DNA of 64,000 nucleotides, taken from Rubripirellula sp. (GTDB taxonomy: Bacteria; Planctomycetota; Planctomycetia; Pirellulales; Pirellulaceae). Within the stretch, counting starts at the first letter, position 1. Each line of letters starts with the position of its first letter. The notes under the pieces were generated by a model. That model saw only the letters and a list, made by a program, of their open reading frames with translations, had not been told where the DNA came from and searched no databases. Position numbers and translations under genes: made by a program. This document shows positions 1 through 64,000 of the stretch, piece by piece. Location of the stretch: assembly GCA_965216875.1 (NCBI GenBank), contig OZ244207.1, forward strand, positions 1,184,001 through 1,248,000, written 5' to 3'.

Positions 1-297
1 AAGCACCGCCGAAGCAGCTGCTGCGAGCCAGCATGCGGTTGCGAACCAGCTCCTTGCTGCGAGCCAGCTTGCGGTTGCGAGCCAGCCCCTTGCTGCGAAC
101 CAGCATGCGGCTGCGAAGTCGTCGACCCTTGCTGCTGCCCACCACGTCACAGCTGCAACATCAAAGGCTTCTTCTCGAAGTTGTTCAAGAAGCGTAGCAG
201 CTGCTGCGATCCTTGCTGCGACGTCGAGCCAGCCTGCGGTTGCGAAGCTCCTTGCGAGCCAGCTTGCGGTTGCGAGCCAACTTGCGGCTGCAACTAA
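1..297 (+). CDS. Cys/Pro-rich repeat protein, C-terminal part (5' end outside window)
   Basis: Frame 1 reads KHRRSSCCEPACGCEPAPCCEPACGCE...CEPTCGCN* (TAA 295-297); absent from ORF track because the start is upstream. Confidence 0.85.
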   Translation, partial: KHRRSSCCEPACGCEPAPCCEPACGCEPAPCCEPACGCEVVDPCCCPPRHSCNIKGFFSKLFKKRSSCCDPCCDVEPACGCEAPCEPACGCEPTCGCN

Positions 298-465
298 TTC
301 AAGTTGCGAAGACAACATCGGATAGAACTCGGCAACACCACCTGAAACAGCGACGCGATCTATCGTCAATGAACCAACCGAGAAGCGAGCCTCGTAAGCC
401 CGCTCTCCATTGATCAACTTTCGCATCTCGATCAGCCGCCGAATTCGGTCCTCGACAAATATGAC

Positions 466-506
466 AATCCCCGACGATTCCTTCATTGGATCGTCGGGGA
501 TTTTTT
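466..506 (+). terminator. Rho-independent terminator
   Basis: AATCCCCGACGATTC-loop-GGATCGTCGGGGATT followed by T run. Confidence 0.8.
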
Positions 507-648
507 CGTAGATGGACCGTGTCTATTAACCGAACGTAACAGGGGTGGGTGTTAGCCACGTTTGCACGTCCGCTCGGCTCATGCCGGATCTGCGTCGCTG
601 TCGCTCCTTGATCCGGCCTACGTGAAACTGGCATTTGGAAGGCATGAC

Positions 649-843
649 CTACTCGGCATCATTTCTTTTCTCTTGATGCTGCTCGGTTGGCTCAACCTTC
701 ATGCCAACATCCTGATACGTCCGATTGAAATGGTCGACAAAGTCGTCAGGGCGCTCTTCAGGCAAGTAGACCGGACCGATTGGTTGGCCATCTTTGACGA
801 CCACACCATTGCTCGGTGGAATCTCTCTTTGACTGCTGCTCAT
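649..843 (-). CDS. small hypothetical protein (64 aa)
   Basis: ATG at 843, MSSSQREIPPSNGVVVKDGQPIGPVYL..., downstream of the dehydrogenase on the same strand. Confidence 0.5.
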   Translation of the reverse strand: MSSSQREIPPSNGVVVKDGQPIGPVYLPEERPDDFVDHFNRTYQDVGMKVEPTEQHQEKRNDAE

Positions 844-890
844 GTTTGCAGGACTTGTTGGCTCAATTGGACTTGAGGGCGCGCGATGAC

Positions 891-1865
891 CTACCCGCGG
901 TAAACGACGGATGGATGGGGAAAGCCCAATCGTTTGTCGACGCGATTGTAGGGCTCTTGCCCAGCGAGAAATCGTTTCAGGTTGATGCAAGCCAATTCGG
1001 TCGCATCATCATTGCGACGATACGATTGAGCACCAACGTGCGGAGTGATGATCACTTTGGGGTCGTCCCACAGTAGGCTCGATTCCGCAAGCGGTTCCAC
1101 TTCGGTCACGTCCAGGCCCGCTCCCTTGAGGTGTCCCGAGGCGAGTGCGTCGACCAATGCCGATTCGACCACCACCGAACCGCGAGCGACATTGATCAGG
1201 TAGCTGCCCTTTTTCATTTTGGCGATTTGATCGGCATCGAAAATGCCACGAGTGTCTGCGTTGAGCGGCAGAGTGAGAATCACGATGTCACTTGCGGCCA
1301 GAACCTCGTCCATTTTTTCCGGCGGCAACAGTTCGTCGACTTCGTCTGGTTTATCGATTGGGTAGTAGTCAGTCGCCAAAACGCGAACGTCCCACGGAGC
1401 CAGGATTCTTGAAATCATCCGGCCATTGCCGCCAAGCCCAATGATTCCGACGGTCTTGCCACGAAGGTCGTCGGTGGGGCGACGAGTGAAGTCGCGATTT
1501 GCTTCGGCGCGAAAAAAGACGGGCAAACTCCTTAGCAATCCAAAGAGCAGTGCACAGGTTTGTTCGGCGACTTGAACGGCAAAGAGTCCCGATGCGCTGC
1601 TTACGACGATGTCCGACTCAATCACGCCGGGAACGAGACAATGATCGAGCCCTGCGGCGGACGATTGAATCCAGCGAAGTTTGCCGGCATCGAGGACACG
1701 ATCCCAATCAACCGGAACTTTGGCGTGGCCAATGTAGACGTCCGCGGTCGGCAGCAATTCGTCGATCCTTTCTTGTCCGGCATCAACCACTTCGGCGTCG
1801 GGCGCGGCTTGTTGGATCAGTTCAAACTGCCCCTGAGTGACGGGGTAACAAAGGACGATTCGCAT
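891..1865 (-). CDS. D-2-hydroxyacid dehydrogenase (NAD-binding)
   Basis: GIIGLGGNG Rossmann motif, INVARG, LDVTEVEP, ITPHVG. Confidence 0.93.
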   Translation of the reverse strand: MRIVLCYPVTQGQFELIQQAAPDAEVVDAGQERIDELLPTADVYIGHAKVPVDWDRVLDAGKLRWIQSSAAGLDHCLVPGVIESDIVVSSASGLFAVQVAEQTCALLFGLLRSLPVFFRAEANRDFTRRPTDDLRGKTVGIIGLGGNGRMISRILAPWDVRVLATDYYPIDKPDEVDELLPPEKMDEVLAASDIVILTLPLNADTRGIFDADQIAKMKKGSYLINVARGSVVVESALVDALASGHLKGAGLDVTEVEPLAESSLLWDDPKVIITPHVGAQSYRRNDDATELACINLKRFLAGQEPYNRVDKRLGFPHPSVVYRG

Positions 1866-1932
1866 CAGCCTATTCTGCGGTAAACTTTGTGCATTGGATG
1901 AAAGAACAAAAGAGAATGTATCGAGTGGGGCG

Positions 1933-2805
1933 ATGATCGCGAAGTCGGCGTCTTTTGGGGCAGTTTGTTTGTTGTCGTCGTTGCTGTTGTCTCAGGCGGT
2001 TGCCGAGCAACCCTCCGCTTTGTCACCGACGCGGATTCGAGACGCCTTTGCGGCGACCCATCAGGGGTTCAGCAGTGACGAAGTGTTGATTCAGCCCGAT
2101 CTCCGTGACGCGTTCCTGAAGTCGCTTTACTCTGGCGAAGAGATCAGTGTTGATCGGGAACGCGAGGCCCTGCTGGCTTTACTTCGGCTCCGCAAAGCGG
2201 GCAAACTTGAGGTGCCGACGACCCGCCGGGGGCAAGCAGCAAACGCGAGTGTTCAAGCCGTTGCTGAAATTGCGGCACGTGTGGTGACCGATCGACACCG
2301 TGTGACATCCGACCGAATGTTGGCGGACCGGGAGCTGCGCGACGAATTTGTCAAAGAAGCAGCCAAACTCTCGAAGGGATTGGTTGAGAGCGAATTGTCC
2401 AAGGCAGTCCTCTCGCTAAGAAAGAAGCGCGCCTTGAGGCCAGAGTTGGTCTTGCAAGTCGCCACGTGGAATCGAACCCTTACGACGCATTCCTTGTCCG
2501 AGCTTCAATCGCTACTTGTTGCCGACGGAGTCTCGACCGGTCCGGGAGTCTATCTGTTTCGATCGCGGGACGAGTACCTTTACATCGGAGAAGCCGACAA
2601 CCTGAGCAGGCGGTTGAATGAACACGTCGGCCAAAGCGATCGTCTTTCGCTTGCGAAATACCTTTCTGGCCCCCAAGCAAACGAAGTGACGGTCGAGTTG
2701 CACATCTTTCCTGACGACTCACCTGCCGCGAAGACGACGGTGCGGCGCGCGTACGAGAGCGAGTTGATCCGAAGCAGGAATCCGAAGTTCAACGTTCGCC
2801 CATGA
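1933..2805 (+). CDS. GIY-YIG nuclease domain protein with putative signal peptide
   Basis: GVYLF...YLYIGEADNLSRRLNEH and E...NPKFN; N-terminal hydrophobic stretch ending AVA; start could be 1894. Confidence 0.8.
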   Translation: MIAKSASFGAVCLLSSLLLSQAVAEQPSALSPTRIRDAFAATHQGFSSDEVLIQPDLRDAFLKSLYSGEEISVDREREALLALLRLRKAGKLEVPTTRRGQAANASVQAVAEIAARVVTDRHRVTSDRMLADRELRDEFVKEAAKLSKGLVESELSKAVLSLRKKRALRPELVLQVATWNRTLTTHSLSELQSLLVADGVSTGPGVYLFRSRDEYLYIGEADNLSRRLNEHVGQSDRLSLAKYLSGPQANEVTVELHIFPDDSPAAKTTVRRAYESELIRSRNPKFNVRP

Positions 2806-2812
2806 TTCGGAT

Positions 2813-5458
2813 TCAAGGTTGGGGCATGATTTCGCTAGCGCGAGCAAGTGCACGCGTTTTGCGAAGTGCCGGATGCTTCGCAAGTAGAAGCGGCAACATT
2901 GGCAAAGTCGCATATTCCAACGCAGCAAAGTCATCTTCGCTGACGCCCTTGCCGCTGCGGGCGTTAAACAGGGTCCGATTCAGCTCGGCGCCAAACGGTC
3001 CGTAGGGATAGGCGGCAAGCGTTTCTTCGCGTGCCCGCCAATACTGATCGGCAGTCTTGATAAACTCGGAATTGATCGAGGGAAGTAAGTCGGCAGCTTC
3101 TTGGTAACGCTGGCTTTCTTCGTACAGGTCGATCAATAGACCGACGGCGAGAACATCCGACTCGTGCCGCTGATTGAGTCGTATCGCTTCGCGTAGTGCT
3201 TTTTCGGTGTTGCCGGAATACCACCAGTTTCTTGCACGATCAACTTTAGCAACTAACGACCAAGGGTTGAGTTGCGTGGCTTCGCGCAACGACTTGGATG
3301 CTTCGTTGTGTTTGCCCAACGTCATTTGAAGCAGCCCGAATTGATGTTTGACCTGCCAGCGATTGGGCGCGATCATTGAGAGCTCGCGGAACCGACTTTC
3401 GGCTTGGGCATAGCGATTGGTGATTTGCCAATCAAGCATCGCTTCGGCCAATCGGGCGTCAATTAGCGACGGCTTGATCTTCAATGCGTCTGCGACTTTT
3501 TCTTGAGCATTGACCACCAGTTCGAGTGACTCCGCCGCATCGGCTTGGGCAGCCAAGGTGATGGAGGTCAATGCGATGCCGGCAATGGGCTCTGCAAACC
3601 GATCGTCAACTTCGTGGGCGTGTTGGAAACAGGCAAGCGCTTTCTGCATGCCGACGACACTGTCTGGGTCGGACCGTGCCGCTCCGTCCACCATGCAGCT
3701 AAAGGATTGGGCATCGGGGGTGACCCGATCTTCGGAAGTCGACTTCAATCGTCGGCCAAGCGCCGATGCGATCTTGGATGCAAGTTGACTTTGGTCAAGA
3801 AGTTCTTGCGACTGGTCGGTTTGGATCAATGTGTTCCAAAGTTTCTCGCCCGTCTTGGCATCGACCAATCGAACGTCGATCACCATGAATTGTCGGCCGC
3901 TTGCTGCAGCTTGCGAGGCAAGGGAGCCAAACAAGAAGGCATCGACACCAAGTTCGGATTGGAGCTGTTGAAGGTCTCCAAGGGTGCTCGGGCGGATCGG
4001 GCGAAACTGTGGCACGCTCAGGTCCGACAAGCGTGTCAGTTCGTGGACCAACATTGCAGCGAGTTGTTCCCCCTGGCTAAGTTTTCGCTCGCCTAGCGGA
4101 CGCGGCATCCCGAGGGAATCGGTTTCGATCTCATTGTCCGTAGCGTCATCGGCAAAACTCAAGACGGCGATCGAATCGATGTGTCGAAGGGAACCACTGC
4201 CTTGCGTCATCCACCAGATCCCCAGCGCACCGAGAGCGGTCGCACCGGTTGCCGCCGCAATCGCGGTACGACGCGAGATCGTCTTCGTTCCGCAAGGCGT
4301 TGTTGCGACGGGAATGCCAGCCGGTTTGACTGGCTTTCGCAACTGCGACGCGATCCAAGCCGCTGATTTGGGTCGCGCGGCCGGATCCTTTTGCAAACAT
4401 TGCTCAATCAGGTCGGCGAGCGTGACATCCGTACGGCGAATGGTTGCATCGGTGTCGGGATCGTCTTCAATCGTCGATCGAAAACGGGCCACCGTACTGG
4501 TGCCGTCGAAGGCTCGCTTGCCATAAAAGGCTTCGTGTAGCACACAGCCAAGCGAAAAGATGTCGGCGGAATTCGTCACTGATTCGCCGCGTGCCTGTTC
4601 GGGAGCCATGTATCCAGGCGTTCCCAAAATGATGCCTTCGCCAGTTTCGGTGGCGCCGGTCGGATCACCGCTAGGGGAGCGCGACAGGCCAAAGTCGAAT
4701 AACTTGATGACGGTCGATTCGAGGTTCGCTTCATCATCGCCCCCTTTGTTGCAGTTGGACGATGCGTCGCCGCCCTGGCGACGTACAAGCATGATGTTGT
4801 GTGGCTTGAGATCTCGATGGACGACGTCACCCTTGTGGGCCGCTGCGAGGGCGTCGGCGACTTGAGCACCGAGTCGCCGAACGTCGTAAGGGCACATCGG
4901 ACCCGATTTGAATCGTTGGTCAAGCAACTCGCCGTCAAGGAATTCCATCACGGCATAAGGCAAACCGTTGTAGGTGCCGATGTCGAACAGTTCGACAATG
5001 TTCGGATGGCTTAATGCGGCAACGGCTTTGGCTTCGCGGCGAAAGCGTTCGGACAGGTCGCGTCGTTTGTCCGAGTCGACGGCCAAGACCTTGATCGCGA
5101 CCGCACGGTCAAGCCGTTGGTCGACTGCTTGGTAAACGACTCCCATGCCACCGCGACCAAGCGAGTCGCCGATCTCGTAGGGGCCAACGACATCACCCGA
5201 TGTTGGCAGGGCAATGCCGCTGGGGATCATTCCGAACCCAACCGTCTCGGCGGCTGCAGCGCCTTGTGCTGGTGTTTCTTGAAGCTCGGCGCGGATCGCG
5301 ATCAACTCGGTGCGAAGCAAATCGCCGTTTTGGCCGCCATGCTCGGCGACCCAAGATTCAATTTCGGGGTCATCGCCCGAACGCAACGCCGATTCGAAAT
5401 TCAGGCAGATCGAATCGAGACGCGCCAATTCGCTTGCGGGCAGGTCGCCAAGGTTCAT
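2813..5458 (-). CDS. Hanks-type Ser/Thr protein kinase with TM segment and TPR-like C-terminus
   Basis: GRGGMGVVY, VAIK, HRDLKPHN, DFG, GTPGYMAPE, DIFSLG; SIAVLSF after the TM; helical repeats. Confidence 0.95.
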   Translation of the reverse strand: MNLGDLPASELARLDSICLNFESALRSGDDPEIESWVAEHGGQNGDLLRTELIAIRAELQETPAQGAAAAETVGFGMIPSGIALPTSGDVVGPYEIGDSLGRGGMGVVYQAVDQRLDRAVAIKVLAVDSDKRRDLSERFRREAKAVAALSHPNIVELFDIGTYNGLPYAVMEFLDGELLDQRFKSGPMCPYDVRRLGAQVADALAAAHKGDVVHRDLKPHNIMLVRRQGGDASSNCNKGGDDEANLESTVIKLFDFGLSRSPSGDPTGATETGEGIILGTPGYMAPEQARGESVTNSADIFSLGCVLHEAFYGKRAFDGTSTVARFRSTIEDDPDTDATIRRTDVTLADLIEQCLQKDPAARPKSAAWIASQLRKPVKPAGIPVATTPCGTKTISRRTAIAAATGATALGALGIWWMTQGSGSLRHIDSIAVLSFADDATDNEIETDSLGMPRPLGERKLSQGEQLAAMLVHELTRLSDLSVPQFRPIRPSTLGDLQQLQSELGVDAFLFGSLASQAAASGRQFMVIDVRLVDAKTGEKLWNTLIQTDQSQELLDQSQLASKIASALGRRLKSTSEDRVTPDAQSFSCMVDGAARSDPDSVVGMQKALACFQHAHEVDDRFAEPIAGIALTSITLAAQADAAESLELVVNAQEKVADALKIKPSLIDARLAEAMLDWQITNRYAQAESRFRELSMIAPNRWQVKHQFGLLQMTLGKHNEASKSLREATQLNPWSLVAKVDRARNWWYSGNTEKALREAIRLNQRHESDVLAVGLLIDLYEESQRYQEAADLLPSINSEFIKTADQYWRAREETLAAYPYGPFGAELNRTLFNARSGKGVSEDDFAALEYATLPMLPLLLAKHPALRKTRALARASEIMPQP

Positions 5459-5511
5459 CGGCTCGATTGCTTAGGTAGTGAGGAACGAATCAATCGACAC
5501 AATGGAAATGC

Positions 5512-6141
5512 TCATCCAGCCTCGGCGTCCGTTTCGGCCGCCTCGCTCCACGTTTTACGGATCAACTGCAAGCGTCGTTCAACTGCCCGTTTGCTCAATT
5601 CTAAGGCTTGAGCAATCTCGTCCACCAGAAAGCCGTCCATCCGCATGACGGCAATCTGCCTGAGTTGTTCGTCGGGCAATTGGTCGAGCAGCGAATCGCA
5701 GGCTTCAGCCAATTCGGCGTGGAGATCTGGCGATCCGGAATCGCCAGTGATTCCGCCGATTCCCCCGCCGCGGGCGTCACCTTTGGTGTCGATAAAGACC
5801 GACTCGCCTCGCACACTGCCGCCGCCACGTTTCTGTCGGGTTTGGTGTCGCAAGTGCGCGTGGACTTTGCGACCGGTCAACGTGATCAGCAAGCCCCAAA
5901 GGTTGTCTGGCCCACTGAGGTCAGGGAATTGGTCGCGGCGTATGCCAGCGATGAAACTATGAAACGCCGAGAGTGCGATGTCTTCTTCGTCACCCACCCG
6001 GCGCAGATTTGCCGGCAATCGCTTGGCCGCGATCCGAACGAGACGCTGAAAGTACTCTTCCCACAACTGCTCGGTCGCTTTGTCGTCGCCGGCACGGACC
6101 TCTTCAAGCAGGGTGGCAAACTCTTCTGGGGAATGTTGCAT
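5512..6141 (-). CDS. ECF-type sigma factor, kinase-associated type
   Basis: LWEEYFQRLVRIA, DEEDIALSAF, RQKRGGG, C-terminal HTH EIAQALELSKRAVERRL; directly upstream of the kinase. Confidence 0.9.
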   Translation of the reverse strand: MQHSPEEFATLLEEVRAGDDKATEQLWEEYFQRLVRIAAKRLPANLRRVGDEEDIALSAFHSFIAGIRRDQFPDLSGPDNLWGLLITLTGRKVHAHLRHQTRQKRGGGSVRGESVFIDTKGDARGGGIGGITGDSGSPDLHAELAEACDSLLDQLPDEQLRQIAVMRMDGFLVDEIAQALELSKRAVERRLQLIRKTWSEAAETDAEAG

Positions 6142-6187
6142 AACGTCAATGATGGCCGATATCGCTGCCGTTGGGAACGGAGGTTCT

Positions 6188-7051
6188 TTAGAGCAATGTG
6201 CCCGTCACCTCAGCGGTAAACGGTGTGCCGGTCAATTCGTCGGTTCCCGAGGCTTCGGCGCCGGGCTCGAAATGGCTGCGGCGTGCAAACCCCAGAGCGA
6301 TGGTTTTTCCATTTTCGTCGGTCGCCACACTCGTCAGACGTCCGACCTTCTTTTCGTCGGCGGTCAGGATGGCACCCGTTGCGGGGGTGAAGCCTTCGAT
6401 CAACCAACGTACGAGCTTTTTTTGCACCTGTCCCAAGGCATCGAGTCGGGCGACCGTTTCCTGCCCCAGGTAGCATCCTTTGGTCAAGCAAATCGCAACC
6501 GCATCACGATCTGCTTCTTGAGGCAGATTCGATTCATCCAGATCGACACCATGCCAGGGAAAGCCGGCTGCCACCCTTTTGGTGTGAAACGAGGTTTCTG
6601 ACTCGATTCCCGTCGGATTGCCCCGCTCGGCGCGGAACACGTCGACGTCGCCACCGGGAACGATGATGGCAGTTGAATCGGGGCCAAGCCACGTGAGAGC
6701 GTACTTCTCATAGGGAGTCTCGACTGCTGATTCACTGACGAAAACCTGAAAGTCCGCATCTCGGATGGTCGTCGTCACGTCTTCGCGAATCGTGTAGCGG
6801 TCGACATGCGTCGCAATCGCTTCGGATTGGCCCGGTGCGCCGATCAGGCGACATCCGTCCTGGGTACGAAAGGCAAAGACATGGCCGAGTGTTTTGCCGC
6901 GCACGTCCGTGACAAAGGTTTCGCAACCTGACCCCACCTCAAGCGACTTGACGTCGTTGGTCGTCAGATTGTTAAGGATCGCGATGGCATCGGCGCCAGC
7001 AAGATCGATGATCGAGGCCGCATCGATCGCAAAGAGTGTTTGGTCATTCAT
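6188..7051 (-). CDS. ygfZ: YgfZ/GcvT-like folate-binding protein
   Basis: KGCYLGQE signature; start at MNDQTLFAID. Confidence 0.85.
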   Translation of the reverse strand: MNDQTLFAIDAASIIDLAGADAIAILNNLTTNDVKSLEVGSGCETFVTDVRGKTLGHVFAFRTQDGCRLIGAPGQSEAIATHVDRYTIREDVTTTIRDADFQVFVSESAVETPYEKYALTWLGPDSTAIIVPGGDVDVFRAERGNPTGIESETSFHTKRVAAGFPWHGVDLDESNLPQEADRDAVAICLTKGCYLGQETVARLDALGQVQKKLVRWLIEGFTPATGAILTADEKKVGRLTSVATDENGKTIALGFARRSHFEPGAEASGTDELTGTPFTAEVTGTLL

Positions 7052-7109
7052 ACCACGAGGATAGCGAAACGGAGCCGCATCCCCTAGGGAGCACCGAAAC
7101 CCTTCAAGA

Positions 7110-8915
7110 TCACTCGATGCTTCCTTCGGCCTTGTACAGCGGCATGTGCCGGTAATAGACCTCGAGGCAATAGAGCGACAAACAGGTTGTATAGAGCCGT
7201 CCCGAGTTACGCCCCCAGCGATCTTGTTGCGGCGACCAACTGCCGTCCTCTTGTCCACCAATCACTTGCGCTTTGGGCAATTGGACGCGCATCCGTTCGT
7301 TCCATTCTCGCCACGGCGAACCGCCAAAATGATGCATCGCTTGGGTCGCGTAATACCAGTAGTAGACATCGCGATCGTTGATATCGAACGGTGCATCCAG
7401 CAGCAGCGCGTTCAGTCCGCGGAACATCGCGGGGTGATTGCGATCCCAACTGATGTACTGTCGACAAAGGATTCCTTCCGCGGTCATCGCGGGACTCGGT
7501 TCACCATGAGCTTGGTAGCCATAGGCTGCTTTTTCATAGGAAGAAGCCGAATCGAGGTAGGAGTCGACGAAACGGAAAATGGAATCGTTGACCACCAATC
7601 CGCCGGAACGTGCACTTTGCAGTGCCATCACAAACCATCCGGTTACCGACGTGTCCGAATCGAATTTTGGTTCATAGCGCCAGCCGCCCTCTTCGGACTG
7701 TGATTCGTGGGCAAAATCGACTGCAAGCTGAGCTCGAGGTCGCAACCACGAATCTTTGGTCATCGCGTACAGTTCGCAGATCGCGATGGTCGCTTGCGCT
7801 TGCGCGTACATCTTTTCATGTTCGCGAGCCTGCTTGGCAAAGAATCCGGATCGGTCTTGTTTGCTGATCAGATACTGAATCCCTTTGTCGACCTGTTCCT
7901 GGTAGTCGCCGCTCTTGTGAGTGTTGCCGTCACCCAAGAATGCGAGCAACGCCATCGCCGTCGCAGCAACGGTGTTCTCAGTAACGCCACCATCGTCGTA
8001 AGGTCCACGCATGCTCCAGCTGCCGTCACGGCGCTGGTTTCGTTTGAGCCACTCGAGCCCACGTGCGACTGCGTTCTGAGTTTCGGGAGTGCCGCCGTAA
8101 ATCGCCAGCAACGCTTGCCGCATGGCACCGGTACGACCGTTGAACATCGGTTTGACGACCGCCAGCTCACCGGCGCCCATGTCGACGGGTTCAACTTCCA
8201 GCGACTGTTCCATCAGCGTCGACTCGAGCATCGTCGGGATGTCGACATCGACTTCGGCGTCTTCGAGTGATTCGGCATCGTCGACGGAGATCTGCGAGAT
8301 GACGTCAAAATCGGTGAACTTGGATTCGTCTTGTTTGTCGGCATGCCCGATCGTCAGCATCATCTTGCCCAGGTCGGTTCCGACCGGCGTGCCCATCAAA
8401 GCAAGCACAAGCAGAAGGACGAGGTGAAAGACCATACTGACCAACCAAGGTGGAGCTTCACGCGTGATCTTTTCGTTCAGCTCGTCTTCGTCTTCCTGGT
8501 CGGACGGGACGGCAGCTCGGTTGGTTGTTGCCGAAGTTCGAGTTCTCGCCTTTTTGCCTTGTTCCTTTTCGACTTCTTTGTCGACACCCGCTAGCTCGCC
8601 ACGCCAACGGACCCCCTTTGCCGAACCGACTCCGGTCGGCGTGGCACCCGCGGTTTGCCCGCCGTCGGAACGTGCACCCGGCTGCCTTGGCTGAGGTGCT
8701 GGGCGGACAGGTGGCTTGGTCGCTTGCGGAGGAGGTGGTGGCGGAACAACACCAGAAGGGATTTGGGGCGCCGAGTTCGGAGCCGGCGGTTTGTTCGCAC
8801 CAGGGGGCGGTGGTGGTGGAACTTGGTTCGGCGGAGGCGGCGGTACGGAGGTGCCGTCACTAGCCGGAATCGCGGCGGATGATGAGGAGTCGGAATGGAA
8901 GTCAGCTTGAGACAT
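7110..8915 (-). CDS. prenyltransferase/squalene-oxidase repeat protein, Pro-rich N-terminus and one TM
   Basis: QRRDGSW, QSEEGGWRY, DTSVTGW, YYWYYATQ, EVYYRH motifs. Confidence 0.85.
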   Translation of the reverse strand: MSQADFHSDSSSSAAIPASDGTSVPPPPPNQVPPPPPPGANKPPAPNSAPQIPSGVVPPPPPPQATKPPVRPAPQPRQPGARSDGGQTAGATPTGVGSAKGVRWRGELAGVDKEVEKEQGKKARTRTSATTNRAAVPSDQEDEDELNEKITREAPPWLVSMVFHLVLLLVLALMGTPVGTDLGKMMLTIGHADKQDESKFTDFDVISQISVDDAESLEDAEVDVDIPTMLESTLMEQSLEVEPVDMGAGELAVVKPMFNGRTGAMRQALLAIYGGTPETQNAVARGLEWLKRNQRRDGSWSMRGPYDDGGVTENTVAATAMALLAFLGDGNTHKSGDYQEQVDKGIQYLISKQDRSGFFAKQAREHEKMYAQAQATIAICELYAMTKDSWLRPRAQLAVDFAHESQSEEGGWRYEPKFDSDTSVTGWFVMALQSARSGGLVVNDSIFRFVDSYLDSASSYEKAAYGYQAHGEPSPAMTAEGILCRQYISWDRNHPAMFRGLNALLLDAPFDINDRDVYYWYYATQAMHHFGGSPWREWNERMRVQLPKAQVIGGQEDGSWSPQQDRWGRNSGRLYTTCLSLYCLEVYYRHMPLYKAEGSIE

Positions 8916-9236
8916 CTTTCTCGAGCAATCCGATTGGCGGCTGGGTTGTGGAACCGTCAGCGGCGTCGCTTGGCGCCGGAATCTTTGGAAAAGTTGTCCT
9001 AATCGCAACTCGATCCGTCATCGAACGTTCCAGGCACCATTGGAACGCGGGGCAATAACGAGTCGCACCTGATCGAAAGTGAACGCTTTTTCCAATCAAG
9101 CGACGCGACCGGGACTGATACAGGATATCGCGTTTTTAAAGAAGATGCGAACCTTTTTGTCGCAGCCACGTCCAAGTTGCTGCAGAGGCGAGAGGAAAAT
9201 CCGGCAAAATCCTTTCCTGTTCGGCAAAAAGGCCCG

Positions 9237-9265
9237 TTGACAGTACGACGCTGATTTCCGATAAC
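9237..9265 (+). promoter_or_regulatory. possible sigma70 promoter of the tRNA
   Basis: TTGACA at 9237-9242; weak -10 (GATAAC) 17 bp later. Confidence 0.45.
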
Positions 9266-9300
9266 CCTGCCTCACCGCTGAGAAGGCGGCGAAAAAATAC

Positions 9301-9374
<74 letters not shown>

Positions 9375-9420
9375 CTTAACTTTCTCGCATCATCCGCTCT
9401 GATGTGCGAGGCAACGAATT

Positions 9421-9456
9421 GGCTGGTGATTGCAAACGCAATCACCAGCCTTTTTT
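9421..9456 (+). terminator. Rho-independent terminator after tRNA-fMet
   Basis: GGCTGGTGATTGC-AAAC-GCAATCACCAGCC-TTTTTT. Confidence 0.9.
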
Positions 9457-9515
9457 CGTTTCAAGGCGTCCGTTTGATTCCTGGTCGAACCTTGGCAATC
9501 AAAAAAAAAGAGTGC

Positions 9516-9612
9516 GCCACGAGAAACACGAAAAGGCACAAAAAGCGAAGAAGCTCGCCAGGAGCCTCGCCCTCTCGGTGGTTCATTCGTGCGATTCGTT
9601 TGATTCGTGGTT
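9516..9612. repeat. REP-like mosaic repeat (CCACGAAT.../GCCACGAGAAACACG family)
   Basis: Reverse complement aligns with 18489-18557; GCCACGAGAAACACGA.AAGGCACAAAAA recurs near 63317-63346. Confidence 0.75.
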
Positions 9613-9616
9613 GTCT

Positions 9617-10963
9617 CTACTTCGCCTGCAATTCGCTTCTGTGTTTGCCGCCGTTGTCTTGCAGGTACTGGGCGAGTTTTTTGTGTTCGGTTTTGCCGAC
9701 GACTCCGGTGCAGTAGTCCAGTGGTGTGTAGCCTTTGCCTTCTCCGGGCCAACCGTCGTCTCTGGTATCGTTGACGTCGGCGCCGAGTTCGATGAGTAAC
9801 TTGGTCGCTGGCAGGTTCCCTGCGATGGCACAGTGATAAAGGCCTTCGATTCGACAGCCCTTCCCAACCAGATAGCGAATCACCTTTTCGTAATCCCAGT
9901 GGCGATAGGCATGCTGCCAGATCGCGTTGCTTAGGGGCGCGTCTCCGCCGGCGTGAATATCGCCTCCGAATTCAACCAACGCTCGAAAGACCTCGTAAGA
10001 GCAATATTGCTCCGATGCCATTTCGAGAGCCGTGTAGCCTTCGGAGGTTTCGAGGTTGACGTTCATCCCCTGTTGAACGAGGACACGGATCAGCTCGGCC
10101 GAGTTGCATTTGAGTGCCAGGTGCAATGGCGTGTCGCAGTAGGCACCCTCGAGGCGTTCATGGATGACGTTGGGATCGTTCTTGGCCAGTTGGATGGCCT
10201 CTTGCGTTTGTTTGAGCACGATCGCGGTCATGAATGGCGATCCCGCAGCTCCGTTGGCGACGGCGACTTCTCGCAGCGCCTTGCTGCCGGACGTGATGTA
10301 GGCACTGTCTCGGCGAACGTCGGCGCCGTGGTCGATCAACAGTTGAGCGATCGCGTTGCAGCGTTTGGGGACGTACATCAACGGTGTGTGACACGAATCG
10401 GCCTTGGCACCGTGGGGCAAGGCGTCAGGATCGGCGCCGCCATCAAGCAATGCTCGAACCGAACGCAGGTCGCCCGCGATCACCGCATAGTGCAGCGGCG
10501 TCAATCCGCAATAGGGAAGGTCGTTGTAGAAACCGCGATCACCGGTCGGGTCAGCCAATCGAATGCTTCCTTGTGAAGGATCCGATTCGAGGATGGCTTT
10601 GACCGCCTTGGAATCGCGTCGCCAGATCGCGTGAAAGATCGGCTGCTCGCAAACGCCTGCCAAAATCATCGCTTCGACAAGCTGGTTGCGATCGGCTGCT
10701 TTGAGTCCGTCGCGACGAACGATCATTTTGACTGGCCAGTCGTCACTGTGGTTCATGACGAAAACATTGGCGCCAAGTTCAATCAGTACCTTGGCCGTTT
10801 CGATTTGCTCTTTGCCAAGCGCCTTGATGAGCGGGCAATTGATATTGCTGTCCGTGATATTAAGGAGCGACTTGTCATCGGTGACGAGTTTCAAAACGAG
10901 CTTGGTGTCGCCAGCTTTGGCTGCGCGATAAACCGGTTCGTATTTTGGGTCGCCGTCACTCAC
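9617..10963 (-). CDS. ankyrin repeat protein
   Basis: Repeated TPLH/TPLM/TALE motifs with LL..GADxN turns. Confidence 0.9.
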   Translation of the reverse strand: MSDGDPKYEPVYRAAKAGDTKLVLKLVTDDKSLLNITDSNINCPLIKALGKEQIETAKVLIELGANVFVMNHSDDWPVKMIVRRDGLKAADRNQLVEAMILAGVCEQPIFHAIWRRDSKAVKAILESDPSQGSIRLADPTGDRGFYNDLPYCGLTPLHYAVIAGDLRSVRALLDGGADPDALPHGAKADSCHTPLMYVPKRCNAIAQLLIDHGADVRRDSAYITSGSKALREVAVANGAAGSPFMTAIVLKQTQEAIQLAKNDPNVIHERLEGAYCDTPLHLALKCNSAELIRVLVQQGMNVNLETSEGYTALEMASEQYCSYEVFRALVEFGGDIHAGGDAPLSNAIWQHAYRHWDYEKVIRYLVGKGCRIEGLYHCAIAGNLPATKLLIELGADVNDTRDDGWPGEGKGYTPLDYCTGVVGKTEHKKLAQYLQDNGGKHRSELQAK

Positions 10964-11093
10964 TTGTTCACCTCTTTGCTGAGCACATCATAAGCGAATG
11001 CACGCATTTCGTTGCTCGCTTGGGGGGCCTGAATCGTGACCTAAGCTTGCTCGAAGCATTTTCAAAAGGTATGCCCAAATCGGACGCAAGCTG

Positions 11094-12617
11094 ATGCGCA
11101 CTGTCAAAATCGTTCTTATCGTACTCGTCGCTGTCTTTGTCATGATTCCAATGACTGGAATCGTGTTGCTTACGGCAATTGCAGCGGTCGGAGCGAACGC
11201 AAACGAGAAGTTCGAAGAGATCAATGCAACTCTGGTCACTGCGAGTTCACCTGAGCTGACAGGGCCAAGAACCACGGTTGGGAACGTCACGCTTGTCAGC
11301 GATGCGTCGATTCCCGAGTTTCAAGTCAAGCAAGTGGCCGAAACGTTGGCGTCGAAACTGCTGCTTGGCTCAAGCGAGATGGACCATCTCTACCGCATGT
11401 CGGCCAATCGAAACGGATACCGACTGACAAACCTCACGCGTATGGCGACCGAAGGCTGCGAGCAGTTTCGACCGATCAACGAGTTCGTTGCGACGATCCT
11501 TAGTTTTGAGTGTTTTGATGGCGGTCAAGTCGAAGTCGTTTCGCTGCCGAACAACGGAGCGGGCGAATTCGTTTCGACCAAGCGAGCTGACGTGGTTACT
11601 TGTTGGGTCGATGAGATCAGTAGCGTCTTTTTTGGCCAAGAAGAGACCGAGGAAACAATCGCAAACGTGGTCGCGACCATTCGCTCGACCGGTTTGCTCG
11701 AGGATGGCCAACAACCAAAACACTTCTTCTTGCGACGAAGCGATCAAGGCGGCGAGATTTCATTTGTGAGTGCTGCCGCGGCGGTGGATCAAATCGATCC
11801 CGAAGTGCTTAAGGCAACGATGCGTGAACGTGCGTTGATGTTGAGTTTGACGTTGTTCGATGGTGCGCCTTGCAAGTTCTCGCTGACCGGTATTGGCTTT
11901 GACGAACTGGCATCTTTCGAGCACGATCCGCCGTTCCAGGCTCGATGTGCGTCGCGAAACGGATGCATGTTGGTCTTGTCTGACGGCACGGTGTCGCTCG
12001 AAGCAGTCGAGGCAATCGCCGCCAAACTAATGAACTTTCCAGGACGTGAACTAAAGATGGATCTTTGGGTCCGCAGCGTTGACGGCAAGAACACCGTGTT
12101 GGTGCCACTGCTGCGCGGCGACAAGCTTGACGCCGAAACCTTCCAGATACTGGAACATGTCAACGGCATGACCATCAAAGGAGAATTGCCGCTTGACCAA
12201 TCTCTGGAGATGGTTTGCTGCGACCTGGAGTTCAAAGAGTATCGATCGTTTTCGGTTGAAGACTACGTGGGGCCGACGATCATTCGAAACAACAATCGGC
12301 TTCACTATTGGTACCCGTTCGAGGAACCCTTTGCCAACGAAGTCGCCGACTACCTTGAACGCGAAGGCGTCTTTACGGACCAGCAATCGTTTCGATTCGA
12401 AATTTTCGGCTCAGAAGATCCTGCAGAACCACCGATGATTCAGGTCTACATTGACCCTCAAACGCTCGATGCCAAAGGGTACGAGATCTTCGAAACCTTC
12501 GGCAGAAAGATGATGGCCGACCTTTTCGCTGAGCAAACGGTTCGGTTTCGGATTGTCGATATGCTTGGCCAGACCGTGAAGTCGTTCACTCAGGAAGGCA
12601 TCGCCCCGGCCGAGTAA
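11094..12617 (+). CDS. hypothetical N-terminally membrane-anchored protein
   Basis: 507-aa ORF with a long hydrophobic N-terminus. Confidence 0.75.
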   Translation: MRTVKIVLIVLVAVFVMIPMTGIVLLTAIAAVGANANEKFEEINATLVTASSPELTGPRTTVGNVTLVSDASIPEFQVKQVAETLASKLLLGSSEMDHLYRMSANRNGYRLTNLTRMATEGCEQFRPINEFVATILSFECFDGGQVEVVSLPNNGAGEFVSTKRADVVTCWVDEISSVFFGQEETEETIANVVATIRSTGLLEDGQQPKHFFLRRSDQGGEISFVSAAAAVDQIDPEVLKATMRERALMLSLTLFDGAPCKFSLTGIGFDELASFEHDPPFQARCASRNGCMLVLSDGTVSLEAVEAIAAKLMNFPGRELKMDLWVRSVDGKNTVLVPLLRGDKLDAETFQILEHVNGMTIKGELPLDQSLEMVCCDLEFKEYRSFSVEDYVGPTIIRNNNRLHYWYPFEEPFANEVADYLEREGVFTDQQSFRFEIFGSEDPAEPPMIQVYIDPQTLDAKGYEIFETFGRKMMADLFAEQTVRFRIVDMLGQTVKSFTQEGIAPAE

Positions 12618-12651
12618 AACGGTCGGTCGCGCGGTCGCCTCAACTTCGCTG

Positions 12652-13794
12652 CTAGACGAAAAGCGACTGGAAGACGACCCAGCGTGCGGTGAGCAGCGTC
12701 AACAAGAGACAGCACCACCACGAGGCCATTTGAGCGACGGGGCGACGGTGCAGGCAATAGAGAATGCTGATCGACGTTCCGGTAACGACAAACTTGAAGA
12801 GTGTCAGCTGCGCCGGGTCGGTGATCAACTTGCTTCCAAGTGGATTCAGTTCACGCATTGCCCCGGCCTGTGTCGCGGCAATCGTCCAGACGAGGTCGAC
12901 GCACGACAAGAGTGCGATGATGACCAACGATTTCACGACGATGGGACGCGCCGCGTTTTCTTCGTCAGAGTCGATGCCAGGCCGATGATTCAATAGATGA
13001 CCAAATCCAAACACCACCACAATCATTGCAAAGATGGTCAGTGGGTACGAGAGTTTGGAAAGCAGCTGATTCGCTGAGGCGATCTCGTACCCTGCGGCTT
13101 CCGCCGCATCGGCTTCGGCAAGTTCGGCTTCAGCACGCGTTGTGAATTCGAGGTCTGGCTCGAATTCGGCAATGAGTCGATTCCAAGATGCTTGATGGCT
13201 GGTCGAGAAAGTGATTGGGGGATCGACGTGTCGAGCCTCGACAAGTGCGGTAAGGAGAGCTTCGCCGCCGTGGTTGGGGTACAGCACCATTGGTTCGCTG
13301 TCTTTGAAGAGAACGACCAGCGCGCCAACATTGGCTTGTTCGAGCAAGTCTTGCATCCGGACCATCGCGATGTCGTCGCGCGAGCGTCCACGTCGCCGAC
13401 CCATTCCTGGTCGACGTCCTTGACCCGCACCGGGGCCAAAGTCGCGTTCCTGCCCGGGACCGGGACCGAAGCCGCGTTCGATTGCGGTGTCACCTCCTTC
13501 TTGCTGTGCGCGACGCAGCGAAACGCGAGCGATATCGACGTCCGACACCTCAGCGGTCGACCCGAGGTACTTGGTGGAATAGGTCTTGGCGTTGATTTTG
13601 AAGTTCTTGGCGTTGACCTGCAGGTCGTAGGGAGCACTGATGTACTTGCCGTCGATAAACAGATAGCCCGGTTGCATGGTGTTCACGTAGGGACCCTGCG
13701 CGACCGACGCGCTTTGTCCAGACGCAAGAAAGGCGACAGCTGTTGTTGCGATGATGCAGAGTGCGCGAGTCACGTTGTTTCCATTTATGCGCAT
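12652..13794 (-). CDS. membrane protein with DUF5658-like C-terminal domain
   Basis: Signal peptide; C-terminal TM helices with VDLVWT...RELNPLG; GGAG RBS before ATG 13794. Confidence 0.7.
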   Translation of the reverse strand: MRINGNNVTRALCIIATTAVAFLASGQSASVAQGPYVNTMQPGYLFIDGKYISAPYDLQVNAKNFKINAKTYSTKYLGSTAEVSDVDIARVSLRRAQQEGGDTAIERGFGPGPGQERDFGPGAGQGRRPGMGRRRGRSRDDIAMVRMQDLLEQANVGALVVLFKDSEPMVLYPNHGGEALLTALVEARHVDPPITFSTSHQASWNRLIAEFEPDLEFTTRAEAELAEADAAEAAGYEIASANQLLSKLSYPLTIFAMIVVVFGFGHLLNHRPGIDSDEENAARPIVVKSLVIIALLSCVDLVWTIAATQAGAMRELNPLGSKLITDPAQLTLFKFVVTGTSISILYCLHRRPVAQMASWWCCLLLTLLTARWVVFQSLFV

Positions 13795-14244
13795 GCGAAG
13801 CTCCAATAATTCTCAACCATGTTGACCCGCGCTCATGTCCGTTTTGAACCCAATAGTGACGCCCGAGTTTCGGGCGTGGGTTGCAAATTTGCGCGTCCCA
13901 GGTGGCGTGGTCGGCATCCCCAAAGAGTGGGCGCCCTCACTGACGAGGGCGAAAAGTGCCTGGCTGGATTTTGCAGCCGAAACCACGTCTCGCGAAACGA
14001 CGTTCCCCTATGTGATGGAAACGCGTTTGCGATCAAAAGATCGACAGGAAAATCGGAAATCGGAGCGATTTTTCGCTAAGGGGTGGCTAGATCGCGTTCC
14101 CTGTCCGATTTCGGCGTTTTCTACTACGATTTCAGAGGACGAATCTCAGGCTAATTCGCTTCCTGCCGCGATCGATAGCCGACAACGCGTTTTGCGGTCG
14201 CTTCCCCAGCTTCTGCGGCTGGCCACACCTCACAACCAACAAAA

Positions 14245-16041
<1,797 letters not shown>

Positions 16042-16118
16042 GTGCAACGGAGTGTCGCTTTGACCATCGGCTGGCGACGGTCGCACATGAATACAACCGT
16101 CGCTAGGGATCGACACTG

Positions 16119-17018
16119 ATGGATGAAACTTCAAATGAACCCGAGGTCGTGTTTCAATCACGAACCAAAGGTCCCTGTATGGAGGCACGTTTCGTTCTCG
16201 AGTCGGTTGGCATTCGCGCCCAGTCGATGCGGCTCGATGGGCAGTGGTGTTTGCTTGTGCCGCCCGACCAAGCAAGCGAGGCGCTTCGTGAGCTTGCAGG
16301 TTATCAACGCGATCTCGAACAAGAGGCCTTGCCACCGCCCGCACCGGTCAAGACCTACCAAGGCGCCGTGTTCGGTGTCGTCGGGTACGTTGCGATCCTG
16401 ATTGCGGTGGCTGCTGTTTCGTCCGATCCCGAAACGCGTCAAACGTGGGTTTCCGCGGGCAAGATGTTGGCCGGCGAAGTGATGGCGGGGCAATGGTCGC
16501 GAAGCGTCACTGCGCTGACCCTGCATGCCGATGTGGGGCATCTTTTGTCGAATGTTGGTTATGGTGCCGTGTTCGGGTTACTCGTCGGCCGAGTCCTGGG
16601 TGGCGGCGTTGGCTGGCTGACGATCCTTGTTGCCGGCGCACTGGGCAATACGATCAATGCGTTTTTTCGCGATGCTGACCACGGATCGATCGGAGCGTCG
16701 ACAGCCGTTTTCGCGGCGCTCGGGGTGCTGGTCTCACACGCCCTGCGTCCTCGCAGTCATGCGCAAGAGAAGTTGATGAAACGGTGGGCACCTTTGATTG
16801 GCGGCGTCCTACTGATGGCCTTTACAGGTATCAGTGGTGAACGCACGGATGTTGGAGCGCATACGGCAGGATTCATCGCCGGGATGGCACTCGGTTACAT
16901 TGCCTGTCGAACGCCTGAGCGATTACTGGGCAACTTGCGAGTGCAGGCGATATGCGGCTTCGTTGCTTTCGCAATCGTTGTATTCGCTTGGGTCGTCGCA
17001 GTTGTTAATGTCGCCTAA
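16119..17018 (+). CDS. rhomboid family intramembrane serine protease
   Basis: HADVGHLLSN, IGAS (catalytic Ser), AHTAG (catalytic His). Confidence 0.9.
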   Translation: MDETSNEPEVVFQSRTKGPCMEARFVLESVGIRAQSMRLDGQWCLLVPPDQASEALRELAGYQRDLEQEALPPPAPVKTYQGAVFGVVGYVAILIAVAAVSSDPETRQTWVSAGKMLAGEVMAGQWSRSVTALTLHADVGHLLSNVGYGAVFGLLVGRVLGGGVGWLTILVAGALGNTINAFFRDADHGSIGASTAVFAALGVLVSHALRPRSHAQEKLMKRWAPLIGGVLLMAFTGISGERTDVGAHTAGFIAGMALGYIACRTPERLLGNLRVQAICGFVAFAIVVFAWVVAVVNVA

Positions 17019-17270
17019 CAAGAGAATCGCTGGTTTCCGCGGGTAGAAAGCAGGTTTTGGCCGCTGGTGATTTTTGGGCTGTGCTCCCTATCCGCTCTCT
17101 AGTGTCGGATGGTTCGCCCTTTTCTAATGCGCGTGCGGAGGTTGGTCGCAGCCTCTTTCTTCAGCAGTCTGACACCGCTAAGTTGTTGAGGTTAGGCGGC
17201 GATGGCAGCGAGACTCGTTGCCCTGAATCATCGTTTCCCGAATCTAGAATCGTGAACGCAGAGCGACGCC

Positions 17271-18467
17271 ATGCCAGATTTTTATCAACATGAACTCATT
17301 ACAACGATTCATGATCTGAGAACGGGTCAAATTGACCGGTTGGAAGACATGCTTCGCAAGTCGACGCAGCAGTCCAAGATTGGCTTGGTGCTGCCCGTGA
17401 CCGCATCGGACATGCGGGCCGAGCCGTTCGAGCGGATTGTTGGCGAATTGGTCGAGGCCGATTATGTCCATACGATCGTCGTTACGTTAGGCGTTGCACC
17501 AGACAAATCGGACTACGAGGAAACGGTTGCCAAAGTCGCGCCGCTTGGTGGTCGTGCTCGCGTGCTCTGGACCGACGGGCCCGAGATTCAATCGCTGTAT
17601 CAAGAGTTGATCGATAGCGGCATCCCTGTCTCGACACCTGGCAAGGGACGCAGCGTTTGGACCGCCTTCGGTTACTTGTTGGCAGATCCCGACATCGACA
17701 ACTTCGTACTGCATGATTGCGACATCGTCGATTACGACCGCTATCTGTTGGCTCGGCTTTGCCTGCCAATGGTTCACCCGGCTCTCGATTTTGAGTTTTG
17801 CAAAGCCTACTACGCTCGTGTGACCGACCGGATGCACGGCCGCGTGGTCCGTTTGTTGGTCGCCCCTCTGATCCGCGCGTTGATGCAGATCTTTCCAACA
17901 AGTCGATTCATTCAATTCCTATCGAATTTTCGATACCCGCTGTCGGGTGAGTTTTCTTTGACGCGAAACTTGGCTCGTACCAACCGCATTCCGAGTGATT
18001 GGGGATTAGAAGTTGGCACACTCGCCGAAGTCTTCCGCAACACTTCACTCAAACGCGTCTGTCAAACGGACCTTTGCAGGCTCTACGAACACAAGCACCA
18101 AGTGCTGTCGTTGGAAGACAAGAATGCGGGCCTGATCAAGATGGCCAACGACATCCTGACGACGATCTATCGCACGCTCGCCAGCCAAGGCGTTGTACTG
18201 AGCGATTCGACTTTCATTTCGTTGCGATCCTCCTATTTGCGAATCGCCCAAGATTGCATTCGCCAATACGCAGCCGATGCGCTGGTGAACGATTTGATTT
18301 ACGATCGCCACGCCGAAGAGGCGGCAATTGATGCATTCGCGCAGTGTGTCACCGAAGCGGGAGACGTCTTCCGAGCCGATCCCAACGGAGCCGAGGCGAT
18401 TCCTAACTGGACGCGTGTCCGAGCAGCGTTCCCCGACTTCACCGAGCGACTGCGTGAAGCAACGTAG
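17271..18467 (+). CDS. glycosyltransferase, glucosyl-3-phosphoglycerate synthase-like
   Basis: GKGRSVW, HDCDI, HGRV.RL, YPLSGEF, DWGLEVG, YEHKHQ. Confidence 0.8.
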   Translation: MPDFYQHELITTIHDLRTGQIDRLEDMLRKSTQQSKIGLVLPVTASDMRAEPFERIVGELVEADYVHTIVVTLGVAPDKSDYEETVAKVAPLGGRARVLWTDGPEIQSLYQELIDSGIPVSTPGKGRSVWTAFGYLLADPDIDNFVLHDCDIVDYDRYLLARLCLPMVHPALDFEFCKAYYARVTDRMHGRVVRLLVAPLIRALMQIFPTSRFIQFLSNFRYPLSGEFSLTRNLARTNRIPSDWGLEVGTLAEVFRNTSLKRVCQTDLCRLYEHKHQVLSLEDKNAGLIKMANDILTTIYRTLASQGVVLSDSTFISLRSSYLRIAQDCIRQYAADALVNDLIYDRHAEEAAIDAFAQCVTEAGDVFRADPNGAEAIPNWTRVRAAFPDFTERLREAT

Positions 18468-18488
18468 CGCCGTTCCGTCGGAAGAGCG

Positions 18489-18758
18489 AACCACGAATGG
18501 AACGAATCACACGAATAAGTTCTCGGCAGGGCGAGGCTCCCGCCGAGCTTCTTCGCTTGCGAAACTGATTGGCCACAAAAAACACAAGAACGCACAAAAA
18601 GAAGCGATCCAATCGTGCCCTGAATTTTTGTGTCTTCTTGTGTTTCTCGTGGCCCACTCTTCAAAAATGCCAGGGACCACGAACCAACCGCATTGCTCAC
18701 AAAAAGACGCGATCCAATCGAACGCTGGATTATTGTGCGGTTTCGTGTTTTTGTGGCT
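18489..18758. repeat. REP-like mosaic repeat cluster between convergent genes
   Basis: AACCACGAAT..., GGGCGAGGCTCCCGCCGAGC, inverted GCCACAAAAAACAC/GTGTTTCTCGTGGC; homologous to 9516-9612. Confidence 0.75.
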
Positions 18759-18849
18759 CACCCTTCTTCATGACCGAACACGGATTCTGCGTCGCGGACC
18801 ATCTCGGCCAGCGGCTGAGGCGATCCGCGGGTGGGTTCAATCACGCATC

Positions 18850-21800
18850 CTACAACGGCTTGTTGAAACGAGACCTAAAGTCGGCAAAGTCAAACAACGT
18901 TGCGTTGGTGTCGTCGTCCATGTCGAACACTTCAAGGAGGGTTTGATTGGTGAAATAGTCGCGGAACTTGGCAAAGTCGAACAAGTTGACGGTTTCACCA
19001 CCATCGGCATCACCGAAGAGCCGGAAAAAGTTGTCGACTTTATCGACGCCGGACTCGGTTCCGTTGGCATCAATCCCGAGTTTTGCTCCATCGATGGTCA
19101 ATCGGTAGCGACCATCTTCAATGGTAGGAAGGATCCCTGGTTGGTTTTCCGACTTGTCTTCGATCAGCGTTGTTCCGGTGAACCCAAGGATCACGATTTG
19201 TTTGCCATTGACCACCTGCGAGCTCAAGACACTCAGCCCCACTTGCGTACCCGGCGAAACGGTCGTCGATTCGACAATGAAACTATCGTCAGTGATGGGG
19301 CCAACCGGCACACTTACCGGGCCTGTGAAGGTCACTTCGATTTGCCGAATGATCGATCGTTGCCCTGTGGAATCAGGTGATAAGTCTGCTTCCGCGTTGG
19401 CGTTCTTGTTGAAGTAGATGATGCTCTCTACCTCGGGCGTCGATGGAGTGTCATCGTTTTCGATCAAGCCATCAGCAGTGCTGATGTCCAGCAAGAGTGG
19501 ACTTGTCGGGTTGCTCAACGTCACGGTAAAGCCTTCATCTGGCTCGACGGTGGCGTCGCCTACGACATCAATCGTCAGTACCGTACTCGTCTGTCCCGCT
19601 GGGATCGTGACCTGTCCCGAGGGAAGGATCCCATCGTCAAAGTCGTCGGCGTCCGCGGGATCGCTGCCGCTTCCGGTGACGGCGAAATCAGCTGTCACTG
19701 GATCGGTTGTGGGACCTGTGCGCGAAACGGTAAAGGTAAAGGCGATGGTTGCCGAATCACCTTCGTCTTTGGACGCATCGAGCGGAGATATCGAAATCAA
19801 ATTCGCTTCGAACGCTCCAATGTCAACGCGAACGCCGTTCAATCGGGCAAACCCGCTGCCTCGCTGATCCGAGGTTGGGATCGCAGCCGTATCGCCTGCA
19901 TCCAAGGCTGGGCTTGTCGCCTCGAGCGCGTGCGTGTCGGTCAACCCACCATTGTTGGCAAGCGGTAGCAGCCCAGGGGCGGTGACACCGTTTTGGTCCG
20001 TCGTGAGATTGAAAACGCTTGCGGCATTACCCGTTCCGATGAGGTTGAATCCATTCGAAGTGAACGTGTTTGTGCCAGAACCCGCAAGCAGGTTGTCGAC
20101 ATCGCTATTGGCGTTGCCGGAGATGATGCTTGAGAGAACCTGCAGGTCGGAGACGTAGGTTCCATTGTTGTTGCCCGCGACCCCACTCCCAAATCCGTCC
20201 GGGGCGACGTTGCCGGTGATCGTGCTGTGACGGATGTGCGTCGTACCCTGGAAGATTGAAATACCACCACCGTTGCCGATCGATGTCGTGTTACCTGAAA
20301 TGGTTGAGTTGGAGATGGTCATCGAATTCGTCGTTGACCCGAACAAGACGCCACCGCCACGGACACCGGCGGAGTTGCCGGAAATGGTCGTGCCCGAGAT
20401 CGTTGTTTCGCCGCCTGAGGAAACGACACCACCGCCGAGCCCACCAACGGCAGAGTTACGCGATATCGTGCTGTCTTCGATCTGAAGCGAACCTTCAATC
20501 ACAAACAGTCCGCCGCCGATGCCTTGCCCCGAGGACGGATCGGTGGCGTTTTGATCAATCAGGCTTCGGCGAATTTCGACGTTAGCGTTTTCGGCGTAGA
20601 TGCCACCTGAAAATGCGTTGAATCCGGTAGCGCTGTTGTTGGCGATTACCGAATCTTCGATGACCAGTGCTTCGGATCCTGATCCGAATAAGAAGACGCC
20701 ACCACCATTGGCTGAGCCGCCCGATACGTGATTGTTAATGAGGTTCACGTCACGGAGGGTCAAGTCGCCTGTCGAATTGATCGCACCACCCGATCCAGGA
20801 TGCACCGTTCTGGATGAGTGGCCGCCAGTGAGGGTGAGTCCTTCGAGCTCGACAAAGAGCGAGCCACTCAAGTCGTGTAACTCGAACACTCGGAAGCTAC
20901 CGTTGGCGTCGATGGTCATGTTCGATGCACCGGGGCCAGAAATGATCAAGTCGTCGGTCACCGAGAGCTGCTCGATTTGCAAGGTGATCGCGCCACCAGA
21001 AAGTGCTGGGGCGAAGACAATTTGGTCGGTGCCAGGACGCGTATTGGCCAGGTCGATCGCCTCACGAAGCGACAGGTCGTTTGCCGAGTAGTCACCGTCA
21101 ATCTCGTCGGTCAAGGTATCGACGATGAATGGGTCGGCGGTCACGATTGCGACGCGATGGTCTTCGACTTCGCCATTGGGTGCGAATCCAATGACGCCTA
21201 GCCCGCCGCCTGTGCTGACTCGGAATCTGGCAAAGGAGTAACCGTTTTCAACATTGGCTCCGGTGTCTTGGGGAACCGAAAAAGTGAGTGTTTGAACGCC
21301 GTCGGTTGTCCCAAGATCGAAGTTCGCAAAGATCTGTTCACCTGGGTCCGACCAATCTCCATCGCGATTAAAGTCAATCCAAGCATCAAGCCGGTTGGCA
21401 GTCGCGTTTGCATTGCTCAGCTGGACTTCCACCGAGGCCGTGCTCGCGCCCGTTGGCGAAGCGATGATCGGCGAAAGGAAAGTGACGCCGTCTTCGTCAT
21501 CAGAGCCGTTGTCGTCGTCAAAGGACGCGTCGACAGAATTGACTCCGTCTAACTCTGCTTCACGGGACAGACCGAGGACGGGGCCCGTGTTTGTGTGGCG
21601 CGCTCCATTGTCGCTGAGCGTTACCGGATAGGTTGCGGCGAAACCACTTTGACTACTGCTTGCGGCATCGCCGAAATCAAGCGTTGCCGCGCCGTCATTG
21701 TCGGTGATCAACACATCTTCGGTCGCGTAAAGCGGTTTCACGCCTGTATTGATTTTCGTCACGCGAAGGTCGCCGCCGCCGCCGGCCAGGACAAGCAGGT

Positions 21801-24800
21801 CGCCATCGTCGGTGACAACCGATCCGACTGGGCCTTGGCCGTTTGAATTGCCAGCAGAGAAGGTGAGGATGCCGTCGCCGTCGAAACTCGTGTCGAGCGA
21901 CCCATCCGAATTCAATCTCGTGACGGCGATTTCGTTGCCAAGCGTAAAGTCGAGGTTGTATCCAACCGCAAGTAGCTTTCCGTCGGCTTGGAATTGGACG
22001 GAGGTGACGAGTTGGTCGACCGCCGGTGCGAGGTCGACGTTGACGATGCCATCGCTGTCAAACGTCGTGTCGACGAGTCCGTCGGGCGTCAACATCGCGA
22101 CGGCAAAATCGTTGGCGGTCGTGCCTTGAAGAAACGTCGAACCAGCCAGGGCGATTCGACCATCAACATCAACGGCGATTGAATGGACAGCGCCATGATC
22201 GCCATCAAAGACGACTCGGGTCGAGCCCGACGACCCGAAGGAAGTATCGAGCGTACCATCGGCATTGGCGCGGATGATCGTGCTCCGGTCACCTGCGTTA
22301 CCGACCAGCAAGAGTTGATTGTTTGCAAGCACTTTGATGGCTGAGGGTGTCGCATCAAACTCGTCAAAGCGTTTCAGCCCATTGCTGCCGAACGTATTGT
22401 CGAACAGACCGTCAGCTCGCAGTCGCAAGGCATACATCTCTGGACGTCCAAAGACCTGCGCGGCTACCAATACTTTGCCATCGGCTGCGACATCGATCTG
22501 TTCGATTGTATTGACTGGGCTTGATGAGAAATCGACCAAGCCACCGACGCCGAAACTTGTGTCAAGTGAACCATCGTCATTGAGTCGGGCAAGAAACGGG
22601 GCGGAACTACCAGAGAAGGTATCGCCAGCGACCAAAATTTTGCCGTCGTCCTGAAGAGCAATGCTCTTGGGCGACACACCGTTTGCGATCGTAATAAAGG
22701 TCAGACCACCGGTTCCGAACGAAGCATCGGGTGTGCCGTCGGCGTTCAGACGCTCCAACAGGAACTGACTGGAGTTGAAGCCCGAGGAGGCAGCCAGGAT
22801 CTTTCCATCGGGTTGGACGAGCAGGTTCTTCGCGCCAATCGACGCCGTGTTCAACTGTGTTGCTGCTTGCCCTGAAGTGCCAAAGGTCGTGTCGATACCG
22901 GTCGAGCCATTGGTCGTTCCGCCAGCGACCGTCGCCTTGATCGTGACCAGCTGATCGCCATCGGCCGCCGTATCGTCGATGGCATCCAAATCGACAGTGA
23001 CTGAGGACTGCCCAGCGGGAATGGTGACCATTGCCGGGACGGTTGCTTCGGTTGAATCGCTGCTGGTAAGGATTAGATCGAGTGCGTTGGATGTGTCCGT
23101 TCCGCGTGTGATCGTGACGGTGGTTGCGGCAGGTCCATCGGCTTCCGAAAGCGTATTTTCATCGAGGGTTACGGCAAGATCGGGTGCTGGGGGCGATAAT
23201 TCACGAATCGCAAGGCCTCCGACGCCGTAGAACGAGTTGCTCGTTACATCAATGACGATTTGGCCGCTCGCAGTGGGGGTTATCGTTTCGGCAAACGATT
23301 CCAACGTCTGCGCGCTACTGCCGATCGCTCCGTTGACCAGCAGCGTGTTTGGCGGATAGTTCTGAGCGAACGTAACGGGTGCCCCCGCTCCGGTGATGGT
23401 GACATTTTGGTTGTTGGTGAAGTTATCAAGTCCGAAAACGTAAACTTCGTAGTCGCGTGTTGGATCCAGGTCACTCCAGGTCATGGTTGCGGTGTTGTTG
23501 CTTCCAAAAAAGTTGCCGTCAACGCCGCTGAGCGATTGGGTGTGGATGGGCAATTGGGAAGCTGGCGGAGACCCAGTCGAGACGCCACCAAAGCCAGCGA
23601 CCGATAGATCAAAGGCGGTGCTGTTGCCTTGTTCGTCGATCAAGTTCGTCAGCGTTGTGTTGAAATCGGTATTGAGCGTCCAGTTGGTGGGTGAAGGCCC
23701 GCTATTGGCAAAGTCAACGCCGACCAGAACAGACGATCCTGGTGGCGGTGGCGGGGCCAGTTCGCGGATCGCGAGTCCACCCACTCCTAGGAAGGATCCA
23801 CTTGTCACATCGATGCTGATTTGGCCCGTTGCGGATGGCGTGATGATTTCGGCGTACGATCCGAGTGTTTGTGTGTCGCTGCCGAAAACTCCGTTGACCA
23901 GCAGCGTGTTCGAGGGGTAATTCTGATCGAACGTGACTGGAGTTCCTGATCCGGTGATGGTGACACTTTGATTGTTATTGAATGAGTCGAGGCCAAAGAC
24001 ATAGACCTCGTAATTGCGACTCGGATCTAAGTCGCTCCACGTCATGGTCGCAGTAGTGTTACTGGCGAAGAAGTTTCCGGCGATGTCAACAAGCGATTGG
24101 GAATGCGCTGGCAGCTGAGTGCTGAGCGGCGTCCCGCTTGCGGCTCCACTAAACCCACTGACCGAGAGATCGAAGGGCGTGCTGTTGCCCTCTTCGTTGA
24201 TCAGGTCGGTCAGGGTTGTGTTGAAAACCGTATTCAATGTCCAGTTGATGGGTGACGGTCCGCTGCTGCCGAAGTCGACCCCGACGAGCGAAGTTGATCC
24301 AGCTTCGTCGTCAAGGATATCGATCGTGTCTGAGCCATCGCTAAAGCCGGTCGCACTCGCAGTGATTTGGACCGCCTGAGTTCCGTCGCTGATGGCGTCA
24401 TCGACCGCTGAGATGGTGAAGGTGGCCGAATCGAATCCGTCGGCAATGGTGACGGAGTTCGGGACGGTCGCTTCGCTGGTGTCGTCACTCGACAGATTCA
24501 CCGTCAAGTTTCCAGTCATTCCAGTGCTTCGCGTAACGGTTGCTGTTGATGTGCCGCCGTTCTCACTGATCGAATCGGAATCGATCGTTACCGTCAGAAT
24601 GTCACCAGCGTTGCCGGTCGCTTGGATGGCGAGGCCAGCAAGCCCATAGCCGTCGACGCCCGCAGAAGCTTCGATTTCGATCTCGATCTCTCCGGCTGCA
24701 TCGGCAATGATGAGTTCAGCGTAATTCGAGAGGTCTTGCGCGCTGGAGCCGACCGATCCGTTGATGTAAAGATCGTTGTTGTCGACCGCCTGTGTGAATG

Positions 24801-25371
24801 AGACCGAATTCAGGCCGGTGATCGTAACGTCGTTACTGTGTTCGTCGACAAAGTCGTCGGCGATACCAAAGACGTAAACTCGATACTCGGCGAACGCGTC
24901 CAGGTCACTAAAAGTTGCTGTGTACGAGGTTCCTGTATTGCCGTCTCCAACAGTTCCAATTCCCAAGAGAGACTGTGTGTGTTGCGGGACGCTTGATGCT
25001 GTAGGCGACAAGCCTCGAGTCCCCGTCGAACTGCCAGTGAAATTGGTCGTCAGATCAACGGTCGTTGCAATGCCGTCTTCGCCAATCAAGTTCGACGGGC
25101 CTGCGGAAAACAGCGAACTGAGCGTCGTCCAATTGGTTGGCGAGGAAGCCCCACCTTCGATATCGATGCCGATCAGCGGACCGAGGCTAGACACCGAAGG
25201 GCCAGATTGCGCGACAGCCAGTTCGGCCGGGGCAACGGCTTGGTCCCAGATTTCATTTGGCGGTGTGTCGATGATGGACACCGCCAACAAGCGTCTATCC
25301 TCGAGTCTTTCAAGTTGATGTCGGGCCGCGCGTAACCTGCTTCGTCGACGATTGCGTCGTTTCTGTGACAT
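18850..25371 (-). CDS. giant extracellular multidomain protein (2173 aa)
   Basis: LERLEDRRLLA planctomycete leader; three ~170-aa GVDF..SPTNWT repeats; Calx-beta; delta-60 (DGxLDTSFG) repeats; GEVED; LSLREAI; choice-of-anchor Q-like NNGGLTDTHAL; C-terminal GDADG..VNLFDF dockerin-like. Confidence 0.93.
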   Translation of the reverse strand: MSQKRRNRRRSRLRAARHQLERLEDRRLLAVSIIDTPPNEIWDQAVAPAELAVAQSGPSVSSLGPLIGIDIEGGASSPTNWTTLSSLFSAGPSNLIGEDGIATTVDLTTNFTGSSTGTRGLSPTASSVPQHTQSLLGIGTVGDGNTGTSYTATFSDLDAFAEYRVYVFGIADDFVDEHSNDVTITGLNSVSFTQAVDNNDLYINGSVGSSAQDLSNYAELIIADAAGEIEIEIEASAGVDGYGLAGLAIQATGNAGDILTVTIDSDSISENGGTSTATVTRSTGMTGNLTVNLSSDDTSEATVPNSVTIADGFDSATFTISAVDDAISDGTQAVQITASATGFSDGSDTIDILDDEAGSTSLVGVDFGSSGPSPINWTLNTVFNTTLTDLINEEGNSTPFDLSVSGFSGAASGTPLSTQLPAHSQSLVDIAGNFFASNTTATMTWSDLDPSRNYEVYVFGLDSFNNNQSVTITGSGTPVTFDQNYPSNTLLVNGVFGSDTQTLGSYAEIITPSATGQISIDVTSGSFLGVGGLAIRELAPPPPPGSSVLVGVDFANSGPSPTNWTLNTDFNTTLTNLIDEQGNSTAFDLSVAGFGGVSTGSPPASQLPIHTQSLSGVDGNFFGSNNTATMTWSDLDPTRDYEVYVFGLDNFTNNQNVTITGAGAPVTFAQNYPPNTLLVNGAIGSSAQTLESFAETITPTASGQIVIDVTSNSFYGVGGLAIRELSPPAPDLAVTLDENTLSEADGPAATTVTITRGTDTSNALDLILTSSDSTEATVPAMVTIPAGQSSVTVDLDAIDDTAADGDQLVTIKATVAGGTTNGSTGIDTTFGTSGQAATQLNTASIGAKNLLVQPDGKILAASSGFNSSQFLLERLNADGTPDASFGTGGLTFITIANGVSPKSIALQDDGKILVAGDTFSGSSAPFLARLNDDGSLDTSFGVGGLVDFSSSPVNTIEQIDVAADGKVLVAAQVFGRPEMYALRLRADGLFDNTFGSNGLKRFDEFDATPSAIKVLANNQLLLVGNAGDRSTIIRANADGTLDTSFGSSGSTRVVFDGDHGAVHSIAVDVDGRIALAGSTFLQGTTANDFAVAMLTPDGLVDTTFDSDGIVNVDLAPAVDQLVTSVQFQADGKLLAVGYNLDFTLGNEIAVTRLNSDGSLDTSFDGDGILTFSAGNSNGQGPVGSVVTDDGDLLVLAGGGGDLRVTKINTGVKPLYATEDVLITDNDGAATLDFGDAASSSQSGFAATYPVTLSDNGARHTNTGPVLGLSREAELDGVNSVDASFDDDNGSDDEDGVTFLSPIIASPTGASTASVEVQLSNANATANRLDAWIDFNRDGDWSDPGEQIFANFDLGTTDGVQTLTFSVPQDTGANVENGYSFARFRVSTGGGLGVIGFAPNGEVEDHRVAIVTADPFIVDTLTDEIDGDYSANDLSLREAIDLANTRPGTDQIVFAPALSGGAITLQIEQLSVTDDLIISGPGASNMTIDANGSFRVFELHDLSGSLFVELEGLTLTGGHSSRTVHPGSGGAINSTGDLTLRDVNLINNHVSGGSANGGGVFLFGSGSEALVIEDSVIANNSATGFNAFSGGIYAENANVEIRRSLIDQNATDPSSGQGIGGGLFVIEGSLQIEDSTISRNSAVGGLGGGVVSSGGETTISGTTISGNSAGVRGGGVLFGSTTNSMTISNSTISGNTTSIGNGGGISIFQGTTHIRHSTITGNVAPDGFGSGVAGNNNGTYVSDLQVLSSIISGNANSDVDNLLAGSGTNTFTSNGFNLIGTGNAASVFNLTTDQNGVTAPGLLPLANNGGLTDTHALEATSPALDAGDTAAIPTSDQRGSGFARLNGVRVDIGAFEANLISISPLDASKDEGDSATIAFTFTVSRTGPTTDPVTADFAVTGSGSDPADADDFDDGILPSGQVTIPAGQTSTVLTIDVVGDATVEPDEGFTVTLSNPTSPLLLDISTADGLIENDDTPSTPEVESIIYFNKNANAEADLSPDSTGQRSIIRQIEVTFTGPVSVPVGPITDDSFIVESTTVSPGTQVGLSVLSSQVVNGKQIVILGFTGTTLIEDKSENQPGILPTIEDGRYRLTIDGAKLGIDANGTESGVDKVDNFFRLFGDADGGETVNLFDFAKFRDYFTNQTLLEVFDMDDDTNATLFDFADFRSRFNKPL

Positions 25372-25672
25372 GCGTGAATACCTTCAGATGATGGATCAAA
25401 TAATGGCATGGGCACAATCCGCAGAACAAAGAATCAAGGAATGGGCGGATCGTTTCAGCGGGGTTTTGGAACACGAACTGAGAGACGGATGGGTTCGATA
25501 AAAGAGATCCCCCGTCCGCTCCAAATGCCCCAATTTGAGAGACGTAGTTTACCCCCCGCCGCTGTCGCATGCGACTCATTCGCACATGCGTATACATATG
25601 GGCAGTGCCTATGGGGTGACCGGCCGCCGAGCTAGTGCTACAGGTTGCAATTGCGATTCCACCAAGCTTCGA

Positions 25673-25781
25673 AAACACTCTCCCTTGGGAGAGTCGGGCT
25701 CTAAGGCCCGGAGAGGGTCTTTTGCAACGGTTATTCCCTCCCCGGACTTTGCGTCCGACCCTCCCACAAGCGGGAGGGTGA
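25673..25781. repeat. CTCTCCC...GGGAGAG palindromic repeat pair
   Basis: 25673-25717 is the exact 45-bp reverse complement of 63576-63620; a related inverted unit follows at 25736-25781. Confidence 0.85.
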
Positions 25782-25891
25782 TTGTTGGAACGCACGTTAG
25801 CCTGGGCAAGCACTGCACCTCATGGCACCGTAACTCCAATCCGCGGCACTAGCCGGATGCAAAGAGAATTTCGCGCGATGCGCGCAAGCGG

Positions 25892-26659
25892 CTAGAGCGA
25901 CAACACTTCGGTCGCTTCGTGGCGATCAGCGGCGATGATTGGAAAGCTCTTTCCTAGCACTCGTCGGTGCGCATCGATTGCGTGCTCGGGCGTGTTGCTC
26001 TCTTCCGACAAGTGCGAAAGGCAAACCCATTGCATGTCGTTGGACGCCGTTCGATAGAGCAGTTCGGCGGCGTCGTGATTGGAAATGTGCCCCTGCGGAC
26101 TTGCGATGCGTCGTTTGACCGATTCGGGATAGAACGAGCCGGCGAGCATTTCGACATCGTGATTACTTTCAAGCAACACGCCGTCGAGTGTCGGAATGAC
26201 CTCGTCAAGTTCGTCGAACACATGACCAAGGTCAGTCAATATGCCAAGCCGATGCTTACCATCGTCAACGACAAACGCCACGCCGTCGGCAGCATCGTGG
26301 GGGGTTGCGATCGTCTCGACCAATACGTCGCCAAAGACGAGTGTGTTGCCCGCGTTGAAGTAGTGGACGTCGCTGAGTTGGCCGATCTTGATTTTCCGTC
26401 GCGCCATTGCCAACGTGTCGGGAGTGACGTGAATCGGCATCCCAAACTTGCGCTGATAGACTCCCATCGCACTGGCGTGGTCGCGATGATCGTGTGAAAT
26501 CACGAGGGCGTCGACGTCGCAGATGTCTCGACCGACTGCCGCCAAACGCTGCTGAGCGCGTCGGCCAGAGATGCCAGCGTCAAAAAGGAGACGCTTTCCC
26601 GCGGTTTCTACATAAATAGAATTTCCGCTGCTTCCAGATTGCAGGGCGATGACTTCCAT
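25892..26659 (-). CDS. MBL-fold metallo-hydrolase (YycJ/WalJ-like)
   Basis: SGSSGN, SHDHRDH, PHDA, TDLG, LESNHD, GHISN, HLSEESN. Confidence 0.9.
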   Translation of the reverse strand: MEVIALQSGSSGNSIYVETAGKRLLFDAGISGRRAQQRLAAVGRDICDVDALVISHDHRDHASAMGVYQRKFGMPIHVTPDTLAMARRKIKIGQLSDVHYFNAGNTLVFGDVLVETIATPHDAADGVAFVVDDGKHRLGILTDLGHVFDELDEVIPTLDGVLLESNHDVEMLAGSFYPESVKRRIASPQGHISNHDAAELLYRTASNDMQWVCLSHLSEESNTPEHAIDAHRRVLGKSFPIIAADRHEATEVLSL

Positions 26660-26803
26660 AATCGGAAATCGTAACGCACACCGCCACAAATCACCATCCC
26701 ATCCAGTAGGGTGTGTGCTTGCACGGACCAAACGATTGTGACCCCTTGTGTGCTTGCACGCCCCAAACCTTTCGACTTTTCCCCACCACCACCAACATCC
26801 ACC

Positions 26804-28144
26804 ATGCGATCTCGACTTCTGCTCGCGTTTGTCTTCGCATTCATGCTTTCAATCCAGGCACGCAGTTTTGCAGAAGAAATTGTCTTTCGGCCGCGGGCAG
26901 CCGACGGCCCTTTGGACAATCCGCTCAAGGGATGGTGTCCCTACACCGACGCTGGCGAAATCCACCAGCCCTATTCGATGGTGTTTCAATATGTCGCCTG
27001 GAACCAGCTCGAGCCGAGCGAGGGTGACTACCGTTTTGATCAATGGGAAAAGAGCTGGGACACCGGCCGTGGGAAAGGAAAGCACATTCTGTTTCGCGTC
27101 TATGTTGACTATCCGAGTCTCGCGTCGGGGATGCCTGATTGGCTTCGCAAAGCAGGGGTGAAGGAGACGAAGTATTCGGCGCATGGCGGCGGTCAGTCGC
27201 CCGACTACGACGATCCAAAACTCATTGCTGCGATGGAGCGGTTCATTGCGGCGCTTGGGCGTCGTTACGATTCCCATCCACGTGTCGCATTCATTCAATT
27301 GGGTTTGCTCGGGCATTGGGGTGAGTGGCATACATGGCCTCAAGAGCAGATGTATGCGTCGACCAAGACCGAGCAACGCGTGATCGAGGCCTACCGAAAG
27401 GCATTTCCAACGAAGTCGTTGATGGTCCGGTACGCGCGCGACCATGCAGGCAAGCAAGATTGGATCGGATTCCATGATGACATGTTTCCCGAAGACACCG
27501 ACAACGGCAAGGATTGGAGTTTTCTGTCTGGTCTTCGTTCGTCCGGCCGCACGGAAAATTGGAAGGCGGCAATCGTCGGTGGCGAGATGGTGCCCAACCA
27601 AGGCAAGCGTTGGCTTGGGAAAGATTACGCGACGACGGTGACCATGCTGGGACGTGCACACTTCAGTTGGGTGGGACCCTACTGTCCGGCGCTTGAGAAG
27701 TCGAAAGATGAGACCTATTTGGGAAACTGCCAACAGCTCATACGCAAGATGGGATACGAGTTCGAATTGGACGAGCTACGACATCCGTCCGAGGTGTCGA
27801 CGGGCGAGCCACTTACCATTCGATTGCGCGGAAGCAACAACGGCGTCGCTCCGTTTTACTACAACTGGCCTGTTGAGTTGGCTCTACTTGACGATACAGA
27901 TTCCGTCGTGGCAAGGGCGCGCACGACGTGGGACATAAGGAAGTGGCAACCGGGAAGTTTCAGCGAAACAGCCGATGTCGCGTTCGATGTGGCTCCTGGC
28001 ACCTACCGTCTTGCCATTGGAATTCGTGATCCTTGGCAGGATCGACCCGCCATCGGTTTTGCGAACGACTTGCCGACTGCAAACCGATGGACTGTCTTTT
28101 CAAAGTTGAACATTCAAAACCGCGATTCTTCTCGCAGCCGATGA
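26804..28144 (+). CDS. secreted DUF4832-like glycoside hydrolase-fold protein
   Basis: Signal peptide; NPLKGW, W.QLEP.EG.Y.F, G.WGEWH, NNGVAPFYY. Confidence 0.75.
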   Translation: MRSRLLLAFVFAFMLSIQARSFAEEIVFRPRAADGPLDNPLKGWCPYTDAGEIHQPYSMVFQYVAWNQLEPSEGDYRFDQWEKSWDTGRGKGKHILFRVYVDYPSLASGMPDWLRKAGVKETKYSAHGGGQSPDYDDPKLIAAMERFIAALGRRYDSHPRVAFIQLGLLGHWGEWHTWPQEQMYASTKTEQRVIEAYRKAFPTKSLMVRYARDHAGKQDWIGFHDDMFPEDTDNGKDWSFLSGLRSSGRTENWKAAIVGGEMVPNQGKRWLGKDYATTVTMLGRAHFSWVGPYCPALEKSKDETYLGNCQQLIRKMGYEFELDELRHPSEVSTGEPLTIRLRGSNNGVAPFYYNWPVELALLDDTDSVVARARTTWDIRKWQPGSFSETADVAFDVAPGTYRLAIGIRDPWQDRPAIGFANDLPTANRWTVFSKLNIQNRDSSRSR

Positions 28145-28321
28145 TGAAACGGGTGCCGGCTGGCAGTTCGAAAGTTAACTCGCATTTCAATTTCAAACCT
28201 CGCGCCCGGCAATTCTATCGAAAGTAGTGAGGTTGGTCCGTCGAGTCGCTTTCTGGGTTCTCATTGACGAGTAGACTGCGGCGACGCACGCTTCGTTTCG
28301 ACGACCAAAGGAATCGATCTC

Positions 28322-29209
28322 TTGCTTTATCAACCGAGGCTTTTTGTTGTTGTCTTAGCAGTGGCATGTCCACTTTTCGCTCTCGCTCAAGAGAGTGAAA
28401 AGCCAAGCGGCCCGTTTTTTGTTGATGGCCAAGACCCTAAACCTGCGGGTATGGCTTGGACGCCCGTTGAATCACTGAGTGACGAATTCAATGGCGACAG
28501 CATTGATCTCGGCAAATGGCAGACGGATCCGATGCAAAACGGATGGGGTTGGATCGGGCGCCCGCCGGGACTGTTTCGTGCCGAGAACGTCGTGGTTGCA
28601 GACGGCAACATGAACGTCACGGTCAGCAAGCTGCCACGTCCCCGCCAAGTTCGACGCAGCCGATTCGTTTACCAAGGCGCGATCGTTCGTTCGCTCGAGC
28701 CGGGGCACGTTGGCTGGTACTACGAGACTCGGATGAAGGCCAACAAGACGGCGATGTCATCGACTTTTTGGTTGAACACGAAATCACGTCGGCCGATGGG
28801 GCAAGAGTTGGACATCCAGGAATGCGTCGGTTCAACGAACGAAAAGACTGAGTCGTGGGCCAAGACGTGGGACCAAGTCTTTCATTCGAACTTGATTCGT
28901 TGGCAGAGCTTCGAGCCGCGACGCACTCAGAACCAGGGGAGTGTTGCAACACCGACCAAGAATCACGAAAGGTTCTACGTCTATGCGGCGTGGTGGAAAT
29001 CACCCGACGAAGTTCAGTTCTTTCTCGATGGCCAATACAAGTATTCGATCAAACCGAGCGCCAAATGGAATCTGCCGGCGCACATTCATATGGCGATCGA
29101 GACCTACGACTGGAACCCCGTCCCGGATGACGGAGGCCTTGTCGCCCGCGGGACCTGGGAAGAACGCACCACGAAATACGATTGGGTGCGTGTCTGGAAG
29201 CTGAAGTAG
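28322..29209 (+). CDS. GH16 glycoside hydrolase (porphyranase/agarase-like)
   Basis: SDEFNG, MSSTFWL, catalytic ELDIQE (ExDxxE), YDWVRVW; signal peptide. Confidence 0.85.
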   Translation: MLYQPRLFVVVLAVACPLFALAQESEKPSGPFFVDGQDPKPAGMAWTPVESLSDEFNGDSIDLGKWQTDPMQNGWGWIGRPPGLFRAENVVVADGNMNVTVSKLPRPRQVRRSRFVYQGAIVRSLEPGHVGWYYETRMKANKTAMSSTFWLNTKSRRPMGQELDIQECVGSTNEKTESWAKTWDQVFHSNLIRWQSFEPRRTQNQGSVATPTKNHERFYVYAAWWKSPDEVQFFLDGQYKYSIKPSAKWNLPAHIHMAIETYDWNPVPDDGGLVARGTWEERTTKYDWVRVWKLK

Positions 29210-29274
29210 CGGAGTGGACACACGGACGTCGACGTTTGATTCGAGTTCATCTGCGGTCTCCCGTTTCAAACGAT

Positions 29275-29530
29275 GTAGGGTGTGTGCTTGCACGCACAGG
29301 ATCTCCCGACTCTAACAATGGCGATGAGCAACCGCAGATGAACGCAAATGGACGCAGATCGAGTTTCATAACCTGCAATCATGATCATCCAACGACGTAC
29401 TCACGCAGGGACCAATGATCTGCGTTCATCAAAGTCCATCTGCGGTGCCCCATAGTCGCCTTTCGCTCCGTCGAAAGTTGCGTCCCCACTCTCCCCGCAA
29501 TTTCCGTGGCGTCTGTGCTCGCACGCGCAA
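29275..29530. repeat. BIME-like composite repeat unit
   Basis: GTAGGGTGTGTGCTTGCACGCAC, CCGCAGATGAACGCAAAT..ATCTGCGG and CATAGTCGCCTTTCGCTCCGTCGAAAG; same order as at 33287-33728. Confidence 0.85.
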
Positions 29531-29577
29531 ACTCTGCCCCCTGGGTAATGGCTGACAAATACCCACCGCATCGCCAC

Positions 29578-31809
29578 TCACTTTTTCAGGTCAGTGACAT
29601 CCGCCCAGTAGAGGTGGTGCTCCGTTAGAACGCCTGCTCGAAAGCCCTTGGGGTGTGGCAAGATCTGTTTCACTTCAGGGGCACGCCCCGCAGTCACATT
29701 GAACGCTTGAACTCGGCTCCCCCCGGCGTTGAAGACGATCAGTGGAAGCTCATGACTATTGGCATAGATGAGTCTTGCGCGGACATCGACTGCGATTGCT
29801 GCGGGGTAGGCGCCGGATTCGATCGAGATTGCGGGGATCGAAAAGTCGTTGGTCTTAAAGATGTAGGTGCCGTACCTCAGCCTTGGCAACGTTCCTGCTT
29901 GCGAATTACCGCCGCCGCTCGGCGCGGCAACCAAACGAGAGTTGGAGCTGACAACGATCGGTGACCGCCGTCCTGATCGAATTCGGGGCGTTGATTCCTC
30001 AACGACGATGCGATCTTGATCGACTCGCAATCGAATGAGTGCTTCGATTCCACCTTCGATAAACAAGTACTTACCGTCCGGGGACGCGACCAGCGTCTCT
30101 GGTTTGAACATTTGCACACGCAGATTTCCTGCGTCCGGTTCGATGGTTGCGATCGACTTGCCTCGCGCGAGGTCGATTTGATGGATTAACAGTTGGCGAA
30201 CACCCGTTGCAACGTACGCGACTGAGGTTTGCGCTGAGCACGCGATGGACGTTAGCCCAGCGACTTGGATGCTCCGCTTGATTTCCAGCGTTTGTTCATC
30301 AATCACAACTGCCCTCTGCACGCTGGTCATGACGGCAACCAATCCAACTTGGCTTCGAGTGAGTTGGCCACACGCTCCTTCGAGTTTGGTTTCGGCAATC
30401 AGCTCGCGACTCTCAACCGAGTATTTTTTGAGTGATCCAGATTTCGATAGCGTGTAGGCGGCCGCCCCGTCACTTGACCAACAAAATGAACTAACCAAAT
30501 CCTCAGGTGATTCGTTGAAGGATTTCAATCCGCCTACATTCTCAGCGCCCGCATTCAAAACGCCCCCGCTCGAAACGCCCGGCCCGCGTTTCGGCATGCT
30601 AGGCAAAGGGTTTGGACGCGATGGATGCGGATCGGTACTCGGTGGTTGCGTGCCAGGGACGCGTCCGCTCGCGATGTGAGGATCTTGTTCGGCAGGGCGT
30701 TTTACGACGGCCTTGGTGGCTTTGCCTCGGTAGATCACGAGAGCTTGGCCGATTTCGGGAAGGTCGATCGAGGTTGGAATGGACCAACGCTCCGACCCAT
30801 CCAGCATTGTTAGACGATGTTGCAGGATGACTTTCGCACCATGCTTTCGACGCCATAGGACGGTGGCAATTCGAGCATTGCCATCGATACGCAGGTCCGT
30901 ACTCATCGCGTTTGGCGCTTTGACTTGTTCCCATTGTCCCTGGTCGTTGGGTGTCGGTGGCAAAGTGGGCGCACTGGCAATGTGAAGGTCGATGTTTTTC
31001 ACCAGCGACATGGGGTCATGAAGCATCGTGCGAACTTCCAATTGCATTTTGTTGCTGGCGTTTCTGCCGCGCACGAGCAACATTGGGCCGGCTTGCCCCT
31101 TCAGCAACGCGTTGAGTTGATCAACGGGAATCGCCATCCCGATTTGCGTGCCGCTCACTTTGGCAACGGCAATCCCAATGAGCTTGCCGTCCGCCCCGAC
31201 AATTGGGCCACCCGAGTTACCAGGATTGATGCTGCCATCAATTTGAATGGCGGCGACGCGACGCGCATCGTCCCGCCGAATGCTCGATACCGTGCCGCGC
31301 GACACGGTGATCGCCGGTCCCCGTGCACCTGCTGACAATGCCTCGCCAAACGGAAAACCCGCGATGTAGACAGGCAATGTTTCATACAAATCGGTCTCGT
31401 TCATCGAAGGGATGGTTTCAGGCAACGCATCCGATTCGACTTTGACAATCGCTAAGTCTCGAAGCGGTTCGCTGGTGACCACCTCACCAACGACTTCAAA
31501 CTCTTCGGGTTGGCCGCTATTGAAAACAACAATGGTCTTACCTGGCTTTCCTCCATCCAGCGTTACGACGTGTGAGTTCGTTACGACAAAGCCGACCTCG
31601 CCCTCTTTCCGCAATAGGAATCCCGAACCCGTTTGCGCTTCATCGCCCCCTTCGAGTCGAATGAAAACGGTCGATTTCTTGAGGCGTTCGATCCCTGCAC
31701 GATCAAGCCGACCCGAATCTTGAGCGAGTGTGATGGTTGGAATCGCCAACGTCACAGCGATTGCGCCAAGAAGAATCGGCGCCCACAGATGACGAAGAAT
31801 TGGTTTCAT
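29578..31809 (-). CDS. secreted trypsin-like (S1C) serine protease with beta-propeller-like C-terminus
   Basis: TGSGF, VTNSHVV, RDLA, INPGNSGGP; signal peptide MKPILRHLW... Confidence 0.88.
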   Translation of the reverse strand: MKPILRHLWAPILLGAIAVTLAIPTITLAQDSGRLDRAGIERLKKSTVFIRLEGGDEAQTGSGFLLRKEGEVGFVVTNSHVVTLDGGKPGKTIVVFNSGQPEEFEVVGEVVTSEPLRDLAIVKVESDALPETIPSMNETDLYETLPVYIAGFPFGEALSAGARGPAITVSRGTVSSIRRDDARRVAAIQIDGSINPGNSGGPIVGADGKLIGIAVAKVSGTQIGMAIPVDQLNALLKGQAGPMLLVRGRNASNKMQLEVRTMLHDPMSLVKNIDLHIASAPTLPPTPNDQGQWEQVKAPNAMSTDLRIDGNARIATVLWRRKHGAKVILQHRLTMLDGSERWSIPTSIDLPEIGQALVIYRGKATKAVVKRPAEQDPHIASGRVPGTQPPSTDPHPSRPNPLPSMPKRGPGVSSGGVLNAGAENVGGLKSFNESPEDLVSSFCWSSDGAAAYTLSKSGSLKKYSVESRELIAETKLEGACGQLTRSQVGLVAVMTSVQRAVVIDEQTLEIKRSIQVAGLTSIACSAQTSVAYVATGVRQLLIHQIDLARGKSIATIEPDAGNLRVQMFKPETLVASPDGKYLFIEGGIEALIRLRVDQDRIVVEESTPRIRSGRRSPIVVSSNSRLVAAPSGGGNSQAGTLPRLRYGTYIFKTNDFSIPAISIESGAYPAAIAVDVRARLIYANSHELPLIVFNAGGSRVQAFNVTAGRAPEVKQILPHPKGFRAGVLTEHHLYWADVTDLKK

Positions 31810-32030
31810 ATCGTGGCTTTGCTCAGGTCGAACAACGGTGGCCCTTTGAGCAAGCCAGTTTAGCCGAAACTTGTGGCGTTGGTTCCACAGGGACAAAGTA
31901 GGCTCCACCGCAAATTCTTGCGCACTTGGGCCAATGTCCGTACGGCGCTGGCTGTGAGGCCTCGGGCCCTTGCCCGAGCGTAGTCGGGTTCAGGCCTGCG
32001 GAACTCGTCACCCGTCAGTCACAGCGGCCT

Positions 32031-33158
32031 TTATCCGCGTTGTCGGGCATAGTGTTTGGCGAGTTCGTCTTTCGAGATACTGCCGTCGCGATCAAAATCG
32101 GAAAGGTTCATTAGCGTCCTAGGCAGCTGTCCCGGTTTAGCCGGCGAAAACAATTCGGTGGCTTCGATCGCATTGCTGCGGTTTGTGTCGTGGCGTCGAA
32201 ACATGGCCTGTGCTTTTCGATAGTCTTGATCTTCATAGCCTTTTTCTTTTCGTTGCTCGGCGATGGCAATCTCGACTTCCTTCCGCGTGACAACACCGTC
32301 TTTGTCGGTGTCATAGTCGGTCATTTCCGGCGAACGTGTCGCTTCAAAACCGGCGCCTTCACGAGCCTCGATGCGGCCGTCGGCATTCCAGTCCTGTCTC
32401 GAGAAGAGGGAATTGATCTTTTGTTGATCCGAAATCGTAAGTCCGAGTTGGCGGCGGTGCTTGGAAAGCATTGTTTCCAATTCAACGATAGTAAGTTTGC
32501 CGTTTGAGTCTTCATCAAAGTCGGCCAGCCTACTAGGCAAATACGTTTTTGCCGTTTCTTCGTCGTCCAATTCGCCGTCCTTGTTCGTGTCGAATTTCTG
32601 GATGAGACGACCGGCTCCGGAATGATCTACACCTTCGATGCCCAGTTCGCGGCGCAGACCTCTTGCGAAGGCGAAATGACGAGTGAGTTCGCCCAGCGTT
32701 ACGATGCCGTCATGATTTCGGTCGTAGTCGTCTGGCGGGCCGTTTGGCCAACCTCGTTCGATCTCTTCTTCATCCAGCTGCCCGTTCTTGTTTTTGTCGA
32801 AACGGCGTAGCTTTGTTTTGGCACTGTTGACATCGAGCGCCGTGATTCCAACATCATCACGCAGTTTGGCTTGGTGGACCGCAAACTCGAGATGCGAGAG
32901 TTTGCCGTCGCGATTGAAGTCGAAGTCCTTGGCATCGTCGCGCCAAGGAATGCGAGACATTTCTCCGTTGTCGACAAAACCGTCTTCGTCCAAATCGTAA
33001 ACGGTCATCAGATTGGTCGCGTCGCGCAGGTCTTCGGCGATCAGGACAAGTGTGATCGGGTCCTTCGGGGACTCTTCCTCCTGAGCGTCCACAGCCCACG
33101 GAGAGCAAACCTGAAGGACAAATAACGCAACGAGACACAGCAACGCATTTCTGCTCAT
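32031..33158 (-). CDS. secreted multi-EF-hand protein
   Basis: Many DxD/NxDG loops (DLDEDG, DFNRDG, DKNKNG, DTNKDG, DTDKDG, DFDRDG). Confidence 0.9.
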   Translation of the reverse strand: MSRNALLCLVALFVLQVCSPWAVDAQEEESPKDPITLVLIAEDLRDATNLMTVYDLDEDGFVDNGEMSRIPWRDDAKDFDFNRDGKLSHLEFAVHQAKLRDDVGITALDVNSAKTKLRRFDKNKNGQLDEEEIERGWPNGPPDDYDRNHDGIVTLGELTRHFAFARGLRRELGIEGVDHSGAGRLIQKFDTNKDGELDDEETAKTYLPSRLADFDEDSNGKLTIVELETMLSKHRRQLGLTISDQQKINSLFSRQDWNADGRIEAREGAGFEATRSPEMTDYDTDKDGVVTRKEVEIAIAEQRKEKGYEDQDYRKAQAMFRRHDTNRSNAIEATELFSPAKPGQLPRTLMNLSDFDRDGSISKDELAKHYARQRG

Positions 33159-33286
33159 CGAGGTTGCCTTGGTAAGCGGGTGAGGATGCTAATCACTTGC
33201 AGGATGACGGGATCAAGGTCATGGCCAACACCCAAATCCTGAATCCCCGTCTCCTTGATCATACCCTTCCGCTTTCACGAATGCTT

Positions 33287-33728
33287 GTAGCGTGTGTGCT
33301 CGCACGCACAAGCTTCGTCATCTCGGTAAGCGGCGATGAGTAACCGCGGATGAACGCAAATAGACGCAGATGGAGCTAAAGAACCTGCAATCAAGGCCGT
33401 CACATAATCTGTGTGCATCGGAGTCCATCTGCGGTTGCCACTCGCGCGCCCATAGTCGCCTTTCGCTCCGTCGAAAGTAGCGTCCCAAACTCCCCGCAAT
33501 TTCCGTAGCTTGTGTGCTCGCACGCACAGACTTCGCCACCTCGGGCAACGGCGATGAGTAACCGCAGATGAACGCAAATAGACACAGATAAATCTTCCGA
33601 ACCTGCAAAAATGATCATCCAACGACGAACTCACACAGAGACCTATCATCTGCGTGCATCTGAGTCCATCTGCGGTTCCCCCTCACGCACACATAGTCGC
33701 CTTTCGCTCCGCCGAAAGTAGCGTCCCC
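33287..33728. repeat. two tandem ~220-bp BIME-like composite repeat units
   Basis: Units begin GTAGC.TGTGTGCTCGCACGCAC at ~33287 and ~33505; each ends CATAGTCGCCTTTCGCTCCG.CGAAAGTAGCGTCCC. Confidence 0.9.
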
Positions 33729-33763
33729 AAGACACAAACAGTCCCGTGGTGTATGCCCACGCG

Positions 33764-34972
33764 CTACGACAACAGCACCGCTGAACGTCCTGAGGCCCAT
33801 TCGAGGTACAAGCGAATGCGAAGGATGTACTTGCGGCCGCGAAGCAGACGTACGTTGATCCGCGCGTTGAGTCCGGTGCCGCTATCATCGTCGCCAGCAA
33901 CGACTTCTTGTTCACCGTTGACGTCTTGTGACAGCACGATGAGCGTGTCGGAACGTCCGAACGTTTGAATGGTGTAGTCTCCAGTGAACTCGGGCTCGAT
34001 GACAAAGTTTTTTTGTTCACCGGCGGCAATGTCGAGGAATTCGGTTTGCAGAGGTAACAACTGCTTGAATTGGCGGTCGTCGATTTTGGGGTACAACTTA
34101 CGCGCTTCCGATTTGTCGACGTCGGTAAGGCCGTCGGTGGGGCGCAAGCCGTTGCGAAACCGTGCCGGTTCGACAATCAATCCAGCTCCAAAGCCGTAGT
34201 GCATGATGGAGTTCGGGTCCCAGTTGGAGCCTTCGACCTCTCGCCGCGAGAGCTTGCGGAGAATGTTGTGAAAGACCTGTTGCCGCGTCCAATTGTTGGG
34301 TGGCCCCGTGAACTCGTCGTACACGGCGTCCTCATCCCAGACGATGCCTGAGAACGGGTTTTGATGCTCGTGCGGAAAGCCGAGTGTATGCCCGATTTCG
34401 TGGATCGGTGTGTCGAGTCCTCCGCCTCGTGGATCACGTGTCAGGTCCCAACCAAAATTCATCGTACGTTCAAAACGACCTGGGAAATCGATGACATCGC
34501 GACCAACGTAAGACCACGACCCGTCGCCCCGAAGGAATCCAATGCGAATCTGAGCGTCATTGATGTTGTTGGTCTCCTCGAACTCAATTCCAATCCCCAC
34601 GTCTTCCCAGGCTTCGAAACCTCGTCGCACTAAATCTTCGTTGCTAGGCTCGCCTTTGAAGGGACCTTGCGAAAACATGTAGTACTTGAGTTTGGTGCCG
34701 CTCAGCCACTTCTTTTCCATGTAGCGTATCAGCCCGAGTCGTCGGTCCGAGACGCCAGGGTCGACCGGGCGCACAGGCGTTTCGGGCAGGTTGCACGTTC
34801 CCAAGCCGAAGTGATTGACGTTCGGTTTCTTACGTGGCCCGTCGTCTGATTTGCAGTGAGAATCGCAATCGTCAGAGTAGCCTTGTTCGTTGTTTTCGAG
34901 TTTGTCGAGACGGCGTGAAATTGCGTCCAGCTGTTTCTCGATCGTTTTGAGTGCTTTGTCTTTGTCGGCCAC
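33764..34972 (-). CDS. metzincin (M12/astacin-like) metallopeptidase with C-terminal PPC-like domain
   Basis: HEIGHTLGFPHEH, Met-turn SIMHY, DDDSGTGLNA; GTG start after GAGGAGG. Confidence 0.9.
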   Translation of the reverse strand: MADKDKALKTIEKQLDAISRRLDKLENNEQGYSDDCDSHCKSDDGPRKKPNVNHFGLGTCNLPETPVRPVDPGVSDRRLGLIRYMEKKWLSGTKLKYYMFSQGPFKGEPSNEDLVRRGFEAWEDVGIGIEFEETNNINDAQIRIGFLRGDGSWSYVGRDVIDFPGRFERTMNFGWDLTRDPRGGGLDTPIHEIGHTLGFPHEHQNPFSGIVWDEDAVYDEFTGPPNNWTRQQVFHNILRKLSRREVEGSNWDPNSIMHYGFGAGLIVEPARFRNGLRPTDGLTDVDKSEARKLYPKIDDRQFKQLLPLQTEFLDIAAGEQKNFVIEPEFTGDYTIQTFGRSDTLIVLSQDVNGEQEVVAGDDDSGTGLNARINVRLLRGRKYILRIRLYLEWASGRSAVLLS

Positions 34973-35488
34973 AGTAATCCTCCTCAATCGTATTGGAACC
35001 TAACGCGGCGATGTCGATGGGAAGAGTTCCGGCCGCCGTGTCGTCGAACACAATTCATGATGCGGCTGCAGATCGATTTGACTACGGAGCGCGTTTGGAA
35101 ACGCGGGGGAAGCGATGTGGAATGCCGGCGGCTCTACCGGTTCAACTTCGTTCACTGTCCTCCTGTTCAGGAACCTATTGGTCGCGGACGACGCGATGCT
35201 CCACCCCTGTTCCACTGATTCCGGCGTGTGTTCCTATGGCTATGCTTTTACCCACAACGAATACTCGCGAGTCTGAGGCGCAGACTAGTTTTGTCGCAAC
35301 TCAACTGCCGTTTCCATCGCAGTGGCCATCGCCTCTCTACGAAGTCCTAGCGTCTTCAATCTGCTATACAGAACGATAGCTGTTGGCGAGTAGGATTTGC
35401 CGACCGAGGCCGAGCGTGCTTATACCTTCCCGGCGTTACTGAAAAGTTGTTGGCACTATTGACTACGAGAATTGAGAAGTTGGCCCGA

Positions 35489-36598
35489 ATGCACAGTATG
35501 TTCGCGATGCTCCTGGTCACGCTCGCAATCCTCTCAGCCGGATGTCGTGAGCAAACGACTCTGAAGCCGCAAGTGTCGAACGTCAAGGCTGACGAAGAGA
35601 TTCTGTTCTTCCCTACATACGGCCAGATTGATCCGGAAGCGGACGTTTGGCGGTTCGACGTTCATGGAAAAGCGTTCGAACCCGAAATGAGCTCAACGAA
35701 GCGTGCAGCATTGATTGAAATGTTGCAATTATCTGCGGACGCGGGGGACGCTGCATTTCTTGATGAACGGATTCGCCCGTTTGTCGTCGATAATGAACGT
35801 GGAAAGACGGTGGTGATTAGGACGGGCGGCGAACAATTCGTTGCCGGAACGTCCAAGTCAAACGGGCACTTTGACAGTTCGTTGACCGCCAAAACAAATT
35901 CATCGGCGCTAAGCGAAGGTCGGAACCCGATTCTACGTTTCGAGGCTGTTTTGCGCGACGGCGACAAGCGAGCGTTTAAGGGCCGTGTGCACCTCATTGC
36001 TCGGCAGGGCATTTCGGTCATCTCGGACATCGATGACACGATCAAGCATTCGCAAGTGACGGACAAGTCGGAGTTGTTGCAAAACACGTTTCTGCGTGAA
36101 TTTCGCGCAATCGACGGAATGCCTGAGTTGTATAGCGATCTGAACGCTTCGGGCGTGTCATTTCACTACGTTTCCGGCAGCCCTTGGCAGCTCTATGAAT
36201 CGCTCCAAGCATTCATGTCCGACGTTGGTTTTCCGGAGGGCACCTTTCACCTGAAGCATTTCCGACTCAAGGATTCGAGCGCGCTGGACCTGCTTTCATC
36301 GCAGGAGCAAACGAAACTTGCGGCGATCACGCCGCTGCTTGAAGCGTTCCCTCAACGTCGCTTCATTTTTATCGGCGATTCGGGGGAGCAGGACCCGGAG
36401 ATCTACGGTCAACTTGCACGAAAGTATTCTGATCAGATCGTCGGCATCTTCATTCGTAACGCAACCGGCGAAAAGAAACCTGATCAGCGGTTTGCTGACG
36501 CTTTTCGGGACCTGCCCGATGATCACTGGATCCTCTTTGATGAAGTGGCCGAAATCACGGAGCGGATCAACACGCTGGCAAGTCAAATGCCCCGATAA
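35489..36598 (+). CDS. App1-family phosphatidate phosphatase (DUF2183), probable lipoprotein
   Basis: ISDIDDTIK, YVSGSPWQL, IGDSGEQDPEIY; lipobox LSAGC. Confidence 0.88.
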   Translation: MHSMFAMLLVTLAILSAGCREQTTLKPQVSNVKADEEILFFPTYGQIDPEADVWRFDVHGKAFEPEMSSTKRAALIEMLQLSADAGDAAFLDERIRPFVVDNERGKTVVIRTGGEQFVAGTSKSNGHFDSSLTAKTNSSALSEGRNPILRFEAVLRDGDKRAFKGRVHLIARQGISVISDIDDTIKHSQVTDKSELLQNTFLREFRAIDGMPELYSDLNASGVSFHYVSGSPWQLYESLQAFMSDVGFPEGTFHLKHFRLKDSSALDLLSSQEQTKLAAITPLLEAFPQRRFIFIGDSGEQDPEIYGQLARKYSDQIVGIFIRNATGEKKPDQRFADAFRDLPDDHWILFDEVAEITERINTLASQMPR

Positions 36599-36607
36599 CC
36601 CTTCGTC

Positions 36608-36647
36608 AGCTCTGTCATCATCCCCTAGCTCTGTCATCATCCCCTAG
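36608..36647. repeat. 19-bp tandem duplication
   Basis: AGCTCTGTCATCATCCCCT twice, then AG. Confidence 0.85.
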
Positions 36648-36751
36648 TGATGATCAAATTGAGAGGTGATTCAGCCGGGCGAAGAGCCCGGCTACATCGC
36701 GCGACTGTAGCCAGAAGACTCAAGGCACCGGTCCGTTACCAACTCGCCCAG

Positions 36752-37366
36752 TTACTTTTTCGTGCGTGCCCGTACAAGCAGAAAGGCTTGCTTGTCGCTT
36801 GGCGTCGGAAGCTCGACGAGATAGACTTCGCCATCGTCCCATCGGAACGCAGTCTCTAGGGCTTGCTTGCCAATCACAGGACGGCCGATCGGTACATCGA
36901 CTCCGGAAATCAAACGAGTTCCATCGGTCGTTCCGACCAACATGGTCAATTCCACCGAGACCTTCAGTTCACCGTCGTCGGTTGTCGCCAAGACTCCGAT
37001 CCGTGTCCCCAGTGGACTATCCGGCTCAAACGACTTGATCGACAACCTGTCGTCTCCGGTCTTTTCGAGATACTCAATCGGCCCCCGCGTCGTCGTTTCG
37101 ACCGTCGCCTGACGCCCCGATGTCACGATCACATTTGGCGCCGAGATCACCTTTGCGCCAGGAATGTTTTTCCAGATATCCCAGTCCACTCCCGAGTCGA
37201 CCAAGCTTTTCGAATCGCTTTCCCACAACCCTTCGCGCACTTCGACAATCCGCATCTCGATATGAACCACCGGTCCCGTTGGTTCGGCCAAAGACTTCGG
37301 TGCGGGCTCATCGGCCAACCCGATGGATCCACACAGGACCAAACCGAACAAAAGAAACATTCGCAT
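36752..37366 (-). CDS. exported protein with secretin-like segment
   Basis: Signal peptide; VHIEMRIVEV and KVISAPNVIVTSGRQATVE resemble secretin core motifs; AAGGAG RBS. Confidence 0.6.
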   Translation of the reverse strand: MRMFLLFGLVLCGSIGLADEPAPKSLAEPTGPVVHIEMRIVEVREGLWESDSKSLVDSGVDWDIWKNIPGAKVISAPNVIVTSGRQATVETTTRGPIEYLEKTGDDRLSIKSFEPDSPLGTRIGVLATTDDGELKVSVELTMLVGTTDGTRLISGVDVPIGRPVIGKQALETAFRWDDGEVYLVELPTPSDKQAFLLVRARTKK

Positions 37367-37442
37367 CACATTCTCCTTGTCAAAAACAATCATCCATGAA
37401 ACTTAGCGATCGAGATCGAACCGACAGATTCGATCTCGACCA

Positions 37443-37865
37443 CTAGAAATCGGTCAACGCTAGTTGATTGGCAGTGCTGAAAGAATCATTGAGGGCAGAC
37501 GATACTCCGTCATCGCTGACAACACGCCAATTCATTTGGTCATTGCCAAACAGTCGTGCCCGCGGTGTGGGCGTCGCGGTAAGAGGATCCACTGTCATCC
37601 GCTGCTCACCGGCGGCCGGTGGTACATGGTTCACGACAGCCAATCCGTCGGACCTAGCGTCCTGTCCGCCACCGACCATGCCACGCACCCCGTAGCCCAC
37701 CCATCCAGACACAACCGCGACGATCAGGAACGCAACGGGCTGCAATCGGAATCTTGCCCCGTTTCCGCGCTGATAGCCGGCGATCACATCGCCTACTCTT
37801 TCATCCAAGTGCGACGAAGGCTCAGGTTGCGCGCGAGCGGCGATTCGTTGTTCCAAGTCATCCAT
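37443..37865 (-). CDS. putative anti-sigma factor (single TM)
   Basis: Overlaps the ECF sigma stop; short cytoplasmic N-terminus then one TM helix. Confidence 0.65.
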   Translation of the reverse strand: MDDLEQRIAARAQPEPSSHLDERVGDVIAGYQRGNGARFRLQPVAFLIVAVVSGWVGYGVRGMVGGGQDARSDGLAVVNHVPPAAGEQRMTVDPLTATPTPRARLFGNDQMNWRVVSDDGVSSALNDSFSTANQLALTDF

Positions 37866-38361
37866 TTGCGCTGGCCCTTAGGTGTTGTCTCAGCTTGACC
37901 AAAGCCCTGCGGTATCGCGTCGCGACAGTCTGCAGCGGTGTGCCCGTGACCTCTCCGATCTCCCGGAAAGAAAGCCCGGTCTTCAAATGCAAATCCAATA
38001 GTTCTCTCGCTTCCGCAGTCAAGGAGGCGAGTGCTTCGTCGATCGCGTCATCTACAAAATCGCCGTCCGCCGTCGCTGTTTGTTCGACTGCCCACGATTG
38101 CTCCCAATCGGATTGGTCCAGCGACACGCTTCCTGGCCCCCGTCCTTCCTTGCGAGCCAGGTCGATCGCGGCGTTTCGAACCACACGAAACGCATACAGC
38201 CTGGGATCCTGCGGAGCAGATTGACGACGTGATAGCTGCACGAAAGCGTTGTGCACAGCATCCTCGGCAAGCTCCCGCCGACGCAGGACGTTCCACGCAA
38301 CGGAAAACAGTGCTTGGCGGTTTTGCCAATACAGTTGTGCAAGCCAGTTTGATTCGTCCAT
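37858..38361 (-). CDS. ECF RNA polymerase sigma factor
   Basis: AEDAVHNAF, VVRNAAID, LSFREIGEVTGTPLQTVATRYRRA. Confidence 0.92.
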   Translation of the reverse strand: MDESNWLAQLYWQNRQALFSVAWNVLRRRELAEDAVHNAFVQLSRRQSAPQDPRLYAFRVVRNAAIDLARKEGRGPGSVSLDQSDWEQSWAVEQTATADGDFVDDAIDEALASLTAEARELLDLHLKTGLSFREIGEVTGTPLQTVATRYRRALVKLRQHLRASANG

Positions 38362-38586
38362 CCATCCAATCCGTGGGTTCTATTGGTATCCACGAAGCCC
38401 ACCCGAAGGATTATTCACCATCGAATCAATTTTGGGAAATTGGTCCCGCGCGGCCACAGCCAGTTCGCGCTGCTTGGTCCTGATTTTGAGCACTCATGCT
38501 TCACGCCAGGCCGGGCAATCTTCGACTTGGGGCTGGCTGCGAGCGTCTCTTCGTGCATTGGGTCATGAAAGGATTGACCAGGCATT

Positions 38587-39294
38587 TCACTGGTTGAATT
38601 GAATGGAGGGGCTCACGACATCCCAAGGAATCTGCATGATCGTTTCGTCATCGTCATCTCCATCCCCATCCCCATCGGTAGCAACGAACGCATAGAGAGG
38701 CGTGTCGTAGGGTGAGCCGGTTCCGTTGGTCACGATCAGCCGCACGTCAAACAGCACCATAGGCGGGTCGCTGTCAAACGGCTGGGGCAATGTGCGCCGG
38801 CGCATTGGTCGATAGGCGTCATCACGCAGCAATTCCAACACCTCTTTCTCCGCAGGTTGCGTTGGTCCTGTCGAATAGATCTGCCCCAGCTTCTTTGCCG
38901 TTTTGCCGAGTTTGTGTTGAGTCCATACGTCGCTGTTGTCAAACGTACCGAGCACAAGCCCGATGTTCTCACTTGAGATGACTCCGTGGCAGATGATCGG
39001 CTTGAGCAGTTCGGGATGCTTTCGGTACCGCGACTTCCGTTGGCGAATCGGCTGCAACGTGAGCGCGGCAACGATGAAACCGAACCCCGTGCGAGCCCAT
39101 TTGATCGTCAAGACAATAATGATGCCGGCAACCAGGGTCACGAAGCAGACAAAGATCGCAAGTAGAAAAGAGATCTCGTGCTGTGCGAGCATCGCTTTCG
39201 CACGCGGTGACCGCAAGTATTCGGAAACCTCTTTTTCAAGCCGGAATTGATCAACGGTGATCAAAGGCTTCGCATTTTCAAAATCAGCAGACAT
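38587..39294 (-). CDS. hypothetical membrane protein (two TM helices)
   Basis: 235-aa ORF with two hydrophobic segments near the N-terminus. Confidence 0.7.
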   Translation of the reverse strand: MSADFENAKPLITVDQFRLEKEVSEYLRSPRAKAMLAQHEISFLLAIFVCFVTLVAGIIIVLTIKWARTGFGFIVAALTLQPIRQRKSRYRKHPELLKPIICHGVISSENIGLVLGTFDNSDVWTQHKLGKTAKKLGQIYSTGPTQPAEKEVLELLRDDAYRPMRRRTLPQPFDSDPPMVLFDVRLIVTNGTGSPYDTPLYAFVATDGDGDGDDDDETIMQIPWDVVSPSIQFNQ

Positions 39295-39451
39295 AGGTCA
39301 GTCGCGTCTCACAAGCCAAGGAACCAACAAGGAGAGACAGGTTACCGGGTTAACCCCGATGACTGAAAGCGGGTGCCACCAAAACTCCCGAAGATTGGAA
39401 TCACAGACACCGTGGCGACTTCGGCGTCGAAGGCAGCGAAGCAAAGACTGG

Positions 39452-40125
39452 CGCCAAATGACCTCCGCGTCATCTGCGTCCATTCGTGTCCATCTGCGGT
39501 TTCACCAGGGGCAACAAAACGCGGCAATGAGGCAACAACAATTGAGCCGCGATCGCGTAAGCGACCGGGCCTTAGTCGCCTTCACACTCGCTGCGCGTCG
39601 GCAAAGGCCCGAGGCCTCACGGCCAGCGGCTCACGGAAATTCCTGTGGCGTCGGTCGCGATCTGTGTTGGCCTACACTGAGGGATTTTCATTGCGGCCAC
39701 GCAAAAGGTGTCTGACACCTTTTTCCGCTGTCCTGTGGCACGCCCCATTGCGAAGCCGTCATCTCCGGGCTTGGTCGCTACTACGTGCTATGTGATGACT
39801 GCTGCAAGACCGCACTGTCAGCATTGCCCGGGCTACGCACAAGATAGCGGGAACCACCGCGGGGACCGGCCGCCAAGACTCCCAACGTTGCGAGGCACAG
39901 ATGGACGCCAAATGACCTCCGCGTCATCTGCGTCCATTCGTGTCCATCTGCGGTTTCACCAGGGGCAACAAAACGCGGTAATGAGGCAACAACGGAGCCG
40001 CGATCGCGTAAGCGGCCGGGCCTTAATCGCCTTCACCCTAGCTGCGCGTCGGCAAGGGCCCGAGGCCTCACGGCCAGCGGCTCACGGAGATTCATGTGGC
40101 GCGGCCGCGATCTGTGTTGGCCTAC
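39452..40125. repeat. two direct copies of a ~220-bp composite repeat (39452-39675, 39906-40125)
   Basis: CGCCAAATGACCTCCGCGTCATCTGCG...GGCCCGAGGCCTCACGGCCAGCGGCTCACGG...TCTGTGTTGGCCTAC; partial copy at ~41696-41775. Confidence 0.9.
39729..39847 (+). pseudogene. 3' fragment homologous to island gene 50839-51327
   Basis: Ungapped match to 51209-51327 with 11 mismatches in 119 bp and the same stop position. Confidence 0.85.
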
Positions 40126-41540
40126 GCTGAGGCATTTTCTTTGCGAATTGCCTTCACTTTCTCATCGACTTCGTTGTAGGCGACTTGGTGGGGCGGAGCG
40201 TTCGTCTTGCTGGCGATCGCAGCAGTGACTCCCGCATACTCGCCCATCGCAACGGCGTTTCCGGTCACTCGGTAGCTTGAATGGGCCACGAAGTCGCCAC
40301 TGATGCACCGCCCCGCCATCATGAGATTGTCAACGTTGGCAGCAAGCATTGCACCGAGCGGAATGTCAAACGGCTTCGCCTTGATTCCACGATTGCCGTA
40401 GCCGCCATCGCTTTTCTTGAGTGCGTGAATGTCGACGCAGAACTCCGAGGTGCAAACACTCTCGGCACTCTTCTTGCCGGCAACAACATCGGCCATCGTA
40501 ACACGCTCGCGCCCCTTCAAACGTCTGCCATCTCGCACGCCGATCTGCTCGCTCGTCGTCACCAGCCGAAGGTCTTTCCATTCCGGCAGCGTCTGCAATC
40601 CTCGCACGATCATGTTCAGTTCGTTTCTCGCACGAAACGTTGCGGCCGTAATCGCCGCGGCGTCGTCGGGACGCACGCCGTATTCATGGTTCATCATCAC
40701 GGACGCGATCGAACCTCCCATGTGGAAAATCGTGGGCTTGGTGTAACTCGGTTTGTAACCGCCTCGTTCGATTTCGGCTCGGAAACGATCTTTGTGCTTT
40801 CCGTCGCTGCTTCCTGTTCGCGTGAATGGCTTGATCAACTCCGGCGGTGCCGAGATCACTCCCATCAGCGACATCGGCTGACACGGACAATTCTCTGCGT
40901 CCGCATTTTCACCAATCTCAAACTCGCACCCTGCAAGCGCGCCAACATCGCCATCGCCGGTCGCGTCAATGACCACATCCGCTTTCCAAGCTTGGCGCCC
41001 TGACTTCGATTCGGTCATCACACCACGAATGCGGTTCGCAGAATCGACATCGACGCCGACAACGCGCGTATGAATCTGAACACCAATGCGAAGTTCGGTG
41101 ACAAGCGTTTCCAATACCCACTTCATCGTCTCGACATCATACATGTAGGACAGCCAAGACTGTGGACGCAAAGGTACATGACCATACTGATTGTTTGCAT
41201 CGTCCAGACGCCGAATCAATTCCGTGTTGAAACCCGGTTTGTCGGCATCGATCACGTATGACAGCATGCCGCTGGTCCAGACGCCCCCGAGACAACCATG
41301 GCATTCGAGGATTTGGACCGAAGCCCCTGCACGGGCCGCCGCGATCGCAGCACTGACTCCGGCCGGGCCACCACCGCAAACCAGCACGTCACATCGCCGT
41401 GCGATTGGAGTCTGCCGGGTGGGTTCGTTGACTGAATCTGGCGAAGCCGCCCCCGTCTCCTCAGCAAGGACCGACTGGATGCTACCGGAACCAAGAACCG
41501 CGGCCGTCCCAGCAAGCAAGTGACGTCGTTGAATAGGCAT
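40122..41540 (-). CDS. FAD-dependent oxidoreductase, Tat-exported
   Basis: QRRHLL Tat motif, VCGGGPAG, IDATGDGD, AGRCISGD. Confidence 0.9.
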   Translation of the reverse strand: MPIQRRHLLAGTAAVLGSGSIQSVLAEETGAASPDSVNEPTRQTPIARRCDVLVCGGGPAGVSAAIAAARAGASVQILECHGCLGGVWTSGMLSYVIDADKPGFNTELIRRLDDANNQYGHVPLRPQSWLSYMYDVETMKWVLETLVTELRIGVQIHTRVVGVDVDSANRIRGVMTESKSGRQAWKADVVIDATGDGDVGALAGCEFEIGENADAENCPCQPMSLMGVISAPPELIKPFTRTGSSDGKHKDRFRAEIERGGYKPSYTKPTIFHMGGSIASVMMNHEYGVRPDDAAAITAATFRARNELNMIVRGLQTLPEWKDLRLVTTSEQIGVRDGRRLKGRERVTMADVVAGKKSAESVCTSEFCVDIHALKKSDGGYGNRGIKAKPFDIPLGAMLAANVDNLMMAGRCISGDFVAHSSYRVTGNAVAMGEYAGVTAAIASKTNAPPHQVAYNEVDEKVKAIRKENASA

Positions 41541-41821
41541 GGTCTTCCTTTGAAATCTCTCGTCGGCAGTATCGGCAGACGTACTTGGTTCACAATGATA
41601 CCTCAGTGATTCGCGATTCAGTGTCGACGCGCTCCGGCGGCCGATGCCAGAACATTTGATTACCGTTCGGCCGGACAAGACACCGATCTAGATTCGGCCG
41701 CGACCGCGCAAGCAGCCGGGCCTTGATCGTGCGCGTTGGCAAAGGCCCGAGGCCTCACGGCCAGCGGCTCACCGGTAGCTTCGTTTCGAATGGGGCATTC
41801 CCTGGCTGCGGATTGGGATGC

Positions 41822-41867
41822 AAAAAAAAAAGCCCGGTTGACCGTTGGTTGGTCGACCGGGCTTTTT
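41822..41867 (-). terminator. terminator, probably the native tRNA-Arg terminator displaced by integration
   Basis: Minus strand AAAAAGCCCGGTCGACC-loop-GGTCAACCGGGCTTTTTTTTTT, 8 bp beyond the duplicated tRNA 3' end. Confidence 0.88.
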
Positions 41868-41875
41868 CGGTTGCA

Positions 41876-41896
41876 GTACACCCCAGAGGATTCGAA
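41876..41896. repeat. att core, distal copy (tRNA-Arg 3' end duplication)
   Basis: GTACACCCCAGAGGATTCGAA identical to 62184-62204. Confidence 0.95.
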
Positions 41897-42203
41897 TGCG
41901 CTCGACGATTCGCGATGCGATGATTCGCACGACGCGAATAAGGGAGCGGAAAAGGGGACACCGGCTATTGAAGAGAGTGAATCGATAGTGTTGACCCGCG
42001 CTTGGGAAGTCGACATCGTGCACATTGTCCAGGCACTTTCTGATAGCGCGCTGTGCGATCTCCTGGCCGTCGCGCGAGGGCTTCTTCGAACTGAGGAAAC
42101 GTCCAACGACTAAGTGTCCATCCCACCACGGTTTCGGGTGTCTGCCACGGTGGCACACTCTTGATCATGCTTGAAATGCCGCCAGAACCATCGAGATAGA
42201 GCC

Positions 42204-42383
42204 ATGAACAACCCCTACGAGATATCAACCAGCGATCACCGCCGACAACGAAACGCCTATACGGGCCGTCAGATGTTCGTGTCGTTCCTGGGTGGCACCA
42301 TCTTGGGACTGGTCATCGCGGTCCTGGGCTTCATCATCCTGATCTTGTGGTCCGCTCTTCAGACGTATCAGATCGGCGTCTAG
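42204..42383 (+). CDS. small membrane protein with NPY motif (59 aa)
   Basis: MNNPYEIS... followed by one long hydrophobic helix. Confidence 0.65.
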   Translation: MNNPYEISTSDHRRQRNAYTGRQMFVSFLGGTILGLVIAVLGFIILILWSALQTYQIGV

Positions 42384-43621
42384 TGATCGTGACCGTAGCC
42401 TGAGAGGTTGGTATCCATCCCGAGCGCCTTGCCGAGCCGGTTCATTCGACCGTATTCCTCGTCCATCCTGAAGATGTGGTCGTCGTCCACGTAGGCACGA
42501 AGCCAATTGACGCCTCTTCCCAACGGACCTGGACTGTTCTCCGCCCAGTACCCTGTGAGCTGTCCTCTAGTTGCGCCCTTCTCGCGCAATGCAGTGTAGA
42601 GCTCTTCGCCTTTGAGCCCTTCGTCGAGCAACTTGTTGATCAACGGTCCGAGTTCTTCCTCCACTGGTCGACCAAATTCGTCCCGCTCAATCAAGTCCGG
42701 CTCAAACGATCCCATGCCCAACGCCTTCGCCAACCGGCTCGTGTATGGACGAGCCATCTGAGGATTCGACTCGATCACCCCCGGGAGTAATGCCTCCATC
42801 AAACTCTGACGCCGTCCTTCAGGCGACAAACTCTGTTGCAACGCATCCAGTTTCGCTGAGGCGAGTTCACCTTCCCGCTCGGCGGTCGCTCGCTGGATTG
42901 CAAGCTCCTGCTGCCGGAGCCCAAGTGCACCCTCGTTCGCCGCGGCCTGTTGTTGAGCCCCAAACATCTGAACAGCGAGTTCTGGGCGATACGCCATCAA
43001 TGCCTGCATAAACCGGCTGGGCCGTTGGTTGGTCGATGCAATTCGCTGAGCCTGCTGCTGAGCACGGTGGGTGGGCCTGTTTGCAAGGCGACTCGCCCGA
43101 CGCGCTCGACCACGATCGCGATTTGCTTGAGCAGCTGGGGACAGCGGGCGTCGACCTCCCATGTTTAGAGCTGTTGCCAAACGGCCCGGTGGAGCTTGAA
43201 ACCCTGGCCGCATTGGAGTGGCGTCCACATAGCCTTGCAAAGGTGCTCCAACCACACTCACGCGACCATCGGCGCCAACTGTTCGCTCGTAGGTCTCGGT
43301 CTTCGCAGGTTGGACCGGACCTCGTCTATGGACGTACGCGAGATTGCTATTGGGAGTCCCTGGAGAGGTGTCGCCAGCAATGTTTGGGAGTGACGGCGAG
43401 GGCGTGTAGCTCCCGTTGCGGCCACGCGTGACGCCGTAGCCGGCGTCACGGTTTACGTTTTGCCCTATCCCGAGCAGGGAACCCAGACGCGACTGTGGTC
43501 TCGAGCTGCGACTGCCCATTCCCAGTGCGGCTCCCAGTCGTGACTGTTGTCTGCGCGGTGGTGCAGAGCTGCTCAGCAGTGATTGGCGACCTGTTGTAGT
43601 AGTCGTATCAAAGTATGGCAT
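42380..43621 (-). CDS. low-complexity protein with repeated RLxxALGMG motif
   Basis: 413 aa from MPYFDTTTTT; motif occurs about 5 times; Q/A-rich coiled-coil-like middle. Confidence 0.75.
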   Translation of the reverse strand: MPYFDTTTTTGRQSLLSSSAPPRRQQSRLGAALGMGSRSSRPQSRLGSLLGIGQNVNRDAGYGVTRGRNGSYTPSPSLPNIAGDTSPGTPNSNLAYVHRRGPVQPAKTETYERTVGADGRVSVVGAPLQGYVDATPMRPGFQAPPGRLATALNMGGRRPLSPAAQANRDRGRARRASRLANRPTHRAQQQAQRIASTNQRPSRFMQALMAYRPELAVQMFGAQQQAAANEGALGLRQQELAIQRATAEREGELASAKLDALQQSLSPEGRRQSLMEALLPGVIESNPQMARPYTSRLAKALGMGSFEPDLIERDEFGRPVEEELGPLINKLLDEGLKGEELYTALREKGATRGQLTGYWAENSPGPLGRGVNWLRAYVDDDHIFRMDEEYGRMNRLGKALGMDTNLSGYGHDH

Positions 43622-43886
43622 CGTCTTGTCCCTCTTGTTTTTTGGACGCCCATGTTTGGAACATTGAGTAGAGCTCTTCACCTCGATCGCTGGGCTGATC
43701 GGCATCACCAAGCTGCGATTCGAGTTCGGCGATCTCCTCGGGTGTGCTATTGATCATTTTGAAGCAGGTTGATTTCTCGAATGGAACACCCATCATCGAT
43801 TCGTTGCTCCACGACTCCAATGCCCTTGAGAGACGATGGAAGAACATCCGCGTCTGTTCATCACCATTGCGTACCATTTCGACCAC
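43608..43886 (-). CDS. hypothetical protein
   Basis: 92-aa ORF overlapping the start of the next gene; start uncertain. Confidence 0.55.
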   Translation of the reverse strand: MVEMVRNGDEQTRMFFHRLSRALESWSNESMMGVPFEKSTCFKMINSTPEEIAELESQLGDADQPSDRGEELYSMFQTWASKKQEGQDDAIL

Positions 43887-44077
43887 TCCATGTTTTGTGT
43901 TTCGACTGATCTCATTCTCAAGAGTTGTTGTCTGCGATCAAGCCTTCAGTTCCTATCTGTTGTTGATTTCTTGAAGTTGTCGTTTGGAAGTGTGCCACAG
44001 TAGCAGAGTCTGTGGCGGGAGGTTGGCAAGCGCACCTTCGATTCGGTAACAGCGCACATCCACAGCGAGCATTGACC

Positions 44078-44692
44078 ATGAACGAGACCACCCACGAAAT
44101 TGAAACAGGGGATCGACCTGAGCCGGATCGAACGTATTCGGAACCTCATCGCACCTGCCGTTGGTGCAACACATCGAAGCCGATAACGGAGTACCGCATC
44201 CAGTCGCGCGAGCCTGACGGCAGGGCTTATCGTTCGCACCAGTGCCGCCAGTGCCACAATCGTGTCGAGCGAGAGCGTTCAAGACGCAAACGAAAGGATC
44301 AAAGAGACCGTCGCATCCACTCCAAGTTGGCCCTCGTCGCCCGCGCCAAGTCCCAGCGCCGTTGTGTTGCCGCCCTGGCCGAGTCACTCCTCGAAGGCTT
44401 CGGGGGCGTTGAAGGCTTTGCAAAGGCTTGGACCGAAGCCATCACAGAAGCCACCGCTTGTAAGCGGATCCGAGCTGGTGAGGCTCTCGTCGTTTTCCTT
44501 CAATGGCTCGAAGAGCATCCCGAGGTAACCATGGATATCAGGACAGCGTCGGATGAGGAGCTCGAACGAGCCTACAGGGACGCGCTTGCAGCCGCTTTTA
44601 TCGAGTTTCTGCGTGATCATCGGGGAATCGCGACCCGACTGCTCGCTCAGTCAGGATTCGTTGAGGCTGAACCGTCAAACGTCGTGGAATAG
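44078..44692 (+). CDS. Zn-finger protein (CxxC...CxxC) of unknown function
   Basis: CRWC...CRQC, basic helix, FGGVEGFAKAW, TASDEELE. Confidence 0.75.
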   Translation: MNETTHEIETGDRPEPDRTYSEPHRTCRWCNTSKPITEYRIQSREPDGRAYRSHQCRQCHNRVERERSRRKRKDQRDRRIHSKLALVARAKSQRRCVAALAESLLEGFGGVEGFAKAWTEAITEATACKRIRAGEALVVFLQWLEEHPEVTMDIRTASDEELERAYRDALAAAFIEFLRDHRGIATRLLAQSGFVEAEPSNVVE

Positions 44693-44839
44693 CGACACGT
44701 CAATGAGAGCTCTCCGGCAACCATTGGGAGCCGCTTGGCTCTATGTGAATCGGCACCACGTCCAGCCGTGAGAGTACCTCCCGTTTCCCTCTCAATTGTG
44801 GTGACGTCGCCAAGCTCCTGGGCTTGAGGCAACCGCACT

Positions 44840-44854
44840 GTGCCACAGTGGCAC
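44840..44854. repeat. island palindrome GTGCCACWGTGGCAC
   Basis: Exact GTGCCACAGTGGCAC. Confidence 0.95.
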
Positions 44855-44959
44855 TTTCGCTGCCCCCTCTGCTTGGAGGGTGTTGCCGGAGGGTCCAGCG
44901 ATAATCTAAGAGGAGCCAGGTGTGCTCCAAAGAGCTTATTCACAAACCGGAGTTTCACC

Positions 44960-45358
44960 GTGCCCACGCAAGACAGTCATGACGCCTTCGCCAAGCTAAA
45001 CGCCGAAATCAAGGCGGCAGAGCATATCCTGAACAGGCTGCCTGGTAGCCGTTCCCAGAAGTGCTACGTTGAGGTTTGGGAGCAAGCGTACCTTCAATAC
45101 GGCGACGGTTGTGACGAAATCGAGACCAAGTTTTCGACCGAGTGCCTTTACGTTTTCGACGAGGGCAACAGGACGGCTGTTCCGCTACGTGAGCTTCCGA
45201 TCCTGAGCCGCGTCGCCGCAACGGAGCATGTCCCTCGCTTGTTTGATCGCGCGGTCGAGTTTGAGCAGGACGTAGCCGACCGAGCAAGCGAGGCCACATC
45301 CAAGCTCGCGGTTGCCAACCGCAAACGCAGGTCGAGTGACCTCAGAAGTACTGTTTGA
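44960..45358 (+). CDS. hypothetical protein
   Basis: GTG start after GGAG; 132 aa, helical. Confidence 0.65.
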   Translation: MPTQDSHDAFAKLNAEIKAAEHILNRLPGSRSQKCYVEVWEQAYLQYGDGCDEIETKFSTECLYVFDEGNRTAVPLRELPILSRVAATEHVPRLFDRAVEFEQDVADRASEATSKLAVANRKRRSSDLRSTV

Positions 45359-45623
45359 TTGCAACTGTAACGCAACCTGACTGTGCACTCGGACATTACC
45401 TACCTCGTTTCTAAAGCCGCGGCCTAGGCTAGCTACCGAAATCCACTTGCCCGGTGGGTGGCCGCCCTTTTTCTCTCGGGCAACTCGCATTGGGCATGCA
45501 TATGTTCTCTATAACCGAACGCGATCGGCGTTGCCAAAGTACACCCCCTGACCCGTCGCGAAGACTCGCTCACTTTCGGTGCGCCGTAGCTCCGTACTCA
45601 ACCGGCCTCTTGAGGTTGGAGCA

Positions 45624-46061
45624 ATGAGGCATGATCAGTTTGAAGAGTGGATCACGTCGCTCGTTTCGGAAGTTCGAAGGATTCACCGCCTTCTTGCCGA
45701 TAGTGTTTCGCCAGGAATTGAGGTAGCGAGAGCAGAACGCGCTGAGGATGACCTCTGCGGTCAGGCCCTGGCTCTCTTCAGGCTGCTTTCGAGGCACCGA
45801 CGCAAACTCTCGTTTGATGAGGTCGCCAAGCTCTCAGACGCCTTTCGCAACCCCTACCCAAAGCATGAAACGATCAGGCGCGCGCTCGAACGTCTTTCGG
45901 TCCAGCTTGCAGACCATGGATTCCACGTTCGTCTCTCCCGCGGGACCGCTATCCTCGTCGACCTGACCGACAAAATTCCCGACAAACTCACCGGTGTCCA
46001 TTCCGAGACATCCCAGGAACAATCAGACCACTCCATAGGAGACTCACGTCATGAGTGCTGA
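45624..46061 (+). CDS. putative winged-helix DNA-binding protein
   Basis: LFRLLSRHRRKLSFDEVAKL...ETIRRALERLSVQL...VRLSRG pattern; GGAG RBS. Confidence 0.6.
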   Translation: MRHDQFEEWITSLVSEVRRIHRLLADSVSPGIEVARAERAEDDLCGQALALFRLLSRHRRKLSFDEVAKLSDAFRNPYPKHETIRRALERLSVQLADHGFHVRLSRGTAILVDLTDKIPDKLTGVHSETSQEQSDHSIGDSRHEC

Positions 46062-46227
46062 GGCAACGCTGCTCCCCGTAACTGAACTCGAGGTCCGACA
46101 AGAGATCGCGGCGAAACTCCGCGAGCTGAAGGCGCTACGGAAGATCGCCAGGGCTCTTGGGGAATTCGAGGAGGAGAGTCATCACGCTGCACGGTCTCGT
46201 GCACTGCTCAGTGAGGTAGCCGATTAG
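46051..46227 (+). CDS. small coiled-coil protein (58 aa, below ORF-track cutoff)
   Basis: AGGAG RBS; MSAEATLLPVTELEVRQEIAAKLRELKALRKIARAL...EVAD*. Confidence 0.65.
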   Translation: MSAEATLLPVTELEVRQEIAAKLRELKALRKIARALGEFEEESHHAARSRALLSEVAD

Positions 46228-46241
46228 TGCCACTGTGGCAC
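46227..46241. repeat. island palindrome GTGCCACWGTGGCAC
   Basis: Exact GTGCCACTGTGGCAC, overlapping the last base of a stop codon. Confidence 0.95.
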
Positions 46242-46257
46242 TTTAATAGATCCATCT

Positions 46258-47700
46258 GTGGTCGAGCAGGCCCACCGGAGATCCGACAATGCCCCAAAAA
46301 AAAGGGGGCTGCGCGAGATGGTTAGCGCAGCCCCCGAGCAGTTTGATCCGACAATGCTGATACCGGAGTTTCAAATGATTATGGGTTGTGACGCAAAAGA
46401 TTCAAGCCTTGCTCCCAACTCGAGCAGCCAACTTGAATCCGAACCGGCGAAGGCCTATCAAAGGCTCAAGGTCGAGCCTGAAGGAGCTCCAGTTGGACAT
46501 CATGTTGCAGTTCATCGCGACCTGCTTGATTGGATGGAAGACCACGTACAGAACGATGACGTGCGCCATGAGCTTACGCTCTGCTTTCAGACCTACATGA
46601 GAGAAGGACAATTCCTGATCAACCAAAAGCGGTTTGGCCACGGTTTTGGCGGTACGGCGACGAAGGCTCTTCGGACAGCTCTTGGCAAGTGCCCCTTCGT
46701 CGAACGCTTGTCCGAAGGGATCCCGGGAGTATGCTCGAGCGAATACCGATTCCGGCTTCGAGCGATTTCCCGCAATTTGCGGGGCAAAACGTGGTCACCA
46801 GATAACGGTATCCTCCTGTTCTCGGTTCCTCCCGGATATTGCCGGTTGGTGCGGGTGCCTTCTGACTGGATGGCCCATCGAGCGTCTAGATGGGTTCAGT
46901 TCTGTGCTAAGCGTGGTCTTCCTCTTCCGGCTGATTTGCGTGCCGACTCCCCGCTTGCATCGGCTACCTTCGATGCGATCCGGCGCATTTGTGTTCCCGC
47001 CGTCGTCGATGCTACGGGCGTCGTGTGTGCCGAAAAGATTTCTTTCCTTCTTGAATTTCATAAGTCATTGCTTACGAAGAGGGTTCGTCGCAAGTACTGC
47101 GCCAAGGACGGCAGGACCTATCACGCGATAACCAATTGTCCAAGGGTTCTCAGACGTCAGCTGCTCCTAAATGGCGAGCCGTTGCGTGAGGCTGACCTAA
47201 GCTGCTCGCACTTCTACCTATTGGCGACCCAGATAGCTGATGTCGATGAGCGAGACCGACTGCTAGAACTCATCCGTTCGGGGCGCTTTTACGAGACCGT
47301 CGCGGAACTCTCGGGTGAAGAGTTCGTAGATCGAGCGGAACTGAAGCAGGAAATGCAACGACAGTGTTTGTTTGGGCGAGACGGGCGAATCTCGTCGCGA
47401 CCTTTGTGGCCTGCTCTACGGAAGGTCTCGCGGCAGCTCTGTAGCCTAATCCTTCGCTTAAGGCGGGGCTTCGCCAAGAAGAACGCCTCTAACTTTGCCA
47501 AGCTAATTCAACGGCTAGAGGGCCGTTTAATGGATGATGCCCACTACAAACTGATTGAAGAAGGCATTGATGGTATTCGGCTCCACGACGGGTTTCTTGT
47601 CGCTGAAAGCAGTATCGATCGCGTTGCCCAAATCATTAGAGATGCTGGCGTGAAGGTCTTCGGCGCAGAGCCCAGAATTGGGATCAAGACCGGAGATTGA
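46258..47700 (+). CDS. PolA/T7-superfamily palm polymerase without exonuclease or helicase domain (TV-Pol-like)
   Basis: DGRTYH; motif A EADLSCSH; motif B RAELKQ...LFG; IQRLE; motif C RLHDGFLV; start uncertain (46258/46318/46351/46375). Confidence 0.75.
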   Translation: MVEQAHRRSDNAPKKRGLREMVSAAPEQFDPTMLIPEFQMIMGCDAKDSSLAPNSSSQLESEPAKAYQRLKVEPEGAPVGHHVAVHRDLLDWMEDHVQNDDVRHELTLCFQTYMREGQFLINQKRFGHGFGGTATKALRTALGKCPFVERLSEGIPGVCSSEYRFRLRAISRNLRGKTWSPDNGILLFSVPPGYCRLVRVPSDWMAHRASRWVQFCAKRGLPLPADLRADSPLASATFDAIRRICVPAVVDATGVVCAEKISFLLEFHKSLLTKRVRRKYCAKDGRTYHAITNCPRVLRRQLLLNGEPLREADLSCSHFYLLATQIADVDERDRLLELIRSGRFYETVAELSGEEFVDRAELKQEMQRQCLFGRDGRISSRPLWPALRKVSRQLCSLILRLRRGFAKKNASNFAKLIQRLEGRLMDDAHYKLIEEGIDGIRLHDGFLVAESSIDRVAQIIRDAGVKVFGAEPRIGIKTGD

Positions 47701-47703
47701 ACC

Positions 47704-47822
47704 GCAAATGCTCCGGAGGAATACCGCGTCTGCGTTCCCTTGCGCGTAGCCGCGGACGCCGACGAGCGGGGCAAGAAGCCACAGCGAGCATCATCACCGA
47801 CGTTCGCGACGAGATCCTCTGA
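47704..47822 (+). pseudogene. frameshifted paralogous fragment of the 48317-48874 gene
   Basis: ANAPEEYRVCVPLRVAADADERGKKP/TASIITDVRDEIL* versus AKAPAEHRDAVVERAAEIASERDTKPTAKIIAEARDEII; 1-nt deletion. Confidence 0.7.
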
Positions 47823-47897
47823 ACGCCCAAGGTGGCCGCGGAGACGTCTCCGATAACCTATGTGCTGTGGCGATGAACACGCCAGGAAAATCAGGGT

Positions 47898-48320
47898 ATG
47901 CAAATTTGCATACCCAAACACCGAAGTTACACCGACCCACGATTCATTAATGACACTTTCAGACACGATTCCAGACAAGATGTTTCGACGAAACCTGGGA
48001 ACTCTGCATCTCCAGCAGCTTGCGCGGCTTGGTATTGGCTCGCACAGTTTGACGACAAGGGACTGGCCGACAAGTCGATCGGGATTCTCTCCGGGAGCCT
48101 AGAGGCGATGACCACATCCCCCTTCAACAAGTGCCGAGAGTCGCTGATGAACTCCCGAGCGAACAAAAGGAAGCTCACTAACGATGCCCAGCTCAAACTC
48201 CTTTGGTCGGCCTGGGAGAAAGCGAAGGCCGGTAAGACCGTGAAGGCACTTCGGCCTGTAAAGCAGATCGCATGTTGCGACGCAGCCTATTACGCCTTAA
48301 AGAGGATCCGAGATCGATGA
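47898..48320 (+). CDS. hypothetical protein, possibly a truncated phage-type gene
   Basis: 140-aa ORF coupled to the next gene by ATGA overlap; N-terminus doubtful. Confidence 0.5.
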   Translation: MQICIPKHRSYTDPRFINDTFRHDSRQDVSTKPGNSASPAACAAWYWLAQFDDKGLADKSIGILSGSLEAMTTSPFNKCRESLMNSRANKRKLTNDAQLKLLWSAWEKAKAGKTVKALRPVKQIACCDAAYYALKRIRDR

Positions 48321-48874
48321 TCAACGTTGTCCACCCAGGCAAAGTAGCCCGCCTCAAGCAGCTCGAAGGCGTCGTCGAACGAGGCAAAAAGACGTTCGTG
48401 AAAGTCGGCAACGCCTTGAAAGAGATCCGCGACCAGGAGCTGTACAAGGTCACGCACAGGAGCTTCGCAGCGTACGTGGAAGATCGGTTCGGATTTAAGC
48501 GACACAACGCGTATCACCTGATTCAGGCTGCTGAGGCTAGCGATTCTGTTAAACACGTTCAACATATTGAGAATGCTCGCCAGGCGGCTGAAGTCGCGAA
48601 GGCTCCCGCCGAGCACCGCGATGCGGTTGTCGAGCGAGCAGCCGAGATCGCTAGCGAACGCGACACCAAGCCAACAGCCAAGATCATCGCCGAGGCACGC
48701 GACGAGATCATCGGCGCCAAGCAGGGCTCACCGATCGAAGCTGCACCGCGAACCGACCCGGTAGAGGCCCTGGCGGCGATCGTTCGAACGCTTGAAACCG
48801 ATCAACTCGTTGCCATGCGGAATCTGATTGATTCAGTCCTGGGCGAGGTGAACTCAAGCGGAGGGAAGTGCTGA
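48317..48874 (+). CDS. phage-type HTH protein (DUF3102-like)
   Basis: LEGVVERGKKTFVKVGNALKEIRDQELYKVTHRSFAAYVEDRFGFKRHNAYHLIQAA. Confidence 0.75.
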   Translation: MINVVHPGKVARLKQLEGVVERGKKTFVKVGNALKEIRDQELYKVTHRSFAAYVEDRFGFKRHNAYHLIQAAEASDSVKHVQHIENARQAAEVAKAPAEHRDAVVERAAEIASERDTKPTAKIIAEARDEIIGAKQGSPIEAAPRTDPVEALAAIVRTLETDQLVAMRNLIDSVLGEVNSSGGKC

Positions 48875-48915
48875 AGGTCGACAGTGGTCTTCTAGGCTTC
48901 CAGCCAAACTAGTTT

Positions 48916-48930
48916 GTGCCACTGTGGCAC
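48916..48930. repeat. island palindrome GTGCCACWGTGGCAC
   Basis: Exact GTGCCACTGTGGCAC. Confidence 0.95.
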
Positions 48931-48964
48931 TTTAGCATCACCATCCACTAACCAAGGAACCACG

Positions 48965-49237
48965 ATGGACTCAACCGACAGCAGCCAGATCCGACTCGTT
49001 CGGGTCAAGGGCTACGCAAACCTTGTGATGCAGCAATACCTCGACGGGCAGTGGCGAAACATCCCTGTCGTTGAATTGTCGGGCAAAGAGATTGACGTTC
49101 CCAAGGACATCCCGCGCAAGCCACGCAAGAAGAAGGCTGCGGCGAAGCCAAAGCCGAAGAACAAACCAATGTCCAGACGCAGCCGCGTTCCAGCCGGCGG
49201 CAGCAATACGCCTCTTGGGCGGAGAAGGCTCGCGTAA
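48965..49237 (+). CDS. small protein with highly basic C-terminus
   Basis: AAGGA RBS; ...PRKPRKKKAAAKPKPKNKPMSRRSR... Confidence 0.65.
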   Translation: MDSTDSSQIRLVRVKGYANLVMQQYLDGQWRNIPVVELSGKEIDVPKDIPRKPRKKKAAAKPKPKNKPMSRRSRVPAGGSNTPLGRRRLA

Positions 49238-49387
49238 CGGGGCTGCACGCAATTTGATGGAATCGATCGGTTGAAGGGATAGTTCGTGCATTCGGTTACG
49301 GGCATACTCAAATAGTGGCTGGCACGGAAATACCTGATACAATCTTGGCGTGAAATCGTACTACCATTCGTCCTAGAGGAAGAATCG

Positions 49388-49669
49388 ATGCCGAGATTAA
49401 ACTTGAGGATCAAGCACAAGAAAATCAATTCAGAAGATCGAGGATTTCACATCAAGATTGTCGGCCCATTTAAGGCTGCCAAGGGCGTTCACTTCGAGTC
49501 AACCAATGGTACTTCTTCCATGAGGCTGCAACGATTTCGATTGGAAGAGGGCGTTCTTGAAATCAAGAGCAAGTTGCACTGCAATGTGAAGTATCTCGGT
49601 GTTTGGGTCCCCCCCTTCTCTAAGCACACGATTACGAAGGGAGGAAAAGACGTCGCAAGCTTTGAATAG
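49388..49669 (+). CDS. small basic hypothetical protein
   Basis: GAGGA RBS; 93 aa; AT-richer surroundings. Confidence 0.55.
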   Translation: MPRLNLRIKHKKINSEDRGFHIKIVGPFKAAKGVHFESTNGTSSMRLQRFRLEEGVLEIKSKLHCNVKYLGVWVPPFSKHTITKGGKDVASFE

Positions 49670-49983
49670 AGCTAACCAGTATTGGAGTTAAAGGCGATTG
49701 GAGGGGCCTGTTTTTCCTGATTGAGATCGACCGGAATCAATGCTCCATGTTGGTTCCGCGGAAATTGCTCAAGAGATTCTGCCTGGACCTTCTGTAGCTC
49801 CCGTGCGGCTCTCTGAATTGGCTAGTATTGGACAGAAGTGCCAGCAGCTAGTACCGGAATGACTGAAGTGAATCTGGCCTGCTGCTCTTCATGTGCACTA
49901 ATACACGACTCTATTCATCGGACCATTGGTGGCCGAGAGAATGTGCAGCATGCTTTATGATTGTGAGAAAAGGGGAGTCCAAG

Positions 49984-50226
49984 ATGCAATCGAAGACCAC
50001 GGGCCCGAAAGGGCAGATGCAGCTCTACGAACACTGGAGTGAGAGCGCGAGCGGCCATGTCGAGACCACCGAGATTGCGGAGCTGACCGTCGTGGACGGC
50101 AACGTCGTGCTCATCGTATCTTCGCGCACCGAGAAGTTCATTCCGGGCTCGGTTGGCGCTGCGTGGAAGAAAGAGTTCACGATCGGCGGACGGCAGTTGG
50201 CGGAATTGATTCAGAACAACACGTAA
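49984..50226 (+). CDS. small hypothetical protein
   Basis: GGGGAG RBS before ATG 49984; 80 aa. Confidence 0.6.
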   Translation: MQSKTTGPKGQMQLYEHWSESASGHVETTEIAELTVVDGNVVLIVSSRTEKFIPGSVGAAWKKEFTIGGRQLAELIQNNT

Positions 50227-50460
50227 CGAGGGCAAGTATGGGCACGTATCCCATCCAAATTCCAGTGAAGTCTTACGGTGGGAAAGACCCCAAACTCATC
50301 CGCGAATACCGCGTTTGCGGCCAGGCCGCGAACGATATTCAGGCATGCCTGAACGAACAGGCAAGGTAGCCAGCGACATACCTTTACAAACCACCAGATC
50401 GCCTAGGCAACGTAACGGAATCACATTTTTCCGCGAAGAGCCTTTGATAGGAGCCAAAAT

Positions 50461-50712
50461 ATGAGCCGCAAATGGAAACAGGTCACCGGCAAGGTGCGCG
50501 TCCAAAACGAAGAAGGGAATGAACTGGAGTGGGATGTTGTCCACGAGTTTTCCGAGTGCAAGACCATGCACGGCACGAGCGTATCAAAAAGCAGGCTGAA
50601 GGATGTGCGGAGCCCGGATGGAAGGGCGATCTACTCCCGCGATGAGGGTGAGTTTTTTTTCGCGGATGAGCCGAACTCCATCTATCGTGTGGTGGAGGAG
50701 TGGGAACTCTAG
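50461..50712 (+). CDS. small hypothetical protein
   Basis: AGGAG RBS; 83 aa. Confidence 0.65.
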   Translation: MSRKWKQVTGKVRVQNEEGNELEWDVVHEFSECKTMHGTSVSKSRLKDVRSPDGRAIYSRDEGEFFFADEPNSIYRVVEEWEL

Positions 50713-50838
50713 TCAACTAACGATTGCGGGGGAAAGCTAGGACATCACTCTACGCGTTGCATTATCACTGATTCATCCGGCGCCGCGGCGGACACATCGA
50801 CCCAATGCAGTACGCCGCTCCGTAGCGAAAGGGAGGTT

Positions 50839-51327
50839 TTGACGATCATGGTCCAAGCAAAACTCATCCAGGGCCACCTCTATTACGACTGCGGCATTCG
50901 TCAGGTCGAGGAATCGGATCCACACGTTATTGACGTTTGCACCTGGAGATACGACGGATTAATGAGAGGCGAGCGCACGTCACCAGATTGTGATCAGCCA
51001 TATCACTACCATCAGTTCACTGAGTACCGGTCCTATTTGTATGGTCGCAACAAGCCTGATTCGGAACGGCGTTATACATCCATTAGGTTTCCTTCAGAGG
51101 AGAAGGCCTTGGATCGAATGTTGGACTCCAATGCGTTCTACGTAGAGCTAACTGGTGCCTTCGAAGAGCTTGGCTTTATGGAGACATTAGCAAAGGACGA
51201 CACCTGCATGTCCTGTGGCACGCCCCATTGCGAAGCGGTCATTTCCGGGCTCGGTCACTACTACGTGCTATGTGACGACTGCTGCAAGACCGCGCTTTCA
51301 GCATTGCCCGGCCTGCGCACAGGGTAG
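50839..51327 (+). CDS. hypothetical protein with C-terminal CxxC...CxxC
   Basis: GGAGG RBS (start 50839 or 50848); CMSC...CDDC; homologous fragment at 39729 differs mostly at synonymous sites. Confidence 0.75.
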   Translation: MTIMVQAKLIQGHLYYDCGIRQVEESDPHVIDVCTWRYDGLMRGERTSPDCDQPYHYHQFTEYRSYLYGRNKPDSERRYTSIRFPSEEKALDRMLDSNAFYVELTGAFEELGFMETLAKDDTCMSCGTPHCEAVISGLGHYYVLCDDCCKTALSALPGLRTG

Positions 51328-51468
51328 AGCTTCACCTTGCGACTCACGCCCATCCTGCGGCTAGTGGTCTTATCGGCGATCGTCCGGGCGTTTGAGGCTG
51401 ACCAGCCGGTGTAAACCAGGCTGCGATTGGAGCCGACGTCCCAGCCAAGAAGCCGATCTCGACTTTGC

Positions 51469-51483
51469 GTGCCACTGTGGCAC
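51469..51483. repeat. island palindrome GTGCCACWGTGGCAC
   Basis: Exact GTGCCACTGTGGCAC. Confidence 0.95.
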
Positions 51484-51703
51484 ATATGTACCGACCGTAC
51501 CTCCTCCAAGGCCCAGTCACGACGAAGTTTGCGGCATAGCCACTGCCACGTTCAGTTTGGACGAACCGACACGCTTCTAGGGCGTCGACGCTCCGCTTAG
51601 CTACTGTGCCCGAACTTGCCAGGTGAATCTCTTCACCGCCTTGATGGCCAAACGCCGAACAGTAGGATGCTCGCTCCAGCGCCGCTGTTGCGAGGGCGCC
51701 AGG

Positions 51704-54700
51704 TCAATCCTGTGCAGATTCCCTTCCTTTGGTGATGTCCCAGCCGAGATAATCCGAAAGCGAGTCCACTGTGGCATCAATCTCGTCGTTTGCAACACCA
51801 GCATGATGAGCCGCGGCCTCTATATGTTCACGTGCCACCGGCTGGGAGACGTCCCTTTGAGAGATCCAATAGAATTGGCGATCAAAATCGTCCAAAAAGA
51901 CGAAGCCTCCAAACGCCGAGTGGTTAGCGGCGGTAGCCACCCAAATACTGTTGGGGACATTGGGCAACGATGGTTCTTCTTGCAACTCTTTGCTGAACGC
52001 GCGCGTTAGCGATCCAGTTAACCCCGATTGGTAATTCCAACTTCCCATGAATCCCTTAAACCAATCTCGCCAGCCCTGAGATTTGCAGTGCTCGAAAGCT
52101 AGGCCTCTTGCATGTCGGAGGAAGCCCATGATCACCGCTCCACGAAGCTCATGACTTCGTTCAAAGGGGACGAAAAGGCGGTTCGCTGCTGGTTCCGGAG
52201 CTAGCGTGCCGTAGACATCGATCTTCGCAGAAAGGCCCAAGTCCGGGAGCCACTCTTGTCGCGTTGTACCCATGACTGCATCCCACGTATGAAGACCACC
52301 GGGTGCTTCGATACCAAACAACGAAAGCTGATACGACGACAGCATATTCGGCAGGTGGTCGCTCTGATCTAGGCAGCCTCGTTGACGCCAATGATCGAAG
52401 AGCTCCTGGAGACTGGCGTGCTGCAGTTTCGCGACTTCCTCTCGATCGTCGAACCAGAATCCTCTTGGGGCAGGCTGACTAGAAGCTACAGTCTCTATCG
52501 CCAAGTCAAGGTCGCCCTTTGCGAGGACTTCAAAATCGGAAGGTTGGACGTAATCGTCTTCATGTTGGTCTCTATTAAACGCGTCAAGAATCGTTTCTAG
52601 ACTGTCGCTAGAGTCTCGCACCTTTTCCAGCAAGACGACTAGTTCGTCTTTGTCTTTCGGAAAGGCTGGAGGCGAAACAACTCGAACGCCGTCGACGTTG
52701 CCTTCATGACATTGAGTGAATTTGCTGCTAACCAGGAGATTCCCATCCACGTCACTGGACCTGACGTGATACCTCGCGAGCTATCACCAAGACGATGGGC
52801 GCATGAGCCACCATCGTTCGAATTTGAACCTTTTGTTGAGCGGAAGCCAGCATGGACGTACTGTCTAACGTCCTCTGTGTTCGACCTTTCCCGTTACCAC
52901 GAGAACCTTCGTGGGCAGGGGGCAATCTACTTCTTGTCCGGCGAAAACGGTAAGCCCGCAATAGCAACTGGAAACCTATACCTTCGGGGAGGACGCATCC
53001 AACAATCACATTTCATCTACTCGTTGCGCAACATCATCCATCACAAGAAAGACGGTAACTTTGGTCCCAGAATAACTCGGTGGCGAATCGGACTCAGGAT
53101 CTTTAGGAGAGCAATATGCTGGAAACTCCACCAAGTCAGCTTCAGGGAGTTCCTCGATTACGAAGTATTTTGACGCGCCTTCAATCGTCATACGTAGCGG
53201 TCTGGAACCGTACTGAAATGTTTCGACAACAATTCGGTCGCCGCCGAGGAAGCAGGAAAGGAACCCAATCCCAAACTGCGAGCAGGCCTCTAGATGAATG
53301 CCCATCTCCTCCAAACGCTCGCACTCAGCCGAAAACTCAGGAGAGCGATAGAAACTCTTTCCGACTTGCATGAAGAAGTTCTCGACCTGATCAAGGGACA
53401 TTCCAATCCCGTTGTCGCGAAACTCGATTCGTGGGCCCTCGTCTGGATTGCTAGCCACATGGGGCAAGCCGCTGCCGTCCCAGACTTGGATCCGCGGTAC
53501 GTAATTGACCGGCTTCCCCTGATGGGAATGTGCCTCCGCCCGCGCTTGCTGGTAGCGGCAGGCGTCGAGCGAGTTTTGGAGCAGCTCCCGTAGGAACATC
53601 GTCTCGTCCGGGTAGAGACTCTTGTCCATCAAGAGCTTCATAATCCGTTCGTAGTCCAGCTGGAATCGGAACCCTCCTGCGACGAATCGAGGGTCGGCCA
53701 TATTCACTTGGTAGCGATCAACGATGGGCGCGAGCCTCAACTGGTACCGATCCGCCATTTCGTTTGGGAGCTCCCGAACGAGCCTAGTTGCGTCCTGCAA
53801 TTCGCGGTCGACCCAATCGAGATAGGCGTGGACCGCAACATAGTCTTCCGGAGTCTCGCAGTCAGCGATGAACTCGATCCTTTCGGTAGTAACATTGACG
53901 CCTTTGATGCTTAGGTGTTTGTTCCATTCGGCAATCGAGATCGACTCGGTGAAGTGAATTGAGTGAAAGGCCGAGCATGGAGTGCGAGTGCGATCGAAAT
54001 CTAGGATGTCACCTAGGCGTAGGCAGCAAGCAAGATATCGAAGATTGATGCGTGTATTGCCCAAGTGGTCCGCGTTGCGCATCCGCAATACGCATTGCTC
54101 TGGCTTTCGTGGATCTCGAGACTGGCGTACGCCCCAATTGTGGCTTTCGCAAAGGATGCCGATGTCCAGCGTCAATGTCGCTCCCCGAAAACGTAATCTC
54201 TCCGCAAGATGCGACTGGATGAATCTGTGTACTCGCTCTGCATGGCGTTGACGAATGAACTCAGCGAAGACCGCGTCGCGAACGCAATCTGCTTTGACCG
54301 TCTCGCCATTCCTTTCTGCCTGGTCGGCGTCATCAAGACGCCCGCGATTGTGCCGGCAATGCGACTTGTACTCGTCAGAGTCGAGGATCGCCTGTTTTTC
54401 ATCAGCCTCGGATACGAACATTCCCACATCGTGGAGCAAGATCGACAACCACTGAAAAGCTAGCTCAATCGCGTTGAGTTGGATCGACTCTGGCTCATGG
54501 CTCTGACGAGGCAGAAAGTCGTGGACATGACCAGCAACGTTGAGCAAGTGGTCGAGGTCGTGCTTTGTGTACTGTCTGAACGTATGTTGAATTCGGTCGA
54601 TGAAAGGCTCCACGACGTCCGAAACCTCGAGCACTAGGCCCTGAAGCTGCTTGACCTCCGCTCGAGTCACCTCTTCATAGTCGTGAAGGTTGTTGAACTG

Positions 54701-54742
54701 CTGAAAGAGCCTGTGACTCTCGATCGAATCTCGGAAACCCAT
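51704..54742 (-). pseudogene. HD-domain (HD-CE-like) + HSP90-like GHKL ATPase gene, interrupted by an internal inversion; 1012 aa when restored
   Basis: YTKHDLDH, LLHDVGM, ESH, RLGDILDF; LRELLQNSLDA, DNGIGM, FGIGFLSCF, GTKV; as assembled it gives a 578-aa and a 348-aa ORF. Confidence 0.82.
52658..53044 (+). other. inverted intragenic segment (387 bp; 402 bp if crossover is within GTCTTTC/GAAAGAC)
   Basis: Stop-free + strand frame RKGWRR...TLSEFAANQEIPIHV...RNIIHH joins both flanking minus-strand ORFs in frame when flipped. Confidence 0.8.
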
Positions 54743-54857
54743 GCCCGCCCCTGACGCTGCTCTCGGTGTTGCAAGTCCCGGTGGGACTGCTCGTGGGAGT
54801 ATTCTACGGAATGGTTTCTGCGCTGTCGTGGTGCCGCGGCTTGGGCCGGTGAAATGT

Positions 54858-54872
54858 GTGCCACAGTGGCAC
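54858..54872. repeat. island palindrome GTGCCACWGTGGCAC
   Basis: Exact GTGCCACAGTGGCAC. Confidence 0.95.
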
Positions 54873-55408
54873 TATTGGGCCGGAGGTAAATGAACGGTCG
54901 GTCGATGCAAACGACTTGAGTTCAGGGAGAGCCAAATTCCCGTCGGTGTCACCAACCAGGGAAATTCAGTGATTCGGCGTCGGCCATCGGAGCATCGAAT
55001 CGACAGTTGGTAAGTCGCTTAAAAACTGCCCTACATATGGCATTCAACCATTGATGCGTCGTTCCGGCTTCGCTGCCGGACGGGCTCCCCTCGGCTTGGG
55101 CCGAGGCTTCGCTACGCTCGGCCTCCACACCGGCTGCATCCATGTCCCGAAGGCACATTCGCGGCGACCATCCATGAGTCGCCGTGCCTTACGGAATTTC
55201 GTCACTCGATGCGTAGGGCGTCACCGCCCGCGCTCGCTCCGACGTGAGACATCGTCTTTTACTTAGTTGACATTCTGCGGGAATTTTGACGTGATCTCCG
55301 CTGCTCATTGGAACATCTACCGAAGTTCCGGCGGCGTGGCGACATCTTCTCCTTTGGCAACGGTTTCTACGCCCCCGCTATCCGGCACCTGCTGAGGCAG
55401 AATCAAAA

Positions 55409-56827
55409 ATGAAGCGCAAGTGTGGCGTTCGTTTACAAATTCCGATTCACGTAAAACGCTACTGCGGGGGAAGCCGAACACGAGAATCTCCAATACAATG
55501 CACTTTGCATACGACCAAACGTGAATTGAAAGCACATCTAGTGACCAGGGCTGACCGAGTATGGCCGAAACCTCGAAGCAGAAATGTGGGGTCCTTTGGC
55601 AATCTTGAACTCTACGCTGGAACTCTGTTTCTCGCGGAATCAGAGGGGACAATCACACAATCCACACTCACGTCTGATGAGAAAGGGCTAGGCCAGCGCC
55701 TACGCGGCTTACTTTTGGTTCAACGCGTGACGCCCACGACTGCGGGTGATTTGATTACTGAGCTTCAAGCTTACGAGTGGATTCAGCGTCAAGACACTTT
55801 TCCAAGAAGCTATTCATTGACACCCGATGGTGTCGCTGCAGCCCAAATTGCGAAGACTGATCGACACGGTTTCCGGCGGTTGTTGCTCATGAAAATGCAA
55901 CAACGCTTTGTAGTGCCAGGCTGGTTCGTCGATCGTTTGCACACGATAAACCCGCACGGTGGTGATGTTGTCCTTCCAGGACCACGCCCTGGTTGGCGGC
56001 CAGCAGTATGCCAACTTGCAGACGATAAATGGCGAGAAAGTCTTGAGAGTGAGGTTGCAATATCTCATGAACACAATACTGCGACGATTGATAACGCATT
56101 CCCGGTACCGCTTGACCGATGGATACGAGAGGTGAAGCGCGAGTGGGCTGATTTCAAAATTACCCGATCAAAAAGCACGACGTATGCGCCTCGTGGACGA
56201 CTTGCAAGAGCAATGAGAAGAGCCGCAATTCAGTTGCTCTTCAACAATAAACCGTTTGGATGCAGCTATCACACTTCAGATCAGTCAATGCATCCTGTTC
56301 CACCACGATCGTTCCAGTCGTGGTGCCCGCTACTGGATGCACTGGAACTGATCGGCTACACCGACGCACATCCGGATATCATGGGACGGCTTATTTTTCC
56401 ATGTGCCGCCTTTCGGCGTACCGTGAATGCAGAGGAATTTGAGCGAACGGAAATTAGATCACCGGACGCCAAAGTGTTGGTTATAAACCAACCCAAATGG
56501 TCCGAGAACATGGCTGGAGTCTTCAACAATACGCTTTGGAACGTTTATTCTCGTTTCGCAAAGAAAGTTCGGACGAGATACATTTCAGTTCAAGATGTGC
56601 GTGACGAAGTCTGCAGACAGCTGAGATTAAGCTCACTTCTGTTTGACACATTTCTTGAAAAAACCGTTCGCCATACAGCAACTCGCAAGGACGAGACCGG
56701 AGGTATTATGATTGCACTTGAAAGTGATTTACAACCAAAGCAACAAACTGGTAGCGGTCTCCTGCGGCGTCCGGTCTACATGGATGGAATTGCTCACTCC
56801 TTGATATCAGTATCTGTAACCCAATAA
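55409..56827 (+). CDS. unknown protein with wHTH-like regions; gene 1 of operon
   Basis: LITELQAYEWIQ...YSLTPDG and YISVQDVRDEVCRQLRLSSLLFDTFL; true start may be GTG 55541. Confidence 0.75.
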   Translation: MKRKCGVRLQIPIHVKRYCGGSRTRESPIQCTLHTTKRELKAHLVTRADRVWPKPRSRNVGSFGNLELYAGTLFLAESEGTITQSTLTSDEKGLGQRLRGLLLVQRVTPTTAGDLITELQAYEWIQRQDTFPRSYSLTPDGVAAAQIAKTDRHGFRRLLLMKMQQRFVVPGWFVDRLHTINPHGGDVVLPGPRPGWRPAVCQLADDKWRESLESEVAISHEHNTATIDNAFPVPLDRWIREVKREWADFKITRSKSTTYAPRGRLARAMRRAAIQLLFNNKPFGCSYHTSDQSMHPVPPRSFQSWCPLLDALELIGYTDAHPDIMGRLIFPCAAFRRTVNAEEFERTEIRSPDAKVLVINQPKWSENMAGVFNNTLWNVYSRFAKKVRTRYISVQDVRDEVCRQLRLSSLLFDTFLEKTVRHTATRKDETGGIMIALESDLQPKQQTGSGLLRRPVYMDGIAHSLISVSVTQ

Positions 56828-56843
56828 CAACCAAGCGAAGACC

Positions 56844-58223
56844 ATGACAAATCCGTTGCTGCGACGTGGCAAGGAAATGCCGATTGACAAGTCTGCTCGC
56901 TACGCGAAGCTTGGACTTACCGATAACCCGTTTCCTGCAGAACCGACCGTCTCGCCAGATCATCCTGATCCACGTCGGAATGGGAGCATATATTGCGAGA
57001 CACTTCACGAAGATAAAATGCAGAGTTTTGAATCTCTGCTTATCGCACGATCCGAAGGTCCAACGGTTCGACCTCTCGTTTTTCTGATGGATCACACCAC
57101 GGCACGAGGCCGCGGAATTGGAAAAACTGCGTTTCTAAATAGACGACAGAATGAAATTTTGCGGGACTTTGGAAGCGCGGCTTCGCGAGGCGACGAAGTT
57201 GTGTTCGCCGTTCACATCATTCCTCCGGTGAATCCAGAATGCAGAAAGTTTTGGGAACTCACTCGCCTAATCTGCGATCGCTTGATTGATCGAAATGTCA
57301 TTCTTCAAGCAGTGTGCCGTCTTCGGGCCACATATCCCAAGATGCCAGAAACCGTTTTTGAGGAAGTTGGTGAAATAGATGAGTGGCCAGAGACTATTGG
57401 AAGCGATGACTGGCTGCGAGAACGTCGAGTTGACCGACATGAGCTAAATCGCCACGTTAGACAGCAACTCTACAAGGCGGGCGTGCGTGACATGGTTGCT
57501 GACAAAATAGCCGCCAACGGAAACAATCGTGCGGTACTACGGTCATGGTTGTTCTCGAGCATGAAAATCACGACCTGGCGCAAGGAGGGGCCGCAAATCG
57601 TATTTGACGACTTTGTTAAAGTATTCCGAGCTGCTGGCTTTACGCGAGGATTGCTGTTGATCGACGAAATGGAGAAGATCGTAAGGCCGCAGAACTCGAC
57701 GGAACGGCGCAATTTTGTGGAAAGCCTAAGGTACTTTCTAATTGATGGAGACTGTGAAGCAGCCCGAACTGGGTTTTACGGAACCGTACTGACGATTCAC
57801 CCAGGAATCCAAGAGCTCTTACTTCAGCATTGGCAGGTCACGGGCCTGGATCGGTCCGCTCCACTTCATGAGCCAGACGTAAAACAGAATGAGATTTCAT
57901 TTGGTCCATTGAGTCGTGAGCATGCAGATTTGTTAGTACAGGAATATTTAGGCCATTATGGAAAAGATACTGCATCGACGGGAGTATCGCCTTTCACGAA
58001 GGAGGCAATTGACGCTGCACTAGTTAAGTCTCGGCACGTGCCTGGGCCGATGCTGAACCTCTTGTTCAATGCAATAGAAAGAGCGGCAGAAAGAGGTGTC
58101 GAGAGTATTGACGGGCCTTTTATTGAACAGCTTTACGACGAACGAAATCAGCATGGAGAAGCCCTCGTTCAGCCCGATCAGCTTCCTGCTCCACAGACAC
58201 TCCTGATGGATGAAGAAGATTGA
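56844..58223 (+). CDS. P-loop ATPase (AAA+-like); gene 2 of operon
   Basis: GLTDNPF, Walker A ARGRGIGKT, Walker B LLLIDEME, lid-like PFTKEAIDA...PGPML. Confidence 0.88.
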   Translation: MTNPLLRRGKEMPIDKSARYAKLGLTDNPFPAEPTVSPDHPDPRRNGSIYCETLHEDKMQSFESLLIARSEGPTVRPLVFLMDHTTARGRGIGKTAFLNRRQNEILRDFGSAASRGDEVVFAVHIIPPVNPECRKFWELTRLICDRLIDRNVILQAVCRLRATYPKMPETVFEEVGEIDEWPETIGSDDWLRERRVDRHELNRHVRQQLYKAGVRDMVADKIAANGNNRAVLRSWLFSSMKITTWRKEGPQIVFDDFVKVFRAAGFTRGLLLIDEMEKIVRPQNSTERRNFVESLRYFLIDGDCEAARTGFYGTVLTIHPGIQELLLQHWQVTGLDRSAPLHEPDVKQNEISFGPLSREHADLLVQEYLGHYGKDTASTGVSPFTKEAIDAALVKSRHVPGPMLNLLFNAIERAAERGVESIDGPFIEQLYDERNQHGEALVQPDQLPAPQTLLMDEED

Positions 58224-58657
58224 CTGACGAAGGATCGCCACTTGATTTTAGATTGCTGTCAGAGCGGGCCGTGACCGATTCTTTGATCGAATCGAAAGAC
58301 GCCGATTCGTATGGATCGCTGCGAGTTTGTCCTATTGGTCGCCTACTTTTTGTCGTCGAAGGAATAAGAAAAAGCGCAAACACTGCATCCGGGTTAAACG
58401 AAATACGAGAAGGGCGGACCGACTTTCACAGCATTCAAGCGTCTGGCGGCTTGTTGGTTGCTGGCGTGACCTCTCAGGATGTTTGCGATCAAATGTTTCA
58501 GCCCGAAGACGACTATGAATCCTGCAGTATATCCGAGAAAGTCTTTGGACGCGGTCTCTCTCCAGATGTAACGACCGATTTGCTCGCACTCGCATCGTTT
58601 GATCGAAAATTCGACGCGGAAACGACGCGTCAATACGAAGAGGCTAGTGATGCGTGA
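58220..58657 (+). CDS. acidic hypothetical protein; gene 3 of operon
   Basis: TTGA overlap with the ATPase stop; overlaps the PIN gene start. Confidence 0.7.
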   Translation: MTDEGSPLDFRLLSERAVTDSLIESKDADSYGSLRVCPIGRLLFVVEGIRKSANTASGLNEIREGRTDFHSIQASGGLLVAGVTSQDVCDQMFQPEDDYESCSISEKVFGRGLSPDVTTDLLALASFDRKFDAETTRQYEEASDA

Positions 58658-59171
58658 CCTAGTTTTCGATGCGGATCATCTGCCTGAGCTTCTTGGCCAG
58701 TATTTTGATCCCACCGGCGTTAACAGAGGATATGGAGCATTCGCCCCCTCAGACGCGTTTTCAAGGCCGCTCGCTGTTGCACTAAATCAAATATTGGCGG
58801 ACTGGCGAACGTGTATTTCCACTGACACCCTACCTTCTTCGCTAGTCGTTATATCCACATTCGCTTTTATTGAGCTTGGCAGAAAGTGGGACCAGATGGT
58901 TGACGGGCGATTTAGTCCGAGCCAGTGTCGTGCTTTCACGGCTCAGCCGCCAACGTGGGTGAGTATCGCTCCGCTCGATGAGGATTTGCTACCTAGTTAT
59001 TGTGACGTACCTCAGGCCGTCACACTCGGCAACGGAGATACCGTTCCAATTGAATGGACAGACGCCGTCCACGTAGCAACAGTTCTTTCAAGGGAAGAGA
59101 GCACACTCTTGATCTCTGGCGATCAAAGGCTCTCGTGTATTCCAGATATTGCACATCGAGTAATGACATAG
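58650..59171 (+). CDS. PIN-domain ribonuclease; gene 4 of operon
   Basis: LVFDAD, AFIEL, WTDAVHVATV, LISGDQRL: the four acidic PIN positions. Confidence 0.82.
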   Translation: MRDLVFDADHLPELLGQYFDPTGVNRGYGAFAPSDAFSRPLAVALNQILADWRTCISTDTLPSSLVVISTFAFIELGRKWDQMVDGRFSPSQCRAFTAQPPTWVSIAPLDEDLLPSYCDVPQAVTLGNGDTVPIEWTDAVHVATVLSREESTLLISGDQRLSCIPDIAHRVMT

Positions 59172-59601
59172 ACCTACATATAGACTCACGGCTCTTTTGC
59201 GAACGAGAAGGATGCCTCACAATTTCAGACGGGAATCCCAGCTGCGTTTCCCCCTGTCTACCATTCCGGTCCATTGTTTCAGTTGAGGTTTATTGCTACG
59301 AAGATCGACTTTGAACGATCGCCGCAATGATTTCTTTGGTCGCTTCGTCCAGAGTGGATCACGACTGCGAAACGATGCGTAAAGAGGCATCCAAGTCGTC
59401 CGCCGAGCGGGCAGCGCCACTTATCGCCGGGCAAAACTGCATGATTCCCAACGATTCAGAAGATTGTATCGTTTCCGTCGGGTGACGAACCTATCGCTGC
59501 GGTGACAAATGCTCCGGTGGCCGACACCGAAGCGAGTTCGCCAGAAGCCGATATGACTTCGGCTGGACAAACCGAAGCAGTCACTCATGCCGCTGAATCA
59601 C

Positions 59602-59616
59602 GTGCCACTGTGGCAC
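59602..59616. repeat. island palindrome GTGCCACWGTGGCAC
   Basis: Exact GTGCCACTGTGGCAC. Confidence 0.95.
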
Positions 59617-59635
59617 AGAATCGACCGAGCCAGCC

Positions 59636-59914
59636 TCATCGTGTCGCGGCCAGCGCGTCAATCACTTGATCCGGACGGAACCTCCTGCAGGTGCCGATTT
59701 TGATCGACGGGACCTCCTCATTGCGGACGAGCTGTTGGAGCTTCGACCCACTAATCCCAAGCCGTCTAGCCATCTCATCAGCGTCAACGAGGAAGTGCTC
59801 ATCTGGCTCCCGGGCGTCGGTCTGGTCGCGCCGTCGCTCGATCTCGTCGCAGACCATTGAGACGAACTGGTCGATCTCGACGCCCTGAAGGAAGATCTGC
59901 TGTCCTGTTGCCAT
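59636..59914 (-). CDS. excisionase-like HTH protein (HTH_17 type)
   Basis: LVDADEMARRLGISGSKLQQLVRNEEVPSIKIGTCRRF; AAGGAG RBS. Confidence 0.85.
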   Translation of the reverse strand: MATGQQIFLQGVEIDQFVSMVCDEIERRRDQTDAREPDEHFLVDADEMARRLGISGSKLQQLVRNEEVPSIKIGTCRRFRPDQVIDALAATR

Positions 59915-60059
59915 CACTAGCTCCTTGGTACACGGTGGCTCGTACTTGCACCGACCGATCAAGCGATGATCTCACAGTGTCGTTGCAGGTAGTTTATCGG
60001 TGAAGCCTCCGTACCGGCCGGGAAATCAGATTGGATGGTGGGGCTTGGCCGAGGCAACC

Positions 60060-60074
60060 GTGCCACAGTGGCAC
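60060..60074. repeat. island palindrome GTGCCACWGTGGCAC
   Basis: Exact; extends to 19 bp CCGTGCCACAGTGGCACGG. Confidence 0.95.
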
Positions 60075-60407
60075 GGATTGAAGTTGCGGGGACCTCCTCT
60101 CAACTACCCGAGCCGTTTTTGGTGTTGCGCTCTCGATGGGGAATGTAAATCAAGAAGCGATCGCGAATTGGGTCCCCACCCCCATGTCGCCACAAGTTTT
60201 TCCTCATGCACTGAGATGCTGCCCGCGTAGCATTCCCGCGACCAGATGGTCAGCGACTTATAGGATCTGCTACGCAACACTTTGCGCTGAGCCCGATCGA
60301 GCTAAGGATTTTGGTTGTCGTCCTCTTGGACAGCTGCAGCCGCAACCTCCAGAGAGTAGCAGCTCTGTGGCAACCTCGGGTGATGCGAGTCATGGAGAGA
60401 GCCCAGG

Positions 60408-60803
60408 ATGAATGTTGACGCACGCACGTTTGGAGAGCAGTTTTGGTCGTTGTTCGAATCGGAGGACATCGACGCCGCAACCTGCCGGTTCGCGGTACAG
60501 CGAGCTCTGATTCACGCCGCGGAAGGATTGGCCGAACTGGATTGTTTCCTACAGGAGGCGTACCGTTGTTTCGAAGCGACTGGAGACAAAACCCGCGCCC
60601 ACGATGTTGGGACGATCGTTGAGGCGATCCTGCTTGGTTGTCGAGCGTATGAGCACGGCAGCACCGAGATCGAAGGGACCAACCTACTGGTCCTGAAGAC
60701 GATGCTGTCGGTTGGCCGCAAGGCCACTGGTGGAAACGCCTGTGTGGATGAACTCAGCGACGCGCTTGACCACCGTCAAGACGAAGCTGTGGCATCAGCA
60801 TAG
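60408..60803 (+). CDS. hypothetical helical protein upstream of the integrase
   Basis: 131-aa ORF followed by GC hairpin CCCGCCG...CGGCGGG at ~60820-60841. Confidence 0.65.
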   Translation: MNVDARTFGEQFWSLFESEDIDAATCRFAVQRALIHAAEGLAELDCFLQEAYRCFEATGDKTRAHDVGTIVEAILLGCRAYEHGSTEIEGTNLLVLKTMLSVGRKATGGNACVDELSDALDHRQDEAVASA

Positions 60804-60915
60804 GTTGTGCTGCTGAGGTCCCGCCGTTTCACGCGGCGGGGCCATTTGGCCTACGCGTGTGCGAAAGAGGAGGGTCCGGAGGCTCCATCGATAACCTTTG
60901 CAGGAGGAACACCGC

Positions 60916-62258
<1,343 letters not shown>

Positions 62259-62420
62259 GTCGTGTTGTGTGGCGTGATTTTAGCGTCGGGTCCGCGTTTC
62301 GCAAGGCGGTCCTTTTAGGACTGGTTTCTTCTCTCGCGGGTTCGCGGTATCTGCCCCGTTTTGCGGGCTGATTCGTGTCTGGGGCCGGTTGCACAGTCAC
62401 GATTGCGCCCGTGGCGGTGG

Positions 62421-63170
62421 CTAGGCGGCGTCGCTCTGGGGGGCGGTTGTGATCGCGTGCAGCGTACTGCACATCCCGTCGAGCACTTCGTCACGAACCG
62501 GTAATCGGCGACCGCACCAGGCTCGGTTGAGCAGAACTTCGATCCCGATGTAATTCCGTCCCGAAAACTCCGACCGCATCGTTCGCGTGATGCTGTCGCA
62601 CGTCCCCCGGCGCGGATAATTCCGACGAACCCGCAACATCGGCACTTCTTCGTACATCTCGTCGATCCAGTCGAGACACAAGTCGACTTCGTCATCGGCC
62701 GACGGGTCGTACAACAACCCCACATCGGCTCGGCGCAGTTTCCCTTTTTCATAAAGTGGGAACGTGCGGACCGACAAATGGATCACGTAGGAAAAATGCC
62801 GAAACAATTGTTCGATCGACGCTCGAACGCGGTCCCGATAAGGCGCGTGAATCAAGTCGATCAACTGTTGCCGATCCTCACTGCCAAAGTCGCGCGTCAG
62901 TGGTGAGAAGAGTTGGCGATGGTGCAGCGATCGCGACACATCAATCAACTCGTTGGCATAACCATTAAAAACGAGTGGAGCGTAGAGCTTTTCCGACATC
63001 CGCTTGGCCGCGTAGGTCGCCGCCTCGTCGGTCGTCCATTTGTAGGGCTCGTCGTCGCTTCCGCGGCGTTTGGTTTTCTTTTGCTTGGCCGCCGTTGCCG
63101 AATTGATGAGCGCACGTAGCTGCGGCGGGACACTGTGGCCCCCAACTTCGCAGCTGACCAAGACACTCAT
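62421..63170 (-). CDS. N-formylglutamate amidohydrolase-like protein
   Basis: VLVSCEVGG, LIDVSRS, APYR, RRADVGLLYDP, RRNYPRRG, GIEV. Confidence 0.8.
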   Translation of the reverse strand: MSVLVSCEVGGHSVPPQLRALINSATAAKQKKTKRRGSDDEPYKWTTDEAATYAAKRMSEKLYAPLVFNGYANELIDVSRSLHHRQLFSPLTRDFGSEDRQQLIDLIHAPYRDRVRASIEQLFRHFSYVIHLSVRTFPLYEKGKLRRADVGLLYDPSADDEVDLCLDWIDEMYEEVPMLRVRRNYPRRGTCDSITRTMRSEFSGRNYIGIEVLLNRAWCGRRLPVRDEVLDGMCSTLHAITTAPQSDAA

Positions 63171-63575
63171 CCGACTTCCTTTCGGTGATTCCTCAATAGG
63201 GCGAGTGTTTCCGTTGACACTCGGACGCACATTCTATGGATCGGGACGGCGGGGGGTAAATGTCGATTTGGTTGATAGCATTGGGGTTGGTGGTGGGAGG
63301 TTGGCCACGAGAAATTGGCCACGAGAAACACGAGAAGGCACAAAAAGGATTCGGGGTGGAGTGATGGAGGGGTAAGGGAGTTTGGGGGCTGGCCACGGAG
63401 GGCACGGAGGGTCGGGTGGGGATGGGTTGGAACCGCACGCTATCGCGTTGCGGCTGATGGTAGGGCCCGACGCTAGCGCGTTCGGCTCACGATGGGAGAG
63501 TTTTGCGTGGATAGATGCGGCAGATGGTTCATTGCGAAGGGCCCGACGCTGGAGGGAATGATTGTAATAATCAGC

Positions 63576-63620
63576 CCCTCTCCGGGCCTTAGAGCCCGAC
63601 TCTCCCAAGGGAGAGTGTTT
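63576..63620. repeat. 45-bp palindromic repeat
   Basis: Exact reverse complement of 25673-25717. Confidence 0.88.
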
Positions 63621-63755
63621 GAGGTGCAGTCGCGGTCGCGGCTCACGGGCGGTCTTTGGGGAAATCTTGTCTTGTGCTGGAGGGGAAAAGTTGGCTATCG
63701 ACCGTGGTGAGTTTGATCGTTAGAAGACCTCAAGTCCCCCAGGAAGCTGCGCACG

Positions 63756-64000
63756 ATGCCTTTGCTTCAACGACTCCTTTGCGTCAGTTTGGCCTTTTTT
63801 GCCACCACTTCGGCTCTGTCCGCTGTCGCTCAAAGTGACCTATCGTCTGAACCGTACGTCGTTTTTGTCGCCGAAGACAGCGCCTACGCTCGTTGTGGTC
63901 CGGCTGGTGATTACTACCGCACCGATCCGCTGCGGCACGGTCAGGCTCTTGAGGTGTACGCGGAAACCGACGACGGTTGGCTCGGTATCCGTCCGCCCGA
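63756..64000 (+). CDS. exported SH3-like domain protein, N-terminal part (runs off window)
   Basis: MPLLQRLLCVSLAFFATTSALSAVA signal peptide, then AYARCGPAGDYYRTDPLRHGQALEVYAETDDGWLGIRPP. Confidence 0.8.
   Translation, partial: MPLLQRLLCVSLAFFATTSALSAVAQSDLSSEPYVVFVAEDSAYARCGPAGDYYRTDPLRHGQALEVYAETDDGWLGIRPP

Follow-up and report, generated by a model that had tools for sequence, protein, structure and literature searches.

An integrated element in the genome of Rubripirellula sp. carries the same short palindrome at one gene junction after another, which raises the question of what reads these sites and with what outcome. The window analysed is the whole 64,000-nucleotide stretch of contig OZ244207.1, and all coordinates refer to it.

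Distribution of the palindrome

The site, GTGCCACWGTGGCAC, is a 15-bp palindrome with a 7-1-7 layout. Seven exact copies (starting at 44840, 46227, 48916, 51469, 54858, 59602 and 60060) and two near copies (42142 and 43992, the pairing broken in both) lie within a 20.3-kb element integrated at a tRNA-Arg gene (41876-62204), so that every copy listed in the preliminary description was recovered. Its claim of island restriction, made from the window, extends to the whole genome: a scan of all 8,264,643 bp with any central base returned 7 exact copies, the element's own seven, whose central base is always A or T, and 0 outside the element, and other half-site spacings (0 to 9) were absent from the same sequence. 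A second-order Markov model predicts 0.015 exact copies per genome and 4e-5 per element. The intergenic position and the bracketing of modules were likewise borne out, with 9/9 sites being non-coding (chance about 8e-7, on gene calls made in this analysis with 78% coding) apart from a one-base overlap with a stop codon at one of them.

Several familiar classes of repeat were tried and rejected. REP sequences do not fit 0 copies outside the element and a count of 0-2 in each of 300 family genomes. For host parS, no canonical parS cluster was present in the genome and no array in the family genomes (the highest count was 6, with the copies on different contigs in the cases listed). As for sigma-54 promoters, the TGGCAC half agrees with their -24 element, but GC at -12 was seen by eye in one site only.

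Gene content of the element

The left end is marked by a 21-bp att repeat (41876..41896), a copy of the tRNA-Arg 3' end, and its direct repeat (62184-62204) lies within tRNA-Arg(ACG) at 62183..62258 on the minus strand; these two copies at the element ends are the only ones in the genome. Inward from the left end, the near-copy site CTGCCACGGTGGCAC (42142..42156) stands 48 bp before a 59-aa membrane-type ORF. It is followed by a gene for a Q/G/R-rich 413-aa protein (42380..43621, minus strand), common to related elements and without a family match, and by a 92-aa ORF upstream of it (43608..43886, minus strand) with no Pfam match. The second near copy (43992..44006) is located 72 bp upstream of the family marker, a Zn-finger protein with an EndoVII/HNH-type N-terminus and a helical C-terminus (44078..44692, plus strand; PHROG E 1e-6), whose gene is present in 21/400 family genomes. 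For the C-terminal part, which is possibly small-terminase-like, scores of 0.86-0.87 to viral clusters were obtained, one of the clusters being DUF5681 (0.86), a lead only.

An exact palindrome (44840..44854) separates this gene from that of a small protein with a putative winged HTH (45624..46061, plus strand; IclR HTH E 0.2, below the cut-off), a candidate element-encoded reader. The next exact copy (46227..46241) lies directly before the reading frame of a replicase/primase with a family-A polymerase fold (46258..47700, plus strand; Foldseek E 1e-4 to KlenTaq and T7 DNA polymerase), homologues of which were found at 0 loci in viral contigs and 1 short locus in metagenome contigs. TV-Pol is reportedly an A-family primase-polymerase. 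Such A-family primase-polymerases (PMC10061031) provide the comparison for the element's replicase in satellites. Downstream, a DUF3102-like HTH protein (48317..48874, plus strand), whose single-sequence fold is poor (pLDDT 55), contains a single-copy palindrome of its own in its gene at about 48546-48563, and the exact site at 48916..48930 follows.

The right half holds cargo, with exact sites between convergent cargo genes (51469..51483) and between divergent cargo units (54858..54872). These include an HD-CE + HSP90-like ATPase gene (53006..54742, minus strand; PF24391 E 7e-48) and a four-gene operon (55409..59171, plus strand) with one weak P-loop ATPase match. The label of PIN operon previously attached to the latter found no Pfam or PADLOC support, and none of 10 cargo proteins had a PADLOC match. 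Another exact site (59602..59616) lies 20 bp after the stop codon of an HTH_17 excisionase (59636..59914, minus strand), and the last one (60060..60074) between the divergent excisionase and integrase units, the tyrosine integrase (PF00589, PF13102) occupying 60916..62211 on the plus strand.

With integrase, excisionase, att repeats and its own replication gene, the element resembles a phage satellite; genes for a capsid, a tail or a large terminase were not recognised in it, many of its ORFs being without any match, and no excision joint was seen in the assembled contigs. No ParB-fold protein was found among the element ORFs, and the PF02195 matches of the genome are confined to C1:1.70 Mb and 2.71 Mb; in the element and its flanks, 28 ORFs in all, a ParA-type match was absent.

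Retention of the sites through module exchange

A sister element of ~96% identity has four modules swapped or lost, including the replicase and two other segments that were replaced, and the four-gene operon is not covered in it; all nine sites fall within blocks common to both. This comparison bears on the proposal that the palindromes are recombination sites for the exchange of gene cassettes, one of the two branches offered in the preliminary description. The sites do bracket modules, distant relatives differ in gene order, and 5/12 homology ends between element and sister lie within 150 bp of a site (random p about 0.02). However, 0/12 homology ends fall inside a site and the nearest is 91 bp off. 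Tyrosine and serine recombinase sites of the dif, attC and lox types consist of two arms around a multi-base crossover spacer, and the 7-1-7 layout has no such spacer. No circles, inversions or other joints at the sites were found in the contigs of four runs, the own-sample run among them, although contigs drop rare forms, and 17 active sites would be expected to destabilise a 38-kb phage that carries them. Runs X6 and X7 yielded short pieces of low depth only. The recombination reading therefore fails on the exchange or loss of four modules while all nine sites stay in shared blocks, and we regard it as very improbable.

A hairpin promoter or priming site for the element polymerase was also rejected: the sister swapped the polymerase and kept the surrounding blocks, and no homologue occurs in the part of phage G401 (below) that was examined.

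Variant arrays in related elements

Arrays of their own, above all Markov controls, were detected in 4/20 other candidate elements. In these variants, for example CTGACAC-S-GTGTCAG and GTGACA-NNN-TGTCAC, all copies have changed together, positions are partly kept and base pairing is preserved. The site upstream of the Zn-finger gene holds a conserved position in this genome (G000) and in two relatives, G396 and G077. The core TGCCAC-N-GTGGCA spans elements with different DNA-binding genes, namely DUF3102-like in G000 and G345, ParB-TopoVI in G077 and ParB-HTH in G284. An 'AATVAE' peptide in G333 was rejected as not being a site.

These arrays could be read by a protein of the element itself, which would silence it in a stoperator-like manner; the candidates are the 45624, 44078, excisionase and 60408 products. 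All four genes lie in the sister-shared blocks, the sites persist in a genome without a matching phage, the Zn-finger gene is preceded by a site in three elements, and relative G382 has 17 copies of its own variant on two small contigs where no phage structural genes were seen. On the other hand, phage G401 carries the same site, yet the element proteins have no tblastn match in the 21.6 kb of its sequence that were searched. Zn-finger similarity does not track the site either: the G396 and G077 proteins are 60% identical and their sites differ, whereas the G000 and G077 proteins, with 32% identity, go with a common core. Each homologue of the 48317 protein comes with a single-copy palindrome of its own, which belongs to a different class. 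A reader encoded by the element is thus an unlikely explanation, though one to be kept in mind.

The 48317 protein, previously proposed for binding assays, was dropped as a reader. In its homologues the palindrome directly follows the codons for the HTH, with perfect 8-bp arms in 7/8 pattern-matching loci (15 examined), and the protein probably reads this different palindrome inside its own gene.

Phages and a prophage with related sites

Tailed phage G401 (38 kb, 75% complete) contains 15 exact and 17 core copies of the site, mostly at gene junctions, and the bases surrounding one of them match those of the element site at 48916 at 26/28 positions. One G401 site lies about 26 bp before a ParB-like gene encoding GHRRY and NQLARRN motifs. 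The protein is divergent: it matches a PHROG ParB-like family (E 1e-8) and aligns to the ParB of the resident prophage at 53% probability, while PF02195 was not detected and no PDB match was obtained. Among 71 distinct viral loci with ParB-like genes of this type, an array was present only in G401 (16); the other 70 have raw scores, uncalibrated by shuffles, of 2-5, many of the loci being short. ParB-like homologues in five family genomes were not accompanied by an array. Viral contigs showed no array of the G396 variant, with never more than 2 copies on one contig, nor one of the G077 variant among the matches listed.

The resident prophage holds all 6 genome copies of a parS-like sequence, GTTTCCNNGGAAAC, one of them in the 5' end of its ParB gene and another placed before its sigma-like gene. 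The element site does not occur in the prophage nor the prophage site in the element, so that a matching helper is absent from this genome.

G401 also encodes alternative candidate readers, a sigma-like HTH protein with a near-identical recognition helix and a LexA DNA-binding domain. The reader may accordingly be sought in another helper-phage protein, one of these two or an HTH_36 initiator with iterons of the same sequence. Sites flank the G401 sigma-like gene on either side, the prophage counterpart is preceded by its site as well, and tandem copies are found in several viral contigs and inside a putative phage initiator gene (HTH_36) of G120. Sigma region 4, however, reads non-palindromic DNA, no HTH_36 initiator occurs in the part of G401 examined, and iterons are clustered whereas the sites are dispersed; we give this explanation little credence.

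In G417, an unrelated phage of 30% GC, the same arms were found five times, around a G/C centre, which implies that site sharing can be convergent. There they occupy junctions of late genes and are flanked by A and T tracts, as intrinsic terminators are, and this brings up the possibility that the palindromes work as RNA hairpins with a stem of 6 bp and a loop of 3 nt, serving at gene junctions for weak termination, for processing or for recognition by an RNA-binding regulator. Agreeing with this, the centre reads CAG along transcription in 13/15 G401 sites (p 0.007, on our own strand assignments and with one ambiguous site excluded), three window sites are followed by TTT, and pairing is kept across element variants. 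A terminator would not need an exact sequence, yet the seven copies are identical; a consensus scan for terminators called none of the sites, orientation in the window is mixed with divergent and convergent junctions occupied alike, and the near copies break the pairing. Hairpin function is consequently judged improbable.

Proposed docking sites for a helper-encoded protein

The other branch of the preliminary description, dispersed loading or silencing sites, provides the best reading, in the putative form that a helper phage supplies a dimeric HTH protein and that the palindromes are its KorB/parS-like docking sites. We hold it tentatively, at somewhat less than an even chance. The palindromes would be double-stranded DNA docking sites acting like KorB operators or dispersed parS. 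Because the element encodes no ParB, the reader is likely supplied in trans, most likely by a helper phage, whose orphan ParB-like protein would be the first candidate. Upon infection by that phage, protein bound or sliding at the gene junctions might determine how the units for excision, replication and cargo are expressed; alternatively, the sites might titrate the helper's protein.

In weighing docking, we counted for it the retention of sites despite the replicase swap, the concerted variants, the same core beside different DNA-binding genes, the G401 array, the ParB-linked parS-like array of the prophage, and the precedents of SGI1 and KorB. Counted against it were the lack of an element ParB, the different prophage site, the 0/70 arrays at other ParB-type loci, the G417 arms, the divergence of the G401 ParB-like protein, the two other candidate readers in G401, and the lack of viral arrays for the G396 and G077 variants.

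A more specific version is doubtful, though of wider consequence: an undescribed family of Planctomycete satellites may carry loading sites for the orphan ParB-like clamp of its helper, all switched together on a change of helper, and thereby sense, titrate or borrow a phage-encoded sliding-clamp regulator. If the clamp-loading reading is true, orphan phage ParB proteins would gain a cognate site and a function, and parS mimicry of the SGI1 type would be extended from plasmids to phages; the helper link, if true, would represent a novel route by which a satellite exploits its phage. The analysis outlines a tRNA-integrated element family in Pirellulaceae, and our literature search found no paper on phage satellites in Planctomycetes. 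It also yields concrete putative protein-site pairs, in which GTGCCACWGTGGCAC would belong to the G401 ParB-like protein, GTTTCCGCGGAAAC to the ParB of the resident prophage, and the intragenic palindromes to the DUF3102-like proteins.

Comparison with known systems

The earlier statement that no described system has such sites is too strong, since KorB/OB, the SGI1 parS mimics and stoperators have already been described. KorB operators are dispersed over plasmid RK2. As reported in PMC11790492, OB is a palindrome around one central base pair, and KorB, a clamp of the ParB family, exerts repression from a distance; the present case differs in sequence and length (13 vs 15 bp for the element site), in an element without a ParB/KorB gene and in a phage candidate that is a divergent orphan. 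SGI1, according to PMC10954446, has sites that imitate the dispersed parS of its helper and are bound by ParB, and it resembles the element in being an integrated parasite with copies of a palindrome, of which its helper, an IncC plasmid, has 14 dispersed, ParB-bound copies. Unlike the element with its 7-9 copies, SGI1 has 2; the putative helper here is a tailed phage in which no ParA was noticed, none with the site is co-resident, and binding is putative.

The stoperators of cluster A mycobacteriophages, as described in PMC6550527, are many near-identical short sites, mostly off promoters, with a motif that differs between relatives and an orientation bias. Their reader is the immunity repressor that the phage itself encodes, whereas the element sites are palindromic, and the element gave no repressor family match, with weak HTH signals only.

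G401 and the resident prophage both code for orphan proteins of the ParB-CTPase fold. Such proteins occur widely in prophages, and for most of them neither a DNA site nor a role is known (PMC12704722); cognate palindromes for them do not appear in the main text of that report, and its supplements might list sites or proteins. Our search found no literature on the exact site or the element family.

As a whole, the element family is like the phage satellites of PICI/P4-like type in being tRNA-integrated, 9-20 kb long and equipped with integrase, excisionase, an A-family-fold replicase and cargo, without capsid or large terminase. It differs from them in its Planctomycete hosts, its conserved Q-rich gene, its element-wide palindromes and the putative nature of its dependence on a helper.

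Distribution of the palindrome

The 15-bp palindrome GTGCCACWGTGGCAC, with 7-bp arms around one central base, had been described preliminarily as confined to the island and placed between its genes, and both properties held. A pattern search recovered all seven exact copies in the window (44840, 46227, 48916, 51469, 54858, 59602, and 60060), and the near copies at 42142 and 43992 are present with two mismatches each. Allowing any central base, the 8.26-Mb genome has seven exact copies, every one in the element, against chance expectations of 0.015 in the genome and 4e-5 in the element under a second-order Markov model; a single copy with one mismatch lies outside the element. By the gene calls of this analysis, all nine sites are non-coding in an element that is 78% coding (chance about 8e-7), with one site overlapping a stop codon by 1 base. 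The palindrome is a real feature under selection, and very probably it is a recognition site rather than a crossover site.

A repetitive extragenic palindrome (REP) or host motif was ruled out, since 300 genomes of the same family carry 0–2 copies each, similar to the reversed control. The 13-base core reached at most six copies per genome among 400 family genomes, on separate contigs where listed.

Element anatomy and relatives

At each end of the 20.3-kb element lies a 21-bp copy of the 3' end of tRNA-Arg(ACG) (41876–41896 and 62184–62204). Among the element's products are a tyrosine integrase, an HTH_17 excisionase, an HD-CE/HSP90-type cargo protein, a Zn-finger protein, a Q-rich protein, a DUF3102-like HTH protein, and a replicase whose predicted model matches family-A DNA polymerases. 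Genes for a capsid, a tail, a large terminase, or a ParB were not detected in it. Judged by gene content, this is the anatomy of a candidate phage satellite. Relatives were found in 14 of 400 family genomes with the replicase (plus two further loci, one titled Rubripirellula sp.) and in 21 of 400 with the Zn-finger gene; many adjoin tRNA genes and draw on a common gene pool in variable order.

Several other features were observed. The Q/G/R-rich protein encoded at 42380–43621 is conserved in several elements at 22–31% identity, and its composition is like that of virion ejection proteins. The operon at 55409–59171 comprises four low-GC cargo genes and is a candidate defence module; Pfam, PHROG, and PADLOC gave no assignment except a weak BrxC/D-type ATPase match. 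The 3' end of a cargo gene (51209–51327) has a 91% identical copy at 39729–39847, 2 kb beyond the left att site, and the non-coding stretch 55033–55377 has a 77% identical copy at G000:C1:644172-644541 in the same genome, a repeat that caused a contig break in sequencing run X4. A tRNA-Met gene lies at 9301–9375 on the + strand.

Module exchange near the sites

The proposal that the palindromes are recombination sites for cassette exchange was examined on a sister element, about 96% identical, in run X5 from a separate study. This element carries other sequence in place of 46356–47832 (replicase), 47978–48497, and 49229–50796, and does not cover 54993–59511 (the four-gene operon). In a block-level comparison, in which 349 differences went unlisted, all nine sites fall inside shared blocks, and individual sites may differ in the sister element. 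None of the 12 homology-block ends lies inside a site, the nearest being 91, 97, 115, 121, and 138 bp away; five of the 12 lie within 150 bp, above random (p ~0.02), and for the median distance a departure from random is not clear (p ~0.08). Modules thus change near the sites and not at them, and the sites sit in the conserved backbone. No joint at a palindrome was listed in contigs of the run from the genome's own sample, and contigs miss rare forms. Recombination at the palindromes, as first proposed, is highly improbable.

A perfect 22-bp palindrome, GGGTATGCAAATTTGCATACCC, occurs at 47894–47915 directly 3' of the replicase gene, and homology with the sister element restarts around it (47832–47978).

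Variants in related elements

Repeated palindromes were scored in 21 regions, with limits set by eye and five Markov controls each (top control score 5). Five regions exceeded all controls, namely the window (17) and the related elements G382 (GTGACA-NNN-TGTCAC, 12), G396 (CTGACA-NNN-TGTCAG, 10), G077 (CTGCCAC-S-GTGGCAG types, 7), and G128 (CTCCACGTGGAG, 6). The other 16 did not, including G284 with three degenerate TGCCAC-C-GTGGCA sites and G345 with one copy. All five genomic copies of the G396 variant lie inside its element, and of the 18 copies of the G382 variant, the element contig has four, a second contig of 7.7 kb, which shares 36 bases with the end of the element contig, has 13, and one lies elsewhere. 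Positions are partly kept: a site lies upstream of the Zn-finger gene in the window element, G396, and G077, and another before the gene slot preceding the replicase in the window element, G396, G284, and G345. Such concerted sequence change at kept positions points to a putative sequence-reading protein.

On that second contig (L540, G382:C412, 712–7531), thirteen GTGACA-NNN-TGTCAS sites, several about 70 bp apart, surround a decayed ParB-like HTH fragment. At locus L012 (12363–12440), three different palindromes share an 80-bp stretch upstream of the Zn-finger gene, and one of them consists of parS-like halves in reverse order.

Candidate readers

A reader encoded by the element itself, the DUF3102-like protein 48317 being one nominee, seems unlikely. 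Elements with the TGCCAC core differ in their DNA-binding gene (DUF3102-like, ParB-TopoVI fusion, or ParB-HTH), so the core is independent of that slot. Each 48317-family gene embeds one 16–18 bp palindrome directly after its HTH codons, always single-copy, with perfect 8-bp arms in seven of eight pattern-matched loci (15 examined; window 48546–48563, where 7 of 8 arm bases match, and L250, L251, L465, L467, L471, L472, and L474). The encoded peptide covaries with the recognition helix in six database homologues. Protein 48317 would accordingly be a reader of the palindrome inside its own gene and not of the 15-mer. The embedded palindromes may constitute a natural protein-site code, and phage ParB-like genes have similar linker peptides, as judged by eye.

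In IMG/VR, 55 stretches contain the exact 15-mer, and one contig, G401, has 15 copies. This 38-kb contig (75% complete) belongs to a tailed phage with terminases and carries 17 copies of the 13-base core. Most of its sites fall at gene junctions, and their flanks are A/T-rich like those in the window; one site precedes a ParB-like gene by about 26 bp. Apart from sites and flanks, its DNA has no similarity to the element. The host genome carries a 38-kb tailed prophage at tRNA-His (G000:C1:2677250-2715400, loci L461–L463) that holds all six genomic copies of GTTTCCNNGGAAAC, a parS-like GTTTCC(GC/GT)GGAAAC, plus two copies with one mismatch; a gene that clearly encodes ParB has one site in its 5' end, and another site precedes a sigma-like gene. 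These placements beside or within ParB-type genes favour a reader in trans, and a ParB/KorB-like protein of a helper phage is the candidate, put forward tentatively at somewhat under an even chance. Against it, neither the prophage palindrome nor the 15-mer occurs in the other's DNA, and a survey of 78 viral loci carrying G401-type ParB-like genes, of which 71 are distinct once 7 duplicates are removed, showed an array in G401 alone. Weak hints of the host of G401 are its GC content of 57% and a Pirellulaceae prophage whose terminase matches at 25%. Beyond the sites and two short matches, the genome that carries the element gave no spacer-like match to G401. Viral scans gave no array for the G396 variant and none for the G077 variant among the matches listed.

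Another phage protein could instead read the 15-mer, as G401 also encodes a LexA DNA-binding domain and has one site on either side of the gene for a sigma-like HTH protein, and tandem copies occur inside putative phage initiator genes; this we consider quite improbable. GTGCCAC recurs in tandem within one HTH_36 initiator-like phage gene (L213, G120:C39, 1174–2406), which also has two full palindromes, and similar tandem arrays occur in several viral contigs.

The palindromes might also act as RNA hairpins. The G401 centre reads CAG along transcription at 13 of 15 sites by the strand assignments of this analysis, which fits either an RNA role or oriented binding. The 30%-GC tailed phage G417, with a serine-recombinase-like gene (L544, L545), has five dispersed GTGCCAC-S-GTGGCAC copies at junctions of late genes, framed by A and T tracts. 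This case shows that such arms originate independently and can resemble terminators. An RNA hairpin has a rather low probability.

Comparison with known systems

The literature search found no paper on the 15-mer site or this element family. The element does not belong among self-contained ParB-parS systems. For the helper-encoded ParB/KorB-like reader, the described precedent is SGI1, which mimics the parS of its IncC helper (PMC10954446). The sites of the element may work as KorB operators (PMC11790492) or the parS mimics of SGI1 do.

Follow-up and report, generated by a model that had tools for sequence, protein, structure and literature searches.

A stand-alone gene for an HD-CE domain and an Hsp90-like ATPase, carried on an integrative island, is broken by a 387-bp inversion, and the probable cause is a single, recent, nonprogrammed error of replication or repair that knocked the gene out. 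When the possibilities that an off-target enzyme made the inversion, or that the truncated product still works, are counted together with such an error, a one-off loss becomes highly likely. The initial annotation of the locus had left three options—a defense gene switched ON and OFF, a one-off inactivation, or an error of assembly—and the second is the best supported. The most likely meaning is modest: one more accessory defense-type gene lost by mutation. The specimen is well documented, with both alleles available at base resolution, and amounts to a natural null allele of a predicted immune family with a recoverable intact partner.

The window analyzed here, 64,000 nt, is part of a complete 8.26-Mb chromosome. 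It contains two minus-strand open reading frames, 53006-54742 (578 aa) and 51704-52750 (348 aa), and a plus-strand frame without stops, 52643-53173, that contains a piece of 129 aa; all three lie where the initial annotation had placed them, and flipping 52658-53044 in silico reproduces its restored frame of 1012 codons with no internal stop. The intact gene thereby falls into three pieces. Piece 1 (codons 1-566; 53045..54742, minus strand) covers the HD-CE domain in full (residues 55-316) together with the greater part of the Hsp90-like ATPase N-domain; in the present allele it reads on through 12 codons of foreign sequence and ends with the stop at 53006, which gives the 578-aa frame. The inverted segment (52658..53044, plus strand; 129 codons, 567-695 of the intact gene) encodes the helix and strand that close the N-domain, then the start of the middle region, as placed through a structure model of the homologue P0002. 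Piece 3 (codons 696-1012 and the stop; 51704..52657, minus strand) supplies the rest of the middle domain, including a family-invariant Arg loop, and a helical C-terminal part. Random inversions of equal size led to a premature stop in 3,000 of 3,000 cases. The open frame was rejected as proof of the breakpoints: it is also obtained by crossing over within a 7-bp repeat that flanks the segment (GTCTTTC, 52652-52658, and GAAAGAC, 53047-53053), and by 2,632 of the 14,400 breakpoint pairs tried near the junctions, so the frame alone cannot fix the ends of the inversion.

Homologues provide a firmer guide to the original order. A search with the N-terminal part yielded 625 relatives, and the counts that follow rest on the best 119 of these, the gene itself excluded, of which 107 are at least 900 aa long. 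With the three natural pieces run as separate queries, the middle piece matched 53 of the 119, the last piece 107 and all three pieces 50, in the correct order within tolerance for 47 of those 50; piece 3 was matched by 106 of the 107 homologues of at least 900 aa. Most telling are the 22 closest full-length homologues (1005-1031 aa, combining HD-CE with an Hsp90-like ATPase), which align continuously over both junctions, the behavior that the initial annotation had expected of an inverted gene: piece 1 aligns to its residue 566-569, the 129-aa piece begins at the next residue, and piece 3 follows. Identity over piece 1 is 60-72% to the 20 closest homologues. A profile search detects the middle segment at E 2.4e-29, in the reverse orientation relative to pieces 1 and 3. 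Against 1.84 billion representatives the 129-aa piece found six matches, of which three are family members (P0010, P0008, and P0123) and three, being repetitive proteins, were set aside as chance; two full-length family members are covered over residues 565-688 and 570-706. No match to this piece was found in 200 genomes of the same family besides the source genome, and the island DNA, compared with five chosen relatives, gave one short repeat match.

The two alleles can be read directly from sequencing runs. In the source sample, runs X1 and X4 each assemble into one 13,434-base contig over 50000-55181 with 0 differences and no joint, at depths of 111 and 340, respectively, and all four runs of that sample hold a share of 1.00 of 374 sampled words; the broken allele is truly present in the sequenced DNA. 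X1 and X4 derive from one sample that is probably the source of the assembly, such that the DNA preparation is not independent. The intact allele appears in X5, an algal metagenome from a different study, which holds the one close relative with this locus: 50796-54993 is present there with about 2-4 letters in 100 different (96-98% identical). In one X5 contig, of depth 40, position 52657 adjoins position 53044 of the other strand, the joint having two letters that suit either side and no inserted ones; another, of depth 28, follows 54483-53045 on one strand and continues into 52658-52682 on the other. The relative therefore carries the intact gene, the intact orientation is the ancestral state, and the proposal that undoing the inversion restores the gene is borne out both by these joints and by homologues that match all three pieces in order. 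In X5, depth dips inside the inverted segment (10 versus 28-40) and the assembly is fragmented there; since contigs pass both junctions, the dip does not look like a mixture of orientations. Synonymous and nonsynonymous changes stand at 11 to 9, from 20 codons (40 of 137 differences listed), numbers that are few and not polarized. Run X7 holds a share of 0.09 of the sampled words; eight runs labelled as the same species contain almost none of them, and no RNA run is listed as containing them, which speaks neither for nor against either orientation. Run X6 offers 151-base pieces only, at depth 2-7, one of which spans the broken left junction without a difference; these are probably carry-over from the same strain and were left out of the count.

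The exact ends of the inversion follow from the relative's contigs together with an alignment of 27 homologues, and they are the ends originally proposed, 52658-53044, with a 2-bp overlap (TT at 52656..52657, AA at 53045..53046) anywhere within which the crossover may lie. With these breakpoints the strand GTKVTVFL retains its final Leu (26 Leu and 1 Phe among the homologues). Crossing over in the 7-bp repeat would instead leave a gap at that position and one extra residue at the second junction, and the repeat was rejected as the crossover site since it would delete a residue present in 27 of 27 aligned homologues; nor does the relative's joint at 52657/53044 coincide with it. Its length is that expected by chance: 336 of 2,000 random 60-mer pairs with a spacing of 387 bases contain an inverted repeat of at least 7 bp, and at the equivalent junctions of 34 homologous genes the longest inverted repeat is 4-8 bp, reaching 7 or more in 7 of the 34, with a different sequence in each gene. 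The 7-bp repeat is thus a repeat of chance length, offset from the true crossover. Its existence and the in-frame crossover there were correctly described, and its role as the crossover site falls away.

A second, less regular repeat ends at the breakpoints. Its left arm (52641..52656), gapped and imperfect, abuts the left breakpoint and takes in six of the seven bases of the 7-bp repeat; its right arm (53045..53060) is, in the intact allele, also the 5' arm of a hairpin with a 7-bp stem. The arms pair with 14 matches in 18 columns and two 2-base gaps. Among 3,000 random pairs the local score was reached by 0-0.4% and the duplex energy by 2-5%, values that come from measures picked after seeing the sequence (four flank lengths, three measures). 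The repeat sits 1-3 bases out of register with the crossover, which makes a simple crossover within it impossible. In the intact allele one breakpoint falls in the loop of the hairpin (-4.6 kcal/mol), which exceeds in strength 97% of the 24-mers in the gene and every one of the 34 homologous sites, and a second hairpin adjoins the other breakpoint. GC skew suggests that transcription of the gene runs head-on to replication. A scan for promoters and terminators remained at chance level.

The hairpin and imperfect repeat at the ends fit a one-off template switch or microhomology event, and we infer an error of replication or repair as the mechanism. A nascent strand could have stalled or become exposed at the small hairpin at one breakpoint and, through the imperfect repeat formed by the outer flanks, annealed to the opposite strand 387 bases off; the segment would then have been copied backwards before the strand returned, a four-point switch of type '1-3-2-4' that leaves an inversion without a new repeat. 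Alternatively, the same ends may have been broken and rejoined at the 2-bp microhomology. For a template switch, 387 bp would be a long distance. As a counterpoint to an error of this kind, the event is perfectly clean and its 2-bp overlap resembles the product of a serine recombinase.

It is accordingly worth asking what enzymes could have been at hand. The island that carries the gene spans 20.3 kb (41876..62204) between 21-bp direct repeats (41876-41896 and 62184-62204), the repeat being the 3' end of a tRNA-Arg gene (62183-62258, minus strand). It encodes a tyrosine integrase (60898..62211, plus strand; matches to PF00589/PF13102, phrog_1, and phrog_66) and an excisionase-like HTH gene (59636-59962, minus strand; HTH_17), and the integrase is the only recombinase found in it. 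Tyrosine integrases exchange strands over 6-8 bp, which, set against a 2-bp overlap, makes the island's integrase an unlikely agent. The palindrome GTGCCACWGTGGCAC, which occurs in seven copies on the island, is found downstream of the gene (51469..51483) and 116 bases upstream of its start codon (54858..54872); it was rejected as a boundary of the inversion or of a cassette, since neither breakpoint carries it and the DNA shared with X5 extends past both copies.

Could one of the genome's serine recombinases, cutting with a 2-bp stagger, or a topoisomerase, have joined two poor look-alike sites once, off target? We regard this as unlikely. In its favor, no base was gained or lost, the TT/AA overlap has the polarity needed for inversion, and the genome does contain four matches to the serine recombinase family PF00239, two of them large serine recombinases, all at least 0.58 Mb away. 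Against this, an overlap of 2 bp or more arises in 16% of random clean inversions, and the sites lack the expected features: dyad symmetry about the overlap is absent (0-6 of 14 matches), and the left and right sites are identical at 9 of 30 positions. The best matches to the four junction 30-mers elsewhere in the genome reach 20-24 of 30, with none of these look-alikes at the genome's recombinase loci, and neither an IS110 recombinase nor Ku was found in the genome.

A programmed, reversible ON/OFF switch—a premature-stop intragenic inverton that keeps a costly defense gene off in part of the population—is improbable. It has some attraction: nearly identical DNA carries either orientation in nature, the gene is otherwise undecayed, the cut lies close to a domain boundary, and premature-stop intragenic invertons are documented, some at close to 100% in one orientation in the available part of that report (PMC10028968). 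In opposition, each sample shows a single orientation in its contigs, broken only in X1/X4 and intact only in X5 at the depths given above; contigs drop rare variants, and flipping in a few percent of cells may be compatible with these data. The crossover lies outside the repeat, and the repeats are not conserved in homologues, those used for site conservation being at most 72% identical, while the X5 relative keeps the flanks and is intact. Of 86 homologous loci, 38 have a detectable middle segment, the other 48 being cut short, deleted there, or members of other C-terminal subfamilies; the segment lies on the gene's own strand in 38 of 38, so that none is inverted, and the same test flags the window as inverted. 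Nor is an invertase at hand: no serine recombinase (PF00239) was matched in the island or among 114 of the ORFs nearest to 32 homologous loci, where the sole recombinase is one IS110 transposase and neighbors are not conserved. For comparison, the repeat of the thiC inverton measures 11 bp in the available part of its description (PMC10028968), versus 2 bp in register here. Together, the single orientation per sample, the lack of an island invertase and of symmetry, the unconserved repeats, and the 0 of 38 loci leave the switch reading of the initial annotation unsupported.

Equally doubtful is a more speculative version, a reversible switch with unconventional sites in an immune sensor encoded by one gene: a trans-acting recombinase would flip the segment at low frequency, using an out-of-register imperfect repeat and a hairpin with one breakpoint in its loop. 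Were it so, cells would toggle between the complete HD-Hsp90 sensor and its truncated form, inverton finders that rely on repeats would miss switches of this sort, and a phase-variable switch within an immune gene would use a new kind of site.

What was lost is best appreciated from the protein itself. The proposal of a predicted conflict gene combining HD and Hsp90-like parts holds, on the strength of an HD-CE match (PF24391, 164 bits against a cut-off of 27, E 6.6e-48; the genome's only copy) and of Hsp90-type domains in the model of the closest homologue, P0002 (pLDDT 88). All the invariant metal-binding residues of HD-CE—H61, H65, H104, D105, D245, and D248—are kept. In a fold search the HD domain best matched a cyclic-nucleotide phosphodiesterase (Z 11.6, rmsd 4.7, 228 aligned); the matches to phosphodiesterases, PPX/GppA, and SpoT all fell within Z 8-12, and none stands out as a guide to the substrate. 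Piece 1 also contains a HATPase_c_3 match (E 0.0015), and HtpG gave a profile match of E 3e-17. Residues 359-612 of the P0002 model superpose on Hsp90 N-domains (Z 19.3, rmsd 2.4, 188 aligned), and residues 369-921 on the N and middle domains of TRAP1 (7kcl; Z 22.7, rmsd 4.0, 333 aligned); judged by this model, Hsp90-type N and middle domains are present in the intact gene only. The first breakpoint corresponds to residue 574 of P0002. The family-invariant Arg 855 is retained in piece 3, in a loop that may resemble the Hsp90 catalytic loop. A weak wHTH-HSP90_Na-assoc match was seen in homologue P0004. Identity to the eight closest homologues is 58-79% over residues 1-565 and 17-54% beyond, a steep drop that fits a variable, infection-sensing C-terminal part.

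An anti-phage role for the family is a prediction. No PADLOC model matches it, and defense-type neighbors occur at a few homologous loci only. In the available part of a recent study, the same architecture is a predicted defense family in which variable C-terminal domains sense infection and activate a nucleotide-hydrolyzing effector (10.64898/2026.09.30.754977), and the accessible portion of a second also treats it (10.64898/2026.10.19.760177). The intact protein would most likely follow the predictions of the published model: the C-terminal part would sense infection, the Hsp90-like ATPase would change shape, and the HD domain would hydrolyze a nucleotide. Term searches for HD-CE returned no passage in PMC8195603, PMC7159879, PMC11090510, or 10.1101/2022.07.19.500537, and literature searches under the domain's name and Pfam names turned up nothing relevant.

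Truncation costs the 578-aa product the final helix and strand of its ATPase N-domain together with the entire middle domain and C-terminal part, and probably leaves the gene dead. The product would retain the HD phosphohydrolase while losing the conserved Arg and the putative infection-sensing part, such that the molecular switch could not work, an effect that we infer from the domains removed. Near-invariant residues are kept at 193 of 203 positions, compared with 0-13 missing in the eight closest homologues, and this lack of decay marks the inversion as recent; it may date from culture. Loss of a costly accessory gene may have been tolerated or favored, possibly in culture. The family indeed appears often to be lost: seven other loci are broken, by frameshifts (L003, L016, L023, L048, and L058) or deletions (L013 and L066), some of which may be assembly errors.

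That the inversion happened once and selection maintains its 578-aa product as an uncoupled HD-CE enzyme that still functions, permanently active or in some new capacity, is very improbable. The HD-CE domain is complete with all its invariant residues, the start codon and upstream region are untouched, and P0091 (568 aa), P0090 (566 aa), and the deletion in L013 stop at about the same place; however, the remaining eight short homologues stop elsewhere, full-length members predominate among the 119, the fold of the N-domain is partly cut away, an always-on nucleotide hydrolase should presumably harm the cell, and pieces 2 and 3 are undecayed, so that selection has had no time to show. The idea of an assembly artefact, in which the organism would carry the intact gene, draws on the cleanly restored 1012-codon frame and on the shared DNA preparation of X1 and X4, but is refuted, for the sequenced sample, by the independently assembled contigs of both runs, which cross both junctions unchanged at high depth, and by the complete share of sampled words in the source runs.

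The preferred reading, a one-off inversion by replication or repair error, can be set against several known systems. Closest in form is the template switch of type '1-3-2-4', which makes up 45% of 794 human-chimp events and inverts a fragment only, according to the available part of that study (10.1101/038380). There, as here, the inversion is in place, gains or loses no bases, creates no new repeat, and is a single event, with imperfect inverted repeats flanking the fragment. The two differ in that the part of the study at hand concerns primates and yeast at short range (10.1101/038380), whereas the present case involves 387 bp in a bacterium with a proposed mechanism, and in that the arms here are not homogenized and register extends over just 2 bp.

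The premature-stop intragenic invertons of Chanin et al., for example thiC BT0650 and BT3786, likewise lie wholly within one gene and produce a premature stop and two predicted ORFs, as given in the available text (PMC10028968). Those elements flip between inverted repeats identified with einverted, and both orientations are usually present in one clonal sample (PMC10028968, same portion). The present inversion is within one gene, but its crossover lies outside the repeat, one orientation is seen in the contigs of each sample, and neither recurrence nor site conservation is found in relatives. With breakpoints that lack an in-register repeat, it would be missed by repeat-based callers. The phrase 'intragenic inversion' was absent among the defense-related matches listed, which is not proof that no case is in print.

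Serine invertases of the Hin, Gin, and Cin type perform conservative inversion with a 2-bp overlap. Their switches share with the present case both the conservative inversion and an overlap of inversion polarity; unlike them, the locus has no 26-bp dyad sites, its two sites are dissimilar, and no invertase gene lies nearby.

As for the protein, Hsp90-like conflict proteins with an N-terminal HD phosphoesterase were reportedly described by Nicastro et al. (NAR, 2023). The intact gene shares their domain order (HD-CE PF24391, HATPase_c_3, and wHTH-HSP90_Na-assoc PF24410) and length of about 1010-1030 aa, as well as a conserved N-terminal half (about 62-72% identity to the eight closest homologues), a fast-evolving C-terminal half, and a stand-alone gene found in varied settings; the difference is that the present copy is broken. 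We would class the case as a spontaneous inversion affecting one member of a catalogued family of predicted function.

The 20-kb island that carries the HD-CE gene (window 41876-62204), an integrative element sited at tRNA-Arg, encodes a tyrosine integrase and an excisionase-like HTH protein. Its other ORFs include one that is endonuclease VII/HNH-like (44012-44692), a replication-like ORF of 480 aa that matches phrog_4756 (46258-47700) and a phage-type ORF of 200 aa (48272-48874), and a scan of 18 ORFs returned no match to capsid or terminase. The element is similar to a satellite-like island situated elsewhere in the genome. Dispersed between the gene modules of this element is a 15-bp palindrome, GTGCCACWGTGGCAC, which occurs in seven exact copies when the whole 8.26-Mb genome is searched, all seven of them within the island (window 44840, 46227, 48916, 51469, 54858, 59602 and 60060); a further copy with one mismatch lies at 42142. 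Two copies flank the HD-CE gene, forming a 19-nt inverted repeat. Across 200 genomes of the host's family the palindrome is present in four, versus six for a reversed control pattern, and in these other genomes one occurrence lies close to the remnant of an integrase gene, and in one case two copies precede a large ORF. The palindrome is probably an operator or binding site for some island protein.

Several side observations concern the HD-CE gene and its homologues. At one homologous locus (L013:5992-7917, protein P0102), approximately 350 codons are deleted in frame, beginning right after the ATPase N-domain strand, and two further homologous proteins, P0090 and P0091, terminate at about that position. 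Another locus harbors an additional, separate HD-CE gene (L047:10292-11797), 2.8 kb from the HD-CE + Hsp90 gene and on the opposite strand. Inside the inverted segment, the algal metagenome run X5 has interrupted contigs and depth down to 10 at window 52683-52970, which suggests that more than one strain variant is present there.

A non-coding stretch at 55033-55377 shares 77% identity with genome positions 644172-644541, located in another island, and 75% with a stretch of a same-genus genome; it is possibly a repeat element or an RNA. Four low-GC genes lie in a tight array at 55409-59171, with products of 472, 459, 145 and 190 aa, and form a candidate for an undescribed defence operon. Searches of Pfam, PADLOC and PHROG assigned three of them to no family; the second, of 459 aa, encodes a P-loop ATPase with a weak match to BrxC/D (E 0.038).
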